Part shown: positions 1 through 64,000 of the stretch, piece after piece | Layout: each line of letters opens with the position of its first letter | Numbering within the stretch: the stretch's first letter is position 1 | DNA from: Verrucomicrobiia bacterium | Lineage (GTDB): Bacteria > Omnitrophota > Omnitrophia > Omnitrophales > Aquincolibacteriaceae | DNA: 64,000 bases | Assembly (NCBI GenBank): GCA_035495615.1 | Contig: DATJFP010000097.1 | Coordinates: 4,495-68,494, forward strand | Reading direction: 5' to 3' | Made by a program: the position numbers and the translations under genes | Notes under the pieces: model-generated | What the model saw: the letters and a program-made list of their open reading frames with translations, nothing else | Told to the model about the DNA's origin: nothing | Database searches by the model: none

Positions 1-194
1 CAGGTGCTGAGGTGAGCAAAGGTTCGGCCGCCCCGGCGGTAGAGGCCAGCGGAAAAAATCCCACAAGCAAGACAAAGGACAATTTCTTCATAGGGATCCT
101 TCTCTAATGGTTCATGCCCGCAAGCTTTTTACCGCATAAAGGTCTCATGTTGAATAAGGATTCCCATGAGAACGATGTAAGGTTTGCGTAAAGA

Positions 195-536
195 ATGAGA
201 CTCGTTTTCCCTGAGCGAAAAAAGCTTTATCGCCCGGAGCCGAGGCGGTATGCTGATGCCATGGAAACGGACAAAAATCCTTTTGAAGGCCATGAACTGC
301 AATTCCCTCTGAACTGCCATTTCCGTATCGTGGCCCAGAACGTGCCCGGCATCCGCGAAAGCCTGGAAGCCGTTCTCCGGGGCCTGGACATACAGTCGCC
401 GCTGCAGGAAGGCCAGGCCTCGGCCAAAGGCGCCTACCGCACTTTTAATTTCGACGTCGAGATCGAGTCGCGCGAAGCCATGAACCGCATCGACTCGAGC
501 CTCCGCCAAAATCCCAACGTCAAGATGGTCCTCTAG
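195..536 (+). CDS. DUF493/YbeD-like (UPF0250) small protein
   Basis: 113 aa. The C-terminal ...NRIDSSLRQNPNVKMVL resembles the YbeD-family C-terminus (…VRMVL), and size and layout match UPF0250. Confidence 0.45.
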   Translation: MRLVFPERKKLYRPEPRRYADAMETDKNPFEGHELQFPLNCHFRIVAQNVPGIRESLEAVLRGLDIQSPLQEGQASAKGAYRTFNFDVEIESREAMNRIDSSLRQNPNVKMVL

Positions 537-538
537 CC

Positions 539-1687
539 ATGGAAAAATTCCGGATCGCGGTTCTTGCGATGCTGCTCCTTACTCCCGCGGCGCATGCGGA
601 GGAAAAGGTGACGGCCGTTCCCGCCTTCCCGCATCTTTCTTTTGAGCAGCCCGTGGACCTTCAAGCGCCCGGCGACGGCTCCGGACGCCTCTTCGTCGTC
701 GAACAGAACGGGACGATCCGGGTCTTTGCCAATGATCCCGAGGTCCGGGAAAGCGCGGTTTTCCTGGATATTCACGAACGCATCGCGCAGGAGCACAGCG
801 AAGAAGGCTTGCTGGGTCTGGCCTTTCATCCGGATTTCAAGACCAACGGTTTTTTTTACGTGAATTACACCGCGCCCGATCCTCTCAGGACCGTGATCGC
901 GCGCTACAGCGTCAGTGCGCAGGACCCTCAGAAGGCCGACCCCGCGAGTGAAAAAGTCGTTCTCGAGTTTCTCCAGCCGTACGCCAATCACAACGGCGGG
1001 CAGATCGCCTTCGGGCCGGACGGTTTCCTGTACATTGCCGCCGGGGACGGCGGTTCCGGCGGCGACCCGCACGGCAACGGCCAAAGCCGGGGCACGCTGC
1101 TGGGCAAGATCCTGCGGATCGACGTGAACCGAGAGGAAAAGGGGCTGGCATACGCCATCCCTGGGGACAATCCTTACGCCGGCAATCATGAAGGCCTGCG
1201 CGAAGAAATCTTCGCGTACGGGCTTCGCAATCCCTGGCGGTTCAGCTTTGATTCCCAGGGGCGGTTATGGGCGGGGGACGTGGGACAGGACCGGATCGAG
1301 GAAATCGACCGGATCGAGAAAGGAAAAAATTACGGCTGGAATGTGATGGAGGGAAGCCTTTGTTTTTCCCCGGACGAAGGGTGCCCGCGCGAAGGCTTGG
1401 AACTTCCGGTGGCGGAATATGGACGGGACAAGGGCCAGTGCGTGACCGGAGGCCACGTTTACGAAGGTGAGGCTGTTCCTTATCTCAAAGGCCGCTATGT
1501 GTACGCGGATTTTCTCAGCAACCGCGTCTGGGCGCTCCGGGAAAAGCCGGACGGCGGCTTTGAGCCCGAAGAGCTGATGCAGACTTCTTTTCATACGGCC
1601 TCGTTCGGGGTGGACGAGAAGAAAGAACTGTATTTCTGCGCCTTTGACGGGCAGATCTACCGGCTTGAAGCCGCGGGAAAAGCCTGA
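539..1687 (+). CDS. PQQ-dependent soluble sugar (aldose/sorbosone) dehydrogenase, secreted
   Basis: N-terminal signal peptide MEKFRIAVLAMLLLTPAAHA. Carries the HNGGQIAFGPDGFLYIAAGDGG and YGLRNPWRFSFD motifs typical of the GSDH/YliI six-bladed beta-propeller family. Confidence 0.7.
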   Translation: MEKFRIAVLAMLLLTPAAHAEEKVTAVPAFPHLSFEQPVDLQAPGDGSGRLFVVEQNGTIRVFANDPEVRESAVFLDIHERIAQEHSEEGLLGLAFHPDFKTNGFFYVNYTAPDPLRTVIARYSVSAQDPQKADPASEKVVLEFLQPYANHNGGQIAFGPDGFLYIAAGDGGSGGDPHGNGQSRGTLLGKILRIDVNREEKGLAYAIPGDNPYAGNHEGLREEIFAYGLRNPWRFSFDSQGRLWAGDVGQDRIEEIDRIEKGKNYGWNVMEGSLCFSPDEGCPREGLELPVAEYGRDKGQCVTGGHVYEGEAVPYLKGRYVYADFLSNRVWALREKPDGGFEPEELMQTSFHTASFGVDEKKELYFCAFDGQIYRLEAAGKA

Positions 1688-1722
1688 TTGTTCAAAACGA
1701 GACCGGCGCTATAATACCTCCC

Positions 1723-3084
1723 ATGATCGCAAGACTACTGAACTACCTGAACCATGACCTCTGGCGAGTGCGCGCACGCACGCTGCCGCGCCGGCGGTCT
1801 TTGGTCGTCCGCACCCTGCGCATCCTCATGCTGTCCTTCAAGGAATTCAACGGCGACCAATGCTCGCTCCGGGCTTCCGCGCTGACGTTTTATTCTTTCC
1901 TGTCCATCGTGCCTCTGTTTGCCATGGCTTTCGGCATCGCCAAGGGGTTCGGACTCGAACAAGTCCTGCAGACCCGGCTCCTGGAGGAGATGAAAGGCCA
2001 GGAAGAAGCCATGAACCGCATCATCCAGTTTTCGCAGGTGATGCTGCAGAACACCCAGGGCGGCGTCATCGCGGGCATCGGCGTCATCCTTCTCTTTTGG
2101 ACCGTGATGAAGGTGCTGACCAACGTCGAGGACGCGTTCAATCACATCTGGAGGGTGCAGAAAGGCCGGAGCTGGGGCCGCAAGTTCTCGGATTACCTGT
2201 CCTTCATGCTGATCTACCCGATTTTTCTGATCCTGGCGAGCAGCCTCACGATTTACGTGGTGAGCCAGCTTTCCGAGCTGACGCGCGAATTGTCCTTCCT
2301 GGGCCGGATCGGGCCTGTCGTCCTGGGGACGCTGCAATTTCTGCCGTACCTCGTGCATTGCGGGCTCCTGACATATCTGTATATCTTCATGCCCAACACG
2401 CGCATCCCATTTTCCTCCGGGCTGCTGGGCGGGATGGTCGGCGGCATCACCTACCAGGTCGTGCAGAAGATCTATATCTATTTCCAGATCGAAGTGGCCA
2501 AGCTGGGCGCGATCTACGGCAGCTTTGCCGCGCTGCCCCTTTTCCTGCTGTGGCTGCAGATGAGCTGGATCATCATCCTGTTCGGGGCCGAGATCTCGTT
2601 TTCCCATCAGTACGAAGAAGCCTACGAATTCAGCGAAGACGCGGACCGGGCCAGTCCGGCGCTGCGAAGGCTGCTGTCCTTGTGGGTCACGGCTTACTGC
2701 GTGAAGGGGTTCCAGGCGGGAAGGGGGCCCGTGGGATTCAACGAGCTCTGGGAAAAACTCGACATTCCTGTCCGGCTTTTGAGGCCGCTTCTGTCGCAGC
2801 TCGCGGGCGCCGGCATCCTGGTCGAGCTGGCCGACGAACACGGAACGGTCAATGCGTATCAACCCGCCCGGGACATCGGCCAGATGTCGGTGAGTTCGGT
2901 CCTCGAAGCGCTGGACAACCGCGGCGATTATAATTTCCCGATGGAAAAGCACGGGGATCTCGGCCAGCTGAAAGCCATCCTGGGCTCGTTTTCCGAAACG
3001 ATCCAGAAATCGCCCCGCAATATCCTTCTCAAAGACCTCGACGACACGGGAAACGTGCCGCTGACCCCGCCCGTCCGCGCCTGA
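1723..3084 (+). CDS. YihY/BrkB family inner-membrane protein
   Basis: Contains the ASALTFYSFLSIVPLFAMAFGIA segment and multiple TM helices, as in the YihY/virulence-factor BrkB (ribonuclease BN-like) family. 453 aa. Confidence 0.7.
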   Translation: MIARLLNYLNHDLWRVRARTLPRRRSLVVRTLRILMLSFKEFNGDQCSLRASALTFYSFLSIVPLFAMAFGIAKGFGLEQVLQTRLLEEMKGQEEAMNRIIQFSQVMLQNTQGGVIAGIGVILLFWTVMKVLTNVEDAFNHIWRVQKGRSWGRKFSDYLSFMLIYPIFLILASSLTIYVVSQLSELTRELSFLGRIGPVVLGTLQFLPYLVHCGLLTYLYIFMPNTRIPFSSGLLGGMVGGITYQVVQKIYIYFQIEVAKLGAIYGSFAALPLFLLWLQMSWIIILFGAEISFSHQYEEAYEFSEDADRASPALRRLLSLWVTAYCVKGFQAGRGPVGFNELWEKLDIPVRLLRPLLSQLAGAGILVELADEHGTVNAYQPARDIGQMSVSSVLEALDNRGDYNFPMEKHGDLGQLKAILGSFSETIQKSPRNILLKDLDDTGNVPLTPPVRA

Positions 3085-3104
3085 AATTCCATCCCGCAAA
3101 AAAA

Positions 3105-3121
3105 ATCGAAATTTATTTCGA
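3105..3121. terminator. short hairpin (TCGAAAT-TTA-ATTTCGA) between an A-tract and a T-tract
   Basis: The sequence aaaaaaaTCGAAATttaTTTCGAAttttgtt sits right after the YihY stop codon. It could be a weak, bidirectional rho-independent terminator. Confidence 0.3.
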
Positions 3122-3197
3122 ATTTTGTTAAGCCCCGGTCCGTCCTGTGCCGATATCTTTGCCCCTTTAAAATCGTGTTTCGACTCAGGAGCCGGCC

Positions 3198-3950
3198 ATG
3201 GAAACGAAAAACACCCTCAATCACTCCCAAATCATCATCCTCGGACTCTGCCTCTTCGCGGCCTCGGTGCTTTCCACCGTGATCCTGTCGCGAACGCTGG
3301 TCCAGATCAAGAAATTCAGCCAGGAAGTCATTACCGTGACCGGCTCGGCCGAGACCCAGATCGTTTCCGACGACGCGGTGTGGCGCTGCGAGTTCTGGAG
3401 AAGGGACCCGGCCATGACCCAGGCCTTTGCGCTTGTCCGCGGCGATTTGAAAGAGGTTCAGGAGTACCTGCTTTCGAAAGGCGTGAAGCCCGAGGAAATC
3501 ACCGTGGAGCAGGCGTCCACGTCCACGATTTACCGGAAAAACGAGAAGGGGAACGACACCAACGACATCGAGGGCTACCAGATCCTTCAGTCCTTGGCCG
3601 TGAGAAGCCGCGGCGTGGGCAAAATCGCCGAGCTTTCCCGGATTTCCACGGAACTGATCGACAAGGGAATCCAGTTCACGTCGCTGCAGCCGGAATACTT
3701 TTATACGGGACTGGCCGGACTGAAGCTGGAAATGCTGGCCCGGGCAACGGAAAACGCCAGGGAGCGGGCGGAGAACATGGCTCAGGCCACGGGGAACAAG
3801 ATTGGGTTCATGAGGTCGGCCAAAATGGGCGTTTTTCAGATCACGCCCGTGACTTCTTACGAGATTTCAGACTGGGGGACCAACGACACTTCTTCTTTGG
3901 AGAAGAAGGTGACAGCCGTCGTGAACGTCAGCTTTGCGATCGCGAGTTAG
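3198..3950 (+). CDS. SIMPL (DUF541) domain periplasmic protein
   Basis: 250 aa with an N-terminal TM/signal anchor. Size and sequence feel match the 26 kDa periplasmic immunogenic protein/SIMPL family. Called from pattern memory only. Confidence 0.45.
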   Translation: METKNTLNHSQIIILGLCLFAASVLSTVILSRTLVQIKKFSQEVITVTGSAETQIVSDDAVWRCEFWRRDPAMTQAFALVRGDLKEVQEYLLSKGVKPEEITVEQASTSTIYRKNEKGNDTNDIEGYQILQSLAVRSRGVGKIAELSRISTELIDKGIQFTSLQPEYFYTGLAGLKLEMLARATENARERAENMAQATGNKIGFMRSAKMGVFQITPVTSYEISDWGTNDTSSLEKKVTAVVNVSFAIAS

Positions 3951-3957
3951 CCTGGGA

Positions 3958-4269
3958 TCAAGCCGCCACGGCTTCATGGCGGTCATGGAGCGACTTGATG
4001 TGCTTCCACTTCCGTTCGGCCGAGTGGTAGTCGTGCTTAAGCTGCCTGATGTTCTCTTCGTAGGTGATTTTTTTGAGCGTCCCGGCCACGTTTTCGACAT
4101 GTTCCAGCGTCAGGTCCAGCATTTCAGCTTCCTGAAGCTTTACGTGGACGACGATTTTGAGTTCCTGGGACTCTTCGTAATCACTGAGCTTAATCTGGGC
4201 GTACAGGTCCTCAAAATCCTTCCGCAGGGACGACATCTTTTTCTTCAAAAGCATACGGCTTATTTCCAT
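3958..4269 (-). CDS. hypothetical small charged protein
   Basis: The ORF on the track is 3958..4326. An internal ATG (MEISRML…) at 4269 gives 103 aa. The protein is Lys/Glu-rich with no recognisable motif, and it borders an AT-rich intergenic island. Confidence 0.3.
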   Translation of the reverse strand: MEISRMLLKKKMSSLRKDFEDLYAQIKLSDYEESQELKIVVHVKLQEAEMLDLTLEHVENVAGTLKKITYEENIRQLKHDYHSAERKWKHIKSLHDRHEAVAA

Positions 4270-4457
4270 AAAATCCCCCTTTCCAAGGATGACCCGATGC
4301 TGTAAGTATCGCCCCCGGGCAGGCAAAACTTAATCCTCTTAAAGTCTTTTTTTCGAACTTTAAATTGTCCGGCAAGGCCGTCCTTCCGGCCTCAGCAAGT
4401 TCGCGTCAATGATGAGGAAGCGGAAAGAAAAAAATTTCAAAAAAATATTTTTTTGCC

Positions 4458-5174
4458 TTGTCGCAAGCGCGCCTTCCGATTATAGTAACAATAGTAACGA
4501 AAGCATCAATATCCGCAGTCAGGGAGCACCCGGTGGAAGAAACAACAGTCGAGAGACGGCGCGGCAGCCAAGTGGGACAAGCGTTTGTGACGTGTCTCCA
4601 AATTTGCTCCCTCTTCGCCGCGTGCGCGCTCTGGATCCGCATCGGGATCGGCACCATCGAAAATTGCGCGCTTCTCCGGCTTCCCATCGTTCCCGTGGTT
4701 TCGCACCAGCCGCTCGGCAAGATCCAGCACGGTTACCTGAAGGCGACTCTGCCTACGCAGTATTTCATCAAGATCCAGGCGCGCAATATCGAGGAAACGA
4801 TCGCGCTGCTGGCGCCGAAAACGCCCAAAGCCGCGCCTGCCGTGAAAGTCGAGATGAAAACCGAAGCGCCCAAGCCCCAGGTCGAGACTGCGGAACCCGA
4901 ACGCAGGTCTGAGCCCATTGCGGTCGAACCCGCCGAAAATCCCTATACGATCCAGCTGGTCACGTACATGAGTGAGGCGCGCGCCATGCAGGAAGTGGAA
5001 GCCTTGAAAGGCAAAGGCTGCGGCGCTTTTATCATCCCCAGCGGGTCTTATTACCAGGTCTGCATCAATCACTTCGCGGAAAAGCCGCAGGCTCACGAAG
5101 AAATGCTCAAGCTGCAAAATCAGGGCGTTCTCGACGTCTACCAGGGCGCTTACGTGCGCCAAATCCACCGGTAA
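4458..5174 (+). CDS. SPOR-domain (peptidoglycan-binding) protein; start uncertain
   Basis: The C-terminal ~75 aa (YTIQLVTYMSEARAMQEVEALKGKG…AFII…YQVCINHFAEKPQA…) look like a SPOR domain. A Pro/Lys/Ala-rich linker precedes it. The start could instead be the in-frame GTG at 4533, with a possible TM helix (FVTCLQICSLFAACALWIRIGIG). Confidence 0.45.
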   Translation: MSQARLPIIVTIVTKASISAVREHPVEETTVERRRGSQVGQAFVTCLQICSLFAACALWIRIGIGTIENCALLRLPIVPVVSHQPLGKIQHGYLKATLPTQYFIKIQARNIEETIALLAPKTPKAAPAVKVEMKTEAPKPQVETAEPERRSEPIAVEPAENPYTIQLVTYMSEARAMQEVEALKGKGCGAFIIPSGSYYQVCINHFAEKPQAHEEMLKLQNQGVLDVYQGAYVRQIHR

Positions 5175-5347
5175 TTTTTTCCCGCAATTCTCTTCCGGCC
5201 CCCTACCCATTTCGAATTCCGTCAGGTATCCTTCTAAAGGACGCTTTCTTTAAATAAATTAATATAAACGCCTTTGCCAATGAGCAGAGAGTCCGGGTTC
5301 ATAACCCGAGAAAACCGGCGGGCCTTCACCAATCCCAAGGGGAAATA

Positions 5348-6787
5348 ATGGCAGACGAAGAAATTTCCTCCGATTCACTGCGCAAAGAGATCGTCACTCT
5401 CCGCAATCAGATCAACAACCTCAAGTTCGAGCTCAGCAAGCGCGACCTGAAAACCGCGGAAAAAGCCAAGGAAGACGAGTCTCTGAAAGGCATCCGCGAA
5501 TATGCGGCCTGGGTCGTGTTCGCGACGCCCGCCGTCCTTTGCGTGCTCGCGCCTGACGGCACGACGCGCTTCATCAATCCGTTCTGTGAGACTTTCACCG
5601 GTTACCGCGCCGACGAAATGCTCGGCAAAAACTGGTGGCGGCTGTTTTTTCAGGGCGACGATTTCGCCCAGATCGGCAAGCTGCTGCGCGCGCTGGATAA
5701 GGGCGACGTGCGCGACTACGAACTCACGATCACGACCAAGGGCGCGCAGAAACGCACGCTCGCGCACCACTCCATCAACCGCTACGACGAAACGGGAAAG
5801 CTCAAGGAAATCATCCTCGTCGGCATCGACGTCAGCGCCCGCAAGCGCGTGGAAAGCCAGCTGGAACGCAGCGAAGAAAAATTCCGCACGCTCATTTCCA
5901 ACATCCCTTGCGCCGTGTACCGCTGCATCCCCAACGAAGAAAAGTGGACCATGATCCACATGAGCGATTACGTCGAAAAGATCGCGGGTTATTCTTCGTG
6001 GGACTTCATCGAGAACAGGACGATGCCTTATTTCGAAATCATCCATCCCGAGGACCGCGACCACGTGAAGCGTTCGATCAAGACCGGCATGGAAAACCGC
6101 CAGCCGTTCATCGTCGAATACCGCATCAAGCACAAGGACGGGACGATCCGCTGGGTCTACGAAAAAGGCCAGGGCTATTTCGGCAGGGAGAACAAGCTGC
6201 AATGGCTGGACGGCGTGCTGTTCGACATCACCGACCGCAAGGAGATGGAACGCAAACTCGCGGAAACACTCGAGAAGGTCAAAAACCTCTCGCTCACCGA
6301 CGAATTGACGCAGCTTTACAACCGCCGCGGCTTCATCACGCACGCCGAGCAGCAGATCAGGGTTTCCGACCGCAAGAAGCGGCCGATCTCCATCCTGTTC
6401 GCGGACCTGGACGGCATGAAGGAGATCAACGACCAGCTCGGCCACAAGATGGGCGACCAGGCGCTGATCGAAACGGCTGCGATCCTGAACAACACGTTCC
6501 GCAAGGCCGACGTGATCGCGCGGCTCGGCGGCGACGAGTTCGCGGTGCTGGCCGTCGAGACGAACGAGGAAACGGCTGTCGTCATGAGCGACCGCCTGCA
6601 GAAAAATATCCGCGAATTCAACGAGCAGACCGGACTTCCATTTAAGCTGGCGATCAGTACGGGTATTTCGACTTACGATCCGGAAAATCCGTGCTCACTG
6701 GAAAAACTCCTGGAACGCGCCGACGACGAGATGTACAAGATGAAGCGCATCAACAAAGGTTTGGACCGCGACTCACCGGCCGCGTAA
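5348..6787 (+). CDS. PAS-PAS-GGDEF diguanylate cyclase
   Basis: N-terminal coiled coil, two PAS-like segments, and a C-terminal GGDEF domain with an intact RLGGDEF active-site motif and a DxLT(GL)xNRR region. Confidence 0.8.
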   Translation: MADEEISSDSLRKEIVTLRNQINNLKFELSKRDLKTAEKAKEDESLKGIREYAAWVVFATPAVLCVLAPDGTTRFINPFCETFTGYRADEMLGKNWWRLFFQGDDFAQIGKLLRALDKGDVRDYELTITTKGAQKRTLAHHSINRYDETGKLKEIILVGIDVSARKRVESQLERSEEKFRTLISNIPCAVYRCIPNEEKWTMIHMSDYVEKIAGYSSWDFIENRTMPYFEIIHPEDRDHVKRSIKTGMENRQPFIVEYRIKHKDGTIRWVYEKGQGYFGRENKLQWLDGVLFDITDRKEMERKLAETLEKVKNLSLTDELTQLYNRRGFITHAEQQIRVSDRKKRPISILFADLDGMKEINDQLGHKMGDQALIETAAILNNTFRKADVIARLGGDEFAVLAVETNEETAVVMSDRLQKNIREFNEQTGLPFKLAISTGISTYDPENPCSLEKLLERADDEMYKMKRINKGLDRDSPAA

Positions 6788-6798
6788 CGCCCCAGCGG

Positions 6799-7581
6799 TC
6801 AATGCTTCAGTCCCCACTTTTTTTTAAAGAAGTTCAGACCCGTCTTTTTCAGCCACGGGATCGTCAGGATCGACGTGTAATGGCCGAGCGGAAGAAGGAT
6901 AGTTTCGGGCCTGCCGAGTTTTTCCCGCAGCTGCTTGCCGTAGCGGTAGGGAATGACCCGGTCGAAACGTGCCAGGACCATCAGGATGGAAGCCGGATCG
7001 ATCTCTCCGCAAACCTCCATCGGGTCGAGTGTAAAGACTTCCCGCAGGGCCTGGCAGAGCTGGGTCTTCGAATAACCCGTCCTGGCCAGCGCCGCCCGCA
7101 GATAACTCCTCATCAACGGGTCCTCTGAGGCCACGAAAATTTCCGGAATATTGCCGCCCGGCAGCACAAAAACATGGGAGCTCAGGCGTTTGTCCCGCGA
7201 GGCCCACAGGAAATTGGCCACGGCGCCAAAGCTCATGCCGAAGCTGCCGGTTTTTTCCGGATCGATGTCGCCGCGTCCCAGCAAATGGTCGAGGAGCGCC
7301 TGGTTTCTCGAGAGCGTGGCAGAAAGATAATCGTGCAGCTGTTCGAGCCCGAGCGAGTGATCGAAGGAAAAGATATTCCGGTCCATGATGGCCGTGGCGA
7401 GACCGTTCGCGGCAAAATAGCGCGCGAAAAAGCGTTCGAAGAAAAGATCTTCCAGGAACGCGAGGCGGCCCAGCATCGGGGTGATGCAGACAAGAGGAAA
7501 AGGACCTTCGCCCGCGGGAAGATAGAGTTCGTGCGGGTAGGGACGGCTTTCTTGAATGACGCGAACGTTAGTTTTTGACAT
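6799..7581 (-). CDS. alpha/beta-hydrolase fold protein (dienelactone-hydrolase-like)
   Basis: GMSFG nucleophile-elbow (GxSxG) motif. 260 aa, with the typical alpha/beta-hydrolase layout. Confidence 0.55.
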   Translation of the reverse strand: MSKTNVRVIQESRPYPHELYLPAGEGPFPLVCITPMLGRLAFLEDLFFERFFARYFAANGLATAIMDRNIFSFDHSLGLEQLHDYLSATLSRNQALLDHLLGRGDIDPEKTGSFGMSFGAVANFLWASRDKRLSSHVFVLPGGNIPEIFVASEDPLMRSYLRAALARTGYSKTQLCQALREVFTLDPMEVCGEIDPASILMVLARFDRVIPYRYGKQLREKLGRPETILLPLGHYTSILTIPWLKKTGLNFFKKKWGLKH

Positions 7582-7656
7582 TGGAATTGCGATTTCCTAT
7601 TGTATACCGGGTTCGCGATTCCATGAAATTTTTCCTCATCCGCTTTTGGGGGACGC

Positions 7657-8301
7657 ATGCCGTTTGCCGAAACCATGACCGCCGCCACCGATTATCTCCT
7701 GGCCGCGCTGTGCTTTTTCTGGGCGGCCAGGCTGCGCTGGAGTTTCCAGGACGGTTTCCGCGCCCGCCTTTTTTGGGCGCTTCTGTTCGCGGCTTCCGGG
7801 CTTGCCGCGGTGACCGGAGGCACCCACCACGCCCTCGCGGCCCGGAGCGGCGCCTCACCGGATCTTTTGTGGAAGCTTACGCTGTCCAGCATCTTGTTCG
7901 CGAGCTTTTGCCTCGTGGCGGCCGCCGCTTTTTCCTGGACGCGCGGCCCGTGGAGATTTTTTTTGCTCGGGCTGGCCGTCCTGAAAACCGTCTTTTTTGC
8001 AATGAAGGTGGGAAACGACCCAGTCTTCAAATGGGCCGTCCTGGATTATGCATCGGCCATGCTGCTGACGCTTGCCGTTGCCGGAGCCGCGCGCGGCCGC
8101 GGCACGGGAATGATCGCGGGCGGCATCTTGATTTCATTCGCGGCGGCTTATCTTCAACAATCCAAAATCGGGATGGGTGAGCTGCTGAATTACAACGTCC
8201 TCTATCATCTCATCCAGATGGCCGCTTTTTATCTCTTTTTCCGCGGCGCGCGATCCGCCTCGGAGGCCGCGCCGGCAGGGGACTCTCGTGCCGGAACTTA
8301 A
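7657..8301 (+). CDS. hypothetical polytopic membrane protein
   Basis: 214 aa with about 6 hydrophobic helices. I could not place it in a known family. Confidence 0.4.
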   Translation: MPFAETMTAATDYLLAALCFFWAARLRWSFQDGFRARLFWALLFAASGLAAVTGGTHHALAARSGASPDLLWKLTLSSILFASFCLVAAAAFSWTRGPWRFFLLGLAVLKTVFFAMKVGNDPVFKWAVLDYASAMLLTLAVAGAARGRGTGMIAGGILISFAAAYLQQSKIGMGELLNYNVLYHLIQMAAFYLFFRGARSASEAAPAGDSRAGT

Positions 8302-9436
8302 GATCGAGAAACTCGTCTACGGCGGCGACGGCATGGGCTTTCTCGAAGGCAAGGTCTGCTTCGTGGAAGGCGCGCTTCCCGGCGAAAAAGTCGCGGTCGA
8401 AATCTTCCAGGATAAAAAGAATTTTTCCCGCGGACGGCTTGTCTCGATTCTCGAACCGTCGCCCGCGCGCCGGGCGCCCGAGTGTCCGTATGTCGCGTCC
8501 TGCGGCGGCTGCCAGTACCAGCATCTCGCTTATGAAGAAGAACTGCGCTGGAAGGAAAATCAGGTCCGCGACTATTTTGCCCGCGAGCTCAAAACCGATC
8601 CCGGGCGGGTCAAGGCCATCCGCCATGCCGCGAAACCTTACGGCTACCGGAACAGCGTCACGCTCCATGCGGCCCGCGGCGGCGTTCCCGGTTTTTTCGG
8701 CCGCGATAATGAGAGTGTGGTTCCCGTCGCCGAGTGCCTGATCGCGGATCCCGCCCTTGCGCCGGTGTTTTCCCGCAGCATTCCCCAAGGGGAAAAGAAT
8801 CTCAGCTTCCGCCTTTCCGGCGCCGGGGAAATTCTCTCCAGCGCCGACGACCGCCTTTTCCAAGTGAGCCTTTTGGGCGAATCTTTCTGGACGCATTCGC
8901 GGAGCTTTTTCCAAAATAACCTGGCCGTCACGGAGCAGCTCCTCACGCAGGCCCGCGCGTGGGTGGACGAAGCGGGCCCCGATACTTTCATGGATCTTTA
9001 CGCGGGTTCCGGCCTTTTTGCCCTGATGGCCGCGCCGGGCGTGAAGTCCCTTGTGTGCGCGGAAGAAAATCCTTATAGTCTTCAGGCGCTCGAGAAAAAT
9101 CTGGAGGGGCGCCCCGCTTCCGTCGTTTTGGCCGAGGGCCGGGTCGAGTCGTTTTTGCATGAGCTCTGGGAAAAAGAAGCGAAGGGGAAGACTTTTGTCT
9201 TTCTCGACCCGCCGCGCCAGGGGCTGGCGCCGGAAGCCGCGGATTTTTTTGCGCACGACTTCGACGGCGAGGCGCTCGTTTACCTGTCCTGCCACATGGG
9301 CACGCTTCTCAGGGACTTGAAGAAGTTCCAGGCTAATCCCGCTTATGAATTGAAAGAAGTCGTTCCGTTCGACATGTTTCCGAGGACCAAGCACATCGAA
9401 GTCGCGGCTTTTTTCCGCCGCCGAAAGGAGTCTTAA
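8288..9436 (+). CDS. rlmD: 23S rRNA (uracil-C5)-methyltransferase RlmD/RumA family (TRAM + Fe-S + SAM MTase)
   Basis: N-terminal TRAM domain and the cysteine cluster CPYVASCGGCQYQHL for a [4Fe-4S] centre. The C-terminal class I MTase carries the characteristic DMFP..H.E end. Confidence 0.75.
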   Translation: MPELKIEKLVYGGDGMGFLEGKVCFVEGALPGEKVAVEIFQDKKNFSRGRLVSILEPSPARRAPECPYVASCGGCQYQHLAYEEELRWKENQVRDYFARELKTDPGRVKAIRHAAKPYGYRNSVTLHAARGGVPGFFGRDNESVVPVAECLIADPALAPVFSRSIPQGEKNLSFRLSGAGEILSSADDRLFQVSLLGESFWTHSRSFFQNNLAVTEQLLTQARAWVDEAGPDTFMDLYAGSGLFALMAAPGVKSLVCAEENPYSLQALEKNLEGRPASVVLAEGRVESFLHELWEKEAKGKTFVFLDPPRQGLAPEAADFFAHDFDGEALVYLSCHMGTLLRDLKKFQANPAYELKEVVPFDMFPRTKHIEVAAFFRRRKES

Positions 9437-9831
9437 TGCCTACGATTTTCACGAAGATCATCAACGGGGAAATTCCCTGCCACAAGATTGCCGAAAGCGC
9501 CGATTACCTGGCGTTCCTCGATTTGAAGCCGATCCATGCCGGCCACACGCTCGTCATTCCGAAGAAAGAAGTGGATTACATCTTCGACATGGACGACGCC
9601 GCGCTCGGCGGGCTGGTAGCCTTTGCCAAAAAGGTGGCGCATGCGGTTAAAAAGGAAATCTCCTGCAAAAAAATAGGCGTGATGGTCGCGGGGCTTGAAG
9701 TGCCCCACGCTCATATCCACCTCGTTCCCATCCACGGCGTCGGCGACCTGAATTTCGCGAAAGCGCAGCCCGCTTCCCAGGAAGACCTCGCCGCCGTCGC
9801 GGAAAAAATCCGACGCCACTGGAAAGGCTGA
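9436..9831 (+). CDS. HIT-family (histidine triad) nucleotide hydrolase
   Basis: HAHIHLVP histidine-triad motif. 131 aa, starting MPTIFTKIINGEIP as in typical Hint proteins. Confidence 0.8.
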   Translation: MPTIFTKIINGEIPCHKIAESADYLAFLDLKPIHAGHTLVIPKKEVDYIFDMDDAALGGLVAFAKKVAHAVKKEISCKKIGVMVAGLEVPHAHIHLVPIHGVGDLNFAKAQPASQEDLAAVAEKIRRHWKG

Positions 9832-9878
9832 AGTTCCTTCACTTCCGTTCCCTTTTTGCCGTTTTTTAGAAGTAAATC

Positions 9879-11597
9879 ATGAGCATCCAGGGGACTTCCT
9901 TGAACAGAACCTTTTATCACGCGATCGCGCTGGCCTCGGCCGGGGCGGGCGTCTGCCTTGCCGCGGCAAGCCTGCTGCATCCGGCATTCGCGCACGCGGC
10001 GTTCAACCGGCTTTCCTTTTATATCCTGGCGCTCGTTGTGGCGGCCTGGGCCTCGGCGCTGAAAGAATGCGCGGACGCGCACCCGCCGGACTGGCGCGCC
10101 TTTCTCAGGGAATACGGTCCCGGCCTTGCCTTCTGCCTGACGGCCGCGGCTTTTATTTTTATTTCCGTGCGCCCGTATTTCCGCATCCTGGACGACGAGA
10201 CCTGCCTGCTCTCTGTGTCCAAATCCATGCTGGCCGAAAGAAGCGTCGCCAACATCACGCAGGGCAAATGGCTTTTTTACAATCTCAGCGAAGGCGATTT
10301 CAACGAGCCCAAACGCCCGTTCCTGTTTCCTTTCCTGACGTATCTCCTTCACGTCCTGTTCGGCTACCGCACGGTGAATCCGTTCGTCCTCAACTTCCTA
10401 TCGCTGGCCGGCCTTTTTTTCACGGCATTTCATCTTTTGAAGCGCAACGCGGGGAGTGCCGCGGGAGTCGCGGGCGTCCTGCTCATCGCGGCGCAGCCGG
10501 TCGTAATCCAGGCCGCGACTTGCGCCGGGTTCGATCTTTTCACCGCGTTCCTTGTCTTCGCGGGCATGGCCCTCGTCGACGCCTATTTCCTCAAGCCCTC
10601 TCCCGCGAAATTAAGCCTGGTGTGGATGCATCTGATCCTGCTGTCGCACGCGCGTTACGAAGGCGTGCTCTATCTCGCCGTGGCTGCGGTCCTGCTGTTC
10701 TGGATGGGCGCGCTGAGATTCCGCTCGTGGAACGATTCTCTGGTTTACGCGCTGACGCCGCTCATGCTGCTGCCGGTTTTACTGCAGCGCCTGTATGTTG
10801 AGACGGACCTGCAGAATCCGGCCGGCGTGAAGCCTTTTTCGTTCGCGCATTTCCTCCATCACAACGCGGACTTCCTCAAGAGCCTGGGGCGCTTTGACTT
10901 TGCGCTGCCGTACGCCACGCCGGTCAACATCCTGGGTGTCGTGTCCGGAATTATTCTGACCACGGCCTTTTTCGAAAAGCGCTGGCCCGCAGCCCCGGCC
11001 CGGCGCAGCGCGGTCGTGGTGTCTGCGGCCATGTTCGGCGCGTACTGGACCGTGATGAACGCGCATTTCGGGGAGTTCCTGCGCCTGGAAGACGGAAGCC
11101 GCGTCATGGCGCTGATGGCGATCGTGCTCGCGTTTCTCGCGGCCCTGCTGCTCGGCCGCCTGGCGGTGTTCCGGCAAAGGCCGGCGCTGCTTGTCGCGCT
11201 GTCGCTTTCCGTGTTCATTCTTTACCACCGCTTCAGCGTCGAAAATCGATTCCAGAACGCCCTTAACCGGCCGCGTGAATACCGCATCGTGATGGATTTT
11301 CTGGGGAAGCAGTTCCCTCAAAGCATGATGGTCGTTTCCAACATGCCGCAGCTTTACCCGGTGCAGAATTACGGGGCCGTGAATTTCGACACGGCCAACA
11401 ATAATCGCGCCGCTTTCCTGAAGGAGCTCAAAGACGGGCTCTACCATCATATCTTCGTGATCCAGGAAATCGATTACGCCACGGGACAGGCCATTCACGA
11501 TACCGCGCTCGATCCCGGATATCCGCTCGAGCCGGTTTACGAAACCCAGCGCGAGCCCGGCATTCTCCTGCGCATCTCCAAGGTGGTGGCGCCGTGA
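9879..11597 (+). CDS. GT-C-fold-like integral membrane glycosyltransferase candidate (ArnT/PMT-like), paralog 1 of 4
   Basis: 572 aa with about 11-13 TM helices and a soluble C-terminal domain. It shares conserved blocks with the next three genes: DDETCLLSVSKSML after TM3 (predicted periplasmic Asp-Glu), KRPFLFPF, AAQPVV.QAAT, ARYEGV, REYR, IFVIQEI and ISKVV. Confidence 0.45.
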   Translation: MSIQGTSLNRTFYHAIALASAGAGVCLAAASLLHPAFAHAAFNRLSFYILALVVAAWASALKECADAHPPDWRAFLREYGPGLAFCLTAAAFIFISVRPYFRILDDETCLLSVSKSMLAERSVANITQGKWLFYNLSEGDFNEPKRPFLFPFLTYLLHVLFGYRTVNPFVLNFLSLAGLFFTAFHLLKRNAGSAAGVAGVLLIAAQPVVIQAATCAGFDLFTAFLVFAGMALVDAYFLKPSPAKLSLVWMHLILLSHARYEGVLYLAVAAVLLFWMGALRFRSWNDSLVYALTPLMLLPVLLQRLYVETDLQNPAGVKPFSFAHFLHHNADFLKSLGRFDFALPYATPVNILGVVSGIILTTAFFEKRWPAAPARRSAVVVSAAMFGAYWTVMNAHFGEFLRLEDGSRVMALMAIVLAFLAALLLGRLAVFRQRPALLVALSLSVFILYHRFSVENRFQNALNRPREYRIVMDFLGKQFPQSMMVVSNMPQLYPVQNYGAVNFDTANNNRAAFLKELKDGLYHHIFVIQEIDYATGQAIHDTALDPGYPLEPVYETQREPGILLRISKVVAP

Positions 11598-13330
11598 AGA
11601 AACAGCAGCGTCCCGCCCCCCAGATGGCCGAAAGCCCGGCTGCCGGAAAAATCGTGGCCGCTCTTTTTCTGATCGCTGCCGGCGGGCTTGCCGCCGCGGG
11701 TTTTGCGAACCGGGATTTCATGCTGCAGTGCTTCCTGCGGCTTTCCTATTATATAGTGTGGCTGCTCGCTGCCCTGTGGGCCGTGATCGCGGGCGAATCG
11801 GTCCGGAAGCACGGCCCCGCGGTGAGGGGATTCCTGAAAGAAAACGCGGGCGGGATTCTCTTCTCATTCCTTCTGGCCGCCGCGGTCTTTGTTTCCGCGC
11901 CGCCTTATTTCCGCATGCTGAGCGACGAAACCAACCTTTTGTCCGTTTCCAAATCCATGCTCTTCAACCGCTCGACGGCCAATACACTGGAAGGTTTTTT
12001 CCAGTACTTCAATTTCTCGCCGCTGCATTACACCTACGAGAAAAGGCCTTTTCTTTTTCCGTTCGCCGTTCATCTGCTGCATCTTCTCCTTGGGTATCAT
12101 CCCTGGAACGCGTTTGCCGTGAACTTCCTCGTGCTGGGAACGCTTTTCAGCGCGGTTTTTATTTTCCTGAAGCGCGCCGCCGGATTTTGGGCCGCATTGG
12201 GCGGCGTTCTCTTTTTCGCGGCGCAGCCGGTGATCACGCAATCCGCGTCGTCGGGAGGATTCGATCTTTTCTTTGTTCTCTTTCTCGTGCTGGCCTTCGC
12301 GGCGCTCGCGCTTTATCTGGAAAACCCGGGTCCGGAAACGCTGCTGCTTTTCTGGTTCCAGCTCCTGCTGTTCATCCATACGCGCTACGAAGGCCCCATG
12401 CTCGCCGCTGTCCTCGTGCTCGCGCTTTTGGCTCTCGGCAAAATAAAACCGCGCCAATTTCTGGACGCGCCTTATTACGCGGCCACGCCGCTGCTCGTCC
12501 TTCCCGTGCTGTGGCAGAGGATCCTGACGCAGGGCCTGGAAACGCCGCCTGGCGTCAAAGCTTTTTCCGTGGAGCATTTCCTGCGGCACCAGAAGGAATA
12601 CGTGCAAAGTCTGGGCGATTTCGGATTCTTCCTGCCGTATGCCACGCCCGTCAACATTCTCGGGACCTGCGCGCTCGTGTACTTCGCTTTTCTCTACGCG
12701 TCGCGCCGCTGGCCCGCGTCACCGGCGTCCCGCACGCTTGTGACGGCCGCGGCGGCTGTCCTCGCCGCCGAATGGGTGCTGACCAACGCGTACTTTGGCG
12801 AGCTGCTTGCGGACCCGGGCGGCGGCCGCGTCCTGACCTTCGCGTTTCTGGTCCTGTCGGTTCTCGCGGTCCTGTTTCTGGTGCGGCTCGCGCCTTTCAA
12901 GCGCAAGCCTTTCCTCGCCGCGGTGCTGGGCCTTTTCTGCTTCGGCCTTTATCATCCGCTCACGATCGAAAATCGGTTTCTCAACGCCCTCGATCTGCCG
13001 CGTGAATACCGCACGGTGCTGGAATTTCTGCAGCGGCAGGACGGCCGCAACATCCTGATCGTGGCGTCGCGGCCGGGCCTGTATACCGTGCACGATTACG
13101 GCGCCGTCAAATTCGAATGGGCCAACGAGCACAAGGAAGATCTTTTGATGAAATTGAAGCAGCGTCTCTACAGCGATATTTTCGTGATTCAGAACATCGA
13201 CGATGCCACGGGGCAGATCCTGGAAGACGGCGGGCTGGACGGCAGCTATGCGCTGGAAACCGTCTTCATCACTGCGCGCCAGCCCGATCCTCTGGGTTAT
13301 ACGCGGATTTCCAGGGTCGTGAACCGTTAG
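11594..13330 (+). CDS. GT-C-fold-like integral membrane glycosyltransferase candidate, paralog 2 of 4
   Basis: 578 aa. The GTG start overlaps the upstream stop codon. Carries SDETNLLSVSKSML, KRPFLFPF, AAQPVITQSASS, TRYEGP, REYRTV, IFVIQNID and ISRVV. Confidence 0.45.
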   Translation: MKKQQRPAPQMAESPAAGKIVAALFLIAAGGLAAAGFANRDFMLQCFLRLSYYIVWLLAALWAVIAGESVRKHGPAVRGFLKENAGGILFSFLLAAAVFVSAPPYFRMLSDETNLLSVSKSMLFNRSTANTLEGFFQYFNFSPLHYTYEKRPFLFPFAVHLLHLLLGYHPWNAFAVNFLVLGTLFSAVFIFLKRAAGFWAALGGVLFFAAQPVITQSASSGGFDLFFVLFLVLAFAALALYLENPGPETLLLFWFQLLLFIHTRYEGPMLAAVLVLALLALGKIKPRQFLDAPYYAATPLLVLPVLWQRILTQGLETPPGVKAFSVEHFLRHQKEYVQSLGDFGFFLPYATPVNILGTCALVYFAFLYASRRWPASPASRTLVTAAAAVLAAEWVLTNAYFGELLADPGGGRVLTFAFLVLSVLAVLFLVRLAPFKRKPFLAAVLGLFCFGLYHPLTIENRFLNALDLPREYRTVLEFLQRQDGRNILIVASRPGLYTVHDYGAVKFEWANEHKEDLLMKLKQRLYSDIFVIQNIDDATGQILEDGGLDGSYALETVFITARQPDPLGYTRISRVVNR

Positions 13331-13336
13331 GAAAAC

Positions 13337-15040
13337 ATGGAAACTAAAAAACCAGCCGTGACCTGGTTTGCCGCCGCGCTGTGGCTTTTGCCCGCGCTTG
13401 TCCTGGGCGCCGCCACGACTCACAATCCGGATTTCATGCGCGAATGCTTCCTGGGCGGAAGCTTTTATTGCATGGCGCTGCTGGTTCTCGGCTGGACCGT
13501 CGTGTTCAAGGAATGGTGGGACGCGCGGAGGCCGGACATGCGCGGCTTTCTCCGCGAATACGGCGCGGGGCTTTTGTTCTGCGGCGCGCTGACCGCGGTC
13601 ATCTTCGTCTCTGTGCATTCTTACTTCCGCGTGCTCAGCGACGAGGCCAATCTCCTGTCAGTCTCGCGGTCCATGACGTTCCAGAGAAGCGTCCACAATG
13701 TCATCCAGGGCAAATGGACCTTTTATAATTTGCGCCCCTACGAATTTATTTACGAAAAGAGGCCGTTTCTGTTTCCGTACCTGCAGTACTGGACGCACGT
13801 TTTCCTCGGCTACCGGCCCTCGAATCCCTTTGTCGTGAATGCCGCGTGCACACTCGTCCTTTTCTGCTGCCTGTTCGTGGGCCTGCGGAAAAATCTTGGG
13901 GATGCGGCCGCTTATGCCGGCGTCCTGCTCGCCGCGGCGCAGCCGGTCCTGACGCAGACCGCGACTTCCGCCGGCATCGACATGGTTTTCGTCATGCTGA
14001 TCACGGCGTCGCTGCTCACGCTCCAGGTCTTCCTGGACCGTCCCGGCCCCGAGATTTTTGCGTTGCTGTGGGCGAGTCTCATGCTCGTCGCCAATGCGCG
14101 CTATGAAGGGCCGATGTATGCGGTCCTGGTCTTTGCGCTTCTCGCGTGCATGAAAAAAATCCGGCGCGAGTGGTTCGGCAGCTCTTTTGTTTTTGCCGCG
14201 ACGCCGCTCATGCTGCTGCCGACGTTCTGGCAGCGGGTGTTCCTTAAGACGGACCTCGAAGTCCCGGCCGGCAAACAGGCGTTCTCGCTGGCGAACTTTA
14301 TCGAGAACAGCATGGAATTCATCCGGTCCCAGTTCCGGTTCGACTACTTTCTGCCCGTCGCGAACGTCGTGAATATCCTCGGCTTCGCGGCAATCGTGTG
14401 GCTGGCAGTGGCGCTTGCGCGCCGGAAATGGCCGCATGATCCCGCGCAAAGGCCCTTTGCCTTGATCGCGTCTTCAGCCGCCGCGGCCTACGCCGTGGTC
14501 GTCTATGCCCATCACAGCAGCTTCATCACCGATCCCGCGGGCGCGCGCCTCATGACGTTCGGCTGCCTGGTGCTTTCTCTTCTTTGCCTGCTCTTTCTCC
14601 TGGCGCTTTTTCCGGGCGAGACAGGGCGCGCCGGCGTGCTGCTTTTTTCCGTGGGTATGTTCTGCCTGTATCATCCGGTGTCCGTGCGTAATTATTTTTC
14701 GAACGGCCTTGTCCTTTGCCGGGAATACCGCATGGTGCGCGATTTCCTGAAGGACCAGTGGCCGCGCAATTATCTCGTCGTGACGAACGTGCCCGGGCAT
14801 TACACGGCGCTGGACCGGGGCGCGGTCAAATTCACGTATGCCAACGAACGCAGGGATGAGCTGCTCACGCAGTTCGGCAAGCATCTCTTCAGCGAGATCT
14901 TCGTGGTGCAGGAAGTCGACGTCTCGGGCGCGGTCGCGCAGGAAACCCTGCTGGATCCGGCTTACAAACTGGAACCCGTTTTCGAGTCCGATCACAAGAT
15001 GGGTGTCTTTATCCGCATCTCGCGCGTGGTGAACCCATGA
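13337..15040 (+). CDS. GT-C-fold-like integral membrane glycosyltransferase candidate, paralog 3 of 4
   Basis: 567 aa. Carries SDEANLLSVSRSMT, KRPFLFPY, AAQPVLTQTATSA, NARYEGP, REYRMV, IFVVQEVD and ISRVV. Confidence 0.45.
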   Translation: METKKPAVTWFAAALWLLPALVLGAATTHNPDFMRECFLGGSFYCMALLVLGWTVVFKEWWDARRPDMRGFLREYGAGLLFCGALTAVIFVSVHSYFRVLSDEANLLSVSRSMTFQRSVHNVIQGKWTFYNLRPYEFIYEKRPFLFPYLQYWTHVFLGYRPSNPFVVNAACTLVLFCCLFVGLRKNLGDAAAYAGVLLAAAQPVLTQTATSAGIDMVFVMLITASLLTLQVFLDRPGPEIFALLWASLMLVANARYEGPMYAVLVFALLACMKKIRREWFGSSFVFAATPLMLLPTFWQRVFLKTDLEVPAGKQAFSLANFIENSMEFIRSQFRFDYFLPVANVVNILGFAAIVWLAVALARRKWPHDPAQRPFALIASSAAAAYAVVVYAHHSSFITDPAGARLMTFGCLVLSLLCLLFLLALFPGETGRAGVLLFSVGMFCLYHPVSVRNYFSNGLVLCREYRMVRDFLKDQWPRNYLVVTNVPGHYTALDRGAVKFTYANERRDELLTQFGKHLFSEIFVVQEVDVSGAVAQETLLDPAYKLEPVFESDHKMGVFIRISRVVNP

Positions 15041-16758
15041 GCCCGCAAGTGACGGCACAGCAGCCCAAAGCGCCCCGTCTTTTCTCGCTCGCCGCGATCA
15101 GCGCGGCCCTTGCCATCGGCGTCTGGACCGCGCTCGACCGCGGACGGCTCCTGATGTGGTTTTACCGCTATTCGTATTACGCCATGGGCCTGCTGTTTTT
15201 CATGTGGATCTACGGCCTGGTCCTGGCCTGGCGCGAGGCAAAGCCGGATGCGCGCCGCTTCCTGAAAGAAAACGGGGCGGGCCTTCTTTTTTGCCTGGCG
15301 CTCGCGGCCCTTGTTTTTATTTCTTCGCGGCCGCAATACCGCCTCTTGAGCGACGAGACGAACCTTCTCTCCGTTTCCAAATCCATGCTCTACGACAAGC
15401 ACGTCGCCAACGTCACGCAGGGCAAATGGTTTCATTACAATTTTTACGCCGAAGAGTACCAGCCGGAGAAAAGGCCATTCCTTTTTCCGTTCGTGACCTA
15501 CCTGGCGCATACGATCCTGGGCTTCCATGCCTGGAACCCGTTCGTGGTGAATTTTTTCTCGCTCGCGGCGCTGCTCTTTCTCGTCTTCGTCTATTTAAGG
15601 AAGCATGCGTCCGGGGCCGCGGCCTATGCGGCCGTGCTGCTGGCCGCGGCGCAGCCGGTCGTGACGCAGACCGCGACTTCCGCCAGCATGGATATGCTGG
15701 CCCCGCTGGTCTTTCTCGCGGTGCTTCTCACCGTGAAATATTTTCTCGACCGGCCCGGCCCGGACAGTTTTTTGCTGCTCTGGCTGCACCTGTTGCTGCT
15801 GGCCAATGCGCGCTATGAAGGCCCGCTCTATGCGGCGCTTGTTCTCGGGCTTTTGGCCTGGTCCGGACGACTCAAGGCCGGCTATTTCCGTTCTTCGGCG
15901 GTTTATCCGCTGACACCGCTCGTCCTTCTCCCGGTTTTCTGGCAGCGTTTCATGATCCCGACCGATCTCGAAGTGCCTCCGGGCGTGAAGCCCTTTTCGC
16001 TGGAGCACCTTTTCCAGCACACTCTGGATTTTCTCGGGACGCTCACGCGTTTCGATTTCGTGCTGCCGTACGCCACGCTCGTCAATCTCGCGGGACTGGC
16101 CGGCCTTCTTTTCTTCGCGACCCGATTCGCGGCCCGCCGGTGGCCCGCGGAAAAGCCGCAGAGGCAGGCGGTTTCCATCGCGGCTTTTTTGTTCCTGGCT
16201 TACTGGGTCCTCATCAACGCGCACTTCAGCCCGTTCGCGCTGATCTACGACGGAAGCCGCCTTCTCGTGCCCGCGGTGCTCGCGCTCTCGGTTTTTGCCG
16301 CGCTTCTTCTGGAACGGCTGCCGCTTTTCAAACGCCGGCCCTTTTATCTTTTGATGGCGTCGTTTTCGCTCTTTTGCCTCTACCATCCGGTCACGATCGA
16401 AAACAGGGGATGGAATGCCGTCCTGCTCACGCGTGAATACAAATTCATGACGGAATTTTTCGAAAAGCAGAAACAGAAAAATTTTCTCGTCGTCGCTTAC
16501 CGCACCGGCATCTACGCGGCGCGCGAATACGGGGCCGTGAATTTTTATTCCGCGAACGCCAACAAAGACGAATTGCTGGGCGAATTCGGCCATCATCTCT
16601 TCAGCGATATTTTCGTGATCCAGGAAATCGTCTGCGCGACGGATGAGCCCACGCCCGAAACCCGGCTGGATCCCGCCTTCCACCTGCAAAAAATCCTGGA
16701 GTACGCGAAACAGTACCCCGCCTCCAGCAAAATGCGCCTCTCCCGGGTCGTGTTGTAG
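15037..16758 (+). CDS. GT-C-fold-like integral membrane glycosyltransferase candidate, paralog 4 of 4
   Basis: 573 aa. The ATG start overlaps the upstream stop (ATGA). Carries SDETNLLSVSKSML, KRPFLFPF, AAQPVVTQTATSA, NARYEGP, REYKFM, IFVIQEI and LSRVV. Confidence 0.45.
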   Translation: MSPQVTAQQPKAPRLFSLAAISAALAIGVWTALDRGRLLMWFYRYSYYAMGLLFFMWIYGLVLAWREAKPDARRFLKENGAGLLFCLALAALVFISSRPQYRLLSDETNLLSVSKSMLYDKHVANVTQGKWFHYNFYAEEYQPEKRPFLFPFVTYLAHTILGFHAWNPFVVNFFSLAALLFLVFVYLRKHASGAAAYAAVLLAAAQPVVTQTATSASMDMLAPLVFLAVLLTVKYFLDRPGPDSFLLLWLHLLLLANARYEGPLYAALVLGLLAWSGRLKAGYFRSSAVYPLTPLVLLPVFWQRFMIPTDLEVPPGVKPFSLEHLFQHTLDFLGTLTRFDFVLPYATLVNLAGLAGLLFFATRFAARRWPAEKPQRQAVSIAAFLFLAYWVLINAHFSPFALIYDGSRLLVPAVLALSVFAALLLERLPLFKRRPFYLLMASFSLFCLYHPVTIENRGWNAVLLTREYKFMTEFFEKQKQKNFLVVAYRTGIYAAREYGAVNFYSANANKDELLGEFGHHLFSDIFVIQEIVCATDEPTPETRLDPAFHLQKILEYAKQYPASSKMRLSRVVL

Positions 16759-16866
16759 GGGATGGCCTGCTTTTTGCTTTAATCAAAGGCAAGGAACCTT
16801 GGAGAGCCGGCATTTCTCTGCTAAGCTAGGGGGGTTTTTCGCCGATAATTCAGGCTCGGATAGGAC

Positions 16867-19362
16867 ATGGCCAAAAAAACCGGAGAGACCGCGAGAATGC
16901 CGAAGAAAAAGACCAACGGCCCATGGCAATTGGTCCATAAGGACATGACCAAAGAGGGGCTCAAGACCTCTTTTTGGTCGAGCCTCTATTACGCCCTGGC
17001 CAAGGACCGCTACACCACCACGTCCCACGACGACTTCATGGCTCTGGCCATCACCGTGCGCGACCGCATCGTCGAGCGCTGGATCGCCACACAGCAGGGC
17101 TATCACAGCGAAAACGCCAAACGCGTCTACTATCTTTCCATGGAATTCCTGATCGGCCGCCTGCTGGGCAGCAACATGATCAGCCTGAATTTGTGGGATG
17201 AGGCCAAGAAGGCGCTGGGGGAAATGGGCCTGGACCTGGAAAAGCTCATCGACGAAGAACCGGACGCCGGCCTCGGCAACGGAGGCCTGGGCCGCCTGGC
17301 CGCCTGCTTCCTGGATTCCATGGCCACGCTCGGCATTCCCGCGCACGGCTACGGCATCCGCTACGACTACGGCATTTTCAATCAGCGCATCCTGGGCGGC
17401 CATCAGGTGGAATCGCCGGACGAATGGCTGAAGCTCGGCAATCCCTGGGAATTCCCGCGCCCGGAATATTCCGTTCTCGTGAAATTTTACGGCGACACCT
17501 TTTTCTATCACGATCACCAGGACAAACTGCGCGTCCTGTGGCGCAACACGCAGGACGTCGTCGCCATGCCGTACGACATCCCGGTACCAGGCTACAAGAA
17601 CGACGTGGTCAATACGCTGCGGCTGTGGTCGGCCCGCGGTTCCGAAGAGTTCGACCTGGAATATTTCAACACCGGCGACTACGAGCGCGCGGTCTACAAT
17701 AAAATGTTCTCGGAAAACATCTCCAAGGTGCTTTACCCCAACGACGCGAATTCCCTGGGCCGCGAGCTGCGCCTGAAGCAGGAGTATTTTTTCACCGCCG
17801 CGTCCATCTTCGACATCATCCGCCGCTTCAAGTCCGGCAACGACGATTTTGCGAAGCTGCCCGAGAAGGCGGCCATCCAGCTGAATGACACGCATCCCGC
17901 CCTTGCCGTGGCGGAGTTCATGCGCGTCCTCGTGGACGAGGAACAGCTGGAATGGGAAGACGCGTGGGACATCACGGTGCGGACGTTTGCCTACACCAAC
18001 CACACGGTCATGCCTGAAGCGCTCGAATGCTGGTCGGTCGCGCTTTTCGAGAAGCTCCTGCCGCGGCACATGCAGATCATCTTCGAAATCAACGTCCGGT
18101 TCCTGCGGCAGGTCGCGAACAAGTACCCGGGCGACACAGAACGCCTGAGACGGATGTCGCTGATCGAGGAAGGGGCGAACAAGCAGGTCCGCATGGCCTT
18201 TCTGGCGATCGTGGGCAGCCATTCCGTGAACGGCGTTTCGGAGCTGCACTCCAATCTCCTGAAGAACCACCTGTTCAAGGATTTTTACGAATTCTTCCCG
18301 GCTAAATTCAACAACAAGACCAACGGCATCACGCCGCGGCGCTGGCTGCTGAAATCCAATCCCGGGCTGTCGAATCTGATCACAGAGACGATCGGCGGCA
18401 AGTGGGTGACGGACCTGGATCAGCTGAAGAAACTTTCCTCCTGCCAGAAGGACGCGTCGTTCCGCAAGAGCTGGCGCCAGATCAAGGAAGACAACAAGCG
18501 CAAGCTCGCCGACGACATTTATCACAATACGGGCATGAAGGTGGACCCGCAGGCCATGTTCGACGTCCAGGTCAAGAGGATTCACGAGTACAAGCGCCAG
18601 GTGCTGTTCGCTTTTTACATCATTTCGGAATACCTGAAGCTGAAGGAAAACCCGAAAGCCTTCGTGCAGCCCCGTGTTTTCCTTTTCAGCGGCAAGGCCG
18701 CGCCGGGATACACCATGGCGAAACTCATCATCAAATTTATCACGAGCATCGCCTACGTCATCAATTACGACAGCGCGGTCAAAGACCAGCTCAAGGTGAT
18801 TTTTCTGGAGAATTACCGGGTTTCGCTCGCGGAACGGATTTTTCCGGCCAGCGACCTCTCCGAACAGATCTCGACCGCGGGCACGGAGGCCTCGGGCACG
18901 GGCTGCATGAAATTCATGATGAACGGCGCGCTGACCGTCGGCACCTGGGACGGGGCGAACATCGAAATGGCGCAGGCCGTAGGTCAGGGGAACATCTTCA
19001 CGTTCGGGCTGAGGGCGGACGAGGTTCTGAATCTCCAGCGCGGCGGCTACAACCCGCGGGACTATATCCAGCAGTCGCCGGTCCTGTCAGAAATCATCCG
19101 GATGATCCAGTCGAATTTCTTTTCGCCCGTCGAGTACGGCATCTTCGAGCCGCTGGTGAACAGCCTCCTCAACCGGGATTCGTTTCTAGTCTGCGCGGAT
19201 TTCGATTCTTATTGCAAGACGCAGGACTCGATCTCGCGCAACTTCAAAGACCCCGACGATTGGGTCCGCAAGGCCATCGTGAACGTCGCCAATTCCGGAA
19301 AATTTTCCAGCGACAGGACGATCCTGGAATATGCCCGCGACATTTGGGACGTGATCCCTTAA
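16867..19362 (+). CDS. glgP: glycogen/alpha-glucan phosphorylase
   Basis: 831 aa. PLP-lysine signature region EASGTGCMKFMMNGALTVGTWDGANIEM; whole-length similarity to GT35 phosphorylases. Confidence 0.9.
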   Translation: MAKKTGETARMPKKKTNGPWQLVHKDMTKEGLKTSFWSSLYYALAKDRYTTTSHDDFMALAITVRDRIVERWIATQQGYHSENAKRVYYLSMEFLIGRLLGSNMISLNLWDEAKKALGEMGLDLEKLIDEEPDAGLGNGGLGRLAACFLDSMATLGIPAHGYGIRYDYGIFNQRILGGHQVESPDEWLKLGNPWEFPRPEYSVLVKFYGDTFFYHDHQDKLRVLWRNTQDVVAMPYDIPVPGYKNDVVNTLRLWSARGSEEFDLEYFNTGDYERAVYNKMFSENISKVLYPNDANSLGRELRLKQEYFFTAASIFDIIRRFKSGNDDFAKLPEKAAIQLNDTHPALAVAEFMRVLVDEEQLEWEDAWDITVRTFAYTNHTVMPEALECWSVALFEKLLPRHMQIIFEINVRFLRQVANKYPGDTERLRRMSLIEEGANKQVRMAFLAIVGSHSVNGVSELHSNLLKNHLFKDFYEFFPAKFNNKTNGITPRRWLLKSNPGLSNLITETIGGKWVTDLDQLKKLSSCQKDASFRKSWRQIKEDNKRKLADDIYHNTGMKVDPQAMFDVQVKRIHEYKRQVLFAFYIISEYLKLKENPKAFVQPRVFLFSGKAAPGYTMAKLIIKFITSIAYVINYDSAVKDQLKVIFLENYRVSLAERIFPASDLSEQISTAGTEASGTGCMKFMMNGALTVGTWDGANIEMAQAVGQGNIFTFGLRADEVLNLQRGGYNPRDYIQQSPVLSEIIRMIQSNFFSPVEYGIFEPLVNSLLNRDSFLVCADFDSYCKTQDSISRNFKDPDDWVRKAIVNVANSGKFSSDRTILEYARDIWDVIP

Positions 19363-19653
19363 TTCCGCCCGTCTCCTCTTCTGCCCCTCTAACTGCTTTT
19401 GTTTTCGAGACTTGCAGGCCGAACCCTGTTTCCCGGCGCGGTTTTATAAGGAAACTCTTTACGCTATTCTCAGGGTTCCACGGCTGATTTTCTGATTCCA
19501 TAATAAAAGAAGAAGTGTATACTAATCAGTCCCGGACCCTGCCTCCGGGATGCTCGGGTTCATTGTGATATAAAAGGCATGTTTTTTGCTTTGTAAATCA
19601 TCAAGCCCTCAGATTTAAATTGCAAAAAATCTGGTCTAATCGGGGAAGTTCCC

Positions 19654-20748
19654 ATGGCTCCGCTACGCATGAAAAAAACAGACAAAGTGAAAGAATCGCA
19701 GCCTGCCAAGAAGATTTCCGCCAAGACCAAACCCGCCGCGCGTTTGCAGAAAAAACCCGAAGAAAAAAAACTTCCCGTCCGCCGCAATCTCGTCGCCGAA
19801 GCGCGCCTGAAGGCCGCGCTGCCGTCCAAGCCGCTCAGAACTCCGGCCAAGGCCGCTAAGGAAACGCTGACTTCCCCGGAAATTTTCGGGCCGGCCAAAT
19901 CCGCGCCTGATGCGGCCTCCGTGCGTGAAATTTTCAAGATGCCGGCGGAACTGCCGGCCAATTACGGCGATAACATGATTTACCTGCTCGTGCGCGACCC
20001 GTATTACCTTTACACGTATTGGGAAATCCAGAAGGACCATCAGGAGCGGACGCTCGCGAAACTCGGCGGCAATTGGGCGGACGTCCGGTCCATCCTGCGC
20101 ATTTATGACACGAGCGACAAAAAAAGCGCCGCGTCTTTTTTCGACATCGAACTCCAGAACATGGCCGTCAACTGGTTCATTAATGTAGAACCGGGCCGCA
20201 ATTATGTCGTAGAAATCGGACTGCTGCATAAAGACGGCCGGTTTCTGGCGCTGGCGCGATCGAACGAAGTCGCCACGCCGCGCGCGTCTGTCTCCGACGT
20301 GCTGGACGAAGAATGGATGGGCCTGGATTTTGAAAAGCTCTTTGCCCTGTCCGGCGGTTTCCACGCGGGCAGGAGCTCCTCCGAAGACGTCAAGGAATGG
20401 CTGCAGAAGCACATCCAGGCGGGCATTTCTTCGGGATCCGGCGGGAGCATCTCGAGCCTTTCCAGCCCGGTCAAAGGAAAGCAGCGCGGCTTCTGGTTCG
20501 TGCTGGATTGCGAAGTCATCGTCTACGGCGCCACCGAACCTGACGCCGCCGTGACGTTCCAGGGCCGTCCCGTGAAGCTGCGTCCGGACGGCACGTTCTC
20601 TTTCAGGTTTTCCCTCCCGGATGGAAAGTTCGTATTCGACGCGCGCGCGGTTTCGGCCGACGGCCTGGAAGAGCGCGTGATTACCCCCACCGTGCAAAGG
20701 ACCACGGACCGACCGGCCCCCGTCATCAAATCTGAAGAAAAGGTGTAA
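19654..20748 (+). CDS. DUF4912-domain protein with basic low-complexity N-terminus
   Basis: A Lys/Pro/Ala-rich N-terminal tail is followed by YLLVRDPYYLYTYWEI and the rest of a DUF4912-like domain. Lies directly upstream of a GH57 gene. Confidence 0.5.
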   Translation: MAPLRMKKTDKVKESQPAKKISAKTKPAARLQKKPEEKKLPVRRNLVAEARLKAALPSKPLRTPAKAAKETLTSPEIFGPAKSAPDAASVREIFKMPAELPANYGDNMIYLLVRDPYYLYTYWEIQKDHQERTLAKLGGNWADVRSILRIYDTSDKKSAASFFDIELQNMAVNWFINVEPGRNYVVEIGLLHKDGRFLALARSNEVATPRASVSDVLDEEWMGLDFEKLFALSGGFHAGRSSSEDVKEWLQKHIQAGISSGSGGSISSLSSPVKGKQRGFWFVLDCEVIVYGATEPDAAVTFQGRPVKLRPDGTFSFRFSLPDGKFVFDARAVSADGLEERVITPTVQRTTDRPAPVIKSEEKV

Positions 20749-20755
20749 GGTCGTC

Positions 20756-22339
20756 ATGGAAAAAGGGCTTTTGTCCATCATCTTGCATGCCCACTTGCCT
20801 TTCGTGCGGCATCCCGAGCACGAATATTTCCTGGAAGAAAATTGGTTTTACGAGGCGATCACCGAGACTTACGTCCCGCTGATCAACATGTTCGAAGGCC
20901 TGGAAAAAGACAGGGTGGCGTGCCGCATCACCATGTCGCTCACGCCAACACTGATTTCGATGCTGCGGGACGGCCTGCTCCAGGATCGTTACGTACGCCA
21001 CATCGACAAGCTGATCGAACTGGCCAACAAAGAGGTGGAACGCACCCGGTTCCAGCCGGAATTCAACGAAACCGCGCTTCATTATTATTGGCATTTTACG
21101 CAGGCGCGGGAGACTTTTGTGAACCGCTACGGCAGGGACCTCACCACCGCGTTCAAGAAATTCCAGGACGCGGGGCTGCTCGAAATCATTACCTGCTCGG
21201 CCACGCACGCGTTTCTCCCGCTCAATCACCGGACCGGCGCTTCGGTGCGCGCGCAGATTTCCACCGCGGTCCGGCAGTATGAAGACGTGATGGGGCGCAG
21301 GCCTGCCGGCATCTGGCTTCCCGAATGCGGCTATTATCCCGGCGTGGACTCGTTCCTCAAGGAAGAGGGCATCCGCTATTTCCTGGTCGACACGCACGGG
21401 CTTCTCTACGCGTCGCCGCGTCCCAAGTACGGCATTTTCGCGCCGGTCTATTGTCCGTCGGGCGTGGCGGCTTTCGGGCGCGACGTGGAATCTTCCAAGC
21501 AGGTCTGGTCCGCCATCGAAGGCTATCCCGGCGACGCGGACTACCGCGAATTTTACCGCGACATCGGCTTTGACCTCGACTACGACTACATCAAGCCCTA
21601 CATTTCTCCCGACGGTCTGCGGGTCAATACAGGCATCAAGTATTACCGCATCACGGGCTCGAACCACAAGCAGCCTTATGTCCGTTCGCGCGCCGTGGAA
21701 AAAGCCGCGAGTCATGCCGGCAATTTCATGTACAACCGCGAAAAGCAGGTGGAATACCTGTTCGAATTCCTCGGGCGCAAGCCGGTCATCGTGGCGCCCT
21801 ACGACGCGGAACTCTACGGCCACTGGTGGTATGAAGGCCCCGAGTTCCTGAACTTTCTCATCCGCAAAGTCGCGTTCGACCAGAAGACGGTACGCCTGGC
21901 CACGCCGTCGGACTACCTGAGGGAATATCCGGTCAACCAGGTTTCCACACCTTCCACGTCGAGCTGGGGGTACAAGGGTTACGCGGAAACGTGGCTGAAC
22001 GACACCAATGGCTGGATCTACAAGCATCTGCACAAGGCGGCGCTGCGGATGAGCGAATTGGCCAACCGCTTCAAGGATCAGGATCCGCTGAAGCAGCGGG
22101 CACTCAACCAGGCCGTGCGCGAACTCTTTCTCGCGCAGTCGAGCGATTGGGCTTTCATCATGCATACCGGCACCATGGTCCCGTACGCGGAAAAAAGGAC
22201 CAAGGACCACATCCTCAATTTCACCAAGATCTACGACGACCTGATGCAAAACCAGGTCAACGAAAGCTGGCTGGCGGAATTGGAAAGCAGGGACAACATT
22301 TTCCCCAAAGTGGATTATCACGTCTTCTGCGGGGAATAA
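20756..22339 (+). CDS. glycoside hydrolase family 57 protein (GH57 1,4-alpha-glucan branching-enzyme-like, DUF1957 C-terminus)
   Basis: The N-terminus SIILHAHLPFVRHPEHE…ENWFYEAITETYVPLI is characteristic of GH57 branching enzymes. 527 aa. Confidence 0.7.
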   Translation: MEKGLLSIILHAHLPFVRHPEHEYFLEENWFYEAITETYVPLINMFEGLEKDRVACRITMSLTPTLISMLRDGLLQDRYVRHIDKLIELANKEVERTRFQPEFNETALHYYWHFTQARETFVNRYGRDLTTAFKKFQDAGLLEIITCSATHAFLPLNHRTGASVRAQISTAVRQYEDVMGRRPAGIWLPECGYYPGVDSFLKEEGIRYFLVDTHGLLYASPRPKYGIFAPVYCPSGVAAFGRDVESSKQVWSAIEGYPGDADYREFYRDIGFDLDYDYIKPYISPDGLRVNTGIKYYRITGSNHKQPYVRSRAVEKAASHAGNFMYNREKQVEYLFEFLGRKPVIVAPYDAELYGHWWYEGPEFLNFLIRKVAFDQKTVRLATPSDYLREYPVNQVSTPSTSSWGYKGYAETWLNDTNGWIYKHLHKAALRMSELANRFKDQDPLKQRALNQAVRELFLAQSSDWAFIMHTGTMVPYAEKRTKDHILNFTKIYDDLMQNQVNESWLAELESRDNIFPKVDYHVFCGE

Positions 22340-22367
22340 CCCCCGTTCAAACCGAAAGGAGCACGAC

Positions 22368-22589
22368 ATGCGAGATGAATATAATGCCATCGGCGAAGCC
22401 GCCGGAAAAATCTACCGCGCCCTCGAACAGGGGGAACAGGCAGTTTCCAAACTGCAGAAAGCCTCCCAGGTCAGCGATGAAGCGCTTTTCAATCAGGCGC
22501 TCGGCTGGCTCGCGCGCGAAGAGAAAGTCACGTTCAAGGCCGGAAAGACGCCGAAAGTGGCGCTTTGTTCCGCCGGAGCGGTCCGCTAA
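22368..22589 (+). CDS. small hypothetical protein (possible winged-helix)
   Basis: 73 aa ORF between the two GH57 genes. An SD-like aaaggagc lies 8 nt upstream. No motif recognised with confidence. Confidence 0.3.
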   Translation: MRDEYNAIGEAAGKIYRALEQGEQAVSKLQKASQVSDEALFNQALGWLAREEKVTFKAGKTPKVALCSAGAVR

Positions 22590-22755
22590 TCCGCGGCAGG
22601 GGAGAGATTCCTGTTCGCGGGAATCTCTCCTTGTCCGTGTCCCCAAGCCCCCAACGGGCTCGAAGCAGTTTCTTTTTGCAATTCCAGCGTTCCTTCAGCA
22701 TAATCTTTCAGGGACGTCCCTTCACCGTTATATCCCAGGCATTTAGGAATCGTTC

Positions 22756-25254
22756 ATGACAAAACCGGTCTGCATTTGCTTTCACGGGCATTTTTACCAG
22801 CCCCCGCGCGAAAATGCCTGGATCGAAGACATCGAACGCCAGGAAAGCGCCGCCCCTTTCCACGACTGGAACGAGCGCATCTATTCCGAGTGCTACCTCC
22901 CCGGCGCGCGCGCCCGCGTCATCGGCCACGACGGCAAGATCGTGGACATCGTCAGCAATTACGAAAAAATGAGTTTCAACTTCGGGCCCACGCTCATGTC
23001 CTGGATCGAGATCAAGCATCCGGACACCTATCAGGCCATCCTCCAGGCCGACCGGCACAGCATGAAGATGCACCAGGGGCACGGCAACGCCATCGCTCAG
23101 GCTTACAATCACGTGATCCTGCCGCTCGCGAATGCGCGCGACAAAAAAACTCAGGTGCACTGGGGCCTGCGGGAATTCCGGCACCGTTTCGGGCGCGAGG
23201 CCGAGGCTATGTGGCTTCCGGAAACGGCCTGCAATGAAGAAACTCTGGAGGCGCTGGTGGAAGAGGGCGTGAAGTTCATCCTCCTCGAGCCGCATCAGGC
23301 CGAAGAAGTGAAGCCGCTTGCCGGCGGCGAATGGCGCGGCGTGGGTTCCGGACAGATCGACCCGCGCCATGCTTACCGCTGCTTCCTCAAGAAAGACCCG
23401 TCCAAGCACATCGACATTTTTTTCTACGACGGCCCGATTTCCAAGTCCATCGGTTTCGAAAGCGTGCTTGCCGACGCCAAGCACCTCATGCACCGCATCG
23501 AAGGCGCGATCGTGGACCACGGACACAAGCCGCAGCTCATCCATGTCGCGACCGACGGCGAAACTTACGGCCATCACAAGCCGTTCGGCGAGCGCAGCCT
23601 CGCGTACTTCCTTTATACGATGGCCCGGGAGAAGGGCTACCGCGTCGTCAATTACGGGGAATACCTCGAAGAGAACCCGCCCGCGTTCCAGGTGCGCATC
23701 AAAGCCGGCGAGAACGGCGAGGGCACGTCCTGGAGCTGCGCGCACGGGGTCAAGCGCTGGAAGGAGCATTGCGGGTGCCGCGGCGGCGGGCCGGGGGAAT
23801 GGACGCAGCATTGGCGCAAGCCTTTGCGCGACGCGCTCGACTGGCTGCGTGATGAGCTCGCAAAAGTTTTCGAGGCGCAGGGCGCGCCGTACCTCAAGGA
23901 CGTCTGGGAGGCGCGCGACGATTACATCCACGTGATCCTCGACCGCAAGCCGCCCGTCGTTAAGGCGTTCTTCACGCGGCATGCCACGCACGCGCTCGCG
24001 CGCAAGGACATGACCTTGTGCCTGCAGCTTTTGGAGATGCAGCGCCACGCCATGCTGATGTACACGAGCTGCGGCTGGTTTTTCACCGAGATCTCGGGCA
24101 TCGAGACCGTGCAGATCCTGCAGTACGCGGCCCGCGCCATGCAGCTTGCCCAGAGCGTCTCGGGCGTGAACCTGGAGCCGCAGTTCCTGGAAAAGCTCGC
24201 GCTCGCCAAAAGCAACGTCGAGGCTTACAAGGACGGCCGCGGCGTTTACGAGCAGCTGGTCAAGTCGAGCATCGCGACGCTCGAGCACATCGTAAGCTAT
24301 TACGCGATCGGGTCGATCTTCGAGGATTATTACCCGCACAAGGAAAACCTCGATATTTACAGCTTCAACCTGCAGGTGGTCCAGCAGCGCAAGGAATCGT
24401 CCGGGAACGTGACGCTCAACATCGGCCGCGTGAAGATCACCTCCAAGGTCACGCTCGACGAGAAAGACCTGATCTTCGTGGCCGTGCAGATCGGGCTTTA
24501 CGATTTCCGCTGCTCGGTCAAGGCGTTCGCGACCGACCGGGAACTGGAGAAGCTGGACCAGGAACTCTTCGACGAGCTGCACACGGGACACATCATCGAG
24601 CTGTTCAAGACGCTCGACCATTACTTCGGGGAAAAATATTTCGCGCTGAAAGACCTGCTGCTGGAAGACCGCCTCAGGATCATCACGCGGCTCACGCGCG
24701 AGCAGATCGAAAAGGTCAGCAAGTTTTACGAGCGGGTCTACGACGAAAACCGCAAGATCAACGAGATCTACCGCTCCATCAACCTGCCTATCCCTTCGGA
24801 ATTCCGTTACGCGGCCGAGCACGTGCTCGCCAAAAGGCTGATGGAGGTGCTCCAGCAGCTTTCCAAACAGGGATTCCCGATCCGCAGGATGACCGCGGCA
24901 AACCGCATCATCGACGCGGCCAAATCGCTGAATGTGGAAATCACCAAGGGGCAGATCACCGAGTACCTGAATGCCGAACTGCGGCGGACGATCCAGCGGT
25001 TCGTCCAGAAGCCGGGGACAGACCTCATCCAGGAATGCCTGTGCATCTACAAACTTTCCAAAAGGATCGGGATCGAACTCAACCCCATGGACGCCCAGGA
25101 CGATCTGTTTCAGCGGGTGCGGCATTGGCGGGAAAATCCCCAGGACATTCCGCCGGCCATCATGCCGTACGCCAATCAGTTTCTCCAGCTCATGGCGTCG
25201 CTGCATCTTTCGACCGCAGAATTGAAAAAACTGATGCAGAAATCGATGGCTTAA
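22756..25254 (+). CDS. GH57-family alpha-glucan-active enzyme with C-terminal DUF3536-like extension
   Basis: N-terminal CICFHGHFYQPPRE GH57 signature. 832 aa with a long helical C-terminal region. Confidence 0.65.
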   Translation: MTKPVCICFHGHFYQPPRENAWIEDIERQESAAPFHDWNERIYSECYLPGARARVIGHDGKIVDIVSNYEKMSFNFGPTLMSWIEIKHPDTYQAILQADRHSMKMHQGHGNAIAQAYNHVILPLANARDKKTQVHWGLREFRHRFGREAEAMWLPETACNEETLEALVEEGVKFILLEPHQAEEVKPLAGGEWRGVGSGQIDPRHAYRCFLKKDPSKHIDIFFYDGPISKSIGFESVLADAKHLMHRIEGAIVDHGHKPQLIHVATDGETYGHHKPFGERSLAYFLYTMAREKGYRVVNYGEYLEENPPAFQVRIKAGENGEGTSWSCAHGVKRWKEHCGCRGGGPGEWTQHWRKPLRDALDWLRDELAKVFEAQGAPYLKDVWEARDDYIHVILDRKPPVVKAFFTRHATHALARKDMTLCLQLLEMQRHAMLMYTSCGWFFTEISGIETVQILQYAARAMQLAQSVSGVNLEPQFLEKLALAKSNVEAYKDGRGVYEQLVKSSIATLEHIVSYYAIGSIFEDYYPHKENLDIYSFNLQVVQQRKESSGNVTLNIGRVKITSKVTLDEKDLIFVAVQIGLYDFRCSVKAFATDRELEKLDQELFDELHTGHIIELFKTLDHYFGEKYFALKDLLLEDRLRIITRLTREQIEKVSKFYERVYDENRKINEIYRSINLPIPSEFRYAAEHVLAKRLMEVLQQLSKQGFPIRRMTAANRIIDAAKSLNVEITKGQITEYLNAELRRTIQRFVQKPGTDLIQECLCIYKLSKRIGIELNPMDAQDDLFQRVRHWRENPQDIPPAIMPYANQFLQLMASLHLSTAELKKLMQKSMA

Positions 25255-25269
25255 CCCGGGAGACCGCCC

Positions 25270-26448
25270 ATGTGGGATACCCTCCGCCAGATCGGATTGG
25301 CGGGCCTTGTCGACATCGGCTTCATGTCGCTTATCCTCTACAGCGTCCTCGTCTGGATCAAGAGGACGCGGGCCGCTTTTGTCCTGACGGGCATTATCAT
25401 CATCTTCGGCGTTTACCTCCTGTCACGGCAATTCAACCTCGTCCTCACGTCCACGATCCTGGAAAATTTCTTCGCCATCATCCTGGTGGCGCTGGTCGTG
25501 ATCTTCCAGGAAGAACTGCGGCATTTTTTCGAGCGCGTCGCGGTCTTCAGCTTCAATCCGAGGCTCCGCTTCCAGGGACGCAACCAGCTCTCGCGCGAGG
25601 AAACCGAGATTCTCGTGCGCACGCTCATGGACCTGGCCAAAGAGCGCATCGGCGCGCTTGTCGTGCTCAAAGGCAGCGACATCCTGGCGCGGCACCTGGA
25701 AGGCGGCATACGCCTCGGCGGCGAGATCAGCGAGGCGCTTTTGAAAAGCATCTTCGATCCGCATTCCATCGGCCATGACGGCGCGGTCGTCGTCGAAAAA
25801 AAGAAGATCACGCAATTTTCGGTTTACCTGCCGCTGACCAAAAACCTCCGGAACCTCGGAAAGGGCGGGACGCGCCACGCCGCGGCGCTCGGCCTCAGCG
25901 AATTGTGCGACGCGATGTGCCTTGTCGTTTCGGAGGAGCGGGGCACAATCTCCATGGCCCGCCACGGCAACATCTCGGTCGTGCGCAACGCGGAAGAGCT
26001 TGCCGTCATCATCGAGCGCTTCTACCAGGAAACCGACCCGCGCAAAGAGCCGCGGCCCTGGCAGGATTTCTTCAAGCAGAACAGCCAGGAAAAGCTCGTG
26101 GCATTTCTCCTGGCCCTCGCTTTCTGGTTCGTCTTCGCCCACGGCTCCGAACCGTCCAGCCGTTCTCTCCAGATCCCGGTTTCCACGGAAAAACTGTCCT
26201 CGCCGTGGAGCGTCGAAGTCATGGAGCCCAAGGAAGTGGAGCTGACCTTCCGCGGGCCGCGCAAGGCCTTTTATTTCTGGGGCCACGGCAAAGTCAGGAT
26301 GTCCCTGGGCGTGCGCAAGGAAGAGGGCGTCCACAAGATCCGGCTGACCCCCCAGAATTTTTCTTTTCCCAAAGACCTCGTGCTCGAATCCATCAATCCC
26401 GATGAAGTGCGCCTCAACGTCGACAACACGCAGACGGGCAAGGGATGA
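25270..26448 (+). CDS. cdaA: diadenylate cyclase CdaA (c-di-AMP synthase) with extra C-terminal TM + YbbR-like domain
   Basis: Three N-terminal TM helices and a DAC domain with GTRHAAALGLSE (compare GTRHRAA) and the DGA.V motif. About 120 aa of additional C-terminus carry a fourth TM (LVAFLLALAFWFVFA) and a beta-rich region. Confidence 0.7.
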   Translation: MWDTLRQIGLAGLVDIGFMSLILYSVLVWIKRTRAAFVLTGIIIIFGVYLLSRQFNLVLTSTILENFFAIILVALVVIFQEELRHFFERVAVFSFNPRLRFQGRNQLSREETEILVRTLMDLAKERIGALVVLKGSDILARHLEGGIRLGGEISEALLKSIFDPHSIGHDGAVVVEKKKITQFSVYLPLTKNLRNLGKGGTRHAAALGLSELCDAMCLVVSEERGTISMARHGNISVVRNAEELAVIIERFYQETDPRKEPRPWQDFFKQNSQEKLVAFLLALAFWFVFAHGSEPSSRSLQIPVSTEKLSSPWSVEVMEPKEVELTFRGPRKAFYFWGHGKVRMSLGVRKEEGVHKIRLTPQNFSFPKDLVLESINPDEVRLNVDNTQTGKG

Positions 26449-26762
26449 TCAAAAAAGCGACGCCGAGGCCCGGTTATTTTTCAGGCCTTGCTTATCTAAT
26501 TCCCGGCCGCCCCCCCAGAGAAAAAGAAGTGAATTTATTTTCCGGAAAGCCGTCCTTTTAGAGGTTGGCAATGACTAGGCCCCGTGCTTTGGCAGGTTAT
26601 AAGACGCAGGAAGGCCGGGCGTAAACTCTTTGTAAATGACTGCGTATGCGGCTTTTGGGAAATTTTAAGGGCCAAAAATTCATTGCAATTTAAAGGAGCA
26701 ATGATCAGAATAGCGCTTCTATGAACACACTCTTCATCCCCCCCTCGCCTCGGAGGTTTTCC

Positions 26763-27374
26763 ATGAAAAAGATTTTTTCCATCGCCTTTTTTGTCCTCAT
26801 TCTGGGTTTGCCCGCGTCGTCGCAGGCCGCGACCTACAATCTGGATGCAGACCACACCACCATCAATTTCAAAGTCCATCACCTGATTTCGTGGGTGAAC
26901 GGCCAGTTCAAACAGTTTGAAGGCACATTCGATTACGAACCCGGCAAGCCGGAGACCTGGAAGGCGAAGGCCACGATCCAGGCCGCGAGCATCGATACCG
27001 GCGTGGCGCCGCGCGACAAACACCTGCGCAGTCCGGAGTTTTTTGACGTCGATCAATTTCCCACGCTCACATTCGAGAGCACCAAGGCCACGGCGGTCGA
27101 CGACAAGCACGCGAAGCTCGAGGGCAACCTCACAATTCACGGCGTGACCAAGCCGGTCGTGCTCGACGTTGAGATCCTGGGCGAAGTCAAAGATCCGTGG
27201 GGTAATCAGCTCGCGGGCTTCACCGCGACCACCACCATCAACCGCAAGGATTTCGGGCTGACCTGGAACAAGACCGTGGAAACCGGACAGCTCCTTGTGG
27301 GCGAAGACGTGCAGATCACGATCGAAGTTTCCGGCATGAAGGCAGGGGCCGAGCAGGCGCCGGCGGCATCATAA
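26763..27374 (+). CDS. YceI-family periplasmic protein
   Basis: Signal peptide MKKIFSIAFFVLILGLPASSQA, then DADHTTINFKVHHLISWVNGQF…LTIHGVTKPVVLDVE, typical of YceI-like lipid/polyisoprenoid-binding proteins. The ATG at 26763 is chosen over the track start at 26721. Confidence 0.7.
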   Translation: MKKIFSIAFFVLILGLPASSQAATYNLDADHTTINFKVHHLISWVNGQFKQFEGTFDYEPGKPETWKAKATIQAASIDTGVAPRDKHLRSPEFFDVDQFPTLTFESTKATAVDDKHAKLEGNLTIHGVTKPVVLDVEILGEVKDPWGNQLAGFTATTTINRKDFGLTWNKTVETGQLLVGEDVQITIEVSGMKAGAEQAPAAS

Positions 27375-27445
27375 GAAGAGCAGAGAAAAAGTCAGTGCAG
27401 CAACATCCGGGATTAAAGCCCCGGGTGAAGTCAACCAGCAGTACA

Positions 27446-27452
27446 AAGGAGG
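27446..27452 (+). promoter_or_regulatory. Shine-Dalgarno AAGGAGG 6 nt upstream of the precursor ATG
   Basis: A perfect AAGGAGG precedes the ATG at 27458. This supports the short 88-aa precursor over the longer ORF from 27395. Confidence 0.5.
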
Positions 27453-27457
27453 ATTCA

Positions 27458-27724
27458 ATGGAAAAGAACAAGAAGAAGGCTTTATTGGCTGCTTCCATGG
27501 CCGGTCTCATGGCCGTCGCGGGCGCTGTGATTCTGCCCGGACTCGCCCATGCGGAAGGCGTTCAGTGCCATGGCGTGAACAGCTGCAAAGGCACGGGCGA
27601 ATGCGGCGGCAAGGGTCATAGCTGCGCCGGTAAGAACGCCTGCAAGGGCCAGGGCTGGATCACGGCTGCCGATGACGCTGCCTGCACGGCTCAGGGCGGC
27701 ACGCTGAAAGAAGCGGCTGAATAA
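27458..27724 (+). CDS. Cys-rich secreted peptide, candidate bufferin-like RiPP precursor (DUF2282 / BUF_6/12Cys-like)
   Basis: 88 aa with signal peptide MEKNKKKALLAASMAGLMAVAGAVILPGLAHA. The core has six Cys in a regular C-x-G-x-N/G-x-C-K-G array (CHGVNSCKGTGECGGKGHSCAGKNACKGQGW…AAC). It sits immediately upstream of the DUF692 enzyme. Confidence 0.5.
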   Translation: MEKNKKKALLAASMAGLMAVAGAVILPGLAHAEGVQCHGVNSCKGTGECGGKGHSCAGKNACKGQGWITAADDAACTAQGGTLKEAAE

Positions 27725-27742
27725 TTAAACGCCGAGGTTGAC

Positions 27743-29458
27743 GTGAAAGCGCAACAGGACAACAGTGCCTCCCCGTCGTGGCCGGTTCTTGGCTGCGGCG
27801 TGGGCCTCCGTTCGGACCACTACAATGATGTTCTGCGCGAGTGGCCGAAAATGGACTGGTTCGAGGCCGTCACGGAAAACTACATGGATTCCGGCGGCAG
27901 GCCTCTCCACATCCTGGAGCAGGTACGGCGCCGTTATCCTGTTGCGCTTCACGGCGTTTCCCTTTCCATCGGGTCCATGGACCCGCTCCATCCCGGTTAC
28001 CTCCAGCGCCTGAAGGCGCTCGTCGAACGCATCGAACCTTTCGCCGTTTCCGACCACCTGTGCTGGTCCGGCATCGATACCCAGCAATTGCACGATCTTC
28101 TGCCGCTGCCGTACACCGAAGAGTCGGTGAGGCACGTGGTGCGGCGCGTGGACCAGGTGCAGGAACTCCTGCGCCGTCCCATCCTTCTGGAAAACGTTTC
28201 CACGTATGTGACCTACAAGCATTCCACGATGAAGGAATGGGATTTTCTCAGTGAAGTGGCCGCGCGTTCGGGCTGCGGCATCCTGCTCGACCTCAATAAT
28301 ATTTACGTGAACTCCCGCAATCACGGCTTTGATCCCAAGGAATACCTCGACGCAATCGACGGCTCCAAGGTCGCTCAGTACCACCTCGCCGGCCACACGG
28401 ACATGGGCGATTTTCTTTTCGACACGCACACCGGCGAAATCATCAATCCCGTCTGGGACATTTACAAAGACGCGCTTGCAAGGTGGGGGAAAGTCTCCAC
28501 GCTGATCGAATGGGACGAAAAGATCGAGGAATATTCGAAGCTCTCAAGGCAGGCGGAAATGGCGCGCGCGCTTTACGACCGTGCCGGCACCGCGCGGCAG
28601 AAGGCGCCGGTCCGCGTATCGCTCGATAAAGCGCCTGAGGCTGGGCCCTCGCTTCTGGAATCGCAGCGCTGGATGAAAAGCTACATCCAGCCGCACGGCT
28701 CCCAGGAACCTCATCAGGAAGGATCGTTACTTAATCGCCAGGGCCGGGCGAGCGGGGAAGAACGCATGGATGTTTACGCGGGCGGTTATGCCGCGCGCAT
28801 GCGCGACGCGCTGGACGATGTTTACGAAGCGCTCAACCGCATCCTGGGCGAAAAACTTTTCTGGGAGATGGCGCAGGCTTACGCCGCGGAATACCCGTCG
28901 CAGGAATATAACCTGAGCCTCGCCGGCCGGCATTTGCCGGAATTTCTCCAAAAGCAAAATCCGATCACGGCAAAGTTCCCGTTCCTGCCGGACCTCGCCG
29001 CGCTGGAAAGGCTTGTGGCCGCGTCGTTCCATGCGTTCGACGAAAAGCCGCTTGCGCCGTCGGACCTTGCCGGGCTTTCGCCGGACGATTTCGAGAGGAT
29101 CCGCATTTTCTTCCAGCCTTCGGTGGCCGTCATGAAGTCCGCGTGGCCGGTTTGCGATTTGTGGGAAGCAAGGAATGCGCCCGCGGGAAAACTTAACGTC
29201 CCATTCGAAGGCCGGCCCCAGAACGTGCTCGTCGGCCGCCGGGACCTGAAAGTCCATTGCCAGGTCCTCGACGGCCGCCAGGTCCTGCTCCTGGAACTCC
29301 TGCTTTCCGGAAAAACCCTGGGCGAGGCGTGCGAAATCCTGCTGCAGGGCGGGGACGAACCTCTGCCCGTGTCCGAGTGGTTCGCGCAGTGGATGGCCGC
29401 GGGCTTTTTGCGCGGCTACGAGATCGCGCATCCGGCCGACGCGGCCGGAAACGGCTAG
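27743..29458 (+). CDS. fused MNIO (DUF692/MbnB-like TIM-barrel) - DUF2063 (MbnC/BufC-like) RiPP-maturation protein
   Basis: The N-terminal ~290 aa match UPF0276/DUF692 closely: GVGLRSDHY, WFEAVTENYMDSGGRPL, HGVSLSIGS, ISDHLCW, LLPLPYTEE, ILLENVSTY, GILLDLNNIYV, YHLAGH. The C-terminal ~270 aa look like DUF2063. GTG start. Confidence 0.8.
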   Translation: MKAQQDNSASPSWPVLGCGVGLRSDHYNDVLREWPKMDWFEAVTENYMDSGGRPLHILEQVRRRYPVALHGVSLSIGSMDPLHPGYLQRLKALVERIEPFAVSDHLCWSGIDTQQLHDLLPLPYTEESVRHVVRRVDQVQELLRRPILLENVSTYVTYKHSTMKEWDFLSEVAARSGCGILLDLNNIYVNSRNHGFDPKEYLDAIDGSKVAQYHLAGHTDMGDFLFDTHTGEIINPVWDIYKDALARWGKVSTLIEWDEKIEEYSKLSRQAEMARALYDRAGTARQKAPVRVSLDKAPEAGPSLLESQRWMKSYIQPHGSQEPHQEGSLLNRQGRASGEERMDVYAGGYAARMRDALDDVYEALNRILGEKLFWEMAQAYAAEYPSQEYNLSLAGRHLPEFLQKQNPITAKFPFLPDLAALERLVAASFHAFDEKPLAPSDLAGLSPDDFERIRIFFQPSVAVMKSAWPVCDLWEARNAPAGKLNVPFEGRPQNVLVGRRDLKVHCQVLDGRQVLLLELLLSGKTLGEACEILLQGGDEPLPVSEWFAQWMAAGFLRGYEIAHPADAAGNG

Positions 29459-29494
29459 CCTCCTGACAACCCGATTTCAACCGTGGCGGGCTGA

Positions 29495-31624
29495 GTGACT
29501 TCGAGCTCCCAATCCAATCCCAACGGTTCGAGCTCCTGGAAAGTTTTCGCTTACATCGCCGTTCCCGCGGCCCTTGCGTTTCTTCTCATCCTCAAGGTGT
29601 TCCTGATCTCCGGATGCTTTGCCTTCGACGCGAATGACGACGCGGGCTACACGTTCCTGAGCCTTGCCGCCGCGCGCCATGTGCTCCGGCAGGGCGCGTT
29701 GCCGCTTCTGAATCTCTATCATGCTTTCGGGACGCCGATCCCGGGCGACTGCCTCACGTTTCCGTTTGCCCCGCAGGCCGTCACGTATGCGTTCCTGCCC
29801 GGCAAGTACGCGATGACCGTGAACCGTTTCGTGCTGGCCTGGATTACCGTGGCCGTCCTGACGCTCTATTACCGCCGGCGCCTGCCGCATCCCTGGGCCT
29901 CGTTCTGCGCGGTGCTCGCGTTTCTCACCCCGGGCGCGCTGTGGAATTTCGCGCACCATCACTATCAGACCGCGCTTCTTTTCTCCGCGGCGCTTTTGCT
30001 TTTCGAGGAGCGCTTCATCGAAAACGGGAAAAAGCGCGACGCGGTTTTCTTTTACGCGGCCGCGGTGCTGATGATCCAGAGCCTCAGCATGATGATCGTG
30101 CTGATCGCCGTTTTTTTCTCGGCGGCGAACGCCTTTTTCGAAGCCGGAAAGGAAAGAAGGCCCCGCGCGCTGCGCATCGCCGCGCTTCTTGCCGCGGCCT
30201 TTGTTTTCCAGATTCCGGAAGTCCTGTCCTTCCTGGCGCAGGCCGCGGGAAGCCTGCGCGCGTCTTCGGGGTTCGGCATCGAAATCCCGCCGCGCCGGAT
30301 GCTGGCAGGCATCCTGGGCGGCCTCACGGATTTCCGGCATCTCCACGAAGCCTGGATTTATTTTCCGCTGCCGCTCATGGCCGCGGTGGCCGCGGGATGG
30401 AAAAAGACGGGCCGAGGCGCCGTGAAAATTCTGACCCTTGGCGTCCTGCCGCTTTTCGGCGTTACGGTGCTGCTCATGTGCCAGCGCCTTTATTGGGCGA
30501 TCCCGTATTTGAAATCGACGGACATCACGCGGTTCTGGTGGGTCTCCAATATTTTCCTGATGGCGGCGCCGGGCGCTTTTTTTGCCGGCCTGAAGGAAAG
30601 GACGGTGCGGCAGGCCGCCCTTTTTGCTTCCGCCGTCTTCGCGGGCTTTCTGCTTTCGCAGCTCGCCGTCGATTACCGGACGCTCGACCGTTTCGTTCGC
30701 GAACCGGTTTTTATTTTCACGGTGCTGGCGATGGCGTATGCCGCTTTTCTCGCGCTGGGCGGAGAAGCGAAGGCCGCGGCCGTTTCCAAAATCTTTTCCG
30801 CGCTCATGGCGCTGACGGTGCTTGCCGCGCTGTACCCGGTGGTCCGCCATACCCTGGGCTTCGAGGATCTGAAAAAATGCCGCGTCTCGCATTGGTTTTC
30901 CGACGCCGCGGACCAGGATTACGCGCTGCAGCCGCTCGTGCCGTTTCTCCAGCCGGGTTCGCGCATCACGCACGAAGCGCACATGGTTTACCGCCACGAC
31001 GCGAAGGTGAATGCCAACGGCCTTTTCGGCGCGCAGCCCGTGACGCCGCTGCATTACCGCCCTTTTGACGAATATCTCATCGGCCGGGGGCTCGTACAGA
31101 AAGAAACGGACACGTACGGGCTCGGCCAGTACCATTTTATCCAGCCGTGGAGGGCGGACGCTCTCCGCGATCTCGGCATCCGCTACGTGGTGCAGGGCGG
31201 ACGTAACCCGCAGGCCGAAAGCGAGGGCTGGAAAAACGTGACGAATTACGCCGTGCTTTCCCTTTATGAAAATCCGCGGCCCGTCAGCCTGGCGTATCTC
31301 GAAGAGGGAAGCTCGAGGACGGCGCTGCCGCAGGAAGCGATCCGGTTCCGCCGCAACGGCCTGGAAGCCGCGCTGCCGGCGCTGGAGAGGGAAGAAGAAC
31401 TCGTGGCGGCTTTTGCGGCAAGGCCCGGATGGAAAGCGCGTGTCGATGGAAACCTTCGGGCCCTGGACTCTGCGGCCGGGGAAGCGCCGCTTCTCCGCGT
31501 GAAGGTCGGGCCCGGCAATCATGCCGCCTCTTTCGATTACGAACCGTTCAGCCTGGGACAGGTTTTGCTTTGCGCGATTTTATCGCTGGGAATTTTGGGG
31601 CTCGCGCTTCGGCGCGCGTCTTGA
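29495..31624 (+). CDS. YfhO-like polytopic membrane protein (GT-C-like glycosyltransferase family)
   Basis: 709 aa with many TM helices. The C-terminal GWKARVDGN…LRVKVGPGNHAASFDYEPFSLG resembles the YfhO C-terminal signature (W.A.VDG…P.G.H.V.F.Y.P). GTG start. Confidence 0.45.
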   Translation: MTSSSQSNPNGSSSWKVFAYIAVPAALAFLLILKVFLISGCFAFDANDDAGYTFLSLAAARHVLRQGALPLLNLYHAFGTPIPGDCLTFPFAPQAVTYAFLPGKYAMTVNRFVLAWITVAVLTLYYRRRLPHPWASFCAVLAFLTPGALWNFAHHHYQTALLFSAALLLFEERFIENGKKRDAVFFYAAAVLMIQSLSMMIVLIAVFFSAANAFFEAGKERRPRALRIAALLAAAFVFQIPEVLSFLAQAAGSLRASSGFGIEIPPRRMLAGILGGLTDFRHLHEAWIYFPLPLMAAVAAGWKKTGRGAVKILTLGVLPLFGVTVLLMCQRLYWAIPYLKSTDITRFWWVSNIFLMAAPGAFFAGLKERTVRQAALFASAVFAGFLLSQLAVDYRTLDRFVREPVFIFTVLAMAYAAFLALGGEAKAAAVSKIFSALMALTVLAALYPVVRHTLGFEDLKKCRVSHWFSDAADQDYALQPLVPFLQPGSRITHEAHMVYRHDAKVNANGLFGAQPVTPLHYRPFDEYLIGRGLVQKETDTYGLGQYHFIQPWRADALRDLGIRYVVQGGRNPQAESEGWKNVTNYAVLSLYENPRPVSLAYLEEGSSRTALPQEAIRFRRNGLEAALPALEREEELVAAFAARPGWKARVDGNLRALDSAAGEAPLLRVKVGPGNHAASFDYEPFSLGQVLLCAILSLGILGLALRRAS

Positions 31625-31631
31625 GAAGGGA

Positions 31632-32374
31632 TCAGGCCCGCTTTTTCGCGAGCATCACGATGCTGGAGCCGAAGGGAAGCGAAAGCCCGCGCGCCATCCA
31701 CGCGGCTTCCTGGTAAACGGCCCAGCGGCAAAGGTCATTGACCGGCCCGGGCGGGATTTCGTTGAAGGATTTCTTCTCGCCGCGCCGCAGCAGCCGATCC
31801 AGCCTGTCGAAAATCACCAGCCCCAGCTTCAGCGGAAAAAGAAGAAGATTGTAGTAAGTGAAATAAACGATCTCGAATTTTTCCCGGAACAATTTGTCCA
31901 TCATGACGCGGTTGTAGCGCCGGTAATGATGGACGACCTCGTCCATTTGCGTCCAAAGCCACTGATGGGCCGGCGTCGTGATCAGGACGTGGCCGCCTTT
32001 TTCGAGATGCTGGTCAAACCATTCCACGGCCTCGGCGTCGTTTTCGATGTGCTCGAAGACTTCGATCAGGACGATCAAATCAAAACGGCGTTCGAGTTTC
32101 TGCGGCAGTTTCCATTGGCGCACCTCCGCCGACCCCCGGAATTTTTCCGCGACATACGCCACCGCGTCCTCATTGAGCTCGAGCCCTGTCACCTTGCCGT
32201 ATTGCTGCAGCGTGGGAATGTTGCAGCCGTAGCCGCAGCCGACGTCCGCGATGCTGAGAGGGCGCGCCGGGGCCAGGTGCTTTTCGATGACGGTCTGCAC
32301 GATTTTTTTGCGCCCCTGCCAGAGCCAGTGTTTGTCCTGAACGTCTTTCATGAGGCGGTATTCGGAGATTTCCA
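31632..32374 (-). CDS. class I SAM-dependent methyltransferase
   Basis: SAM motif I VGCGYGCN. Coding is restricted to the C-terminal 247 codons of track ORF 31632..33146, starting MEISEYRLM; the upstream part of that ORF is an alternate frame of the neighbouring GT-C gene. Confidence 0.65.
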
Positions 32375-32377
32375 TGG

Positions 32378-33919
32378 TTATTTCCTTTTGAACAGGATGT
32401 ACGGGCCCCAGGACTGCACGGGCTGGTAGTGCGAAAACAGGAATTCTTCCAATCCTAAATAGACTAGCATAATGTTCAACTTGAAGGGGCCATTGTCCTT
32501 GTAAGTCAGGATCCAGTCGGGCGGATTGTTCTGGATGTTGTGCGAAACCGCTTCCTGCTGTTTGCCGGGCTGCGGCTGGTCCTGGAATTTGAACTGGAAG
32601 CTGACGCCGGGATACGGCACGCGGCCGGTCAGCGCGTACAGGACGTGCAGGTTCGTGAGCACGAGAAAGGAATCTTTCTGGGGAATGTGGTCGCGGACAT
32701 ACGGCGCGATGGCCTCCAGGTTCCGGCCCCAGATCTCGTAAACGTGCCAGCCCTGCAGCGGCCCTTCCTGCATCGTGTAATCGCAGCAGCGCCCGTATAT
32801 CGAATGCGTCTTCCGGCCGCTGATCGATTCGCAGGCGTAGCCCACGCAGCGCGCGGTCTGGAACAGCACGAGAAAAGAAAGCAGCGCGGCCCCAGCCTTG
32901 AAAAGAGGGGATTTCCTTCCGCCTTCGGCGGCATCGCTTTGGAAGATTACGCAGAAGCCGAGCGCGACGATCATGCCCAGAAGCGGCATGTGGCCGGGAT
33001 GGCGGTGCGAGCCGGTAATGTGCGAGAAAATCGCGGTCATGGCCACGCCCGCCAGCAGCACGTAGAATTCGCGGAGTTTCCAGAGGCTGCGCCGCGCGAG
33101 CCAGGTTCCGGCCAGAAGCGGCAGCCAGTAGCCGTGATTCAGCCATTCGCCCGGCGAAGTCATGCGCTGGAAGCGGCTGCCCATATTGTTATTGTAGTAA
33201 TCGAAGTTGTTGACGAGAAAGGCCGGAATGTCGCCGATCAGATGCAGGCCGAGGAGCGCCGTGGCCCAGCAGCCGGCGGCGTAGCCGAAAAATCCCCAGG
33301 CCCGGAACTCGCGGTTGACCAGAAAAAAGACCAGGAAGACGAAGCCGAACAGGAGTCCGTCATTGAGCTTCGTCAGTACCGCGCTCAGCGCAAGAAATCC
33401 GGTGGCGAAGCCGGTCCAGAACGCAGCCTCGCGGCTCGTGAAAGGCATGCGCGCCAGAAGCAGGCAGGTCCCGACGATGCCCCAGAAGCTGACGTAAGTG
33501 TCGTACGTGGGAAAGGCGTAAAACCAGTTGAAGCCGCACGCGGTCATGAGCGCTGCGAGAAAGGCGAACGGCCAGGGAATCCATTTCTTCGCGGCGGCAT
33601 ACACCACCAGAGTCGCGAGCGAGCTGGTCACGACGAGCAGCGTCAGGATCGCGGCCTTGCCGAATCCCAGGATCTTGAAAAGCAGGGCGAGTGTGTCCAC
33701 GTAAAGGGGCACGGCGTGGAAATGAAAATCCACGTAAAGGCGCTGGCCCATCGTGATGCGCCAGGCCGTGTTCAAAAAGCCGCCGTAATCTTCGGGATCG
33801 AACCCGTACAGCATCGCCTTCTTGAGCAGCGCGAAATTCACGAGCAGGAGCGCGGCGAGCGCGAGCCATTCCGCGAGCGCGGGATATCTTGCCGTATTTT
33901 GGACCGTCGGCTTGTTCAT
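32378..33919 (-). CDS. GT-C-fold membrane glycosyltransferase (ArnT/PMT/GT39-like)
   Basis: 513 aa with about 12 TM helices. N-terminal loop GFDPEDYGG. Overall architecture matches polyprenyl-phosphate-sugar-dependent GT-C enzymes. Its stop is 3 nt from the MTase start. Confidence 0.45.
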   Translation of the reverse strand: MNKPTVQNTARYPALAEWLALAALLLVNFALLKKAMLYGFDPEDYGGFLNTAWRITMGQRLYVDFHFHAVPLYVDTLALLFKILGFGKAAILTLLVVTSSLATLVVYAAAKKWIPWPFAFLAALMTACGFNWFYAFPTYDTYVSFWGIVGTCLLLARMPFTSREAAFWTGFATGFLALSAVLTKLNDGLLFGFVFLVFFLVNREFRAWGFFGYAAGCWATALLGLHLIGDIPAFLVNNFDYYNNNMGSRFQRMTSPGEWLNHGYWLPLLAGTWLARRSLWKLREFYVLLAGVAMTAIFSHITGSHRHPGHMPLLGMIVALGFCVIFQSDAAEGGRKSPLFKAGAALLSFLVLFQTARCVGYACESISGRKTHSIYGRCCDYTMQEGPLQGWHVYEIWGRNLEAIAPYVRDHIPQKDSFLVLTNLHVLYALTGRVPYPGVSFQFKFQDQPQPGKQQEAVSHNIQNNPPDWILTYKDNGPFKLNIMLVYLGLEEFLFSHYQPVQSWGPYILFKRK

Positions 33920-33947
33920 GATTTTGAAAATCCTGTTTTTCCGAAGG

Positions 33948-36164
33948 TTAGGGCGCGCGTCTCAGCGGCATCAAGGCGTCCGCGGCGAAAACAAAGAGTG
34001 CCAGCGTGAAAAAGATACCATACGCGGCCACGGTAACGCTGCGGAAACTTTCGCCGTCATTCCAATAATATAATTTCACGCGATGCCTGCCGTGCGGAAC
34101 AAAAACAGCCTTGAAGCCGACGTTCGCGTGGTTGACCGCCGTTTGTTTTCCGTCGACGGACGCATGCCAGCCCGGATGCCAGGCATCCACGTAATAAAGC
34201 CAGGCGCCTTTCGGATAAGTGACGTCCGCCTCCGCCTCCAGGCGGTTGAAAGAAAAGTCCGTGACCTTGACGCGGCCCGCTTCCGCATTCGGCGCGGGAG
34301 TCCAGGATGCCTGGATTTCCGCGGGGATGCCTTCAAGGAAAACTTTTTCCGGCTCGCGATTCAGCCGGAAAAGGCTTTGTCCGGCCGACTCGGTGCTGGG
34401 CGAAAACTCGACGTCGGTGACAAGCCGCAGCTTCGGCCCTTCGCAGCCCACGGTGCCGAAGCACGAGCTGCGCGCGATCATGAAAAACTTTCCGAACCAT
34501 TCATTCCATTCGAAGTTGGTGTACTCCTCGGCGTGATAAGTGTCAAAGAAAAGGAAGTTGTAGATTTCCTTCTGGAACCGCGCCGGGCTGCGGTTCAAAA
34601 GCTCTTCGGCCTCGACCATGCGGGGCTGGGTTCCCTTCAGGCCCCGCGCCTCCTGATATTGAAACGGGAAAACCTCGAGAAGTTCGCGGCTCAGGCTGGC
34701 GATGCGCATGGGCCAGGTCTTGAAAAAAGCGGCCTGGAAAAGATAAAGGTTTGCCGTAAGGGCGGCCACGGCAATCAGTCCGCTCAAGCGGGGAAAACGG
34801 AAGGCCAGGAGAACCGCGAGGCCGCCGGCGGCCGTGATCACGAGGCCCTGCGAAAAAACCTGCGGCCACAACACCCAGTTGTCCGCCTGCATGGCGTCGA
34901 ACGGCAGGCGCATCCAGACCATGAACCCGAGGACGACGGCAAGGCTGGCCGGAAAAGCGAGGAGCACGCGCCGGCGCGCGGAGGAACCGGCCTCCGCCGC
35001 ATGCGCCAGGAAATGATCGAGGCCGAAACCCGCAAGCAAAATAAGAAACGGCCGCATCAGGCCGCCGAGAATGCCCACGTAACGGAAAAGGCGGATGGGC
35101 GGAAAAATTTCGTAGATGAATTCCGCGATGGGCGTGTTTGCGCCGAGAGAGAGCGCGCCGATCAGAAAGAGCGACGCGGCGAGCGCCGCATGAAAAAGAT
35201 TCCTTACACAAACGAGGCCGGTCAGGAGAAAGGCAAGCGTGAGCCCGCCGACGAAAACGCTCATCTTCAGCGGCACATAGGACGGGTAAAGGGCCGTCAG
35301 GAATTTTTCCGGCCCGGTATAGCCGCCGTGCTGGAGGAAAAGCTGCAGCGGCACCGTGAAATCGGAGCTTCTTCCTTGCTGCATGCTGTCGATGTGGTCG
35401 TACATGTGAAGCGCGAAAAGGACAAACAGGCCGGCCACGGCGAGAAAGGCCGCGGCGCCCGCGGCATTAGGCCCTTCCGGCGCGAAGAGTGTTTTGAAGA
35501 GCGTCCTTTTGCGGAAGATCATGAAAACGAGAAAGACGGAGACGATTAGCATGTTGAGCGCCGCGAAATAAGGCGGAATCCCGAATTGCACGGTGACCGA
35601 CACGAGGCCCGCAAGCCAGAGGTAAACCGCTTTTTCTCTTTTATAGAAAAGGACCAGGAAGTAAAGGATGAGCGGCAGCAGGTAGAAGATCCGGAAATTC
35701 CAGTAGACGTTCGTCAGCCAGATCGTGCTTCCCACCATCGCGACGGAGCAGAAAAGGACGGAGGCGCGTTTTTTGAAAAGTTCGCCGCCCAGAAGGGAAG
35801 TGCCGAGAACGAGCATGCCTTCTTCCAGCAGGATGGAAAATTTAAAAAGGAAATTAACGTCCCGGATGCGCAGAAGGCCGCCCGCGAGGCCCGCGAAGTA
35901 TTGGGCCGGGGTGAAGGTGTCGAGCTGCGCGTAGTCCATCGATATCCCATAAACGCCGTACGGGAACCACTGGGCCAGCTCATGATGGAAGAAAAAGTTG
36001 GTGTAATAGGTGTAAAAGCGCTGGAAAACGTAGATGGTATCGCCCTGGTACCAGACATGGCGGTCCCAGACCGGGAAGCGGAAGAGGGCCCAGGCCAGCA
36101 GCAGGAATAAAACTTCGGGCGCCCGGAAAAGGGCTTTTTTGTCGAAGCTGAGGGTTGTCTTCAT
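33948..36164 (-). CDS. YfhO-family large membrane protein
   Basis: 738 aa. C-terminal VDAWHPGWHASVDGKQTAVNHANVGFKAVFVPHGRHRVKLYY matches the YfhO C-terminal signature, and the N-terminal half is polytopic. Confidence 0.5.
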   Translation of the reverse strand: MKTTLSFDKKALFRAPEVLFLLLAWALFRFPVWDRHVWYQGDTIYVFQRFYTYYTNFFFHHELAQWFPYGVYGISMDYAQLDTFTPAQYFAGLAGGLLRIRDVNFLFKFSILLEEGMLVLGTSLLGGELFKKRASVLFCSVAMVGSTIWLTNVYWNFRIFYLLPLILYFLVLFYKREKAVYLWLAGLVSVTVQFGIPPYFAALNMLIVSVFLVFMIFRKRTLFKTLFAPEGPNAAGAAAFLAVAGLFVLFALHMYDHIDSMQQGRSSDFTVPLQLFLQHGGYTGPEKFLTALYPSYVPLKMSVFVGGLTLAFLLTGLVCVRNLFHAALAASLFLIGALSLGANTPIAEFIYEIFPPIRLFRYVGILGGLMRPFLILLAGFGLDHFLAHAAEAGSSARRRVLLAFPASLAVVLGFMVWMRLPFDAMQADNWVLWPQVFSQGLVITAAGGLAVLLAFRFPRLSGLIAVAALTANLYLFQAAFFKTWPMRIASLSRELLEVFPFQYQEARGLKGTQPRMVEAEELLNRSPARFQKEIYNFLFFDTYHAEEYTNFEWNEWFGKFFMIARSSCFGTVGCEGPKLRLVTDVEFSPSTESAGQSLFRLNREPEKVFLEGIPAEIQASWTPAPNAEAGRVKVTDFSFNRLEAEADVTYPKGAWLYYVDAWHPGWHASVDGKQTAVNHANVGFKAVFVPHGRHRVKLYYWNDGESFRSVTVAAYGIFFTLALFVFAADALMPLRRAP

Positions 36165-36330
36165 GAAGTCGGGTTTTAGCCGGGTGGAATCCAGGAACCC
36201 GGCTGCCCCGCTTGCCGGGACAAAATTTACTACGACATTTTTCGGAACTTACTGAATTTTAATCTTTTAAGCGTTCGAGCCGATAATATTGTTTCCTGAA
36301 CCGGCCTTTTGGCCGTCGGAAAGGAAGGAC

Positions 36331-37062
36331 ATGAACGCGCAAAATCGTGACCCCAAAGTCACGCTGGCCGTCTATACCCTCAATGAAATTGACGGGATGC
36401 GCGCGGTCATGCCCAAAGTCCGCAAAGAGTGGTGCGACGAAATCATCGTGATCGACGGCGGGTCCACGGACGGGACGGTCGAGTACGCCAGGGAGCAGGG
36501 CTATGCCGTTTACCGGCAGAAAGAGCCGCGGTGGGGCGGCGCGCACCGGGAGGCTTACAGCCGGGCCGCGGGCGACATCGTGATCGATTTTTCCCCGGAT
36601 GGGAATTCCGTGCCGGAACTCATCCCGCAGCTCGTGGCCAAGATCAAAGAGGGATACGACATGGTCATTGCGTCGCGTTATACCGGAGGCGCCAAAAGCG
36701 ACGACGACACCGCGGTGACGGGCTTCGGCAACAGTCTTTTTACATTTCTGGTGAACTTGCTTTTCGGCTGCCGGTATACGGATTCGCTGGTCATTTACCG
36801 CGCCTTCACCCGCCCGTTTCTCGAAAAAGCGGGGGTCGTCAACTGCAGCCTGCCGCAATGCGTGACCGTCCTGACCTGCATCCGGGCGGCGAAAATCAAG
36901 GCCAGGACCGCGGACGTGCCCGGGGACGAGCCTCCCCGCATCGGAGGCCACCCCAAGATGAACCCCTTGATCGACGGGCTGCGCGTGCTGGCCGTGATTT
37001 TTAAGGAATTTTTTATTCGCGATTTTAAAAAAAGCTGCGTTTCCCAGAACATTCAAGCGTGA
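36331..37062 (+). CDS. GT2 polyprenyl-phosphate sugar transferase (DPM1/ArnC/GtrB-like), paralog a
   Basis: VTLAVYTLNEIDGM…IIVIDGGSTDGT…DIVIDFSPDGNSVPE…GYDMVIASRY — the classic GT2 DxD-type layout. The ATG at 36331 is preceded by aaggaagg. Confidence 0.7.
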   Translation: MNAQNRDPKVTLAVYTLNEIDGMRAVMPKVRKEWCDEIIVIDGGSTDGTVEYAREQGYAVYRQKEPRWGGAHREAYSRAAGDIVIDFSPDGNSVPELIPQLVAKIKEGYDMVIASRYTGGAKSDDDTAVTGFGNSLFTFLVNLLFGCRYTDSLVIYRAFTRPFLEKAGVVNCSLPQCVTVLTCIRAAKIKARTADVPGDEPPRIGGHPKMNPLIDGLRVLAVIFKEFFIRDFKKSCVSQNIQA

Positions 37063-37144
37063 GGGTCGCTTTTGTGAGTTTTGGCGGGTACACTAATAGG
37101 GACGCGTCATCGCTTAACCGGTTATCCACCTCCTCGAGGGTTTC

Positions 37145-38137
37145 ATGATCATCAGCAGGACCCCCTTCAGGATTTCTTTCTTCGGCGGCGGCAGCGACTA
37201 TCCGGCCTGGTACTCCAAGTACGGCGGCAAGGTCATTGGCACGACCATCGACAAGTACTGTTATATCAGCTGCCGTTATCTCCCTCCGTTTTTTACCTAT
37301 AAACACCGGATCGTGTATTCCAACATGGAATACGTGAACGACCTTTCCGAGATTAAGCATCCGGCCGTCAAAGGAATCCTGGAAACCCTCAAGGTCGACC
37401 GCGGCATGGAAATCCATCATGACGGCGACCTGCCGGCGCGTTCCGGGCTGGGTTCGAGTTCGTCTTTTACCGTGGGCCTGCTGCATGCCCTTCACGCGCT
37501 GCATGGCAAATTTATTTCCAAACGCGATCTCGCCAACGAGGCCGTGCACATCGAGCAGGAAGTGCTCAAAGAAAACGTGGGCTCGCAGGACCAGATCCTC
37601 GCGGCTTACGGAGGCTTCAACATGATCGAGTTCCACCAGGGCGGCACGTACGATGTCCAGCCCGTGATCCTGCCCAAAGAACGCCTCACGGAATTCCAGC
37701 AGAACCTGATGCTCTGCTTCACAGGCATAACACGCATCGCCTCGACCATTGCCAAGGCGCACATCGACAACCTGGAAAAAAGGAAGCGCGAAATCCAGAT
37801 GATGCAGCAGATGACCCACGAGGCCATCAGCATCCTGCAAAGCTCCAGCCAGATCGACGAATTCGGCAAGCTTCTCCACGAATACTGGAACTACAAAAAA
37901 AGCCTCTCGGACAAAGTGACGACTCCCGAGGTGGACGAAATTTACACCGCCGCGCTCGAGGCCGGAGCCCTGGGCGGCAAGCTGCTCGGCGCGGGAGGCG
38001 GCGGATTCATGCTGTTTTTCGCCAAGCCGGAAGCGCAGCAAAAGATCCGGGAAAGGCTCAAAAAACTCGTCCATGTGGGCTTCCGTTTCGAATTTTCCGG
38101 AAGCAAAATCGTGATTTACGAACCCTACAACTTCTAG
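37145..38137 (+). CDS. GHMP sugar kinase, HddA-like (D-glycero-D-manno-heptose 7-phosphate kinase-like)
   Basis: MIISRTPFRISFFGGGSDYPAWY N-terminus and the PxRSGLGSSSS phosphate-binding loop. 330 aa. Confidence 0.6.
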   Translation: MIISRTPFRISFFGGGSDYPAWYSKYGGKVIGTTIDKYCYISCRYLPPFFTYKHRIVYSNMEYVNDLSEIKHPAVKGILETLKVDRGMEIHHDGDLPARSGLGSSSSFTVGLLHALHALHGKFISKRDLANEAVHIEQEVLKENVGSQDQILAAYGGFNMIEFHQGGTYDVQPVILPKERLTEFQQNLMLCFTGITRIASTIAKAHIDNLEKRKREIQMMQQMTHEAISILQSSSQIDEFGKLLHEYWNYKKSLSDKVTTPEVDEIYTAALEAGALGGKLLGAGGGGFMLFFAKPEAQQKIRERLKKLVHVGFRFEFSGSKIVIYEPYNF

Positions 38138-38139
38138 AC

Positions 38140-39099
38140 ATGAATAAAGAAAAAGCCAAACAGATTTACCACGATGTTTACCTGGTCCGCCGCTGCGAAG
38201 AAAAAATCCGCGACGAATACGCCTCGGACGCGATGAAAACGCCCGTGCATCTGCACGTGGGCGCCGAAGCCATCTGCGCGGGCGTCCTGGCCGCGCTTCC
38301 CAAAGGCCTCAAGGTTTTCGGGACTTACCGCAATCACGGGCTCTACCTGCCGCTCACGCAGGACCCGAAATCGTTTTTCGCGGAGCTGTACGGCAAGGCG
38401 ACAGGCTGCGCCCAGGGCAAGGCCGGTTCCATGCATCTCACCGCGCCCGAGCACGGGCTTTTTCTCACGTCCGCGGTCGTGGCCACGACGATTCCGGTGG
38501 CCGTCGGCGCCGCTCTCGCGCATCAGTACCGCAAAGAAAAAAACGTAGTGGCCGTTTTCTTCGGCGACGGCGCCGTGGAAGAAGGTGCGTTCTGGGAAAG
38601 TCTGAATTTTGCCTGCCTGAAACAACTTCGCGTCTTCTTTGTCTGCGAGGACAACGACCTGGCCATCCACACGCCGACCGCGCATCGCCAGGGCTTCAAG
38701 TCCATTCCCGAAGCGGCCGCGGGCTTCCGCTGCCACATGGCCACCGCGGACGGATGGGATCCGGAAACAGTTTACGCCGCGGCTTCCGGACTTCTTCAGA
38801 GAATGGAAGCCGAACCCAAGCCCTGCTTGCTGCATTTCAAATATTTCCGTTATCTCGAGCACGTAGGCGTGGGCGAGGATTTCAAATTCGGCTATCGCCC
38901 CAAGCCGGACGAGCCCGCGCTGCAAAAGTATGATCCTCTGAAAGCTGCCGAGCGCATGGCCGCCAATCACGGCCTTTCGGATTCCGACATCCAGAAGATC
39001 AACCAGGAAGTGGACGCACTTATCGAGGAGAGCGTGGCCAAGGCCAAGACCGACCCCTTTCCCGACGAACAGGAATTCGGACGCGGAGTCATGAGCTGA
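38140..39099 (+). CDS. thiamine-diphosphate-dependent dehydrogenase E1 alpha-like subunit
   Basis: A GDGAVEEGAFWESLNFA TPP-binding motif (GDG…N) and VGAEA…YRNHG regions resemble the PDH/acetoin-DH E1 alpha family. Confidence 0.7.
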   Translation: MNKEKAKQIYHDVYLVRRCEEKIRDEYASDAMKTPVHLHVGAEAICAGVLAALPKGLKVFGTYRNHGLYLPLTQDPKSFFAELYGKATGCAQGKAGSMHLTAPEHGLFLTSAVVATTIPVAVGAALAHQYRKEKNVVAVFFGDGAVEEGAFWESLNFACLKQLRVFFVCEDNDLAIHTPTAHRQGFKSIPEAAAGFRCHMATADGWDPETVYAAASGLLQRMEAEPKPCLLHFKYFRYLEHVGVGEDFKFGYRPKPDEPALQKYDPLKAAERMAANHGLSDSDIQKINQEVDALIEESVAKAKTDPFPDEQEFGRGVMS

Positions 39100-40289
39100 T
39101 GAAAGCCTCCCAGCCGGTTGAAAAATTGAACTGGCCGCTCATGGCAGACAATATTTTGCCCGAAGACCGGCAGGCCGTGATCGAGTTCCTGAAGCACAAC
39201 GACCGGCTCACGCAGTGGAAAGAAGTGCGCGCGTTCGAAAAGGAATGGTCCGAGTGGATCGGCGTGAAGCACAGCGTGTTCGTCAATTCCGGCGCGTCCG
39301 CGAACCTGATCACGCTGGCCGCGCTGAAAGAAATCGCCGGGCCGGGCGAAGTCATCGTGCCGACGCTGACCTGGGTGTCGGACATCGCGTCGGTGCTGCA
39401 GAACGGTTTCACGCCGGTATTCGTGGACATCAACCCGCGGCATCTCGGCATGGCCGAAGACGAGGTCGCCAAAAAGATTACGCCGAAGACCAAGGCGGTT
39501 TTCCTCACGCATATCCTCGGCTACAACGCGCTGACGGACGGACTGATGAAGACCCTGAAAGAAAAGAATATCCCGCTCATTGAAGACGGCTGCGAGTCGC
39601 ACGGCGCGCGCTTCAAGGGCAAGAGGATCGGCTCGTTCGGCTGGGCCTCCAACTTTTCCTTTTATTACGCGCATCACCTCAGCACCGTGGAAGGCGGCAT
39701 GGTGTGCACGAACGACGACGAACTGTACCAGATGATGCGCATGTTCCGATCGCACGGTCTGGTGCGCGAGATGGACGACGAAAGCCTCAAGAAGCGCTAT
39801 CACGAAAAGTATCCGGACCTCGACACGCAGTTTATTTTTGCATTCCCGGCCTACAACGTGCGCAGCACGGAGATCAACGCGGTATTCGGGCGCAACCAGC
39901 TGAAGCGGCTGCAGGACGAGATCGACGAGCGCAATGAAAACCTCAAAGTGTTTCTGGGCGGGCTCGATCCGGCAAAGTACCGCACGGATTTCGAATTGGA
40001 GGGCGTGAGCAATTACGCGTTAACGCTGGTGCTCCAGAAAAATTTCACGGACAGGGCGGAGAAGGTCACGAAGATGCTGGTCGAAGCCAACGTCGAATAC
40101 CGGCGCGGCACTTCCGGCGGCGGCAACCAGCTCCGCCAGCCGTACCTGAAAAGACTTTTCGGGGACGCGTACAAAAACTATCCCGAAGTCGAGCACGTGC
40201 ACTTTTACGCGTATTACATCGGAAATTATCCCGGCCTGGACAAGGGCTTGATCAAAAAACTCTGCGCCATGCTCAACTCGATCGATTGA
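39099..40289 (+). CDS. DegT/DnrJ/EryC1/StrS-family PLP-dependent sugar aminotransferase/dehydratase
   Basis: VNSGASANLI, GDEVIVP-like and FSFYYAHHLSTVEGG regions are typical of the DegT family. Its start shares a nucleotide with the E1 alpha stop (TGATG). Confidence 0.7.
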   Translation: MKASQPVEKLNWPLMADNILPEDRQAVIEFLKHNDRLTQWKEVRAFEKEWSEWIGVKHSVFVNSGASANLITLAALKEIAGPGEVIVPTLTWVSDIASVLQNGFTPVFVDINPRHLGMAEDEVAKKITPKTKAVFLTHILGYNALTDGLMKTLKEKNIPLIEDGCESHGARFKGKRIGSFGWASNFSFYYAHHLSTVEGGMVCTNDDELYQMMRMFRSHGLVREMDDESLKKRYHEKYPDLDTQFIFAFPAYNVRSTEINAVFGRNQLKRLQDEIDERNENLKVFLGGLDPAKYRTDFELEGVSNYALTLVLQKNFTDRAEKVTKMLVEANVEYRRGTSGGGNQLRQPYLKRLFGDAYKNYPEVEHVHFYAYYIGNYPGLDKGLIKKLCAMLNSID

Positions 40290-40293
40290 GGCC

Positions 40294-41334
40294 ATGAAAA
40301 AACACATCACTTACCGCGACGCGATCAACGAAGCCTTGATGGACGAAATGACGGCCGACGACCGCGTGTTCGTCTTCGGCCTGGATGTGCCCGACCACAA
40401 GCGCATCTTCGGCAGTACCGCGAACCTCGTCGAAAAATTCGGGCCGGAGCGCTGCTTTGCCACGCCGCTTTCCGAAGACGGCATGACGGGCGTTGCGCTT
40501 GGCGCGGCCCTCAGCGGGCTCAGGCCCGTGCACGTTCATATCCGCGTGGACTTCATGCTGCTTGCCATGAACCAGATCGCGAACATGATTTCCTGCGCGC
40601 GCTACATGACCGGCGGCAAGGTCAAGGTGCCGCTTGTCATCCGCGCCGTGATCGGCCGCGGGTGGGGCCAGGGCGCGCAGCACAGCAAGACGCTGCAGAG
40701 CATTTTCGCGCATATCCCCGGACTCAAAGTCGTGATGCCCACGAACCCGCAGGACGCGTACAGCCTTCTCCGGACTTCGATCCAGGACGAGGACCCGGTC
40801 ATTTTTCTCGAGCACCGCTGGCTCTACGACGCGTTCGGCGACGTGGACAAGGAATTCAAGATCCCGATCGGCAAGGCGCTGGTCAAGCGTGACGGCACGG
40901 ACATCACGGTCGTGACGACGTCCTGGATGATGGTCGAGGCCCTGAAGGCGCGCGAGATCCTGATGCGCCGCAACGTGTCCGTCGAAATTGTGGACGTGCG
41001 CACGATTGCGCCCGCGGACATGGACACCATCGCCGCGTCCGCGGCCAAGACCGGCCGCTGCATCGTGGCCGACTACGACTGGGTGCCCTGCGGTTTCAGC
41101 GCCGAAGTCGCGGCGGAAGTCTCGAAGCGCTGCTTCGGAAAATTGAAGCTGCCCGTCGAAAGGATCGGTTTTGCACCCACGCCCTGCCCGACGACACGTC
41201 CGCTCGAAAATCTTTTTTATCCCTCCGCGATCACCCTCATCAGAACCATCGAAAAAATGATGGGCCTTTCGGAAACCGATCTCTCCGGAGAAAAGTTTTA
41301 TTCCTGGGAAGAGCGGTTCAAAGGGCCTTTCTGA
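40294..41334 (+). CDS. E1 beta-like subunit (transketolase-like pyrimidine-binding + C-terminal domain)
   Basis: ITYRDAINEALMDEM…VFVFGLDV…FGPERCFATPLSEDGMTGVALGAALSGLRPV is typical of 2-oxoacid dehydrogenase E1 beta. Confidence 0.7.
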   Translation: MKKHITYRDAINEALMDEMTADDRVFVFGLDVPDHKRIFGSTANLVEKFGPERCFATPLSEDGMTGVALGAALSGLRPVHVHIRVDFMLLAMNQIANMISCARYMTGGKVKVPLVIRAVIGRGWGQGAQHSKTLQSIFAHIPGLKVVMPTNPQDAYSLLRTSIQDEDPVIFLEHRWLYDAFGDVDKEFKIPIGKALVKRDGTDITVVTTSWMMVEALKAREILMRRNVSVEIVDVRTIAPADMDTIAASAAKTGRCIVADYDWVPCGFSAEVAAEVSKRCFGKLKLPVERIGFAPTPCPTTRPLENLFYPSAITLIRTIEKMMGLSETDLSGEKFYSWEERFKGPF

Positions 41335-41343
41335 CGGAGCCGC

Positions 41344-42327
41344 ATGTTTAAGGGCAGAAAAATTCTCGTCACCGGAGGCACGGGGCTGATCGGCCGGCCG
41401 CTGGTGGAAATGCTGATCCAGGAAGGCGCGCACGTGAGGATCGCATCGCTCGACGATCCGTCGCGCGCGCATCCCAAGGCCGAATTCGTCCAGGCGAACC
41501 TCATGCATTTCGAGAATTGCGCCAAGGCCTGCCAGGGTATGGACGACGTGTTTCATCTGGCCGGCGTCAAGGGCTCGCCCGCCATGACCGCGAAGAAACC
41601 CGCGAGCTTTTTCGTGCCCATGGTGACTTTCAACACCAACATGATGGAGGCCGCGCGCCAGGCCGGCGTGAAGCGCTTCCTTTATACCAGCTCCATCGGC
41701 GTGTATGCTCCGGCCGAAGTTTTTCACGAAGATGATGTCTGGAAAACTTTTCCTTCGCCGAACGACCGCTTCGCGGGCTGGGCCAAGCGCATGGGCGAAC
41801 TGCAGGCCGAGGCTTACCAGATCGAATACGGCTGGAAAGACATCGCGATCGTGCGGCCGGCAAACGTGTATGGCCCCTTCGACAATTTCGACCCGCAGAA
41901 CGCCATGGTGATCCCGTCGCTCATCCGCCGCGCCATGGACGGCGAGAATCCATTGACGGTGTGGGGCGACGGCTCCGCGGTGCGCGATTTCATCCACGCG
42001 CGCGACGTGGCCCGCGGCATGATGCTCGCGCTCGAAAAAGGAGGCGGCCAGCCGCTCAACCTCGGAAGCGGCCTGGGCGTCAGCGTGAAGCAGATCGTGG
42101 ACATCATCGCGGCCAACATGCCCGTGAAGCCCAAAGTCGTGTGGGACACGTCCAAGCCTTCCGGCGACAAGAAACGGCTGATGGACATGACGCGGGCGAA
42201 AGCTCTCGGCTTCGAGCCGAAAGTCTCCATCGAAGAAGGCATCCGCGAAGTCATGGACTGGTATTCGAAAAACCGCGAAGAAGTAAACAAGCGCTACAAT
42301 GTTTTCACCGAGAAGAAATTTGCGTAA
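41344..42327 (+). CDS. NAD-dependent epimerase/dehydratase (GDP-fucose-synthase-like SDR)
   Basis: ILVTGGTGLIG Rossmann motif and the YTSS…Y…K region. 327 aa. Confidence 0.7.
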   Translation: MFKGRKILVTGGTGLIGRPLVEMLIQEGAHVRIASLDDPSRAHPKAEFVQANLMHFENCAKACQGMDDVFHLAGVKGSPAMTAKKPASFFVPMVTFNTNMMEAARQAGVKRFLYTSSIGVYAPAEVFHEDDVWKTFPSPNDRFAGWAKRMGELQAEAYQIEYGWKDIAIVRPANVYGPFDNFDPQNAMVIPSLIRRAMDGENPLTVWGDGSAVRDFIHARDVARGMMLALEKGGGQPLNLGSGLGVSVKQIVDIIAANMPVKPKVVWDTSKPSGDKKRLMDMTRAKALGFEPKVSIEEGIREVMDWYSKNREEVNKRYNVFTEKKFA

Positions 42328-42354
42328 GCGGCTCTGCCGCCGGCGGGTACTCGC

Positions 42355-43407
42355 ATGACGACTTCACTTGATTTGATTGCCTCGGATCCGGGCTTCAAGA
42401 CCACGAAGCTTTTCCGCGAGCTCCAAAAGAATCCCTTCGGCTTCATCGACGTCGGCGCGCTGGGCGGCATCCATCCCATCGTCGATCCCATCGCGGGCCT
42501 TACGCATGCCCTGTGCTTCGAGCCGGACGAAAAAGACTGCGAGGCCCTGAGGAACAAATACGCGGAAGCTTCTTCGTTTGCCCGCGTAACCGTGGAGCAG
42601 ACGGCGTTGGGCGCGCCCGGCAAGGAAAAGGAAAATCTCTACATTTCGAAAGTCGCGACCAACACGTCGCTTCTCAAGCCTAACCCGCACTTCATCAGCC
42701 GTTACCAGGCCAAGAAATTTGAAGTGGACCGCGTGCTGCCCATCCAGACGCGCACGCTGGACAGTGTCCTGGCCGGCGGGAAAGACCTCGGAGGCAGAAT
42801 GGGCGAAATGTTGAAGCTGGACACGCAGGGCAGCGAATACCGCATCCTGAAAGGCGCGGAGAAGCTTCTCGACAAGACTTGCCTCGCGGTGTGGTGCGAG
42901 GTGGAGTTTTTCGAAGTCTACGAAGGCCAGGAAACTTTTTCGGACATCGACAGGCTCCTGCGTGAGCATGGATTTTTGATTTACGGGATCTACCCGCATT
43001 ACCGTTCCACCAAATCGCTGGACCGCAGCCAGTACACGACCGAGGAGCGGCTGATGTGGGCCGACGCGGTCTTCATCAAGGACCCGCTCGACTCGCGCAA
43101 CCAAGGGCGCAAGTTTTCGGAGCGCGACCTCCAGAGTCTTGTCCTCATCGCGATGCTCACGCGGTTTTATGATTTCGCCCTCGAGCTCGTGCGCGGCCCT
43201 TATCCGGAGCCCGCGGACCGCAAGGCGCTGGAAAACCTGATCCTCACGCTCGCCAAAGTGGACAATTACGGCCTGAGGGACGACATCGAGCGTTTGAACA
43301 AGGCCTGCTCGAAAAATCCGGACCGGACGAACGTGCTGGTCGGGCTCTTTGTCTCGCGGCACCAGTCGAACAACACGGTGGACCATCTCCTGGACCGCGT
43401 CCGGTAG
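42355..43407 (+). CDS. FkbM-family SAM-dependent methyltransferase
   Basis: FIDVGALGG (compare the FkbM IDVGAN.G motif). 350 aa, sitting inside the sugar cluster. Confidence 0.5.
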   Translation: MTTSLDLIASDPGFKTTKLFRELQKNPFGFIDVGALGGIHPIVDPIAGLTHALCFEPDEKDCEALRNKYAEASSFARVTVEQTALGAPGKEKENLYISKVATNTSLLKPNPHFISRYQAKKFEVDRVLPIQTRTLDSVLAGGKDLGGRMGEMLKLDTQGSEYRILKGAEKLLDKTCLAVWCEVEFFEVYEGQETFSDIDRLLREHGFLIYGIYPHYRSTKSLDRSQYTTEERLMWADAVFIKDPLDSRNQGRKFSERDLQSLVLIAMLTRFYDFALELVRGPYPEPADRKALENLILTLAKVDNYGLRDDIERLNKACSKNPDRTNVLVGLFVSRHQSNNTVDHLLDRVR

Positions 43408-43459
43408 TTCCGCCCCTGCTCCGGCCCAGCCCCTCGGGCGGAGAAATTGAAGGAATCAT

Positions 43460-45208
43460 ATGAAACTGGGAAAAGTCTTCGTCGCCGGCGGCACCGGGCT
43501 CGTGGGAAAAAACATGGTGAAGCGCCTGGAAGCGATGGGCGTGGATTACCAGGCGAGCTACTACCAGTCCCAGCCTCTTTTTTGCCGCAGCAAATACCGC
43601 CGCGTGGATTTTCAGAAATTCGACGAGACCATGGAAGCCCTGAAAGGCGTTTCGGAACTCATCATCTGCGCGGCCGTCACGCACGGCGTGAAGAGGATGA
43701 AGGAAAATCCCGGCGCCGGCATCCTGCCCAACCTCAAAATCACCAGCCACCTGCTCGAAGCCGCGCGGCGCCAGAAAGTTTCACGCGTTGTTTTCCTGGG
43801 CAGCGGCACAGTTTACCAGGAAGCCGAGCATCCGATACGCGAGGACGACCTGAATCTCAATCTGCCGCCGTACGGCCTGTACCTGGGCATCGGCGGGCTG
43901 TCACGCTATCTGGAACAGCTTTGCTTTTTTTATGCGAAGCAGTTCGGCATGCAGATCGGCATTTTCCGGCTGTCGAATGTCTACGGCCCGCACGATCATT
44001 TCGGGGAAGACCGTTCCCACGTGCTGCCGGCGCTTATCCGCCGCGCGCTTAAAAAAGAAAATCCCTTCAAGGTGTGGGGCCGCGCCTCGGTGGTCCGCGA
44101 TTTCATTTACGTCGAGGACGTGGTCGAGGCCATCCTGCGGCTGCTCGACAAGCATTGCCGCCCGGATCCCATCAATTTCAGCTACGGCAAAGGCGTCACG
44201 ATCGGAGAAGCCGTAAAAACCATCCTGCAGGTCTGCGGCCATTCCGTGGCGCCGCAGTATGACGAAAGCGCGCCGACCGCCATTCCTTACCGCGTGCTGG
44301 ACTGCACCAAATTCGAGCAGCTGCTCGGGCCGCTGCCGCGCACCTCGCTCGAAGAGGGCGTGCGCAGGACCGTGGCCTGGGCCGTGGAAGAAGACATTTT
44401 CAAGACGCGCGCCGCGAAAACGGCCCCGAAGACCCGCTACCTCCTGACCGGCGTATCGAGCGGGCTTGGGCGCTACCTGCATGAGAGGCTGGGCGGCGAG
44501 GGGCTCACGCGTGAAAATGCTCCGGAAGTTCTGGAAAGCGCGCGCGCCAAGGGCTGCGACGTCGTCGTGCATGCGGCATTCAGCGCGCCGAAGACCGGGC
44601 CTTCTTCGATGCTCGCGGCCTGCCTCGAGGACAACATCGGGCTCACGCAGAAGCTCGCCGAAGTGCCGCACCGCAAGATGATTTATATTTCCTCGATCGA
44701 CGTTTATCCCAAGACGCCAGGCCCGCACAGCGAGGATGAGGACATCCACTTCCGCGACATCGCGGGATTTTACGGCATCATGAAGCTGACCTGCGAGGCT
44801 CTCGTCCAGCAGAAATGCCCGAACCATCTTATCCTGCGCTGCTCCGCGTTTTTGGGGCGGTATTCCCGCAAGGCCAATCTCAAGGTGATCGCCGAAGACC
44901 CGAAGCCCGAACTGAAGCTCCAGGCGGGCTCGCGTTTCAATTACATCCTCCATGAAGACGTGGCGGCCTTTATCGAATACGCGGTCGAGCACGACCTGCG
45001 CGGCATCTACAACGTCGCATCCAGCGGCGCGGTCACGCTTTCCGAAATCGCGGAGTGGGTTAAGAAAAAGCCCGTGTATGGCGATTACCTTTATGATTCC
45101 GGGGACATCTCCAACCGTAAAATTGCGGCGGTTTTCCCCGCGCTGAAAAAAACATCGCGCCAGGTCGCGGAACATTTCCTGGCGAGCGAATATTCTTATT
45201 CTTTTTAG
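43460..45208 (+). CDS. two-domain SDR: N-terminal Fcl/GDP-sugar epimerase-reductase-like + C-terminal second NAD(P)-binding reductase-like domain
   Basis: First Rossmann motif VFVAGGTGLVG with Y…K and a WG..S.VRDFIYVED block. A second Rossmann motif LLTGVSSGLGRYL opens the C-terminal ~260 aa. Confidence 0.55.
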   Translation: MKLGKVFVAGGTGLVGKNMVKRLEAMGVDYQASYYQSQPLFCRSKYRRVDFQKFDETMEALKGVSELIICAAVTHGVKRMKENPGAGILPNLKITSHLLEAARRQKVSRVVFLGSGTVYQEAEHPIREDDLNLNLPPYGLYLGIGGLSRYLEQLCFFYAKQFGMQIGIFRLSNVYGPHDHFGEDRSHVLPALIRRALKKENPFKVWGRASVVRDFIYVEDVVEAILRLLDKHCRPDPINFSYGKGVTIGEAVKTILQVCGHSVAPQYDESAPTAIPYRVLDCTKFEQLLGPLPRTSLEEGVRRTVAWAVEEDIFKTRAAKTAPKTRYLLTGVSSGLGRYLHERLGGEGLTRENAPEVLESARAKGCDVVVHAAFSAPKTGPSSMLAACLEDNIGLTQKLAEVPHRKMIYISSIDVYPKTPGPHSEDEDIHFRDIAGFYGIMKLTCEALVQQKCPNHLILRCSAFLGRYSRKANLKVIAEDPKPELKLQAGSRFNYILHEDVAAFIEYAVEHDLRGIYNVASSGAVTLSEIAEWVKKKPVYGDYLYDSGDISNRKIAAVFPALKKTSRQVAEHFLASEYSYSF

Positions 45209-45213
45209 GAGCC

Positions 45214-46218
45214 ATGATGGACGAGAAGAAAATCAAAAAAGTGCTGATCACCGGCATCGCGGGTTCGGGAGGCAGTTATCTGGCGGAATACATCGTGAAC
45301 CATCATCCCGGCGCCCAGGTGCACGGCATGGTGCGCTGGCACAGCGCCGCGGGGAAGGAAAACCTCGCGAACGTTTTGGACCGCGTCCAGCTCCACGAAT
45401 GCGATCTCAACGACATGGTTTCCGTCCTCGAAGTGATGAAAAAGGTAAAGCCCGATGCCATTTTTCATCTGGCCTCGAACGCGAATGTGCGCGCGTCTTT
45501 CATTTATCCCCATGCGGTGCTGAGCAACAACATCCTCGGCACCTGCAATCTTTTCGAAGCCGTGCGGCTTACCGGGATCGACCCTTTGATCCAGCATTGC
45601 TCCACGTCCGAAGTCTACGGCCAGGTGGACCCCAAGAACGTGCCGATCAAGGAAGACTGCCCGATCCAGCCGTCCAGCCCTTACGCGGTGTCGAAAGTCG
45701 CGCAGGATTTTCTGGGGCTCACGTATTTCCGCAGTTACAACATGAAAATTATCCGCACGCGCATGTTCGCCTACATTAATCCGCGGCGCGCGGACCTTTT
45801 CGCCACGTCGTTCGCGAGGCAGGTGGCGCGCATCGAGGCCGGACTCCAGAAAGAGCTCAAGCACGGGAACCTCGATTCGATCCGCACCATGATCGACGTC
45901 CGCGACGCCATGGAGGCGTACTGGGTGGCGCTCGTGCACTGCAAGGCGGGCGAGACCTACAACATCGGAGGCAAGACCACGATTTCCGTAGGCGATTTTC
46001 TGGAGCTGCTCAAAAAGCACGCGAAGACCAAGATCCCGACGGTTCAGGACCCGGCACTGCTGCGGCCCGCGGACGTGACGCTCCAGATTCCGGACACGTC
46101 AAAGTTCAAGGCCGCCACGAAGTGGGAACCGAAGATCAGCTTCGAAGAAAGCGTGGTCAGCCTGCTCGAAGAATGGCGGCGGCGCGTGAAGCGCGAAGCC
46201 GCGGAGGCGAAATCATGA
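45214..46218 (+). CDS. GDP-mannose/heptose 4,6-dehydratase-like SDR (GMD family)
   Basis: KVLITGIAGSGGSYLAEYIV…HGMVR resembles the GMD N-terminus (ITGITGQDGSYLAE…HG). SPYAVSK catalytic region. Confidence 0.55.
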   Translation: MMDEKKIKKVLITGIAGSGGSYLAEYIVNHHPGAQVHGMVRWHSAAGKENLANVLDRVQLHECDLNDMVSVLEVMKKVKPDAIFHLASNANVRASFIYPHAVLSNNILGTCNLFEAVRLTGIDPLIQHCSTSEVYGQVDPKNVPIKEDCPIQPSSPYAVSKVAQDFLGLTYFRSYNMKIIRTRMFAYINPRRADLFATSFARQVARIEAGLQKELKHGNLDSIRTMIDVRDAMEAYWVALVHCKAGETYNIGGKTTISVGDFLELLKKHAKTKIPTVQDPALLRPADVTLQIPDTSKFKAATKWEPKISFEESVVSLLEEWRRRVKREAAEAKS

Positions 46219-46910
46219 GCGGCCGGCCGACGTTCACGCTTTTCATGCCGACGATGAACGAAGTCGAGGGCATGAAGGCCATGATGCCGCGCGTGAATAA
46301 AGCCTGGGTGGACGAGATTCTGGTCGTGGACGGCGGCTCCAGGGACGGCACGCTGGAATACGCCGAGGCGGAAGGCTACCGCATCGCGCATCAGACCAAG
46401 ACCAAAGGCATCATGGGTGCTTACATGGAAGGCCTGCCGCACGTCAAAACTGACGTGGTGATCGCGTTCAGCCCGGACGGCAATTCGCTTCCCGAGCGCA
46501 TCCCCGCGCTTGTCGAAAAAATGAAAGAAGGCTACGACATGGTGATCGTGTCCCGGTATCTCGACGGCGCTAAAAGCGAGGACGATGATCCGGTGACGGC
46601 GTTCGGCAACTGGATGTTCACGACCATGATCAATGTCGCGTTCGGCGGTCATTATACGGATTCGCTCGTCATGTTCCGCGCGTGGGTCAAAGATTCCCTG
46701 GGTTCGATTTCGCGCGTGGAATTCCCGCGCGCCGGATTCGAGCCGCTCATGTCCATCCGCTGCGCCAAGGAAAAAAGAAAAGTCACGGAAATCCCGGGCG
46801 ATGAGCCCAAGAGAATCGGCAGCGCGCGGAAAATGGACCCGCTGAAAAACGGCATGGACATCCTTCGCCTCATCGCGGCCGAAAAAATGGCGCGGGGACG
46901 GCGTCCATGA
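46216..46910 (+). CDS. GT2 polyprenyl-phosphate sugar transferase, paralog b
   Basis: FTLFMPTMNEVEGM…ILVVDGGSRDGT…AFSPDGNSLPE…GYDMVIVSRY. The ATG overlaps the upstream stop (ATGA). Confidence 0.7.
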
Positions 46911-47590
46911 AAGTCACCCTCCTCCTGCCGACTCTGAACGAGGTCGAAGGCATGAAGGCCGTGCTGCCCCGCATCCGCCGTGAATGGGTGGACGAGATCT
47001 TCGTCGTGGACGGCGGTTCCACCGACGGCACGATGGAATACGCGAAGGAACAGGGATGCCGCGTATTGCGTCAGACACGCAAAGGCGTGCCCGGCGCATA
47101 CCGCGACGCGCTGGAACACATCGACAGCGATATCATCATCACCTTCAGCCCTGACGGCAATTCGGTCCCGGAAAAAATCCCGGAGCTGATCGCCAAGATG
47201 AAAGAGGGCTACGACATGGTCGTTGTCTCGCGCTACATGCCGGGAGCGAAAAGCGAGGACGACGATCCGGTGACGGCCTTCGGCAACTGGATGTTCACAA
47301 AAATGATCAACATCCTGTTCGGCGGAAATTCCACGGATTCGCTGGTCATCTTCCGCGCCTGGAAAGCGGACCTGGTCAAAAAGGCGATCGAAGTGCCGCC
47401 GCGCGCGGGCTACGAATTGTACACGACGATCTACTGCGCCAAGCACAAACTGAAGACCGCGGACATCCCCGGCGACGAGCCCAAACGCATTGGCGGCGAG
47501 CGCAAGATGAACCCGCTGAAGAACGGCCTCGCGGTCCTGGGGCTCATCCTTTCCGAAAAGTTCTGCCCTCACCGGGGGAAACATGAGTAA
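46907..47590 (+). CDS. GT2 polyprenyl-phosphate sugar transferase, paralog c
   Basis: VTLLLPTLNEVEGM…IFVVDGGSTDGT…TFSPDGNSVPE…GYDMVVVSRY. Overlaps the upstream stop. Confidence 0.7.
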   Translation: MKVTLLLPTLNEVEGMKAVLPRIRREWVDEIFVVDGGSTDGTMEYAKEQGCRVLRQTRKGVPGAYRDALEHIDSDIIITFSPDGNSVPEKIPELIAKMKEGYDMVVVSRYMPGAKSEDDDPVTAFGNWMFTKMINILFGGNSTDSLVIFRAWKADLVKKAIEVPPRAGYELYTTIYCAKHKLKTADIPGDEPKRIGGERKMNPLKNGLAVLGLILSEKFCPHRGKHE

Positions 47591-48554
47591 GAAGAAGCTG
47601 CTGCTTTGCGGCGCCACGGGATTCATCGGCCGCAACATCCTGGAATCGCTTATCCGCAGTGACGCTTACGAGATTACCGCGGTCCATCATAAAAAGAATC
47701 CCCCTGACACGCTTGCGAAGGAAAAGAAGATAAAATGGGTCCAGGCCGATCTCACGCAGGCCGGCGACGTCGCCCGCGTCATCCCGGGCCAGGAAATCCT
47801 GGTGCAGGCCGCGGCCACGACTTCCGGCGCGAGGGACATCGTGACGAAGCCCTTTTATCACGTCACGGACAACGCGGTCATGAATTCGCTGCTTTTCCGC
47901 AGCGCGTACGAGAACAAGCTGAAGCACGTGGTGTTTTTCAGCTGCACGACCATGTACATGCCGCAGGACTCGCCGGTGAAGGAAGAGGATTTCAAAGGCG
48001 AGATGATCGACAAGTATTTCGGCGTGGGCTGGACGAAAGTCTACATCGAGAAGATGTGCGAGTTTTACGCGCGCCTGGGGCCGGCGAAATACATCGCGAT
48101 CCGGCATTCGAATATTTACGGCCCGCACGACAAATACGATCTCGAGCGCTCGCATGTGTTCGGCGCGACGGTCGCTAAGGTCATGGCCGCGAAAGACAGA
48201 GTGGAAGTGTGGGGCGACGGCTCGGACGAGCGGGACCTGCTCCACGTGGATGATCTCGTGGATTTCGTGGAGCTCGCGCTGGAAAAGCAGGACAAGCCCT
48301 TCGAGCTTTTGAATCTGGGCTCGGGCGTTTCGGTTTCGGTGAAGCAGCTTGTGGAAGCCATCATCCGCGCGTCCGGAAAGAAGCTGGACGTTCATTACGA
48401 TTTGTCGAAGCCGAGCATCGGCTTCAAGCTCAAGATCAATCTCGACAGGACGCGGAAAAATTTTGGCTGGAAGGCTCGCTTGGGGCTCGACGAGGGCATC
48501 CGGAAAACGCTTGAATGGTACCGTGCGAATTATAAGCCTGAGCCGGCGGTTTGA
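47583..48554 (+). CDS. NAD-dependent epimerase/dehydratase
   Basis: LLLCGATGFIGRNI Rossmann motif and a Y…K segment. 323 aa. Confidence 0.7.
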   Translation: MSKKKLLLCGATGFIGRNILESLIRSDAYEITAVHHKKNPPDTLAKEKKIKWVQADLTQAGDVARVIPGQEILVQAAATTSGARDIVTKPFYHVTDNAVMNSLLFRSAYENKLKHVVFFSCTTMYMPQDSPVKEEDFKGEMIDKYFGVGWTKVYIEKMCEFYARLGPAKYIAIRHSNIYGPHDKYDLERSHVFGATVAKVMAAKDRVEVWGDGSDERDLLHVDDLVDFVELALEKQDKPFELLNLGSGVSVSVKQLVEAIIRASGKKLDVHYDLSKPSIGFKLKINLDRTRKNFGWKARLGLDEGIRKTLEWYRANYKPEPAV

Positions 48555-49258
48555 TGGAAGCGATTATCCTCGCCGGTGGGCTCGGTACGCGCCTCGGCGC
48601 GTTGACGCGGGACGTTCCCAAGCCCATGGTGCCGGTGAAGGGCCGGCCGTTCCTGGAATACCTGATGGATTACTGGCGCGGGCAGGGCATCACAGGCTTT
48701 GTGCTGTCGGTGGGTTATAAGTCCGAAGTCGTGCAGTCCCATTTCGGCGCAAGTTACAAAGGCGCGCCCGTGCGGTACAGCGTGGAAAAAGAGCCTCTCG
48801 GTACTGGCGGTGGTTTGCTTCAGGCCCTGCGCATTTGTTCGGGCAAAGGGCCGGTGCTGGCGCTGAACGGCGATACTTTTTTTGCCGCCGGATTAAAGCC
48901 GCTGGCGGATTTGTACGGCAAAGCCAAGGCGGATCTGGTCATGGCGCTTTTTGAAGTGGCATCGCGTGACCGTTACGAAGGCGTCGCGCTCGAAGCCTCG
49001 GGCCGCATCAAAAAATTTATCCGGCGCGAAGACAAACAGCTTTGCCAGTTCGCCAACGGCGGCGTTTATCTGATCAATCCAGCGCTGGCGCAAGGCGCGC
49101 CGGAAGGGAAGGCGTCGCTGGAAAACGAATTGCTGCCCGCGTGGCTTTCGCAGAAAAAAGCCGTTTACGGCGCGGCGGCGCATGGAACCTTTATTGACAT
49201 CGGAACGCCCGAGGATTACGCTCGGGCCGAACAAGTGCTGGCCCGGGGACAGGTCTAA
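48551..49258 (+). CDS. sugar-1-phosphate nucleotidyltransferase, HddC-like (heptose-1-P guanylyltransferase-like)
   Basis: MEAIILAGGLGTRL…VPKPMVPV.G.PFLEYL. At 235 aa, size and N-terminus match HddC/GMP-type small nucleotidyltransferases. Confidence 0.65.
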   Translation: MMEAIILAGGLGTRLGALTRDVPKPMVPVKGRPFLEYLMDYWRGQGITGFVLSVGYKSEVVQSHFGASYKGAPVRYSVEKEPLGTGGGLLQALRICSGKGPVLALNGDTFFAAGLKPLADLYGKAKADLVMALFEVASRDRYEGVALEASGRIKKFIRREDKQLCQFANGGVYLINPALAQGAPEGKASLENELLPAWLSQKKAVYGAAAHGTFIDIGTPEDYARAEQVLARGQV

Positions 49259-49269
49259 GACCTGTCCCC
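49245..49269. repeat. perfect 25-bp palindrome GGGGACAGGTCTAAGACCTGTCCCC (copy 1 of a repeat family)
   Basis: The upstream gene's TAA stop sits in the loop and the next gene's ATG starts 1 nt after the 3' arm. Confidence 0.8.
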
Positions 49270-50229
49270 ATGAATAGGAAAGGAGTTCCCTTGAGCGAAC
49301 GTATTTTGGTTACCGGAGGCGCGGGCTATCTCGGGTCCATCATGGTCCCGGAACTTTTGAACGCGGGCTACCAGGTCACGGTCCTGGACAATTTCATGTA
49401 CCATCAGAACAGCCTGAACCATGTGTGCGCGAACCCGAAATTCGAGGCCGTGCGCGGAGACACGCGCGACGCAAAGGTGATGAAAGCTCTGCTCGCTAAA
49501 GCCGACGTCATCATTCCCCTTGCCGCGCTTGTCGGCGCGCCGCTCTGCGACCGCGATCCCATCGCGGCCACGACCACCAACCGCGATGCCGTCGTGAGCA
49601 TCGTCAAGGCGCTCAGCAAGGAACAGAAAATCCTGATGCCCGTCACCAACAGCGGCTACGGCGTGGGCGAAAAAAACAAGGAATGCACGGAAGACTCGCC
49701 GCTCAATCCCATTTCGCTGTACGGACGTGACAAGGTCGAAGCGGAACAGGCGATTCTCAGCCGGCCGAATTCGATCAGCTTCCGTCTGGCCACGGTTTTC
49801 GGCATGAGCCCGCGCATGAGGATCGACCTTCTGGTCAACGATTTCACTTACCGCGCGGTCTATGACCGGTTTATCGTGCTTTTCGAGGCGCATTTCAAGC
49901 GCAACTACGTGCACGTCCGCGACGTGGCGCGCGTTTTCCTGCACGGCCTCAAGAATTTCGACAAGCTCAAGGGGCAGGCGTATAACGTGGGGCTTTCGGA
50001 CGCCAATTTGTCCAAGCTCGAGCTCGCGCAGCGCATCAAGAAGTTCATCCCTTCGTTTACGATCATGGAAGCGCCTGTCGGCGAAGACCCGGACAAGCGT
50101 GATTACATCGTGTCCAACGCGAAGATCGAAAAGACCGGCTTCAAGCCGCAGCATTCGCTGGACGACGGCATCCGTGAATTGATCAAGGGCTACACCATGA
50201 TCAAGAACACGATTTACACCAACATTTAA
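49270..50229 (+). CDS. NAD-dependent epimerase/dehydratase
   Basis: ILVTGGAGYLGS Rossmann motif. 319 aa. Confidence 0.65.
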   Translation: MNRKGVPLSERILVTGGAGYLGSIMVPELLNAGYQVTVLDNFMYHQNSLNHVCANPKFEAVRGDTRDAKVMKALLAKADVIIPLAALVGAPLCDRDPIAATTTNRDAVVSIVKALSKEQKILMPVTNSGYGVGEKNKECTEDSPLNPISLYGRDKVEAEQAILSRPNSISFRLATVFGMSPRMRIDLLVNDFTYRAVYDRFIVLFEAHFKRNYVHVRDVARVFLHGLKNFDKLKGQAYNVGLSDANLSKLELAQRIKKFIPSFTIMEAPVGEDPDKRDYIVSNAKIEKTGFKPQHSLDDGIRELIKGYTMIKNTIYTNI

Positions 50230-50235
50230 CCGTTA

Positions 50236-50328
50236 GCATGGACGGGGACAGGCCTTGTGCGAATACTGAGGCGTCAAGCTTCAGAGAGCCTGCCGAAATC
50301 ATTGGGATTTCGGCGCAGACCTGTCCCC
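50236..50328. repeat. repeat family copy 2: GCATGGACGGGGACAGGCC … (65 nt insert with inner hairpin CGAAATCattggGATTTCG) … AGACCTGTCCCC
   Basis: Carries the same terminal arms as copy 1 but split by an insert. It lies in the intergenic space after the epimerase. Confidence 0.7.
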
Positions 50329-50338
50329 AAGGCTTTGA

Positions 50339-51331
50339 ATGCACACGGCCTATGGCATGCCGCAAACGCTTGCGGCGGGCGGTACAAAATTCATGAATCC
50401 CGACATCGATTTCACCAAACCCGATGATCTCGAAGGCGCATTCAAGGCGCTCGGCAGGAATGTGGCGGTCTCGCGCGGACATTGGGAAAGAGACAATGAC
50501 TGCGAGGCGCGCGACCTGGCCTGGAACCACATCGATCAGATGCACCGGCAGCACATCCACGGCACTTACACGGACGCGCTCCGCTTTTTCCGCTCCCGCT
50601 CGAACGCCGTTTCGCTGACCCGCATGCGCATGCCGCTGCTCGGGATTCCTCTCTGGGTCGTGGTCAACGACATCCAGCTCGGCGAAGGCCTGTATTATCA
50701 AACGTTCACGCTTTTCAATCTCCTTCACGTGCACATGATCAACAAAATCAGCCCGCGGGCAAACAAGTCCCGCGAAGAGCTCGACTGGTTCGTGGTTTCG
50801 CATAAGCTTCTCAAGTTCCTGCACGCGCCGCTGACAAAAAGATTCAGCGGGATCATGCAGCTCCAAAGCGGGGAAGACGTTCCCATCCGCGTGCGCCGCG
50901 CGGCGCTGCGCGAAAAAGGGTATTCATTCGACACGGACAAGCCTGACATGATGAATTCCAACAAAGTGACCAGCGGCGTGATTCCTCCGAGGCTTTCCGG
51001 CGCGCAGAGGATTTCCCTGGATGGGCTCGAGGTTTCGGCGAGGCCGCACCGCGTGGCCGCGGGCCCGGTCGAATTTCTGGTGCTGCGCCAGGGCCCGCGT
51101 GACATGACGGTCTGGACCGAGGTGTGCCCGCATCAAGGAGGCCCTTTGTCGGAAGGGAGGATTTGCCAGGACCAGATCGAATGCCCGTGGCACGGCCTCA
51201 AGTTCGCCGGCGCGCGGCTTACGGAAGACAAACCTTACGGAAAGTTCGGGCGCTATGAATTGCGCCTCGAAAACAACACCCTGAGCATCGAGGAAAAGGA
51301 AGCCGCTGCGGCGCCGCGCCATGCCCTATGA
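50339..51331 (+). CDS. Rieske [2Fe-2S] domain protein with uncharacterised N-terminal domain
   Basis: C-terminal CPHQGGPL…(17 aa)…CPWHGLKF is a Rieske CxH…CxxH motif. I do not recognise the N-terminal ~220 aa. An alternative start at 50393 is possible. Confidence 0.55.
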   Translation: MHTAYGMPQTLAAGGTKFMNPDIDFTKPDDLEGAFKALGRNVAVSRGHWERDNDCEARDLAWNHIDQMHRQHIHGTYTDALRFFRSRSNAVSLTRMRMPLLGIPLWVVVNDIQLGEGLYYQTFTLFNLLHVHMINKISPRANKSREELDWFVVSHKLLKFLHAPLTKRFSGIMQLQSGEDVPIRVRRAALREKGYSFDTDKPDMMNSNKVTSGVIPPRLSGAQRISLDGLEVSARPHRVAAGPVEFLVLRQGPRDMTVWTEVCPHQGGPLSEGRICQDQIECPWHGLKFAGARLTEDKPYGKFGRYELRLENNTLSIEEKEAAAAPRHAL

Positions 51332-52517
51332 TTTCGTAATCGCCGGAGCCGGCATCGTCGGCCTGGCCACCACTTTCGAATTGCGCAAACGCCATCCGGG
51401 CGCGCGCCTGCTCGTCCTCGAAAAAGAACCGGAGCCGGGCCTGCACGCGAGCGGGCGCAACAGCGGCGTGCTTCACTCCGGCATTTATTATTCGCCGTCC
51501 ACGCTGAAAGCGAAGATCTGCCGCGAAGGGCAGAGGCGCATGATCGCTTTCGCGCGGGAACACGGCATCGCGATCCGTCAGGACGGGAAAGTGATCATCG
51601 CCTCGCGCGAACAGGACATTCCCGTGCTGCACCGGCTCATGGGGAACGCGAAGGCCGGCGGGATCAAGGCCGAATTGCTCAGCGCGGACGACATCATGAA
51701 GATCGAGCCGCATTGCAGGCCTTTTCAATACGGCATCCATTGCCCGGAAGTCGCGGTGATCGACAGCCGCGCCGTCGTCCATAAGCTCGCGGAGCTGCTT
51801 ACGGCGCAGGGCGTGGAAATCCGGTATTCGGAAAAAATCACCGGCGTCGACGAGGCCCGCAAAACCCTGCGCACGTCGAAGGGGAAGCACGATTTCTCTT
51901 ATTTCGTCAATTGCGGCGGCGCCCACGCGGACAGAATCGCCAGGTTTTTCGGGCTGGGGCAGGACTTCGTCCTCGTGCCTTTCAAGGGAATTTATTATCA
52001 CCTGCGGAGCGACCGGGATTTCCTCGTGAGGTCGAACATTTATCCCGTGCCTGATCCCGAGATGCCGTTCCTGGGCGTGCATTTTACGCGCGTGATTCAG
52101 GGAGGCGTTTATGCCGGGCCCACGGCGATTCCTGCGTTCAGCCGCGAAAACTACGGGCTGTTCCAGGGAATCCAGCCGGAAGAAATGGCGGCGATCATGG
52201 GCCAGCTTACGAAGATGATGTTCGGGCCGGACCCGATTTTCCGGAAGCTGGTGAGGCAGGAACTTTCCAATTACATCAAGTCTTACTTCGTCGCGCGCGC
52301 GCAGAAACTCATTCCTGAAGTCCGCTCCGAAGACCTGGAGCTTTCCGCCAAGGTCGGCATACGCCCGCAGCTGGTCAACCGCAAGACCCAGAAGCTGGAA
52401 ATGGATTACGTGCTGGAAAAGACCGCGTGCTCCCTGCATGTCCTCAACGCGATTTCTCCGGCGTTTACCAGCGCCTTTGCGTTCGCGGAAGAGATTGTTT
52501 CCCGCATTAGTAAATAG
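51321..52517 (+). CDS. lhgO: L-2-hydroxyglutarate oxidase/dehydrogenase-like FAD oxidoreductase
   Basis: YDFVIAGAGIVGLATTFEL…LEKE…HASGRNSGVLHSGIYY closely parallels the LhgO N-terminus. Confidence 0.65.
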   Translation: MPYDFVIAGAGIVGLATTFELRKRHPGARLLVLEKEPEPGLHASGRNSGVLHSGIYYSPSTLKAKICREGQRRMIAFAREHGIAIRQDGKVIIASREQDIPVLHRLMGNAKAGGIKAELLSADDIMKIEPHCRPFQYGIHCPEVAVIDSRAVVHKLAELLTAQGVEIRYSEKITGVDEARKTLRTSKGKHDFSYFVNCGGAHADRIARFFGLGQDFVLVPFKGIYYHLRSDRDFLVRSNIYPVPDPEMPFLGVHFTRVIQGGVYAGPTAIPAFSRENYGLFQGIQPEEMAAIMGQLTKMMFGPDPIFRKLVRQELSNYIKSYFVARAQKLIPEVRSEDLELSAKVGIRPQLVNRKTQKLEMDYVLEKTACSLHVLNAISPAFTSAFAFAEEIVSRISK

Positions 52518-52527
52518 GAGCTATGGG

Positions 52528-52568
52528 CATGGACGGGGACAGGTCTTTAGACCTGTCTCCATGGGCGT
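52528..52568. repeat. repeat family copy 3: GCATGGACGGGGACAGGTCTTTAGACCTGTCTCCATGGGCG
   Basis: An imperfect palindrome with the same GGGGACAGGTCT core. It lies after lhgO. Confidence 0.7.
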
Positions 52569-52633
52569 GAATGCATGAGGCCTGTTGCGAGCGCGCGGGC
52601 CTTTGCAGGCAAGCGAGCGCTTAATATCGCGGA

Positions 52634-53539
52634 TCAACACGACTGGCGGATGACGAGCTCGGGAAGGAATTCTTTCTGCAAGGGTCCGACGGCGCTGCCT
52701 TCCAAAAGGGAAATCATCATCGCCACCATCTCGCGCCCCATTTTTTCCAGCGGCTGGCGGATTGTCGTGAGCGCGGGTTCCAGGTACTTGCCTCGTTCCA
52801 GGCCGTCATAACCGATGATCGCGACCTGCTCGGGGCACTGGATCCAGGATTCTTTCAGCGCGCGGATGGCGCCGATGGCGATGTCGTCGTTGAAGCAGAC
52901 GATGGCGCGGGGCAGCGGCTTGACGTTCTGGATCATGTCCATCATTTTCAGATAGCCGTCTTCCTCGAAAAAATAATCGCACTTGCGGTAGAAAGACGGC
53001 TCGAACTCGAGCCCGTTCTGCGTGAGCAGCTCGCGGTAGATCTCGTAGCGCTCGCGCGCATCGAGTGATGCTTCGTCCGGGCCCTGCAGCATGCCGATCT
53101 TGCGGTAGCCTTTGCTGATCAGGTGACGGACGGCGAGCGTCGTTCCCATTTTGTTGTTGCAGTAGACGATGTTGGCCTTGAGCCCGGGCGTGAAGTCGTT
53201 GATCAGCACGACGGGAAGCGGCGAGCCTTCCACGGCCTCTTCGATGTAGCGGGGATGGATGCGCCAGGTGAGAAGAAGCAGCCCGTCCAGGTCGTGCTCC
53301 TTGAGAATTTTCTCGCTGGGATCGGCGTAGGCCTCGTCTTTGACCATGATCATTTTGAGGTCGTAATTCGTGTTGCGGAGGGCGTCGATGATGCCGGCAT
53401 TGATGCGCGTGAAGTATTCGCTGCGAAAGATTTCCGGCGTGAAAGCGGTCAAGAGACCGACGGATTTTCTTTTTTTTCTGATCGTGGCAGGCATGAAGAT
53501 ATTTTCCGGTTGCAGACGCGCGGCGTCGGAGGTCATCAC
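52634..53539 (-). CDS. LacI-family sugar-binding (periplasmic-binding-fold) protein lacking the N-terminal HTH
   Basis: Central and C-terminal regions (VGLL…, IVCFNDDIAIGAIRAL, VAIIGYDG) match the LacI/GalR ligand-binding domain. The N-terminal ~30 aa contain no helix-turn-helix. Confidence 0.5.
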   Translation of the reverse strand: MMTSDAARLQPENIFMPATIRKKRKSVGLLTAFTPEIFRSEYFTRINAGIIDALRNTNYDLKMIMVKDEAYADPSEKILKEHDLDGLLLLTWRIHPRYIEEAVEGSPLPVVLINDFTPGLKANIVYCNNKMGTTLAVRHLISKGYRKIGMLQGPDEASLDARERYEIYRELLTQNGLEFEPSFYRKCDYFFEEDGYLKMMDMIQNVKPLPRAIVCFNDDIAIGAIRALKESWIQCPEQVAIIGYDGLERGKYLEPALTTIRQPLEKMGREMVAMMISLLEGSAVGPLQKEFLPELVIRQSC

Positions 53540-53696
53540 GTTCTCCTAGGGGACAAGGGACGACACTCTAGCACCGGGTATGCTGAAATGCCAGCGGAAT
53601 TTAGGCGCTCAAAGAGATTCCTCCAAAAGCCGATGGATAAGGGGGAATAAATCCGGCCGCGGCGCGTCTGTTATAGTTAAGGAAAGAAAGGCACTT

Positions 53697-54332
53697 ATGA
53701 AAAAGCTGAATTCAGGCTTCCTGGCAGGGATGATGCTCGCCGCGCTTTGCGCCGCTCCGGCCGGGCCTTCTTTTGCCGCCGGGGAAGACACGGCGATCGT
53801 CATCCGCGTCATCGACGCCAATACCATTGTCCTCAAAGGGGGCCAGGAAGTCCGTCTGATCGGTGTGCGCTCGCCTTCCGCCCTGGATGCGGATCGCAAC
53901 AACGCCCTTGCCAAACAGGCCGGCCTCAAGACCGAGTCCCTTGCCGACGTGGGCCGCCAGGCTAAGGAGTTCGTGGAATATCTCGTGCAAGGACAGACCG
54001 TGAGGCTGGAGCTGGATCCCGGCCTTGCCTCGATCAATCACCGCGACCGCGAGGGACGCATTCTGGCCTATGTGTGGTTTACAACGCCGATCTTCGCGCA
54101 GGCTCCCGACTGGCTGGTCATGGATCCTTCTCCGAAAACGCCGCAGGACGCCTTTCTCAATGCCGCGGTCATGCGTGCCGGTTACGCCGCGCTGGAAACC
54201 GATTGGCCCTTTGCGTTCGGAGGAAAATTCCTGGCCCTTCAGGAAGAAGCCAAAAAAAGTAACCGGGGCATGTGGCAGCAGCGCATTTCCATCCCTCCGG
54301 CCCCGCCCGCTCCCAAGCCCGGCAAGCACTAA
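53697..54332 (+). CDS. secreted thermonuclease (SNase-like) family protein
   Basis: Signal peptide MKKLNSGFLAGMMLAALCAAPA. IDANTIVLKGGQEVRLIGV…ERDREGRILAYVW is typical of staphylococcal-nuclease homologues. The ATG at 53697 is preceded by aaggaaag. Confidence 0.6.
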   Translation: MKKLNSGFLAGMMLAALCAAPAGPSFAAGEDTAIVIRVIDANTIVLKGGQEVRLIGVRSPSALDADRNNALAKQAGLKTESLADVGRQAKEFVEYLVQGQTVRLELDPGLASINHRDREGRILAYVWFTTPIFAQAPDWLVMDPSPKTPQDAFLNAAVMRAGYAALETDWPFAFGGKFLALQEEAKKSNRGMWQQRISIPPAPPAPKPGKH

Positions 54333-54472
54333 TCCTAACCTCTTATCGCCAATTAGTTTACAAAAAATAATTTTCAACCCTCCGTTTGAAAAAGCCTTTT
54401 GCCTGCGGGTATACTTATCACAAGTCAAAGTGTGTCCTTAGTTAACCATTAACCCAGGCGATTTAGGGCGAG

Positions 54473-56329
54473 ATGATCGTCAGTATTCTGGATCCTACCC
54501 ATTACGCATTTAATCCTCACGCGATTCCGTTCCTGATCGTGGGCGTCCTGATCTCGGTTCTCGGAATTTTCGTTCTTGCCAGCGACCGGCCGTCCGCCAG
54601 CAGCCTTTCGTTCTGCCTGCTTTGCCTCCTGCTGGGCTGGTGGCTGCTCTCTTTTACCATGCTTTTTTTCTCCGTGCCGATCGCGACCGCGGTTTGGTGG
54701 GTCAAGTCCGCCAATGCCGCCGTCGTTTTTATTCCGTCGATGGTTTTTCTTTTTACTCTGGCCACGCTGGGGAAACTCTCCAAGCACCGGACCTTTGTCT
54801 TCGCCGGTTTCTCAATTTCCTGCTTCTTTCTTGCCACGGTCTTCATTCCCGGAGGACTCATTGCCGGAGCGGAAAAGCATTTCTGGGGAAACTACACGCG
54901 CTACGGGAAAATGATTTATCCTTTCCTGGTTTTTTTCGGCGCCATGCTGCTGTCCAGCCTTATTCTATTTGCCAGGGAGTACCGCGTCAGTTCGGGGGTG
55001 AAGAAAAAGCGGCTGCGCATTCTTCTATGGAGCTTCGGCATCGGCTATATCGCGTCCGTTGATTTCCTGCCGGCGCTCGGCATCGACATCTTTCCCTTTG
55101 GATACATCTGCGTTTTCATTTACATCGTGATGATGGCACAGGGCATCTGGCGGTACCGCTCTGTCGACATCAATTCTTCTTTTGCCGCGGACCAGATCAT
55201 CAGGACCGTGGCGGATGCGCTGCTGGTCATCGACGGCAGCGGCATCGTGCGCGTTTCCAACGAGGCTGCCAACCGGCTTTTCGCGGCCGGGGAGTCGCTT
55301 GTCGGGGCGCCCATGAGGACGCGCGGCATCGCGTTTTTCAAAAAAGAGAATCTGGCGCGGCTTTTGTGTTCGGGAAAAGTGCAGCGTTCGGAAGTCGCGT
55401 TTCACGACCGGGACCAGGGGCATATCATTCTCGAGATTTCCACGTCCGTGATTTCGGAGAATTCGGGGGAAGGCATGGCGCTGGTCTGCATCGCCAAAGA
55501 CATCACCGAACGCAAGAACGCCGAAGAAGCGCTGCGCAGAAGCGAAGAGCATTACCGGCTGCTGGCGCAGAACATCTCGGACGTCATCTGGATCATGGAC
55601 ATGAATTTTAAATACACTTTCATGAGCTCTTCCGTGTCGCGGTTCCGCGGCTTTACCGCGGAAGAGGCCATGGCGCAGAAAGTGGAAGAAACGCTGACGC
55701 CGGAATCCGCGCAGATTTTCATGAAGGCCGTGGCCGAAGAGGTGACGCGGCCGGAGGCCAAAGACAAGAACGGGCCGGCCTCCTGCACGCTGGAGCTGGA
55801 GTTCACGTGCCGGAGCGGTTCTTCGGTCTGGAGCGAGACCAAGATCACTTTCGTACGCAATGCCGAGGGACGGCTCACGGAAATCCTCGGTGTCGCCCGC
55901 GACATCTCCGAACGCAGGCAGGCGCTCAAGGCGCTCGAGGAAAGCGAAGACTGCTACAACGACCTGATCCGCCAGGCCCAAGATGCCATCCTGACGGTCG
56001 ACCGGTACGGGTACATTCAGGCTGTGAATCCTTCGGCGGAAAGGGTGCTGGGCTACCAGGCCGCCGAGCTTACCGGGCATCATTTTGCGAAGATGGGAAT
56101 CCTTTCGCCCAACTCCGTCGCGAAGACGCTGCAGGAATTCACGCTGACCATTCTGGGCTGGCAGCGACAGCCGTTCGACCTGCAGGTCCTCCGGAAAGAC
56201 CAGCTCGCGGTCGCCATGCGCGCGCACGCGAAAATCATCCGCCGCGACAAGGACCACGTCAAAGTCCAAGTCGTCCTCCGGCAGATTACGGAAGAAAACA
56301 AAGGCCATCCCTCGGCCCTTTCCGCCTGA
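54473..56329 (+). CDS. 7TM membrane sensor with three cytoplasmic PAS domains and no recognisable output domain
   Basis: The N-terminal ~230 aa are polytopic (7TMR-DISM-like). Three PAS-like repeats follow. The protein ends after the third PAS, with no HisKA/HATPase, GGDEF or EAL domain. Confidence 0.55.
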   Translation: MIVSILDPTHYAFNPHAIPFLIVGVLISVLGIFVLASDRPSASSLSFCLLCLLLGWWLLSFTMLFFSVPIATAVWWVKSANAAVVFIPSMVFLFTLATLGKLSKHRTFVFAGFSISCFFLATVFIPGGLIAGAEKHFWGNYTRYGKMIYPFLVFFGAMLLSSLILFAREYRVSSGVKKKRLRILLWSFGIGYIASVDFLPALGIDIFPFGYICVFIYIVMMAQGIWRYRSVDINSSFAADQIIRTVADALLVIDGSGIVRVSNEAANRLFAAGESLVGAPMRTRGIAFFKKENLARLLCSGKVQRSEVAFHDRDQGHIILEISTSVISENSGEGMALVCIAKDITERKNAEEALRRSEEHYRLLAQNISDVIWIMDMNFKYTFMSSSVSRFRGFTAEEAMAQKVEETLTPESAQIFMKAVAEEVTRPEAKDKNGPASCTLELEFTCRSGSSVWSETKITFVRNAEGRLTEILGVARDISERRQALKALEESEDCYNDLIRQAQDAILTVDRYGYIQAVNPSAERVLGYQAAELTGHHFAKMGILSPNSVAKTLQEFTLTILGWQRQPFDLQVLRKDQLAVAMRAHAKIIRRDKDHVKVQVVLRQITEENKGHPSALSA

Positions 56330-56371
56330 ATTCCATGGAAAAATAATTTCTGCCGCGTAAGATAGGGCCCG

Positions 56372-57100
56372 ATGTCTAAGCCGTCTAAAAAAATACTGAC
56401 CTTCCTGCTCGCCGGCGGCATTCTGGCCGCGGGAGTTGCCTTTCAATCCCGGTATCAAGAACCCGCGCCGCTGCGGCCCGCGGTCCCCGTGCTGGCGCCG
56501 GCCGCCAGAACCGAAGGCCTTGGCGCTTCACTCCTCGCGCTTGACCGGAAGGCCTTCTCGGTCTTGCATTATGGAAAGCCTTCGCCGCTCGATTATGTGT
56601 TCGGCTGGACGACCTTTCTCGGCACCAAGGCCTGCCTCTTGGTTCTCATTTTTCTTTTCATGGCGATTTGGGACCCCTCCTGCCTTTGGCGGCGATTTGG
56701 TTTCGTGGCGGCGGCCGTGCTGATCCAGGAGGGGCTTGTTAATTTGACCAAGATGATTTCGTCGCGGCCGCGGCCGTTCATGGATTTCCAGCAGGGGGCT
56801 TTGCCCGGCATGGAGACGGTCCGCGTGCTTTTCCATCCGCCTACTTCGCAATCGTTTCCTTCGGGGCATGCGGCAGGCGTTTTTTGCGCGGCGTACCTTT
56901 TAAACCGCCTCTATGGCGGGAAGCTGCCTTTTCTTTACGTGCTGGCGGCAGTCATTGCCTTTTCCCGGATCCACATCGGCGTCCACTATCCCGCGGACGT
57001 CCTGGCCGGTACGGCTTTGGGGTTCTTGTGCGGGCATCTCTCGTGGAAGCTTTGGGAGCGCGCGAGGACTGCAAAGGGCCTCAAGCCGCAGGTGGAATAG
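56372..57100 (+). CDS. PAP2-superfamily membrane phosphatase
   Basis: KxxxxxxRP (KMISSRPRP), PSGH (FPSGHAA) and SRxxxxxHxxxD (SRIHIGVHYPAD) motifs. Confidence 0.75.
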   Translation: MSKPSKKILTFLLAGGILAAGVAFQSRYQEPAPLRPAVPVLAPAARTEGLGASLLALDRKAFSVLHYGKPSPLDYVFGWTTFLGTKACLLVLIFLFMAIWDPSCLWRRFGFVAAAVLIQEGLVNLTKMISSRPRPFMDFQQGALPGMETVRVLFHPPTSQSFPSGHAAGVFCAAYLLNRLYGGKLPFLYVLAAVIAFSRIHIGVHYPADVLAGTALGFLCGHLSWKLWERARTAKGLKPQVE

Positions 57101-57167
57101 TTTTTCAGGTTTTCCGGCCCCGGCCGATAAAAGAAGCAACCCAAAAGCGGTTTCCGCGAAAGGATTG

Positions 57168-57338
57168 ATGATGCAAACCTTCAAACAGATGCGGGCTTAC
57201 CTCGAAGCACGGTTCGGAAATGCGAGGGGGAACATCATTTGGTATCTCGTCGCGGGCCTCGCGGGCGTCGGCATTTTTTATTTGATCTATTTTCTCTTCT
57301 GGACTGAAATCAAACGCTGGTTCGTCCAGGGGCATTAA
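57168..57338 (+). CDS. possible small single-TM membrane protein
   Basis: 56 aa with the hydrophobic core IIWYLVAGLAGVGIFYLIYFLFW. An RBS-like aaagga lies upstream. It overlaps the 3' end of maf on the other strand. Confidence 0.25.
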   Translation: MMQTFKQMRAYLEARFGNARGNIIWYLVAGLAGVGIFYLIYFLFWTEIKRWFVQGH

Positions 57339-57954
57339 GACTCCCGATCTCCCGCGCCGCTTTCCGCATCATCCTGGCGAGAAGTTCTTTGGGCAGCCCC
57401 ACGACGTTGCTGTAAGAACCCCGGTAAGATTCCACAATCTTCGGCCTGACCTGGATCCCGTAGGCGCCCGCTTTATCCAGCGAACCGGCCTTGACCGCGT
57501 AGTCCCGCATTTGCGCCGGCTTCCATTTTTTTAACCGGACCCGCGTCCTCTCAAAAGCCGTCCACGTTTTGCCGCTGGACGGATGCCGCAGCGCGATCCC
57601 GGAAAACACGTCATGCGTTTTTCCGGCCATCGCGTTCAGCATGCGTTCGGCTTCCCGCAAGCTGGAGGGTTTCCCGAGCACGCGGCCGTTGAAGAAAACG
57701 ATGGTGTCCGCGCCCAGGACCAGCAGCGTTTTTTTTCGCGCTCCGGCCGGCGCTTTCGAAGGGAGGACCGCCCGCAGCGCCTTACCCCGGGCGTTGCGCA
57801 CAACAAGTGCTTCCGGCCGCTCGCTTTTCCGGTGGGTTTCCCGATGTTTGGAAACGACCGCGCCGAATGGAATTTTTAAAGCTCTTAAATAGGATAATCT
57901 GCGCGGGGATTTCGAAGCCAGATAAACAAAAAAGAGTTTTGTAGAAAGGGCCAT
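57310..57954 (-). CDS. maf: Maf-family nucleoside triphosphate pyrophosphatase
   Basis: YLASKSPRR…, GADTIV and D…AGAYGIQ motifs of Maf/Ham1-like septum-formation proteins. Confidence 0.75.
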   Translation of the reverse strand: MALSTKLFFVYLASKSPRRLSYLRALKIPFGAVVSKHRETHRKSERPEALVVRNARGKALRAVLPSKAPAGARKKTLLVLGADTIVFFNGRVLGKPSSLREAERMLNAMAGKTHDVFSGIALRHPSSGKTWTAFERTRVRLKKWKPAQMRDYAVKAGSLDKAGAYGIQVRPKIVESYRGSYSNVVGLPKELLARMMRKAAREIGSLNAPGRTSV

Positions 57955-58082
57955 GATGAGGGCCTATTTATAGTCGATCCGGAGCGCCGATTCAAGAAAA
58001 ACTCCAGTTCCAGGTCGCTCAATCCGCGGAGAAGAGCGCCGATAAAGGTTAAGCATGCTAAACTTTAAATCAGGAGACTCGA

Positions 58083-58541
58083 ATGCGAAATAGCCGCGGA
58101 TTTACGCTGGTCGAAATCATGATTGTAGTCGCCATCATCGGATTGCTGGCGGCGATCGCCATTCCCAATCTGCTGCGAGCGCGCCTGAATGCCAACGAAG
58201 CGGCAATTAAGCAAGACCTCCGCAGCTTCAGTTCGGCCTGCGAGATCTTCCGGGCCAATCAGAATCCCGTGAGATTTGCCAACAATGTTGCGGAGCTTTC
58301 CGCGGCAATCCCGGCATACGTCGACAATACGTGGCTTCTTAATCCGCGCCATCAGTATAATTTCGCTTACGCCGTCGGCGCGGCGAATGCGACGTATTCC
58401 ATGCTCGCGGCTCCCATACCGAACGGCGGAATCAACACCTACTGTATTGATCAGAATGGCGTTTTGACCGGCTCGGTCAACGGCGCCGGCGCTCCGGCAG
58501 GCGCGGGTGCGGGCTGCAACGGCGGCACGCCTCTCAGCTGA
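58083..58541 (+). CDS. type IV pilin / pseudopilin (prepilin-type N-terminal methylation domain)
   Basis: GFTLVEIMIVVAIIGLLAAIAIP is the class III signal and N-methylation motif. 152 aa. Confidence 0.7.
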   Translation: MRNSRGFTLVEIMIVVAIIGLLAAIAIPNLLRARLNANEAAIKQDLRSFSSACEIFRANQNPVRFANNVAELSAAIPAYVDNTWLLNPRHQYNFAYAVGAANATYSMLAAPIPNGGINTYCIDQNGVLTGSVNGAGAPAGAGAGCNGGTPLS

Positions 58542-58578
58542 ACACGTTTTCCTTTTTTCGTGCTATAATCCCTGCGTT

Positions 58579-58815
58579 ATGATCACACCCGAAGAGATCG
58601 AACAAATCATCGAGCGCGCCCTGCAAGGGGCGGTTGTCGGCGCCGTGGATATGACCGGCACTGCCGATCATTTTGAAGTCCGCGTTTCCTGCGAGTCCTT
58701 CCGCGGCAAGTCGCTGGTGGAACAGCACCAGATGATCAACCGCGCCCTGAAGGCCCCCCTCGAAGACGGCCGCATTCATGCTTTGAAGATCAAAACATCT
58801 GTCCCGCAACAATGA
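58579..58815 (+). CDS. BolA-family protein
   Basis: 78 aa. DHFEVRVSCESFRGKSLVEQHQMI and the conserved His are BolA-like. A TATAAT-like box (cgtgcTATAATcc) lies about 18 nt upstream. Confidence 0.6.
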   Translation: MITPEEIEQIIERALQGAVVGAVDMTGTADHFEVRVSCESFRGKSLVEQHQMINRALKAPLEDGRIHALKIKTSVPQQ

Positions 58816-58833
58816 CCTATTTCCGGAGGCCGC

Positions 58834-59160
58834 ATGTCCGAAGACGTTTTTGAACGCATCAAGTCCGAAATCGCGAAGAACAAGGTGGTCCTTTTCATGA
58901 AAGGCCGGCCGGAGGCGCCTCAGTGCGGCTTTTCCGCGGCCACGGTCCAGATTCTCAAAAGTTTTCCCTACCCTTTCGCTTCCGTCGATATCCTGGCCAA
59001 TCCCGACATTCGCCAGGCGCTTCCCCAATATTCCAACTGGCCGACCTTCCCGCAGCTTTTCATCAACGGCCAGCTCGTGGGAGGCTGCGACATCGTGCAC
59101 GAACTGCGCGATTCCGGCGAACTGGAAAAGCTCCTGACCGAGGCCTTCAAGGGCGCCTGA
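58834..59160 (+). CDS. grxD: Grx4-family monothiol glutaredoxin
   Basis: CGFS active site (PQCGFSAA), WPTFPQLFI.G.LVGGCDI and a KGxP..P motif. Confidence 0.85.
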   Translation: MSEDVFERIKSEIAKNKVVLFMKGRPEAPQCGFSAATVQILKSFPYPFASVDILANPDIRQALPQYSNWPTFPQLFINGQLVGGCDIVHELRDSGELEKLLTEAFKGA

Positions 59161-59234
59161 GGCTTCTTTAAAAAGGCCTCAATGCCCGGCGATTCTTTCC
59201 GATACTGAAGGGTACGCAAAAGGGGAGTTTTGTC

Positions 59235-60341
59235 ATGGACGTTAACGCCTATTTGAATTCCTGCCTCGGAAAAGTCCTCGAAATGAAAGGGCAGGACCTG
59301 TTCCTGAAAGTGGGATCGGTTCCCCGGACCCGCCTCGGCGGCGTGGTCAAGCCCATGCCCTTCGACAAGCTGAAAGACGAGGAGATCAGGGCCATCGTCG
59401 AGCACCTGCTGACCCCGAAGAAAAAAGAACTTCTCGCCAATAATCTCAGCGTCGACTTTGCTTTCACGCTCACGGGCCGCGAGCAGCGTTTTCGCTGCAA
59501 CGTTTTCTGCCAGCAGGGCACTTATTCGCTCGTCATCCGCACGCTCTGGAAGAGCATTCCCAGCTTCGAGGAACTCAGGATTCCGCCCGTCCTCAAAAAA
59601 ATGCCGCTCGAGCGCTCGGGCCTTATTTTCATCGGCGGCACCGTGGCCTCGGGCAAGAGCACGACATTGACCGCCATGGTCGACATGATGAACCAGAGCG
59701 TCGAGCGTCACATCATTACCGTGGAAGATCCCGTCGAATACCTGCATGAAGACAAGAAATGCATCATCAACCAGCGCGAAGTCGGGGAAGACGCCCATGA
59801 TTTTACGAGCGCGCTGAAATACGTCGTGCGCCAGTCTCCCGATTGCGTGGTCATCGGTGAAATGCGCGACGCGGAAACCTTTGAATTCGCGCTGGCTTCC
59901 GCCGAGGTCGGCCGCCTGGTGCTTGCGACCGTCCACGCCAAATCGGTTGTGCAGATCTTTGACCGCGTCATGGGATTTTTTCCGCCGGAAAAGCGGGACC
60001 AGATTCTGGGCCATTTGTCGTTCAACATCACCTGCTTTGTCTGCCAGAAGCTCATCATGGGCAAGGACGGCAAGCTCGTGCCGGTGTTCGAAATCATGGT
60101 CGGCAATTACACGACGCGCCAGCTGGTGCGCGAAAAGAAATTCGATAAAGTGCCGCAGGCATTGCGTAACGCGGAAAACGAAGGCATGCAGACTTTCGAC
60201 CAGGCCACGTTGAAGCTCTGGGAAGAGGGCGTCATCACGGCCGAAGAAGCCTTGAAGACCAGCGAACGTCCTCAGGAAATGGAAAACTACATGAAGGGCA
60301 TCAAGATCGACGGATCCAAGAGCCGAATCCTGGGTTCGTGA
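59235..60341 (+). CDS. pilT: PilT/PilU-family type IV pilus retraction ATPase
   Basis: Walker A GGTVASGKSTT and GEMRD. Overall secretion-ATPase (GspE/PilT) architecture. 368 aa. Confidence 0.8.
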   Translation: MDVNAYLNSCLGKVLEMKGQDLFLKVGSVPRTRLGGVVKPMPFDKLKDEEIRAIVEHLLTPKKKELLANNLSVDFAFTLTGREQRFRCNVFCQQGTYSLVIRTLWKSIPSFEELRIPPVLKKMPLERSGLIFIGGTVASGKSTTLTAMVDMMNQSVERHIITVEDPVEYLHEDKKCIINQREVGEDAHDFTSALKYVVRQSPDCVVIGEMRDAETFEFALASAEVGRLVLATVHAKSVVQIFDRVMGFFPPEKRDQILGHLSFNITCFVCQKLIMGKDGKLVPVFEIMVGNYTTRQLVREKKFDKVPQALRNAENEGMQTFDQATLKLWEEGVITAEEALKTSERPQEMENYMKGIKIDGSKSRILGS

Positions 60342-60348
60342 GGCTGCC

Positions 60349-61245
60349 ATGGCCTTTTTAGCCGCCGTCTGCGCGGTTCCTTTGGCCCTGCTGTTTATCT
60401 GGATGCGGTTCGTCGAACCGTACCGCTATCAAATCTCGAAACACCAAGGCAAAATCCGCAAGAACCTCCCTCGCGAACTCCGCGTGCTGCATCTGTCCGA
60501 CATCCATTTCTCCAAGCCGGACGCCCGGCTATCCGCCTTTTTCGATCGCCTCGCCCGGGAGCCGTGCGATTTCGTTTTCATCACGGGCGACATCATCGAT
60601 TGCATCGAAGGCGTCCCCGCATGCGCGGAGAACCTGGCCAAGCTCAAACCCGCCCACGGCATTTTCGCCGTCTACGGGAACCACGATTATTACAACTACC
60701 ATCTTTCTGAGCTTATCCTCCACAATTTCCCGGGCCAGCGTTTTCCGAAGAACCACCAGCACGTGCATCTGCTCGATGCCGCGCTGCGGGACATCGGCGT
60801 GCGCGTCCTGAAGAACGAGACCGTGGAAATCGACTGGCATGGCGTCCCGCTTTTGATCCATGGCTTGGACGATCCCACCAGCCGGCGCGCGAACCTGCGC
60901 AAGGCCATGCAGCATTTCGACAGGGAAAAGGTGAACGTTTTGCTGACGCACACGATCGACGCGTTCATCGAGATCGGGCGCAACGAAATCGACCTCGCCT
61001 TTTCCGGGCATTCGCACGGCGGGCAGATCTGCCTGCCTTTCTGGGGGCCGCTTCTCACGCACACGATCATGGGCAGAAAATTCGCGTCGGGATTTCTTTC
61101 ACATAAAGGGGCTTTGTGTTCGGTGTCGCGGGGGATCGGAACGAGCCGGTTCGCGCCGGTGCGGCTTTTGTGTCTTCCGGAGGCGCTGCTTATCAGCTAC
61201 GCGACGCTGGACAGCCGGGGATCAAGTGGTGGACACGTGAACTAA
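60349..61245 (+). CDS. calcineurin-like metallophosphoesterase (membrane-anchored)
   Basis: LHLSDIHF, FITGDIID and GNHDY motifs. N-terminal TM helix. Confidence 0.7.
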   Translation: MAFLAAVCAVPLALLFIWMRFVEPYRYQISKHQGKIRKNLPRELRVLHLSDIHFSKPDARLSAFFDRLAREPCDFVFITGDIIDCIEGVPACAENLAKLKPAHGIFAVYGNHDYYNYHLSELILHNFPGQRFPKNHQHVHLLDAALRDIGVRVLKNETVEIDWHGVPLLIHGLDDPTSRRANLRKAMQHFDREKVNVLLTHTIDAFIEIGRNEIDLAFSGHSHGGQICLPFWGPLLTHTIMGRKFASGFLSHKGALCSVSRGIGTSRFAPVRLLCLPEALLISYATLDSRGSSGGHVN

Positions 61246-62886
61246 AACGTAGGTCTGCTTGGTGGAGAGGTTCGTAAAAATTTCCGAGAGCGAGCTGAGG
61301 TCTTCCGCGCACGCGGCGCTTCCGCCGGTAATAGCCGAGACTTCCTGCAGGTGCTGGTACCCTTCGGCCGGATGATCCGGATCGCAGGTCCCTTCGTCGG
61401 TGGCGAAGTAGACGGAGTGAATCACGATCTTGTTGGCCTTGGCCCAATTAGCGTTCGCGACGCCCCAGGCCTTTCCCATTTCGACATACCCCGCCTCGAC
61501 ATTGTGTTTTACCGTGTTCCGGTATTCTCTCAGAAAATCGCGGTATTCGTCCGGAAGCGGGTCGCCGTACTGTTCCTTGAGGCTCGTCTCCATGTTGCGA
61601 ACCTCGGTTTGCACGCTGTCACGCACCGAGTTTTCCTCGGGGCAGACCGGCATGGTGTCCAGGTCCGCGTCTTCCGGAGCCACCGCGCGCGAACAGGTGG
61701 GCGCGCCGTCGGAAAGCAGGATGATGAACTTCGTGTTGGACGTGCGCGTGGATTGCTCGGAATTGCGGATCCAGCGCACGGCAAGGTTGATCGCGTCGCC
61801 GATGTTGGTGTGCGTCCTTCTTTCTTCCGCCCCTCCCAAAACGGATCCCGGAAAGATCAGCTTCTCCGGTAAATCCCTGAAATCCCGTGTGGCGGCATCG
61901 GCTTCGGCATAAGTTTTCCATTGTCCGACCGAGTAGCGAAGCGCCTGCTGGATGACGCCCTTGTTGTTGCGAGTCGTGGACGTCAGCTCCACGGAATCCG
62001 TAGGGGAATAAGGGGCGAAGGCATTGCTGGCGAAGACGAGAAGCCCCATCTGCACCAGACTGTTGAAAAGGCGGTTGCCATCCAGAAGGCTGTGATCGAT
62101 CGCGTAAGTGACGTCCCAAAGCGGCTGCGGCTTCACGTAACCGTCATCCACGGGGCCCATGACGGTGTCCGCTTCAATTGTATTCATGCAGTCTCCCACG
62201 ACGTTGGTCGTGGCGGCGTAATGAAACCATCGGTCCTGCGTGGTCGGAAGCGCGGGCCAGGTGCAGACGTCCGTCGGTTTGTAGCTGCGGTTGTCCATCG
62301 AGGCCGACTGGTCGAGTGCGAAAACCGCCTTCATGGGCGCGAAGCTTGCGATGGATTCCGTGACCAGGATGAAATTCGAAACAAGATTGTCCCCGAGAAT
62401 CCGGGCAAACCTGAAAGTGAACGGCTGGTTGGGGCCGTCGCCGATGCGGACACGCGTCCGGATCGCGTTGATGATTTTGTCCGGATCATTCAGCTGGCTG
62501 TCCGGATAACCGGTGAAGGTCTTGGCGTCGTGATCATAATATCCGAAAATAATATCGCCCTCCGGGTTGTCCGGATTCGTGATTTCAGAAGTGTCGACCA
62601 CGATGCTGCTGTTGCTCCGGGTCGAATTCTGCCGGGCGGTGACCGCGGCGGCCTGGCGGATAGCGGAGAAATCGATGCTTTCCTGGCTTTTCGAAAAACG
62701 TTTGATCGCGGCAAGCGACGCGAAGTCCGCGGCGTTCCGGCTCTCGGTACGCACAAGGTAGGCCATGCCCACATCGGTAGACAGTACGGCAATGCCGATG
62801 AGCGGAATGGCCATCAAGGCGGAAGTGACGAGGATTGAGCCTTTTTGGGAGCGCATCCTGCGGAGGCGCTGAAGAAGCGGCTTCAT
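61222..62886 (-). CDS. TadE/TadG-like pilus-assembly N-domain + von Willebrand factor A domain protein
   Basis: N-terminal QKGSILVTSALMAIPLIGIAVLSTDVGMAYLVRTESRNAADFASLAA is a Tad-N motif. MIDAS-like VFALDQSASMD. Start chosen at MKPLLQ (62886) rather than the track's 62946. Confidence 0.55.
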   Translation of the reverse strand: MKPLLQRLRRMRSQKGSILVTSALMAIPLIGIAVLSTDVGMAYLVRTESRNAADFASLAAIKRFSKSQESIDFSAIRQAAAVTARQNSTRSNSSIVVDTSEITNPDNPEGDIIFGYYDHDAKTFTGYPDSQLNDPDKIINAIRTRVRIGDGPNQPFTFRFARILGDNLVSNFILVTESIASFAPMKAVFALDQSASMDNRSYKPTDVCTWPALPTTQDRWFHYAATTNVVGDCMNTIEADTVMGPVDDGYVKPQPLWDVTYAIDHSLLDGNRLFNSLVQMGLLVFASNAFAPYSPTDSVELTSTTRNNKGVIQQALRYSVGQWKTYAEADAATRDFRDLPEKLIFPGSVLGGAEERRTHTNIGDAINLAVRWIRNSEQSTRTSNTKFIILLSDGAPTCSRAVAPEDADLDTMPVCPEENSVRDSVQTEVRNMETSLKEQYGDPLPDEYRDFLREYRNTVKHNVEAGYVEMGKAWGVANANWAKANKIVIHSVYFATDEGTCDPDHPAEGYQHLQEVSAITGGSAACAEDLSSLSEIFTNLSTKQTYVLVHVSTT

Positions 62887-63010
62887 ATGACAACTATAAC
62901 ATCGTGTCCTAAGTCTTGCTACGGCCGCCGGATAGAAAAAATCCAAACTCCCACAACTATCATAAAACCTTGAAAATAAGACCTATCCCGGGGTTATTTC
63001 TGGGGTTAGA

Positions 63011-63943
63011 TCAATGCTCGCCGCCGCCGCCGAAGAAAATCGAATCATCGATAGAAGCCGACACGGACAGGGAGGTCGAGATCGAGGCCCGGATTGAAAC
63101 AGACTGGGAGGTGGACTGCGACGTGGACGAAGCCGTCGAAGCGGATTTCGACTGGGACACGGACGTCGAGTTGGACTGACTTTGCGAGGCTGAGGTCGAA
63201 TCCGAAGTGCTTTGCGACGTCGATCCCGAAATGGATTGAGACGTGGACTGCGACTGCGACGGCGAAATCGAGGCCGACAGGGATGTCGAAAGCGACGAGC
63301 TCTGGGAAACCGATGCTTCTTTCGAAATGTTCTCCGAAATACTCTCAGACTTTGACTGCGAACTGGAGATCGATTGAGAGACCGACTGGACCGGCGATAT
63401 CGACTGCGAGAGTGACGTCGAGGTGGATTTAGACGTCGACTGGCTTTGCGAAATCGACGTCGACGCGACTACGGACTGAGAAGTGCTTTGCGACCCGGAG
63501 ATCGAACCCGAAATCGAGCCGGACTGCGATTGCGAGGTCGAAGCCGCCTGGGAGGACGAGCGCGAAATGGACGTGGACGTCGAATTGACCGCGGAATTAG
63601 AAGTTGATGTGGACGTGCTTATGGAGCCCGCCGTGGATCCGGATTGCGAAACCGACTGCGAAAAAGACGGAAATCCCGATTGCGACGTTGAGGTTGAGCC
63701 CGAGGTGCTTGTGGATCTGGACGTCGACGTCGACAGGGAACCCGACGTGGATTGCGACGTGGAACGGGAGCGGCTCGCGGACCCCGACCCCGAGGCCGAC
63801 TGCGACACCGAGGTGCTGTTCGATCCCGCCACGGACCCGGAAGTCGAAATGGACGACGACACCGAGGGGGCGTTGGATTGAGAGATCGATCCGGAGATCG
63901 AACCGGCCGTGGATCCCGAGATCGACCCGGAAATGCTGGCCAC
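63011..63943 (-). CDS. serine/threonine-rich low-complexity repeat protein (partial; may extend past window end)
   Basis: At least 933 nt of uninterrupted frame encode (S-x)n repeats (SISGSISGS…, STSQSTSGS…, SVSQSISSSQS…). Plus-strand frames over the same DNA break into short acidic ORFs, so the minus strand is favoured. Confidence 0.45.
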   Translation of the reverse strand: MASISGSISGSTAGSISGSISQSNAPSVSSSISTSGSVAGSNSTSVSQSASGSGSASRSRSTSQSTSGSLSTSTSRSTSTSGSTSTSQSGFPSFSQSVSQSGSTAGSISTSTSTSNSAVNSTSTSISRSSSQAASTSQSQSGSISGSISGSQSTSQSVVASTSISQSQSTSKSTSTSLSQSISPVQSVSQSISSSQSKSESISENISKEASVSQSSSLSTSLSASISPSQSQSTSQSISGSTSQSTSDSTSASQSQSNSTSVSQSKSASTASSTSQSTSQSVSIRASISTSLSVSASIDDSIFFGGGGEH

Positions 63944-64000
63944 TCTGGAATTAGACGCCGAAACGGAAGACGAAGTCGAAAGGACCGGCGATTGGGATGC

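What the first reader, a model, noticed from the sequence alone, without database searches (positions are those of the whole stretch)
37145..50229. Nucleotide-sugar island consistent with a GDP-heptose / 6-deoxy-heptose modification pathway
The island holds an HddA-like GHMP kinase (MIISRTPFRISFFGGGSDYPAWY; GLGSSSS loop) and an HddC-like small nucleotidyltransferase (MEAIILAGGLGTRL…VPKPMVPV). From established knowledge these are the signature pair of the GDP-D-glycero-alpha-D-manno-heptose route. Also present are a GMD-like 4,6-dehydratase, three stand-alone SDR epimerase/reductases, a two-domain SDR fusion, an FkbM O-methyltransferase, a DegT aminotransferase and two more DPM1-like GT2 genes. 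The set resembles the Campylobacter/Yersinia-type GDP-6-deoxy-heptose tailoring logic (dehydratase, then epimerase, then reductase, plus O-methylation) with an added amination step. I did not see GmhA (SIS isomerase) or GmhB (phosphatase) in this window.
Basis: inference. Interest (0 to 1): 0.7.

Follow-up and report, generated by a model that had tools for sequence, protein, structure and literature searches.

The report
GDP-heptose tailoring operon with branching enzyme
This is a 17-gene operon from an uncultured Verrucomicrobiae bacterium that most likely makes GDP-activated seven-carbon sugars. The same core gene set recurs, uncharacterised, in many environmental bacteria.

Summary

**What supports GDP-heptose**
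- The kinase scores best against HddA and the nucleotidyltransferase against HddC, though both fall below NCBI's equivalog cut-offs.
- Orthologous loci in about 11 phyla place GmhA and GmhB next to this kinase.
- The last SDR (49270-50229) is 58% identical to PDB 6VO6, which I recall as C. jejuni Cj1427, the GDP-heptose C4-dehydrogenase.
- The GMD-like gene's best solved relative is a GDP-heptose 4,6-dehydratase.

**Three corrections**
1. The DegT protein has His in place of the Schiff-base Lys and matches ColD best. It is a 3-dehydratase, so there is no amination step.
2. In 42 full-length related loci, 39 carry a thiamine enzyme, and all 39 also carry a His-type dehydratase. The enzyme takes one of three mutually exclusive forms: E1 alpha/beta, a short E1-like pair, or a split transketolase. 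I infer it adds a carbon branch to the 3-deoxy-4-keto sugar. This was not tested.
3. The downstream L-2-hydroxyglutarate oxidase probably recycles the Cj1427-type enzyme's by-product.

Three DPM1-like synthases and several GT-C-like membrane proteins suggest periplasmic transfer. GmhA and GmhB are absent from the window.

The parts
36331..37062 (+). GT2a: soluble DPM1/AglJ/PpgS-like polyprenyl-phosphate sugar synthase, first gene of the operon
   Evidence: Pfam Glycos_transf_2 and NCBIfam AglJ/dolichyl-P hexose transferase. No TM segment, and 49-57% identical to GT2b and GT2c. The start follows the gene call on the metagenome contigs.
37145..38137 (+). HddA-like GHMP sugar kinase (probable D-glycero-D-manno-heptose-7-P 1-kinase)
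   Evidence: GHMP_kinases_N and _C. Best NCBIfam family is HddA at 157 bits, below the 600 cut-off. PDB 3k85, 4usk and 4n3o score about 130 bits. Orthologues at 58-71% identity sit next to GmhA and GmhB in other phyla.
38140..39099 (+).
   Evidence: Pfam E1_dh 169 bits; NCBIfam PDH E1-alpha 246 bits, below the 394 cut-off. The GDG...N cofactor/Mg motif is intact in the alignment to human PDH E1-alpha.
39099..40289 (+). ColD-type PLP/PMP-dependent 3-dehydratase (DegT family with His replacing the catalytic Lys)
   Evidence: Best PDB hit is ColD (2gms/3gr9, 161 bits), ahead of CDP-hexulose 3-dehydrase E1 (129 bits) and perosamine synthase. FYYAHHLST aligns with ColD FYSHHIAT, which holds His188. 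His-His is present in all 46 cluster homologues.
40294..41334 (+).
   Evidence: Transket_pyr plus Transketolase_C. PDH E1-beta subfamily 298 bits against a 321 cut-off. PDB 3duf_B 231 bits.
41344..42327 (+). SDR1: GDP-L-fucose-synthase-like epimerase/reductase
   Evidence: NCBIfam Fcl 154 bits. Best PDB hits are GDP-L-fucose synthases. 75-78% identical to the gene after E1-beta in Omnitrophota loci.
42355..43407 (+). FkbM-family methyltransferase
   Evidence: Pfam Methyltransf_21 and TIGR01444. No homologue in the 86 related loci.
43460..45208 (+). Two-domain SDR: Fcl-like N-half, RmlD-like C-half
   Evidence: Two Epimerase stretches plus RmlD_sub_bind at residues 353-536. Fcl 147 bits. PDB GDP-fucose synthase and GDP-mannose 3,5-epimerase.
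45214..46218 (+). GMD/DmhA-like GDP-sugar 4,6-dehydratase; an Rmd-type 4-reductase is not excluded
   Evidence: GDP_Man_Dehyd 240 bits. [quoted passage not shown] Rmd (2pk3) follows closely at 192 bits.
46215..46910 (+). GT2b: DPM1-like polyprenyl-phosphate sugar synthase
   Evidence: Its ATG overlaps the GMD stop as ATGA.
46907..47590 (+). GT2c: DPM1-like polyprenyl-phosphate sugar synthase
   Evidence: 63% identical to GT2b.
47583..48554 (+). SDR3: Fcl-like epimerase/reductase
   Evidence: NCBIfam Fcl 130 bits. 60-63% identical to the Omnitrophota counterpart.
48554..49258 (+). HddC-like sugar-1-phosphate guanylyltransferase
   Evidence: NTP_transferase. NCBIfam HddC 168 bits (cut-off 300), ManC 154 bits, RmlA 76 bits. 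Best PDB hits are 6jq8/5xhw, Yersinia '6-deoxy-D-mannoheptose pathway protein'. Homologues are present in 38 of 42 full loci.
49270..50229 (+). [quoted passage not shown]
   Evidence: 406 bits and 58% identity, gapless over 311 residues, to PDB 6vo6/6vo8. Present at about 67% identity in 36 of 42 full loci. Enzyme chemistry is described in PMC10680097.
50339..51331 (+). Protein with a C-terminal Rieske [2Fe-2S] domain; role unknown; overlaps the next gene by 11 bases
   Evidence: Pfam Rieske at residues 234-291 only. CPHQ...CPWH motif. No homologue in related loci.
51321..52517 (+). L-2-hydroxyglutarate-oxidase-like FAD enzyme; probable alpha-ketoglutarate recycler for the C4-dehydrogenase
   Evidence: NCBIfam L-2-hydroxyglutarate oxidase 364 bits, above the 299 cut-off. 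Homologues at about 50% identity occur in 14 of 42 full loci, usually right after the Cj1427-like gene.
33948..36164 (-). YfhO-like polytopic membrane protein; candidate GT-C transferase using polyprenyl-P-sugar
   Evidence: Pfam YfhO 36.5 bits. 10 TM-like segments. Divergently transcribed from the operon.
32378..33919 (-). 513-aa membrane protein with no family match
   Evidence: No Pfam or NCBIfam hit. At least 4 TM-like segments.
31632..32375 (-). Class I SAM methyltransferase
   Evidence: Methyltransf_23/11/12/25. Gene call.
29495..31624 (+). 709-aa polytopic membrane protein with no confident family
   Evidence: 9 TM-like segments. No significant Pfam hit.

Best explanation
The region 36331-52517 is one operon that builds modified GDP-heptoses and hands them to lipid carriers.

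1. **GDP-heptose formation (inferred from homology and conserved context).** Heptose-7-phosphate comes from sedoheptulose-7-P through a GmhA encoded elsewhere. The HddA-like kinase phosphorylates it at C1. A GmhB encoded elsewhere dephosphorylates it at C7. [quoted passage not shown]
2. **A 4-keto group is installed in two ways (inferred from homology).** A Cj1427-type dehydrogenase (49270-50229) re-oxidises its bound NADH with alpha-ketoglutarate and gives L-2-hydroxyglutarate. The adjacent oxidase (51321-52517) turns that back into alpha-ketoglutarate. Alternatively, a DmhA/GMD-like 4,6-dehydratase (45214-46218) makes the 6-deoxy-4-keto sugar.
3. **3-deoxygenation (active-site signature shown, substrate inferred).** The ColD-type enzyme removes the 3-hydroxyl and gives a GDP-3-deoxy- or 3,6-dideoxy-4-keto-heptose.
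4. **Carbon branching (inferred, the least certain step).** The E1 alpha/beta thiamine enzyme decarboxylates pyruvate or another 2-oxo acid. It adds the acyl-anion equivalent to the 4-keto carbon, giving a C-branched tertiary alcohol. YerE does this for yersiniose, and E1-type alpha-KADH2 enzymes do it for antibiotic sugars.
5. **Finishing (inferred).** The Fcl-like reductases/epimerases and the FkbM methyltransferase complete the sugar or sugars.
6. **Transfer (inferred).** Three soluble DPM1-like synthases load the products onto polyprenyl phosphate. YfhO/PMT-like GT-C membrane proteins then transfer them in the periplasm to an unknown envelope acceptor.
For: **Kinase and transferase families:**

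**Conserved context**
- 86 loci carry kinase orthologues at 58-71% identity.
- Among the 42 with at least 7 kb on each side: NTP transferase 38, Cj1427-like 36, ColD-like 34 (the rest E1/RfbH-like His-type), GmhA 23, GmhB 8, L2HG-oxidase-like 14.

**C4-dehydrogenase**
- 58% identity to 6vo6.
- The alpha-ketoglutarate to L-2-hydroxyglutarate ping-pong mechanism is described in PMC10680097.
- The window's oxidase passes the NCBIfam L-2-hydroxyglutarate oxidase cut-off.

**3-dehydratase**
- ColD is the best solved match.
- His replaces Lys in the window protein and in all 46 homologues.
- The C. jejuni HS:5 3-dehydratase acts on both the 6-deoxy-4-keto and the Cj1427-derived 4-keto GDP-heptose in vitro (PMC10680097).

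**Thiamine step**
- The cofactor motif is intact.
- The two subunit genes flank the dehydratase gene here and in Omnitrophota loci L001, L002 and L054.
- A thiamine enzyme is present in 39 of 42 full loci as one of three mutually exclusive forms: split TK 23, E1 alpha/beta 8, short E1-like 8.
- All 39 also have a His-type dehydratase. The 3 loci without a thiamine enzyme have none.
- The cluster's split transketolase keeps the cofactor Glu and the THQ His in 34 of 34 members. It has lost the sugar-phosphate and acceptor residues of canonical TK: H416 to G in 34/34, D424 to S in 33/34, R474 to A in 26/34, human numbering.
- The short form lacks the E1-beta C-terminal domain.
- No E2 or E3 gene lies in the 64 kb.

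**Precedents**
- YerE on CDP-3,6-dideoxy-4-keto-glucose (PMC9306805).
- E1-type alpha-KADH2 and split TKs on keto-sugars (PMC12247030).

**Lipid-carrier route**
- Three soluble GT2 paralogues and many polytopic membrane proteins with YfhO or PMT_2 hits.
- Related loci pair the cassette with GT2 plus a PMT_2 or other large membrane protein.
Against: - GmhA and GmhB are not in the window, and the rest of the genome could not be searched.
- The kinase and transferase are far below NCBIfam's equivalog cut-offs (157/600 and 168/300), so their substrates are not established.
- The transferase scores almost as well against mannose-1-P guanylyltransferase.
- The GMD-like protein scores nearly as well against the reductase Rmd as against the heptose dehydratase.
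- That 6vo6 is Cj1427 rests on my own knowledge and on the chain length and name. I could not retrieve the structure paper.
- No experiment or structure links any E1-type or TK-type enzyme to a GDP-heptose.
- The donor acid, the position of attack and the final stereochemistry are unknown.
- There are more SDRs (five, one double) than the minimal scheme needs, so several products or other chemistry are possible.
- The co-occurrence counts ignore phylogenetic non-independence.
Confidence: 0.55

Rival explanations
1. This is a Campylobacter/Yersinia-type GDP-6-deoxy-heptose pathway (dehydratase, epimerase, reductase, O-methylation) with an extra amination by the DegT enzyme. The two thiamine-enzyme genes play no role in the sugar.
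For: The heptose-type kinase, transferase and dehydratase hits are real. DegT is the right Pfam family. An FkbM methyltransferase is present.
Against: - The DegT protein lacks the catalytic Lys and has the ColD His-His signature, conserved in 46 of 46 homologues.
- Lys-type DegT proteins in related loci form a separate family.
- The thiamine genes flank the DegT gene and co-occur with His-type dehydratases in 39 of 39 loci.
Confidence: 0.08
2. The thiamine enzyme is a metabolic supplier, not a sugar-nucleotide tailoring enzyme. The transketolase forms would make sedoheptulose-7-P for the pathway. The E1 alpha/beta form would be a pyruvate or acetoin dehydrogenase component. The final sugars would then be unbranched 3-deoxy- or 3,6-dideoxy-heptoses like those of C. 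jejuni HS:5.
For: - The most common form in related loci is annotated as transketolase, and sedoheptulose-7-P is the pathway's precursor.
- E1-beta is 231 bits to a genuine PDH E1-beta.
- Unbranched GDP-3,6-dideoxy-heptoses are known products of dehydratase plus 3-dehydratase plus reductase (PMC10680097).
Against: - An E1 alpha/beta or a 200+178-residue minimal pair cannot make sedoheptulose-7-P, yet each occupies the same slot as the TK and excludes it.
- The cluster TK has lost the phosphate-binding His and Arg and the acceptor Asp.
- There is no E2 or E3 in the window.
- Its presence tracks the His-type dehydratase exactly, not GmhA.
Confidence: 0.17
3. The pathway runs on a hexose, not a heptose. 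It would proceed from GDP-mannose through a GMD-type dehydratase and a ColD-type 3-dehydratase (colitose logic), followed by branching to a GDP-linked yersiniose-like sugar. The kinase and transferase would salvage mannose or another hexose.
For: - The transferase scores 154 bits against mannose-1-P guanylyltransferase, close to HddC at 168.
- The DegT's best solved match, ColD, acts on GDP-4-keto-6-deoxymannose.
- The GMD-like protein also matches GDP-mannose dehydratases and Rmd.
- GmhA and GmhB are absent from the window.
Against: - The kinase's best family and best structures are heptose-7-P kinases.
- Its orthologues sit beside GmhA (23 of 42) and GmhB (8 of 42).
- A 58%-identical homologue of the GDP-heptose C4-dehydrogenase is in the operon.
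- The top solved hit of the GMD-like gene is the heptose-specific dehydratase.
Confidence: 0.1

Closest known systems
Campylobacter jejuni capsular GDP-heptose modification pathways (GmhA/HddA/GmhB/HddC; Cj1427 C4-dehydrogenase; DdahA/DmhA 4,6-dehydratase; HS:5 PLP-dependent C3-dehydratase; Fcl-like C4-reductases) - PMC10680097, PMC7949155
   Same: - A GHMP kinase plus a small guanylyltransferase.
- A Cj1427-type dehydrogenase (58% identity to 6vo6).
- A heptose-dehydratase-like SDR.
- A ColD-type 3-dehydratase.
- Fcl-like reductases.
- GDP as the carrier.
   Different: - The kinase and transferase are only distant relatives (about 130 and 118 bits to the solved proteins).
- No cupin-type C3/C5 epimerase was seen.
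- An E1 alpha/beta thiamine enzyme is embedded next to the dehydratase.
- An L-2-hydroxyglutarate oxidase is linked.
- Products seem to go to polyprenyl-phosphate synthases and GT-C enzymes rather than to capsule polymerases.
- GmhA and GmhB are not in the locus.
Yersiniose A pathway of Yersinia pseudotuberculosis (DdhC/E1 3-dehydrase, then YerE ThDP flavoenzyme, then YerF reductase) and YerE-like enzymes ErwE, MMAR_2332, MygE - PMC9306805
   Same: The logic matches: a 3-deoxy-4-keto nucleotide sugar made by a PMP-type dehydrase is the acceptor for a ThDP-dependent acyl-anion addition, followed by ketoreduction. The product is used in envelope glycans of Gram-negative bacteria.
   Different: - YerE belongs to the decarboxylase/AHAS class (a single chain). 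Here the enzyme is a two-subunit E1 type.
- The carrier is CDP and the sugar a hexose in Yersinia. Here it is probably GDP and a heptose.
- The dehydratase here is ColD-type, not the Fe-S E1/E3 pair.
alpha-KADH2 (E1 alpha/beta-type) sugar-branching enzymes of actinomycete antibiotics: AviB1/AviB2 (avilamycin), Pau11/Pau12 (paulomycin), aldgamycin enzymes, KbDH-alpha/beta (kibdelomycin) - PMC4753412, PMC12247030
   Same: A two-gene E1 alpha/beta thiamine enzyme with no E2 or E3 partner, encoded inside a deoxysugar cluster. It is proposed, and for KbDH shown in vitro, to add a C2 unit from pyruvate to a keto-sugar at C3 or C4.
   Different: - The known examples lie in secondary-metabolite clusters of Gram-positive actinomycetes and act on dTDP-type deoxyhexoses.
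- Here the setting is a cell-envelope glycan operon of Verrucomicrobia and other Gram-negative phyla, with a GDP-heptose context.
- Sequence relatedness to AviB1 or KbDH could not be tested because no reference sequences were available.
Arn / Gtr / PpgS-type three-component glycosylation (soluble or membrane GT2 makes polyprenyl-P-sugar; a GT-C enzyme transfers it in the periplasm)
   Same: Short DPM1-like GT2 enzymes (NCBIfam hits to AglJ, ArnC and PpgS) are encoded with YfhO/PMT_2-like polytopic membrane proteins.
   Different: There are three paralogous synthases and at least six candidate GT-C-like proteins in one 64-kb stretch. The donor would be a modified GDP-heptose. The acceptor is unknown.

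Membership tests
[quoted passage not shown] | GHMP kinase fold with N- and C-terminal GHMP domains and the PxxGLGSSS motif | tested here: met
   Pfam GHMP_kinases_N and _C. PARSGLGSSSS and GAGGGGF are in the translation.
[quoted passage not shown] | Scores above the curated equivalog cut-off | tested here: not met
   157 bits against a cut-off of 600. HddA is still the best-scoring family, 15 orders of magnitude ahead of fucokinase.
[quoted passage not shown] | Encoded with GmhA, GmhB and HddC | tested here: inconclusive
   An HddC-like gene is in the operon, but GmhA and GmhB are absent from the window. Orthologous loci carry GmhA in 23 of 42 and GmhB in 8 of 42. GmhA identity was confirmed by NCBIfam for L034.
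[quoted passage not shown] | Phosphorylates heptose-7-P at O1 (alpha) | not testable with these tools
   Needs an enzyme assay.
[quoted passage not shown] | Best match among sugar-1-P nucleotidyltransferases, and above the cut-off | tested here: inconclusive
   It is the best family (168 bits) but below the 300 cut-off, with ManC close behind at 154 bits. The best solved relative is Yersinia HddC, 6jq8/5xhw.
Cj1427-type GDP-heptose C4-dehydrogenase | Close full-length similarity to the characterised enzyme | tested here: met
   406 bits and 58% identity without gaps over 311 residues to 6vo6/6vo8. That these entries are Cj1427 is from my own knowledge.
Cj1427-type GDP-heptose C4-dehydrogenase | Uses alpha-ketoglutarate to re-oxidise bound NADH | not testable with these tools
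   Indirect support only. An L-2-hydroxyglutarate-oxidase equivalog lies two genes downstream and sits next to the homologue in 14 of 42 loci.
ColD-type sugar 3-dehydratase (PLP/PMP, DegT fold) | His in place of the Schiff-base Lys | tested here: met
   AHHLST aligns with ColD SHHIAT. In the alignment printed for 3b8x the residue at that position differs (N for H), and I recall 3b8x as the H188N variant of ColD. The His is conserved in 46 of 46 homologues, whereas Lys-type DegT proteins form another family.
ColD-type sugar 3-dehydratase (PLP/PMP, DegT fold) | No Fe-S cluster or E3 reductase partner (unlike CDP-hexulose 3-dehydrase E1) | tested here: inconclusive
   ColD outscores E1 (161 against 129 bits), and no Cys-rich motif is seen in the aligned region. 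However, NCBIfam's best model is RfbH (200 bits), and a Rieske protein of unknown role is in the operon.
alpha-KADH2 sugar-branching E1 alpha/beta (AviB1/AviB2, KbDH-alpha/beta) | Two-subunit E1-type ThDP enzyme with an intact cofactor motif, inside a deoxysugar cluster, with no E2 or E3 | tested here: met
   No E2, E3 or lipoyl gene in the 64 kb.
alpha-KADH2 sugar-branching E1 alpha/beta (AviB1/AviB2, KbDH-alpha/beta) | Groups phylogenetically with AviB1, Pau11 or KbDH rather than with PDH, BCKDH or acetoin E1 | not tested
alpha-KADH2 sugar-branching E1 alpha/beta (AviB1/AviB2, KbDH-alpha/beta) | Adds an acyl-anion equivalent to a keto-sugar | not testable with these tools
   Needs an enzyme assay. 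Genomic coupling to the 3-dehydratase (39 of 39 loci) is the only support.

The most novel reading that the evidence does not exclude
The kinase, thiamine enzyme, His-type 3-dehydratase, guanylyltransferase and Cj1427-like dehydrogenase set may mark a widespread, uncharacterised pathway. GmhA, GmhB, a B12-radical-SAM enzyme and an L-2-hydroxyglutarate oxidase accompany it in many loci.

- **Product:** GDP-linked, C-branched 3-deoxy-heptoses, that is sugars of nine or more carbons, in the envelopes of environmental Gram-negative bacteria.
- **Carriers:** nitrifiers, methanotrophs, anammox bacteria, Omnitrophota and Verrucomicrobia.
- **First E1-type and split-transketolase sugar-branching enzymes outside actinomycete antibiotic clusters:** the 2025 review states that the 13 putative ketone-accepting split TKs it lists all come from Streptomycetes.
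- **First on a GDP-heptose.**
- **First dedicated by-product-recycling partner for a Cj1427-type ping-pong dehydrogenase.**
Probability: 0.4. Interest if true: 0.75.

Novelty: new variant of a known kind. Interest (0 to 1): 0.55.

Why it matters
**What is established.** GDP-heptose tailoring has been worked out almost entirely in Campylobacter, Yersinia and Burkholderia pathogens. Thiamine-dependent sugar branching is known from Yersinia-type LPS (YerE class) and from actinomycete antibiotics (E1 and TK classes).

**What this operon adds.** This operon and its many relatives join the two themes. If the inference holds, it has three consequences:
- A new family of branched higher-carbon sugars would be common in the envelopes of uncultured and biogeochemically important bacteria.
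- Stand-alone E1-type and transketolase-type carboligases acting on ketones would become available from hundreds of genomes. Biocatalysis researchers are actively seeking such enzymes.
- The odd alpha-ketoglutarate dependence of Cj1427 would gain a physiological rationale through a linked L-2-hydroxyglutarate oxidase.

**Testability.** Every step can be tested with recombinant proteins and substrates already described by the Raushel laboratory.

Tried and rejected
1. **Archaeal origin.** I first suspected an archaeal (Agl) locus because of AglJ-like GT2 hits and a 7TM sensor. I rejected this. The exact kinase sequence is named from a Verrucomicrobiae MAG, and the neighbours are bacterial (LacI, LhgO, CdaA).
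2. **Heptose-derived erwiniose.** I considered that heptose plus a radical-SAM C-methylation might give erwiniose-type 3,6,8-trideoxy-octoses. I dropped this after reading that erwiniose and caryophyllose are explained by YerE-like enzymes using longer 2-oxo acids on a CDP-hexose (PMC9306805).
3. **Transketolase as precursor supplier.** I rejected this as the main reading on the grounds of three interchangeable enzyme forms and the lost phosphate-binding residues.
4. **Promoter and terminator scan of 35900-53700.** It gave no more sites than shuffles, so it says nothing about operon limits.
5. **tRNA scan.** None found.
6. **Confirming that 6vo6 is Cj1427.** Literature searches for the PDB codes 6VO6, 6VO8 and 7US5 returned only irrelevant papers. 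The two Cj1427 papers and Krug et al. 2024 are not held.
7. **Prior description of the cassette.** Full-text searches linking heptose with transketolase, radical SAM and GHMP, or with L-2-hydroxyglutarate oxidase, found nothing. This shows absence from that library only.
8. **DNA of the exact-match contigs.** It could not be fetched because the files were too large.
10. **My own ORF caller.** It produced antisense artefacts in high-GC loci. The counts I quote come from the tblastn-based re-annotation.

Full report
**1. What is in the sequence**

ORF listing and Pfam/NCBIfam scans show a tightly packed, co-directional run of 17 genes on the + strand from 36331 to 52517:

| Coordinates | Gene |
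|---|---|
| 36331-37062 | GT2a |
| 37145-38137 | GHMP kinase |
| 38140-39099 | E1-alpha-type thiamine subunit |
| 39099-40289 | DegT-family protein |
| 40294-41334 | E1-beta-type subunit |
| 41344-42327 | Fcl-like SDR |
| 42355-43407 | FkbM methyltransferase |
| 43460-45208 | two-domain SDR |
| 45214-46218 | GMD-like SDR |
| 46215-46910 | GT2b |
| 46907-47590 | GT2c |
| 47583-48554 | Fcl-like SDR |
| 48554-49258 | small nucleotidyltransferase |
| 49270-50229 | SDR |
| 50339-51331 | Rieske-domain protein |
| 51321-52517 | FAD oxidoreductase |

- The FAD oxidoreductase passes NCBIfam's cut-off for L-2-hydroxyglutarate oxidase (364 against 299 bits).
- The exact kinase sequence is on record from a Verrucomicrobiae MAG and from two metagenome contigs with the same gene order.

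**2. Is it a heptose pathway?**

- The kinase's best family is HddA (E 7e-46), far ahead of fucokinase, mevalonate kinase and galactokinase.
- Its best solved relatives are three heptose-7-phosphate kinases.
- The transferase's best family is HddC, with mannose-1-P guanylyltransferase close behind and the thymidylyl- and uridylyltransferases far behind.
- Its best solved relative is Yersinia HddC.
- Both proteins are well under the equivalog cut-offs (157/600 and 168/300). On sequence alone they are only HddA-like and HddC-like.

Context supplies the missing weight.
- The kinase belongs to a very conserved orthologue group (58-71% identity).
- I re-annotated 86 loci by tblastn. Among the 42 with at least 7 kb on both sides of the kinase:

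| Neighbour | Loci (of 42) |
|---|---|
| HddC-like transferase | 38 |
| Homologue of the window's last SDR | 36 |
| GmhA | 23 |
| GmhB | 8 |

- The GmhA identity was confirmed by NCBIfam for Nitrosospira.
- The window itself has neither GmhA nor GmhB.

Two more proteins point to GDP-heptose.
- The last SDR (49270-50229) is 58% identical, without a gap over 311 residues, to PDB 6vo6/6vo8. From my own knowledge these are the structures of C. jejuni Cj1427. The chain length (313 residues plus a tag) and the deposited name fit, but I could not retrieve the paper.
[quoted passage not shown] It regenerates its tightly bound NAD+ by reducing alpha-ketoglutarate to L-2-hydroxyglutarate (PMC10680097; PMC7949155).
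- The GMD-like protein's best solved hit is the C. jejuni GDP-heptose 4,6-dehydratase 7us5 (198 bits). The reductase Rmd is close behind at 192 bits.

**3. The DegT protein is a dehydratase, not an aminotransferase**

- Its best solved matches are the four ColD entries.
- The motif FYYAHHLST aligns with ColD's FYSHHIAT. The first His sits where aminotransferases carry the Schiff-base Lys. I recall 3b8x as the H188N variant of ColD, and its printed alignment differs at that residue.
- All 46 homologues in related loci have His-His there. A second cluster-associated family has Ala-His plus a Cys-rich stretch resembling the Fe-S dehydrase E1. True Lys-type DegT proteins form a third family.
- The C. 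jejuni HS:5 enzyme of this kind uses PLP and L-glutamate. It removes the 3-hydroxyl from both the 6-deoxy-4-keto and the Cj1427-derived 4-keto GDP-heptose.
- The added amination step is therefore not supported. The step is 3-deoxygenation.

**4. The thiamine enzyme**

The window's pair looks like a functional stand-alone E1.
- The alpha subunit keeps the GDG...N cofactor/Mg motif.
- The beta subunit is a full-length E1-beta.
- The two genes flank the dehydratase gene here and in Omnitrophota loci L001, L002 and L054. There E1-beta, SDR1 and the GMD-like gene are 76-78% identical to the window's.
- No E2, E3 or lipoyl protein is encoded anywhere in the 64 kb.

Across the 42 full loci the enzyme is near-universal and interchangeable in form.
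- 39 carry a thiamine enzyme, usually between the kinase and the dehydratase.
- It takes one of three mutually exclusive forms: split transketolase (23), E1 alpha/beta (8), or a minimal pair of about 200 and 178 residues lacking the E1-beta C-terminal domain (8).
- All 39 also have a His-type dehydratase. The three loci without a thiamine enzyme have only a Lys-type DegT or none (six cases were classified by eye from the printed motif).

The transketolase form is not a housekeeping transketolase.
- It keeps the cofactor-activating Glu and the THQ His in 34 of 34 members.
- It has lost residues that, from established knowledge of human and yeast transketolase, bind the substrate phosphate and the acceptor 2-hydroxyl. 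These are H416 to G (34/34), D424 to S (33/34) and R474 to A (26/34).
- This argues against a role in making sedoheptulose-7-P and for a shared non-canonical function tied to the 3-deoxy-4-keto sugar.

The known chemistry that fits is thiamine-dependent C-branching of keto-sugars.
- YerE adds a C2 unit from pyruvate to CDP-3,6-dideoxy-4-keto-glucose (PMC9306805).
- E1-type alpha-KADH2 enzymes (AviB1/B2, Pau11/12, the aldgamycin enzymes, KbDH-alpha/beta) do the same in antibiotic sugars. KbDH has been shown in vitro to use pyruvate and sugar-like ketones.
- Split-gene transketolases are proposed for miharamycin and amipurimycin. The review states that the 13 putative ketone-accepting split TKs it lists all come from Streptomycetes and none has been tested (PMC4753412; PMC12247030).
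- That the window's enzyme does this on a GDP-heptose is my inference and has not been shown.

**5. The L-2-hydroxyglutarate oxidase link**

- A homologue of the window's oxidase (about 50% identity) lies in 14 of 42 full loci, mostly directly after the Cj1427-like gene.
- Cj1427 makes one L-2-hydroxyglutarate per turnover. An adjacent oxidase that regenerates alpha-ketoglutarate is therefore a natural partner.
- I found no paper making this link.
- The Rieske protein between them overlaps the oxidase gene by 11 bases. It has no homologue in the related loci, and its role is open.

**6. Where the sugars go**

- GT2a, GT2b and GT2c are soluble paralogues (49-63% identity, no TM segment). They score best against AglJ, dolichyl-P-hexose, ArnC and PpgS-type polyprenyl-phosphate sugar synthases.
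- Divergently upstream lie a YfhO-like 10-TM protein, a 513-aa membrane protein, a methyltransferase and a 709-aa 9-TM protein.
- At 9879-16758 there are four tandem 9-TM paralogues. Two of them give weak PMT_2 hits, one above Pfam's cut-off.
- Related loci pair the cassette with a GT2 plus a PMT_2 protein (L001), or with an ArnC-like GT2, a DedA protein and a large membrane protein (L003). In Nitrosospira the partner is a Wzm/Wzt exporter.
- The likely fate is transfer through a lipid carrier to an envelope glycan. The acceptor is unknown.

**7. Comparison with the known, and verdict**

- The operon works like a Campylobacter-type GDP-heptose tailoring pathway, joined to a yersiniose-type "3-deoxygenate, then branch" module that uses an antibiotic-type E1 alpha/beta enzyme.
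- Membership in the HddA and HddC equivalogs is not established. Membership in the Cj1427 and ColD types is well supported. Membership in the alpha-KADH2 branching clade is plausible but untested.
Its amination step is wrong, and it missed the most distinctive component.
- I rate the finding a new variant of a known kind, with moderate interest (0.55). GDP-heptose islands are ordinary. The conserved, uncharacterised coupling to a thiamine carboligase across many phyla is a good, directly testable lead.

Noticed in passing
window 9879-16758 (+): Four tandem paralogous genes (567-578 aa, 44-47% identical to one another). Each has 8-9 TM-like segments. Two give weak PMT_2 (GT-C glycosyltransferase) hits, one above and one below Pfam's cut-off. 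The stretch also has a strongly negative AT skew (-0.21 to -0.26). Together with three polyprenyl-P sugar synthases nearby, this looks like a battery of periplasmic glycosyltransferases.
   Followed up: partly
window 50339-51331 (+): A 330-aa protein whose only recognisable part is a C-terminal Rieske [2Fe-2S] domain (CPHQ...CPWH). It overlaps the L-2-hydroxyglutarate-oxidase-like gene by 11 bases and has no homologue in the 86 related loci. It could be an electron partner of the oxidase or of the dehydratase. This is untested.
   Followed up: partly
related loci L005, L008, L013, L022, L034, L048, L057 and others (immediately upstream of the kinase): A roughly 508-aa B12-binding radical-SAM protein accompanies the kinase in 30 of 42 full loci but is absent from the window. 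Its best NCBIfam hit, HpnJ at 117 bits, is far below the cut-off. Its role in the canonical cassette (C-methylation or rearrangement of the heptose?) is unknown. A NUDIX hydrolase is also frequent (9 of 42).
   Followed up: partly
related loci L032, L035, L073, L076, L083 (anammox and other Planctomycetota, Nitrospirae): In these loci the ColD-like gene is replaced by a second His-type DegT family. It carries a Cys-rich stretch (for example SHGRACKCKSCV) reminiscent of the Fe-S cluster motif of CDP-hexulose 3-dehydrase E1.
   Followed up: no
L001 17266-20990: The Omnitrophota locus most like the window carries a second thiamine-enzyme pair downstream (a 542-aa E1_dh/TPP_enzyme_C protein plus a Transket_pyr protein). 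It is preceded by DJ-1/PfpI and HAD hydrolase genes.
   Followed up: no
window 27743-29458 (+): A fused MbnB/TglH/ChrH (DUF692) plus DUF2063 protein, the kind associated with RiPP-like or metal-related peptide modification. It is preceded by small ORFs on the matching metagenome contig and by a YceI-like gene (26721-27374).
   Followed up: no
window 16867-25254 (+): A glycogen-metabolism block: glycogen phosphorylase (831 aa), a DUF4912 protein, a GH57 branching enzyme, and a GH57 plus DUF3536 protein.
   Followed up: no
window 5348-6787, 25270-26448, 54473-56329, 56372-57100: Signalling and envelope genes around the island: a PAS-GGDEF diguanylate cyclase, a CdaA-type diadenylate cyclase, a 7TM-PAS sensor protein, and a PAP2 phosphatase.
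   Followed up: no

Follow-up and report, generated by a model that had tools for sequence, protein, structure and literature searches.

Why does a bacterial nucleotide-sugar operon encode both subunits of an E1-type thiamine enzyme with a DegT-family gene between them? We addressed this question in a 64-kb stretch of DNA (the window) from a Verrucomicrobia MAG. The three genes are tightly packed on the + strand of a 14-kb operon, as are all genes described below unless stated otherwise: E1alpha (38140..39099, 319 aa, PF00676 at 1.8e-49), the DegT-family gene (39099..40289, 396 aa, PF01041 at 1.6e-70) and E1beta (40294..41334, 346 aa), the last consisting of a pyrimidine-binding domain (Transket_pyr, PF02779, 6.7e-33) and a C-terminal domain (Transketolase_C, PF02780, 9.5e-31). 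The E1alpha stop codon (TGA, 39097-39099) and the DegT start codon (ATG, 39099-39101) share one base (TGATG), and 4 nt separate the DegT stop from the E1beta start. Pfam and NCBIfam scans identified nucleotide-sugar enzyme genes on the flanks of the trio. Hence, the gene positions, the one-base overlap and the sugar-nucleotide setting are as the first-pass annotation had them. This overlapping gene order suggests co-translation, and the arrangement may channel a labile 3-deoxy-4-keto intermediate. We consider it moderately probable that the trio is the core of a pathway that supplies a cell-surface glycan with a C-branched deoxy-heptose, each enzymatic step of which we infer from homology and gene context.

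The DegT protein had been taken for an aminotransferase, and this assignment did not hold. We found that His192 occupies the position of the Schiff-base lysine of aminotransferases; the window motif FYYAHHLSTVEGG aligns to FYSHHIATMEGG of ColD, so that His192 corresponds to His188, the catalytic residue of ColD. ColD is also the best solved relative (2gms, 3e-46, full-length alignment), at only 29% identity. Since histidine replaces the Schiff-base lysine and ColD is the nearest solved relative, the middle gene most likely encodes a PMP-dependent sugar 3-dehydratase. The protein has just three cysteines, and the E1/SpnQ-type Fe-S motif is absent from it.

The thiamine motif of E1alpha noticed earlier is intact (GDGAVEEG...CEDN), and alignments indicate that the equivalents of human alpha-His263 in E1alpha and of G. 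stearothermophilus Glu59 and His128 in E1beta are kept. As had been claimed, no E2 or E3 gene was found nearby: Pfam scans of ~60 ORFs across the whole window revealed no lipoyl, E2 or E3 domain, and neither a motif scan nor tblastn with three genuine E2 proteins detected an E2. These results support a stand-alone thiamine enzyme, without E2/E3, in a glycan operon. Enzymes of this E1alpha/E1beta kind ('alphaKADH2') put pyruvate-derived C2 branches on keto sugars, as shown in vitro for KbDH (PMC12247030).

We compared 86 related loci, which represent at least 12 phyla, and found that the E1 gene set recurs widely, in many uncultured bacterial phyla. All 86 relatives of the pair sit in glycan loci, E1beta is present in 81 of them, and a lipoyl/E2 domain is absent from the window and from each of L001-L087. 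In each of the four metabolic outgroups, by comparison, the ORF immediately after E1beta encodes a lipoyl domain: three have a complete E2 there, and Thermus has a lipoyl protein of 82 aa. The neighbouring DegT gene could be scored in 51 loci, of which 48 have a His-type copy and three a Lys-type copy alone. A Cj1427-like gene occurs in 38/86 loci, with a His-type DegT alongside in 36 of the 38. In 17 loci, a DmhA-like gene replaces the His-type DegT; hence, the E1 pair tracks with enzymes that form 4-keto sugars, although, of the 37 loci that span 18 kb or more, 10 have no recognisable 4-keto-forming enzyme within 10 kb. The first-pass annotation had pointed to phylogeny as a check; in our neighbour-joining tree of glycan-linked and E2-linked E1alpha proteins, the E2-linked ones (AcoA/PdhA) branch outside the glycan-linked clade. 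Given this tree and the gene context of the 86 loci, the AviB1/AviB2-type C2 branching of a sugar suggested at first remains the function that appears to fit best, and the pair probably equips a 4-keto-heptose, bound for the cell surface, with a two-carbon branch.

Beyond what had been annotated, both the wide occurrence of the cassette and the likely substrate emerged: the operon resembles a pathway for GDP-heptose, and a GDP-heptose is the most likely substrate. The GHMP anomeric sugar kinase (37145..38137, GHMP_kinases_N and _C) has the heptose-7-phosphate kinase HddA as its best NCBIfam match (157 bits; cut-off 600) and the heptose kinases 3k85, 4usk and 4n3o as its closest solved relatives (E ~1e-37); an HddA-like kinase is found in 49/86 related loci. 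The sugar-1-phosphate guanylyltransferase (48551..49258, PF00483 at 6.8e-26) best matches HddC (168 bits; cut-off 300), with mannose-1-P guanylyltransferase next. The closest solved relative of the 4,6-dehydratase homologue (45214..46218, GDP-heptose/GDP-mannose type, DmhA-like, PF16363 at 4.6e-71) is 7us5. The predicted C4-dehydrogenase (49270..50229) is 58% identical over 311 aa to PDB 6VO6 (7e-121), which we take to be C. jejuni Cj1427, a GDP-heptose C4-dehydrogenase. Because none of four proteins (kinase, nucleotidyltransferase, E1alpha and E1beta) reaches its NCBIfam equivalog cut-off, the exact substrates are uncertain.

In C. jejuni, Cj1427 recycles its bound NADH by converting alpha-ketoglutarate to L-2-hydroxyglutarate (PMC10680097). 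The window encodes an L-2-hydroxyglutarate oxidase, LhgO (51321..52517; NF008726, 364 bits, over the curated cut-off of 299), and we propose that it regenerates alpha-ketoglutarate from this by-product of the Cj1427-like enzyme. LhgO was found in 7/86 loci by tblastn; gene calls or annotations also place it in L002 (DAO family) and on plasmid pDMC1 of Solidesulfovibrio magneticus RS-1 (lhgO). An ORF with a C-terminal Rieske [2Fe-2S] domain (50339..51331, PF00355 at 4.3e-11), whose stop overlaps the LhgO start, had no counterpart in the other related loci, and whether it is part of the system is uncertain.

With alpha-ketoglutarate made by the dehydratase, used by the Cj1427-like enzyme and linked to an adjacent LhgO, the turnover of 2-oxo acids runs through the operon as a theme. 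The E1 pair might spare the sugar and act on 2-oxo acids of the pathway instead. It might, for instance, decarboxylate pyruvate or alpha-ketoglutarate and in this way balance the glutamate/alpha-ketoglutarate/L-2-hydroxyglutarate traffic that the dehydratase and Cj1427-like enzyme create, or it might provide an O-substituent with its acetyl or aldehyde unit. We regard this as unlikely. The 17 loci that pair E1 with a DmhA-like 4,6-dehydratase lack the His-type DegT, so the alpha-ketoglutarate cycle is not expected there; moreover, no CoA/lipoyl acceptor or acyltransferase is conserved beside the pair, and heterotetrameric E1alpha/E1beta enzymes are of the pyruvate, acetoin and branched-chain types, not the 2-oxoglutarate type.

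An equally doubtful alternative places the pair upstream, where it would act like DXP synthase and join pyruvate to an aldose or aldose phosphate, the resulting deoxy-ketose then being activated by the GHMP kinase and the nucleotidyltransferase. Few partners accompany the pair as constantly as these two enzymes, which also fall under the HddA and HddC cut-offs, and most clusters are without GmhA and GmhB. However, the Cj1427 homologue is 58% identical to an enzyme characterised on GDP-manno-heptose, and related loci hold genes that point to the standard heptose route: DmhA-like genes, GmhA (confirmed in L024, L041 and L056, with a weaker GmhA-like ORF in L034) and, in Azospirillum, an HddC-GmhB fusion protein. 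In addition, a His-type dehydratase requires an NDP-4-keto sugar and so creates the acceptor of the known branching enzymes.

The branched or N-acylated amino sugar suggested at first would require that the DegT protein be a PLP aminotransferase, and we judge this very improbable. The protein has the DegT/DnrJ/EryC1 fold, the branch ketone of the kibdelomycin sugar is transaminated in a related actinomycete pathway (PMC12247030), and three related loci have the Lys-type DegT alone. Against this, histidine at the Schiff-base position is shared with ColD, the best solved relative, and with the Fe-S-containing 3-dehydrases; the substitution is kept in four divergent DegT subfamilies adjoining E1 pairs, and Pfam scans found no second DegT gene in the operon. 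A probable 3-dehydratase in the middle leads us to predict a 3-deoxy C-branched sugar as the product rather than an amino sugar. Least credible of all is an ordinary metabolic pyruvate/acetoin dehydrogenase E1 that lies in a sugar operon by chance with its E2/E3 elsewhere: PDH E1alpha and E1beta are the best NCBIfam matches and the catalytic His residues for lipoamide acylation are retained, but both subunits score under the equivalog cut-offs (246 bits against 394 for E1alpha, 298 against 321 for E1beta), 86/86 relatives are in glycan loci with E2 in none, the clade excludes the E2-linked E1alpha proteins, and a dehydratase gene sits between the subunits with overlapping codons.

Returning to the branched deoxy-heptose, the pathway would begin with GmhA and GmhB supplied from elsewhere in the genome, as domain scans found neither among the ORFs of the window. 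The Cj1427-like dehydrogenase would oxidise C4 with alpha-ketoglutarate as oxidant, yielding L-2-hydroxyglutarate to be recycled by LhgO; alternatively or additionally, the DmhA-like 4,6-dehydratase would form a 4-keto-6-deoxy sugar. The ColD-type enzyme would then remove the 3-hydroxyl, using glutamate and releasing alpha-ketoglutarate and ammonia, to give GDP-3-deoxy- or 3,6-dideoxy-4-keto-heptose. The C. jejuni C3-dehydratase takes 6-deoxy-4-keto-heptose and the Cj1427 product alike (PMC10680097), and YerE branches an acceptor of like type, CDP-3,6-dideoxy-4-keto-glucose (PMC9306805). The E1alpha/E1beta heterotetramer would decarboxylate pyruvate on thiamine diphosphate and, without a lipoyl-E2 acceptor, pass the hydroxyethyl carbanion on to the ketone at C4, yielding a 4-C-acetyl tertiary alcohol. 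Our literature searches found no such branched heptose.

Later steps could be served by three SDR genes and a methyltransferase, with the Fcl-like SDRs reducing or epimerising the sugar and FkbM methylating it. The GDP-fucose-synthase-like SDR after E1beta (41344..42327, PF01370 at 1.3e-51; best NCBIfam match Fcl, 154 bits, cut-off 500) is a candidate epimerase/reductase and possibly the reductase of the acetyl branch; its homologue follows E1beta in L002, L004, L007, L024 and L028 (68-89% identity). A second Fcl-like SDR (47583..48554, PF01370 at 1.2e-40; Fcl, 130 bits) is a C4-reductase/epimerase candidate. The fused double SDR (43460..45208, PF01370 in two stretches plus RmlD_sub_bind) has an Fcl-like N-terminal half and an RmlD-like C-terminal half, and L002 has the same fusion, 590 aa long. 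The FkbM-family protein (42355..43407, PF05050 at 5.3e-14) is a probable O-methyltransferase of the sugar, and the gene recurs in L001, L004 and L026.

Among the closest known systems are the alphaKADH2 branching enzymes, AviB1/AviB2 (avilamycin), Pau11/Pau12 (paulomycin), the aldgamycin and kosinostatin enzymes and KbDH-alpha/beta (kibdelomycin). They too are two-subunit E1-type thiamine enzymes without E2/E3, in nucleotide-sugar clusters with keto-sugar-making neighbours; the pair was likened to AviB1/AviB2, AlmD and KbDH by description and gene context. Their substrates are TDP-activated hexoses or pentoses, often 2,6-dideoxy. Transfer of a C2 unit from pyruvate to the sugar ketone is proposed for the group and shown in vitro for KbDH (PMC12247030; PMC4753412). 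However, these enzymes serve antibiotic biosynthesis in Actinomycetota, whereas the window holds a cell-envelope glycan operon with relatives in many other phyla, which appears to be GDP-heptose-based and includes a ColD-type 3-dehydratase, a Cj1427-like dehydrogenase and LhgO.

The order of chemistry resembles that of Yersiniose A, made by the CDP-6-deoxy-4-hexulose 3-dehydrase E1/E3, YerE and YerF (YerE-like proteins are ErwE, MMAR_2332 and MygE). The dehydrase of Yersinia contains an Fe-S cluster and works with a reductase, whereas the window protein is without the cysteine motif. In both, C3 deoxygenation by a His-type PMP enzyme, thiamine-dependent acyl addition at C4 and ketoreduction would serve a surface polysaccharide (PMC9306805; PMC12247030). 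YerE differs in being a single-chain, acetolactate-synthase-like flavoprotein of another thiamine-enzyme superfamily, acting on a CDP-hexose.

Nearly every enzyme of the C. jejuni capsular GDP-heptose toolkit (HddA, HddC, Cj1427, DdahA/DmhA, the HS:5 C3-dehydratase and Fcl-like C4-reductases) has a homologue in the window, and the production of GDP-3-deoxy-4-keto-heptose by Cj1427 and the C3-dehydratase has been run in vitro (PMC10680097). The inventory of 20 C. jejuni heptose enzymes includes no thiamine enzyme, C-branching or LhgO (PMC10680097). Conversely, the window has no cupin-type epimerase, and the C. jejuni dehydratases are 62-67% identical to ColD, compared with 29% for the window dehydratase.

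Flanking the sugar genes are three AglJ/DPM-like GT2 genes and a YfhO-like membrane protein gene, as in three-component extracytoplasmic glycosylation (CsbB-YfhO, GtrB), which combines a GT2 polyprenyl-phosphate sugar synthase, a flippase and a YfhO/PMT/GT-C transferase; unlike in those systems, no flippase was identified in the window. In NCBIfam, the first GT2 (36289..37062, PF00535 at 1.4e-14) best matches AglJ and dolichyl-phosphate hexose transferase, both under cut-off, the second (46215..46910, 3.5e-18) is AglJ-like, and the third (46907..47590, 6.3e-19) best matches AglJ and dolichyl-P-hexose transferase. After inspection, the start of the second was set at ATG 46215, overlapping the preceding stop (ATGA). 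The GT2 enzymes would load polyprenyl phosphate with the sugar, and we propose that the YfhO-like polytopic GT-C enzyme (33948..36164, - strand, PF09586 at 2.6e-09, 10 hydrophobic segments) hands the lipid-linked sugar to an acceptor outside the membrane. If the proposed pathway is true, such a donor sugar would be unprecedented for three-component-type transfer. YfhO homologues lie at the equivalent position in L002 and L004, and the S. magneticus cassette holds a PMT-like transferase. In the window, the YfhO-like gene diverges from the sugar operon.

We found the three genes of the trio as open reading frames (ORFs) on the + strand, each with a Pfam match far beyond chance: E1alpha at 38140-39099 (319 aa; PF00676 at 1.8e-49), the DegT/DnrJ/EryC1-family gene at 39099-40289 (396 aa; PF01041 at 1.6e-70), and E1beta at 40294-41334 (346 aa; Transket_pyr, PF02779, at 6.7e-33 and Transketolase_C, PF02780, at 9.5e-31). 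The E1alpha stop and the DegT start have one base in common (TGATG at 39097-39101), the DegT stop and the E1beta start are 4 nt apart, and the thiamine motif of E1alpha reads GDGAVEEG...CEDN. The first-pass annotation had described E1alpha/E1beta halves with a DegT gene between them, a GDG…N motif and a shared stop/start nucleotide, and all of these are borne out. Given the strong + strand family matches, the opposite-strand ORFs at 38134-38970, 38967-39803 and 40273-41997 were taken as spurious high-GC ORFs. In alignments, the pair keeps the residues of thiamine catalysis at the positions of beta-Glu59, beta-His128 and alpha-His263. The window pair therefore consists of separate E1alpha and E1beta subunits with intact thiamine-binding motif and catalytic residues, as in the alphaKADH2 enzymes, the E1alpha/E1beta-type enzymes that put C2 branches on keto sugars. 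As in that group, the pair has no cognate E2/E3 in the 64-kb window, and Cj1427-like, DmhA-like and ColD-like genes lie in the same operon.

The trio sits among nucleotide-sugar genes in a + strand operon (36289-52517), in keeping with the earlier description of a sugar-nucleotide operon, and judged by its gene content this operon looks like a GDP-heptose pathway. It opens with a GT2 gene of the polyprenyl-phosphate sugar synthase type, and an HddA-like GHMP kinase, whose closest solved relatives are heptose kinases, precedes the trio. After the trio come an Fcl-like SDR, an FkbM methyltransferase and a fused double SDR, and the + strand also carries two further GT2 genes, a second Fcl-like SDR, an HddC-like guanylyltransferase, and a Cj1427-like SDR (49270-50229) with 58% identity over 311 residues to PDB 6vo6. 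We take 6VO6 to be Cj1427, and the PDB molecule name, 'Putative sugar-nucleotide epimerase/dehydratease', is consistent with this. Two genes 3' of the Cj1427-like SDR is the gene for L-2-hydroxyglutarate oxidase, LhgO (51321-52517; 364 bits vs a cut-off of 299); a YfhO-like GT-C protein (33948-36164) is encoded divergently from the operon. The ORF of the second GT2 (46122-46910) probably reaches too far 5'; its most likely start is the ATG at 46215, which overlaps the previous stop as ATGA. An ORF at 50339-51331 (+) encodes 330 aa with a C-terminal Rieske [2Fe-2S] domain, and its 3' end runs 11 nt into the LhgO gene. A promoter and terminator scan of 35900-52800 gave counts equal to those of shuffled sequence, hence no operon boundaries.

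Cj1427 of Campylobacter jejuni is a GDP-heptose C4-dehydrogenase that binds its NADH tightly; alpha-ketoglutarate re-oxidises this NADH and is thereby turned into L-2-hydroxyglutarate (PMC10680097). A ColD-type enzyme yields alpha-ketoglutarate and ammonia from glutamate (PMC10680097). The neighbouring LhgO was taken as independent support for the Cj1427 assignment of 49270-50229, and the alpha-ketoglutarate chemistry of this protein is supported indirectly, by the adjacent LhgO and by the recurrence of LhgO in other loci. The lhgO gene also lies beside cassettes with a Cj1427-like dehydrogenase in related loci L002, L006, L012, L013, L021, L033, L067 and L087, which fits recycling of the L-2-hydroxyglutarate made from alpha-ketoglutarate by Cj1427-type enzymes. 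On paper, the loop would close: the ColD-type enzyme would supply alpha-ketoglutarate from glutamate, the Cj1427-type enzyme would turn it into L-2-hydroxyglutarate, and LhgO would return it to alpha-ketoglutarate. Having LhgO next door would make genomic sense of the unusual dependence of the Cj1427 reaction on alpha-ketoglutarate.

A Verrucomicrobia MAG encodes a protein identical to the window E1alpha. Scanning one genome per species gave at least 521 relatives, and we kept the best 80. Among these best 80 of at least 521, almost all came from uncultured bacteria, and they fell in Omnitrophota, Nitrospira, Planctomycetia, Elusimicrobiota, delta-proteobacteria, Verrucomicrobiota, CPR groups, Saganbacteria, Dehalococcoidales, Acidobacteriota and one Thermoplasmata archaeon. 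Cultured bacteria carrying the genes on plasmids were Solidesulfovibrio magneticus RS-1 (pDMC1; E1alpha and E1beta are WP_043602384 and WP_012750632) and Azospirillum species, among them A. ramasamyi and A. lipoferum 4B. The order on pDMC1 is GT2, GT2, radical SAM, NUDIX, kinase, E1alpha, E1beta, Fcl-like, DegT, SDR, nucleotidyltransferase, PMT-like transferase and lhgO. We mapped the window proteins onto 86 related loci and found E1beta in 81, an HddA-like kinase in 49, and a DegT protein with histidine at the Schiff-base lysine position (His-type) in 48 of the 86; three loci had a Lys-type DegT only. A Cj1427-like gene was found in 38/86 loci, with a His-type DegT alongside in 36 of these 38, and a DmhA-like gene without a His-type DegT in 17/86. 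Hence, by gene context, the E1 pair tracks with GDP-heptose enzymes that form a C4 ketone, either a Cj1427-like enzyme with a 3-dehydratase or a 4,6-dehydratase, and an E2/E3-less pair in a nucleotide-sugar setting is seen across the 86 loci. Several loci, L024 of the window's own clade among them, encode the sedoheptulose-7-phosphate isomerase GmhA, and Azospirillum has a fused HddC-like/GmhB protein.

It is possible that the E1 pair has a DXS-like role upstream of the kinase; this fits the GmhA, GmhB, HddA and HddC genes and the identity to Cj1427 more poorly than sugar branching does. The 17 loci that combine an E1 pair with a 4,6-dehydratase yet have no His-type DegT weaken the case for a part in 2-oxo acid housekeeping. 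Glycan loci L035, L040, L041, L043, L045, L055 and L056 hold two different E1alpha/E1beta pairs side by side, perhaps for two separate branching steps or for two kinds of donor. Radical SAM genes accompany the E1 cassette in L001 (Ca. Nitronereus, 13047-15020, B12-binding) and L087 (S. magneticus, 6928-8433), and L001 also has an aldo-keto reductase gene; these enzymes may tailor the branch further.

The absence of E2/E3 genes near the trio, noted earlier, extends to the whole window. We found no lipoyl, 2-oxoacid_dh or pyridine-nucleotide-disulfide oxidoreductase domain in the ~60 ORFs covering the 64-kb window (Pfam and NCBIfam), no E2 or E3 signature in a six-frame motif scan of it, and no E2 homologue in it by tblastn with three genuine E2 proteins from metabolic operons. 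The NCBIfam equivalog scores are below cut-off for both subunits (E1alpha 246 vs 394; E1beta 298 vs 321), so the pair has neither a cognate lipoyl E2/E3 in the window nor the above-cut-off scores of a 2-oxo acid dehydrogenase E1. No lipoyl or E2 domain was found in any related locus. The sole E2-like element in 1.3 Mb of loci is a 272-aa ORF at ~4638 (+) of a Gemmataceae MAG locus (L053), ~5 kb upstream of the E1 pair, with the E2 catalytic-domain motif DHRVMDG and without a lipoyl domain. In the metabolic outgroups (Thermus, Desulfotalea, Paracoccus and Streptomyces), a lipoyl-domain ORF lies directly 3' of E1beta in 4/4; in Thermus this is a lipoyl protein of 82 aa, and in the other three it is a full E2.

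The first-pass annotation had proposed a phylogeny against metabolic E1 proteins. In a crude neighbour-joining tree without bootstraps, there is one large glycan-linked clade, and the E2-linked AcoA/PdhA proteins branch outside it. In the same tree, the loci with the order E1alpha-dehydratase-E1beta (the window, L002-L005, L007, L009, L024 and L033) form a single subclade within that clade; the other orders are E1alpha-E1beta-dehydratase (Planctomycetes) and dehydratase-E1alpha-E1beta. Near the base of the glycan-linked clade branches a stand-alone E1alpha/E1beta pair of Streptomyces griseofuscus plasmid pSGRIFU1 (L088, 11998-14044), which lies by a condensation-domain protein, an ACP, a ketosynthase and a thioesterase, a non-sugar, secondary-metabolite context. 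The gene context of the window pair, its scores below the curated cut-offs, and the tree all contradict the reading as an ordinary metabolic E1. Membership of the YerE family was ruled out, since the window enzyme is of the two-subunit E1 type and YerE is a single-chain, acetolactate-synthase-like thiamine/FAD protein; the pair may nonetheless work like YerE.

The closest solved structure to the middle-gene protein is ColD (2gms, 3e-46, full-length alignment), a PMP-dependent GDP-4-keto-6-deoxy-mannose 3-dehydratase, and its top NCBIfam match is another 3-dehydrase, RfbH. The window motif FYYAHHLSTVEGG aligns to ColD FYSHHIATMEGG, with its first histidine, His192, at ColD His188; the H188N mutant chain 3b8x confirmed this register. 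A histidine at the Schiff-base lysine position is the hallmark of the sugar 3-dehydratase subclass (ColD, CDP-hexulose dehydrase E1 and SpnQ). His192 occupies this position, where true aminotransferases have lysine, so the protein lacks the catalytic lysine of DegT/DnrJ/EryC1 aminotransferases. The histidine is kept in the DegT neighbours of 48 E1 loci, and the His-for-Lys substitution is found in four divergent DegT subfamilies. Identity of the middle-gene protein to ColD is only 29%; His-type DegT proteins at the equivalent position in other loci are 45-50% identical to ColD.

A [2Fe-2S] cysteine motif separates the reductase-requiring E1/SpnQ dehydrases from ColD. The middle-gene protein has only three cysteines (165, 203 and 389), none clustered into an Fe-S motif, and its type is for this reason ColD rather than E1/SpnQ. 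We also considered an Fe-S dehydrase of the E1/SpnQ type for which the downstream Rieske ORF would serve as reductase, and rejected it: the dehydratase has no cysteine motif, and we found no counterpart of the Rieske ORF in the other loci. Hence, the middle gene likely encodes not an aminotransferase but a ColD-type 3-dehydratase, which would correct a likely mis-annotation, these 'DegT aminotransferases' being His-type dehydratases. The first-pass reading of an aminotransferase within a trio that makes a branched or acylated amino sugar fails on His192.

Thiamine-dependent addition of a pyruvate-derived C2 unit to a sugar ketone is common to the precedents (PMC12247030; PMC4753412; PMC9306805). 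The alphaKADH2 E1alpha/beta enzymes belong to the aldgamycin, avilamycin, paulomycin, kosinostatin and kibdelomycin pathways, and for KbDH the reaction was shown in vitro (PMC12247030; PMC4753412). The substrate of YerE, in the yersiniose pathway, is CDP-3,6-dideoxy-4-keto-glucose (PMC9306805). Both 6-deoxy-4-keto-heptose and the Cj1427 product are in vitro substrates of the C. jejuni C3-dehydratase, which turns them into 3-deoxy-4-keto sugars; the m/z given for GDP-3-deoxy-4-keto-heptose is 616.08 (PMC10680097). Because the E1 pair tracks with C4-ketone makers, and given these C2-branching precedents and C3-dehydratase substrates, we infer from sequence a pathway in which GDP-heptose would become a 4-keto or 4-keto-6-deoxy sugar, the 3-dehydratase would convert this to a 3-deoxy-4-keto sugar, and the E1 pair would add a 4-C-acetyl branch. 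The SDRs would then reduce or epimerise the branched product and FkbM would methylate it, GT2 enzymes would load the sugar onto polyprenyl phosphate, and YfhO/GT-C enzymes would pass it to a surface acceptor.

We tentatively propose, as a reading that is quite possible rather than probable, a class of surface sugars not recognised before: 3-deoxy-heptoses that carry an acetyl or hydroxyethyl branch at C4 and so have nine carbons. They would be made by a conserved cassette of at least 12 mostly uncultured phyla (including Verrucomicrobiota, Omnitrophota, Nitrospirota, Planctomycetota, Elusimicrobiota, CPR groups and a Thermoplasmata archaeon) that combines actinomycete-type E1alpha/beta branching, Campylobacter-type GDP-heptose chemistry and its own glutamate/alpha-ketoglutarate/L-2-hydroxyglutarate loop. 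The system would work like the AviB1/B2-type enzymes, a likeness of function and gene context with AviB1/B2 taken by description, and like the yersiniose pathway, and would borrow the Campylobacter heptose toolkit. E1alpha/beta sugar branching has so far been described for actinomycete secondary metabolites, and branched LPS sugars have been attributed to YerE-type enzymes (PMC12247030, a 2025 review). As candidates for comparison with AviB1/B2, Pau11/12 and KbDH, a plasmid tblastn turned up nothing beyond metabolic outgroups and a single Streptomyces pair with non-sugar neighbours, and the literature searched held nothing relevant on thiamine-dependent heptose branching, hydroxyethyl-branched heptoses, or E1 pairs in envelope glycan or polysaccharide clusters. 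If the proposal is true, the cassette extends E1-type branching to cell-envelope glycans and GDP-heptoses, and it predicts a new class of nine-carbon branched sugars across many environmental phyla. Direct tests are possible in the cultured carriers, with S. magneticus RS-1 pDMC1 and the Azospirillum plasmids, and the enzymes may be of interest as biocatalysts for forming tertiary alcohols.

Elsewhere in the window, four paralogous membrane proteins are encoded in tandem (9879-16758, +; ~570 aa, 43-47% identical, 8-9 hydrophobic segments), 20 kb upstream of the sugar operon. One of them matches PMT_2, and the four resemble glycosyltransferases of the GT-C type, with polyprenyl-phosphate sugars as possible substrates. 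A glycogen-type cluster (16867-25254, +) of glycogen phosphorylase, a GH57 branching enzyme and a GH57/DUF3536 protein separates the two glycosyltransferase regions. At 31632-33146 (minus), a 504-aa methyltransferase ORF overlaps a 513-aa membrane ORF, and because of this overlap its start is probably over-extended and nearer 32380. A 571-aa ORF at 27743-29458 (+) fuses an MbnB/TglH/ChrH-family (DUF692) domain to DUF2063, a pairing typical of RiPP-modification or metal-related systems.

Follow-up and report, generated by a model that had tools for sequence, protein, structure and literature searches.

The question raised by this locus is what the three hairpins with arms GGGGACAGGTCT/AGACCTGTCCCC represent that occupy spacers of a plus-strand polysaccharide/sugar-biosynthesis operon in a Verrucomicrobiae MAG. 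They lie at 49245–49269, 50244–50328 and 52535–52560 of the window, i.e. the whole 64-kb stretch of DNA analysed, which confirms the placement of three palindromic copies in the original prediction. The hairpins, the extended units to which they belong and the surrounding genes are as follows.

48551–49258, plus strand: NTP-transferase gene (PF00483), C-terminus rewritten and terminated by copy 1
49245–49269, plus strand: copy 1, minimal hairpin, GGGGACAGGTCT-A-AGACCTGTCCCC, a perfect 25-nt palindrome
49292–50229, plus strand: SDR epimerase/dehydratase gene, start taken as TTG 49292 after the RBS GGAAAGGAG
50230–50392, plus strand: copy 2, full long-form unit, filling the SDR–Rieske spacer
50230–50243, plus strand: left part of copy 2, CCGTTA (50230–50235) followed by GCATGGAC (50236–50243)
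50244–50255 and 50317–50328, plus strand: left (GGGGACAGGCCT) and right (AGACCTGTCCCC) arms of copy 2
50256–50316, plus strand: interior of copy 2, 61 nt with two inner hairpins, one being GCCGAAATCattggGATTTCGGC (50292–50314)
50292–50314, plus strand: nested perfect hairpin of this interior, GCCGAAATC-ATTGG-GATTTCGGC
50335–50343, plus strand: TTGAATGCA of copy 2, followed by a tail up to the probable Rieske start ATG 50393
50393–51331, plus strand: Rieske [2Fe-2S] protein gene, probable start ATG 50393, the called start 50339 being element sequence
51321–52517, plus strand: FAD-dependent oxidoreductase (DAO) gene, the final gene of the operon
52522–52626, plus strand: copy 3, full short-form unit, between the DAO/FAD gene and the convergent LacI-type gene
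52527–52534, 52535–52546, 52549–52560 and 52561–52575, plus strand: parts of copy 3, namely GCATGGAC, GGGGACAGGTCT, (after TT) AGACCTGTCTCC and ATGGGCGTGAATGCA, followed by a tail
52634–53539, minus strand: LacI-family gene, convergent, adjoining copy 3, with its stop at 52634

Copy 1 is indeed a perfect palindrome with a TAA in its loop: the apex is the stop codon (49256–49258) of the NTP-transferase ORF, and the last four codons of this gene together with the TAA come from the element. The ATG abutting the palindrome, by contrast, is probably not the SDR start, since both the gene caller and the ortholog place it at TTG 49292, after the RBS. Copy 1 lacks the GCATGGAC left flank, and its right flank ATGAATAGG (49270–49278) aligns weakly to the family TTGAATGCA..AGG; nhmmer matches 49244–49294 to model positions 15–68 (E=1e-5). 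Copy 3 is matched over 52525–52626 (E=1e-26) and carries a single arm change, which retains a G.U pair on the plus strand. The description of the copies as palindromes holds for the hairpins but is incomplete, as copies 2 and 3 also have GCATGGAC on the left and about 30–45 nt including TGAATGCA on the right in common. The Rieske protein probably starts at ATG 50393, because its homologs have 312–315 residues; the second spacer then measures 163 nt and the first 18 codons of the called ORF are element sequence.

The three-hairpin pattern exceeds chance. Searching for the 12-mer with at most two mismatches gives 11 matches against 3.6 expected (0 of 100 shuffles reached 11), GACAGG-N(1-31)-CCTGTC occurs twice where 0.04 occurrences would be expected, and the 64 kb contain no more than six perfect hairpins whose stem reaches 9 bp, three of them inside the one 3.3-kb stretch with the copies. 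Predicted folding energies of the copies range from −23 to −47 kcal/mol (z about −3.5 to −3.9).

Comparison with an orthologous operon (L121), collinear with 45214–56329 of the window at 65–78% nucleotide identity, reveals alignment gaps exactly at all three copy sites. The junctions in L121 consist of a 4-nt gene overlap, an 11-nt spacing and a convergent overlap; at the site of copy 1 there are 18 unrelated nucleotides, at that of copy 2 an 11-nt spacer, and at that of copy 3 the two genes overlap. GGGGACAG is absent from all 11.6 kb of L121. The copies are thus gains in the spacers between genes whose operon is otherwise conserved, and are not ancestral. These observations bear on the proposal that the hairpins are factor-independent terminators or attenuators partitioning the operon, to which the great stability of the simple hairpins (−23 to −25 kcal/mol), the location of copy 3 at the operon end between convergent genes, and the Omnitrophota stems, which are flanked by A-runs and T-runs and resemble bidirectional terminators, would conform. 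However, no T-tract follows any copy in the window, a terminator scan yielded nothing at the copies, and copies 1 and 2 lie within the operon, each immediately 5′ of the RBS and start of the next gene, which has no promoter-like site, while in the orthologous operon these genes run together without spacers. Termination is therefore an improbable explanation, and the earlier suggestion of a terminator lacking a T-tract does not stand as the primary role.

A search with GCATGGACGGGGACAGGYCT matched nine metagenome loci, eight of them from one sample. The family is dispersed at unrelated loci, with at least 10 copies in one metagenome once a further exact match in L130 and a diverged copy detected by HMM are counted. 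Alignment of the copies defines a directional unit of about 100 nt: (C)CGTT-GCATGGAC, with (C)CGTT at the left boundary in about half of the copies, then the 12-bp perfect hairpin GGGGACAGGTCT/AGACCTGTCCCC, then A..G.TTGAATGCA and a less conserved tail ..AGG..CYTTGC.GGCAAAA. It occurs in short (copy 3), minimal (copy 1) and long-loop (copy 2) forms. The long form recurs at another locus, L129, with the same 61-nt interior (88.6% identity over 114 nt) and the nested hairpin kept with a different loop. The long form thus represents a subfamily that has propagated, and copy 2 is not the fossil of a local insertion that it had been taken for. The presence of three copies within 3.3 kb may nevertheless reflect local duplication of copies 2 and 3 with their flanks on this contig.

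This distribution effectively refutes the idea, also put forward in the original prediction, that the palindromes are operators of a local regulator such as the adjacent LacI-family protein (52634–53539, minus strand). The sites are palindromic and the LacI-type gene does adjoin copy 3, but the unit adjoins unrelated genes at about 10 other loci in the related metagenome, the stem occurs in at least eight other phyla, and the ortholog has the LacI-type gene but no palindrome. LacI/GalR operators, moreover, differ in form from a 12+12-bp palindrome with a 1–2 nt spacer. We give this reading almost no credence.

In all 13 assessable verrucomicrobial copies the unit has the orientation of the upstream gene; in L130, two copies lie 1.7 kb from each other and point in opposite directions, each following its own upstream gene. 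Downstream of at least 8 of these 13 copies, a co-directional gene with its RBS begins within about 30 nt. Arms are intact at the orthologous L088/L117 sites, where the flanking genes are only 71–73% identical, although these cases of conservation had been selected for having intact arms in the two genomes. Co-orientation and intact arms suggest host-level selection and not purely selfish spread. They also fit a host-selected cis-acting RNA module, an intercistronic or 3′-UTR hairpin transcribed with the operon, whose mobility is secondary or extinct. Such a module would act through sequence-specific recognition, for instance by a double-strand-specific RNase or an RNA-binding protein, and would set mRNA processing, stability or relative expression of the flanking cistrons. 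The nearly invariant 5′ half of the unit beside a drifted tail points the same way, as do imperfect stem positions, five of six of which are still G.U on the sense strand, a number too low for significance. On the other hand, the unit is missing in the relative's orthologous operon (L121) with the same genes, so this operon does not need it; the neighbouring genes are functionally unrelated; there is no match to any Rfam family; and no significant fold is predicted for the tail (z −1.9 to +0.7). The orientation bias could instead have another source: one orientation may be counter-selected, or units may insert into the non-template strand when transcription exposes it. An RNA module of this kind is possible but rather doubtful.

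The exact 12-bp stem was found at more than 120 GTDB loci in genomes of 27–72% GC, the cross-phylum count being ascertained with the exact pattern; by chance, a given 12-mer stem would realistically be expected a few times in 596 Gb, not zero times. Besides Verrucomicrobia, the matches listed come from Omnitrophota, Acidobacteriota, Planctomycetota, Bacteroidota, Bacillota, Actinomycetota, Chloroflexota and Pseudomonadota, which gives at least nine phyla, and some GTDB genomes contain at least eight copies. Among the matches listed, 61% of hairpins lie at most 80 nt from the stop of a long ORF pointing at the hairpin, against 12% of random positions. In diverged copies pairing is preserved by compensated changes, one of them a 2-nt insertion matched in the other arm, and related Haliea genomes differ in presence or absence of the hairpin. 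Constant arms around variable interiors are the rule in other phyla as well; with interiors from 1 nt to over 60 nt, they resemble the TIR–interior–TIR design of MITEs, whose parent would here be a DDE-type insertion sequence and whose terminal inverted repeats would measure 12 bp. However, target-site duplications are lacking, the flanks often being complementary rather than direct, and interiors of 1–2 nt are too short. In addition, no long-range arm pairs around a transposase were found in 887 kb of GTDB loci and no DDE gene recurs in the neighbourhoods; the arms flank Y1 genes instead. A MITE origin is accordingly highly improbable, and of the proposed REP/MITE-like nature only the REP-like half is retained, in view of the gains relative to the syntenic ortholog, the dispersed multi-copy distribution and the association of the core with Y1 genes.

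TIRs beside RAYT-like TIRYT genes have a common GGGGWSAS motif and form repeat families (PMC3733652), and the core GGGGACAG matches this consensus. A REPtron-like arrangement is directly visible in a Eubacteriales MAG, where a PF01797 gene (L004) has palindromes of about 85 nt on both sides with GGGACAGGTCC and GGGGACAGTCCC, and the same MAG contains dispersed GGGGACAGGTCT hairpins (L004:753 and L118); the ortholog of this gene (L144/L145) is flanked by ATTGGGGACGGTTCTTTTCGCGAAAAGAACCGTCCCCAAT, designed as in the dispersed L004 hairpin. Repeats occur on both sides in 10 of 10 distinct Y1 loci examined, mutually inverted or themselves palindromic, and GGG(G)AC[ACG]G is present at all seven Y1 loci of the Firmicute clade. 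The best NCBIfam match of the Y1 proteins is the REP-associated tyrosine transposase, at 56–61 bits against a model cutoff of 80 bits. In other bacteria, RAYT-like HUH/Y1 tyrosine transposase genes (TIRYTs, PF01797) are thus bordered by this same hairpin core. A planctomycete TIRYT clade is flanked by another motif, GGTGTCAGGTACC, so the pairing of motif and enzyme is clade-specific. The window copies have no GTAG or CGTC tag of classical REPs. No Y1/RAYT-like gene is present in the 64-kb window, in L121–L133 or in 118 of the 120 GTDB loci; for the verrucomicrobial lineage the cognate enzyme is therefore only inferred.

Taken together, the palindromes are probably REP/REPIN-like non-autonomous repeats of the TIRYT class, co-transcribed with the operon. 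A single-copy TIRYT, presumably encoded elsewhere in the genome, would recognise the folded single-stranded hairpin, with GGGGACAG at its foot, and would cut and paste, or copy, the unit in trans. E. coli TnpA-REP acts in this way on REPs, and IS200/IS605 TnpA on its own end hairpins. Co-evolution with a widespread transposase clade would keep the stem sequence, beyond its structure, constant across 27% to 72% GC. Inserted units would be co-transcribed with the operon, the sense orientation alone being tolerated or useful; they could rewrite gene ends, as in the case of the NTP-transferase stop codon, and would probably form stable RNA hairpins buffering 3′ decay or processing between cistrons.

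The closest likeness to known systems may be drawn from four groups. As in TIRtrons/TIRYTs (Di Nocera, De Gregorio & Rocco 2013, BMC Genomics 14:522, PMC3733652), GGGGACAG fits GGGGWSAS, the families are moderately abundant and dispersed as inverted dimers or hairpins, PF01797 genes have repeats on both sides (here L004 and L134–L148), and species without GTAG REPs, including Acidobacteria and Planctomycetes, are involved. That motif was described only for TIRs beside transposase genes in few isolates, whereas here one exact 12-bp stem is common to nine or more phyla, and in the verrucomicrobial lineage it belongs to a composite, oriented unit of about 100 nt, which comes in a short, a minimal and a long-loop form and for which a cognate gene in this genome is presumed. 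With REP/REPIN–RAYT systems (E. coli REP/BIME and TnpA-REP; Pseudomonas REPINs) the hairpins share the character of short GC-rich extragenic palindromes mostly just 3′ of genes, between co-directional or convergent ORFs, the ability to supply stop codons (reported for REPs; here copy 1), compensated stem changes and G.T pairs, and a single-copy, vertically inherited Y1 transposase acting in trans and itself flanked by repeats; the Clostridial Y1 gene lies at a conserved hisS–mutS2 position. They differ in lacking a GTAG (or CGTC) tag, in a perfect 12-bp stem where REP stems have 6–9 bp with bulges, in Y1 proteins scoring 56–61 bits on the NCBIfam RAYT model (cutoff 80 bits), and in a stem found across phyla, REP families being normally lineage-specific. 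ERIC/IRU and Correia (CREE) elements are likewise imperfect-palindrome units, of about 100–150 nt, in transcribed intergenic regions, co-transcribed with flanking genes and able to affect mRNA processing or stability. However, their sequences are not similar to the present unit; the TIRs of Correia elements come with TA target duplications, and these elements carry promoters and RNase III sites. ERICs are found in either orientation, in contrast to the verrucomicrobial unit with 13 of 13 copies in sense. Finally, PATEs have two related imperfect hairpins (left and right) instead of one invariant perfect hairpin with a drifting tail, and no tnpA or tnpB gene of IS200/IS605 is nearby; yet in IS200/IS605 ends and PATEs, too, an HUH/Y1 enzyme recognises subterminal single-stranded hairpins, TIRs and target duplications in the DDE sense are absent, and the short left-boundary (C)CGTT of our unit could be a target or cleavage site.

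Re-reading of the sequence confirms the three palindromes at their predicted positions, at the distal end of a long plus-strand operon for sugar nucleotides and polysaccharides, on a contig assigned to a Verrucomicrobiae MAG. The operon comprises genes for GT2 glycosyltransferases, epimerases, an NTP-transferase, an SDR, a Rieske protein and a DAO-type oxidoreductase, all on the plus strand, and is followed by a convergent LacI-type gene. Their placement is intergenic as originally proposed, two copies lying between co-directional genes and one between convergent genes:

49245-49269, read on the plus strand: copy 1, NTP-transferase/SDR spacer (junction 1); perfect 25-nt palindrome, GGGGACAGGTCT-A-AGACCTGTCCCC
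50236-50328, read on the plus strand: copy 2, SDR/Rieske spacer (junction 2); arms at 50244-50255 (GGGGACAGGCCT) and 50317-50328
52527-52568, read on the plus strand: copy 3, DAO/LacI-type spacer (junction 3); palindrome at 52535-52560, GGGGACAGGTCT-TT-AGACCTGTCTCC

Each intact arm begins with GGGGACAG in three of the three copies. When up to two mismatches are allowed, the 12-mer has 11 matches in the window against 3.6 expected, a number reached by none of 100 shuffles. For the GACAGG...CCTGTC hairpin the count is two, where 0.04 would be expected. The 64 kb contain no more than six perfect hairpins with stems of 9 bp or longer, and three of these fall within the stretch of the copies; the hairpins fold with -23 to -47 kcal/mol (z about -3.5 to -3.9). 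This signal is far above chance. Beyond the palindrome, copies 2 and 3 have in common GCATGGAC to its left and, to its right, about 30-45 nt that include TGAATGCA. No compositional island is seen across the region, the base composition of which is uniform. Three paralogous GT2 glycosyltransferase genes (36289-37062, 46122-46910 and 46907-47590), two adjoining in the operon and the third 10 kb upstream, show 62-78% identity over about 280 nt. Elsewhere in the window, four paralogous genes in tandem, each about 1.7 kb long (9879-16758; 567-578 aa), are 60-86% identical in patches at the nucleotide level, one having a weak match to PMT_2 (dolichyl-phosphate-mannose mannosyltransferase-like) and the others no Pfam match. 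A 6/12/18-nt periodic DNA repeat, family D2, lies on the minus strand at 63011-63943 (GA-rich on the plus strand) and overlaps a 310-aa ORF without Pfam match, probably a low-complexity repeat protein.

Gene for gene and at 65-78% nucleotide identity, window 45214-56329 has a collinear counterpart in L121, a contig from a relative, and the synteny extends past the operon into the LacI-type, SNase and PAS-kinase genes. At junction 1 the genes of L121 overlap by 4 nt where the window has 33 nt; 11 nt separate them at junction 2, compared with 163 nt; and at junction 3 the convergent genes overlap, compared with a spacer of 116 nt. There is no occurrence of GGGGACAG in L121. By this alignment the copies are gains relative to the ortholog. 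At junction 1 the original C-terminal end of the NTP-transferase has been displaced by the element: copy 1 now provides the final four codons and the TAA stop of the gene. The ATG abutting copy 1, pointed out in the original prediction, gives way to TTG 49292, which lies behind GGAAAGGAG and which gene calling and the ortholog indicate as the most likely start of the SDR. The Rieske protein most likely starts at ATG 50393, since its homologs are 312-315 aa long, and in that case the entire 163-nt spacer is element sequence. The called start, ATG 50339, falls within the repeat unit, its ATG belonging to the TGAATGCA motif; since the homologs have the length given above and the alignment with the ortholog begins at ATG 50393, the called ORF probably owes its first 18 codons (50339-50392) to the element, as an annotation artefact. 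In copy 3 the same ATGCA is followed by a 17-codon dead-end ORF. For this contig, three odd spacers are explained, and two gene starts and one gene end are corrected.

A metagenome scan using the left flank plus arm, GCATGGACGGGGACAGGYCT, as the query retrieved nine loci, eight of them from sample Ga0310810 (GC 0.57-0.62); the remaining one, of low GC and without hairpin, corresponds approximately to the chance expectation. A HMM built from the metagenomic copies added one more, diverged copy (in L126), in which the hairpin is preserved by compensated changes, GGGGACAGGAC-T-A-GTCCTGTCCCC. The 10 copies in Ga0310810 occupy different loci and form a dispersed, moderately abundant family. Its unit, here called verrucomicrobial, is oriented and about 100 nt long: (C)CGTT-GCATGGAC at the left is followed by the 12-bp hairpin, by A..G.TTGAATGCA and by a less conserved tail (..AGG..CYTTGC.GGCAAAA) that usually reaches the RBS and start codon of the next gene. 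A short outer helix GCAU/AUGC, in which only G.U changes are tolerated, is predicted around the hairpin; for the 3' tail of the unit no significant fold is predicted (z -1.9 to +0.7). Copy 2 had been interpreted as the fossil of an insertion of about 65 nt into a palindrome. The extra sequence with a nested hairpin is indeed present, but it measures 61 nt and contains two inner hairpins, and the same interior is found at an unrelated locus, L129, with 88.6% identity over 114 nt. Copy 2 therefore belongs to a long-loop subfamily that has been propagated, and is no local fossil.

The unit is co-oriented with the gene immediately upstream in all 13 assessable copies (10 metagenomic and 3 from the window), and the downstream gene is co-directional too in at least 10 of the 13. 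Two copies in L130, 1.7 kb apart, have opposite orientations, each matching its own upstream gene, which suggests that the unit is oriented by transcription and not by the direction of replication; GC skew, tried as an indicator of a link to replication, gave no usable signal. Five of six imperfect stem positions remain G.U on the sense strand, a bias that is suggestive but not significant.

The proposed REP/MITE-like nature holds for its REP-like half, in view of dispersal, gain and a placement that is extragenic and downstream of co-directional or convergent ORFs. It fails for the MITE-like half: direct target-site duplications, expected for a MITE of a DDE transposon, are absent at the window and GTDB copies, the flanks of which are often complementary. 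The suggestion of a terminator or attenuator is contradicted by a scan that finds none at the three copies and by the lack of a T-run after them, and that of an operator by the presence of the same unit at unrelated loci. No sigma-70-like promoter coincides with any copy or lies in the unit. The region of the palindromes, the whole window and 18 hairpin-bearing loci gave no match at the Rfam gathering threshold; the only match touching a copy, BjrC80, a Bradyrhizobiaceae sRNA, is the best sub-threshold one (window 49242-49269; 18.5 vs 80 bits) and may reflect a REP-like hairpin embedded in the sRNA model. An integron attC site, considered for RYYYAAC- and GTTRRRY-like strings near copy 2, was rejected on the grounds of a missing right-hand core site, a conserved operon and a dispersed family. 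Hammerhead-like loops in Omnitrophota copies (CUGAUGA...GAAA) have no stem II, likeness to Tn3-family IRs (GGGG...) is confined to the tetranucleotide, and likeness to 16S rRNA (GACAGGT, GCATGG), a matter of 7-mer matches, we take to be coincidence. Real and non-random, gained relative to the ortholog, dispersed in the lineage and oriented, the window palindromes are, with high confidence, REP-like repeat elements acquired by insertion.

The exact pattern GGGGACAGGTCT-N(1-31)-AGACCTGTCYCC was found in GTDB species representatives in more than 120 stretches, a minimum given by the matches listed. Among these, genomes range from 27% to 72% GC and belong to Omnitrophota, Acidobacteriota (including Vicinamibacterales and Aminicenantes), Planctomycetota, Bacteroidota (Prevotellaceae), Bacillota, Actinomycetota (Coriobacteriales), Chloroflexota and Pseudomonadota (Haliea, Nitrosomonas, Methylococcaceae); with Verrucomicrobiota, the stem is present in at least nine phyla. 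Several genomes are multi-copy, one Acidobacteriota MAG having at least eight exact copies. Random sequence would give less than one match; unrelated perfect hairpins with a stem of at least 12 bp occur at about 66 per Mb in these loci, so that a fairer background for one 12-mer stem in 596 Gb is a few hits. The number of matches, the multi-copy families and the phylum spread are far above this background. Interiors and outer flanks are lineage-specific and often mutually complementary, leading to long nested hairpins. Looser copies at the same loci reveal GGGGACAG/CTGTCCCC as the truly constant part, more inward changes being compensated on the opposite arm, including a compensated 2-nt insertion. 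Stem variants noted overall are GGGGACAGG, GGGGACGG, GGGACCG and GGTGTCAGG.

In the GTDB set, the stop codon of a long ORF pointing at the hairpin lies within 80 nt for 61% of the hairpins against 12% of random positions, and on both sides for 14% against 0%. Hairpins occur at orthologous sites in related genomes (e.g. L016/L072 and L088/L117), a conservation which, together with the strict sense orientation of the units, is compatible with a host-selected RNA function that may exist alongside or instead of ongoing mobility. Relatives within Haliea differ in hairpin presence or absence (L043/L052, L089/L104). No gene family recurs beside the hairpins in the 120 GTDB loci and no transposase cluster is seen, the largest cross-locus protein cluster being an ABC ATPase (8 of the 120). 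IMG/VR viral contigs contain no match to the pattern and none to a swapped-arm control, which is thus uninformative; a BLAST search of plasmids yielded no relevant match, and literature searches by 12-mer or 8-mer string returned irrelevant eukaryotic primers only.

Further palindromic arrangements were observed in individual lineages. Acidobacteriota/Vicinamibacterales loci (L002, L010, L013, L036, L037, L039, L068, L082, L091, L093, L102, L103, L112, L113 and others) carry an element of nested palindromes, about 125 nt long and 80-86% identical across loci and genomes, with an outer arm (GTAG)GGGGACGGGTCTGTTTTCCACAG that includes a DnaA-box-like TTTTCCACA, a variable but complementary spacer and the GGGGACAGGTCTC hairpin as its inner part; the GTAG tag opens some copies. 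A second, related family, GGGTCAGGTCCC...GGGACCTGACCC or GGGGTCTGACCCC, also compatible with GGGGWSAS, lies beside GGGGACAGGTCT hairpins in Haliea and Planctomycetia (L066 1843-1869; L009 flanks; L101). Several copies in Clostridium MAGs (L015, L021, L057, L073, L083) are located directly 5' of an RBS and start codon. Their outer flank and inner loop stem are the same inverted sequence, so that these copies could adopt an alternative fold of two small hairpins, each showing the 12-mer as its loop.

Di Nocera et al. (2013; PMC3733652) described TIRYT genes, encoding RAYT-like Y1 tyrosine transposases, which in species without GTAG REPs are bracketed by inverted repeats; several of these repeats have the motif GGGGWSAS in common and form repeat families. 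GGGGACAG, and with it the start of the intact window arms, conforms to this consensus. All loci were searched in six frames with the TIRYT sequences of the supplement of that paper. A full-length homolog (PF01797) was identified in L004, from a Eubacteriales MAG that also has dispersed ATTGGGGACAGGTCTTTTCGCGAAAAGACCTGTCCCCAAT hairpins (L004:753, L118); palindromes of about 85 nt with GGGACAGGTCC and GGGGACAGTCCC lie on both sides of the gene, a layout that corresponds to the REPtron/TIRtron architecture. The same search detected no Y1 gene in the window, in L121-L133 or in 118 of the 120 GTDB loci, as expected since the gene would be single-copy. A query with an approximate IS200 TnpA sequence gave no match. 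The TIRYT sequences also matched, in L053 (Nitrosomonas sp. Nm132; 2101-2715 and 6130-6375), a decayed, frameshifted TIRYT-like gene 1.5 kb from the hairpin; a group II intron (RF02005, 100 bits) is present in the same 8 kb.

Ten distinct Y1 loci were compared: L004, six loci of relatives of its protein and three of planctomycete relatives of rba_2408. Repeats, mutually inverted or self-palindromic, are present on both sides of the gene in all ten (among them L004, L144/L145, L147, L148 and L134-L140), with GGG(G)AC[ACG]G motifs in seven of the seven Firmicute-clade loci and GGTGTCAGGTACC in the Pirellulales clade. The flanking hairpin of L144/L145, ATTGGGGACGGTTCTTTTCGCGAAAAGAACCGTCCCCAAT, is built like the dispersed L004 hairpin, with a co-varied arm. 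On Clostridia-like contigs (GC about 0.3) hisS comes immediately before the Y1 gene in four loci (L139/L140, L144-L146, L147), and mutS2 comes after it in four (L134, L139, L140, L144/L145). This repeated neighbourhood suggests a single-copy gene at a conserved position, as for RAYTs, that is vertically inherited and domesticated. The best NCBIfam match of the flanked proteins is "REP-associated tyrosine transposase" (NF047646) at 56-61 bits, below the curated 80-bit equivalog cutoff; PF01797 is present. The RAYT-like clade is very large, with at least 8000 candidates at E <= 1e-10.

The stem of the window copies matches letter for letter that of a family spread across phyla, the core of which flanks genes for RAYT-like Y1 enzymes. 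The best-supported reading takes the window palindromes for non-autonomous, REP/REPIN-like elements that belong to the TIRYT class. We consider it somewhat more probable than its contrary in the full mechanistic sense, in which a TIRYT encoded in this genome would mobilise them by recognising single-stranded hairpins; once transcribed, the hairpins may affect mRNA fate. A wider proposal, which we regard as rather unlikely, is that the GGGGACAGGTCT helix serves for recognition in one pan-bacterial superfamily of REP-like repeats (at least nine phyla, 27-72% GC), kept by co-evolution with a very large DUF1568/TIRYT Y1 branch and, in some lineages including this one within the Verrucomicrobiae, domesticated as a strictly sense-oriented intercistronic RNA module. 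If so, the constancy of the stem and its conservation at orthologous sites would reflect host function beyond transposase recognition.

The window copies do not bear the classical REP tag, an unpaired GTAG or CGTC at the end of the stem-loop: GGAC or GCCC precedes and ATG or AAG follows them, and on the opposite strand a CGTC appears only if a paired stem base is counted. Unlike in the CGTC REP families, the window stem is 12 bp long and G-C-first. Some acidobacterial and JBDRRS copies do start with GTAG-GGGGAC. To our knowledge, REP-RAYT biology has been worked out nearly entirely in Proteobacteria, with lineage-specific repeats. REP-RAYT systems are known from earlier work, as are the GGGGWSAS repeats that flank TIRYT genes. 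The exact constancy of one 12-bp stem across at least nine phyla, its explicit tie to a RAYT-like clade that numbers thousands of members and is annotated only as "IS200-like/DUF1568", and the verrucomicrobial unit as an oriented composite with a long-loop subfamily go beyond the literature consulted. For a class of bacterial repeats that is large and has been neglected, they provide a concrete candidate pair of enzyme and substrate, along with a simple sequence handle by which annotators may spot such hairpins in MAGs, where they also break assemblies.
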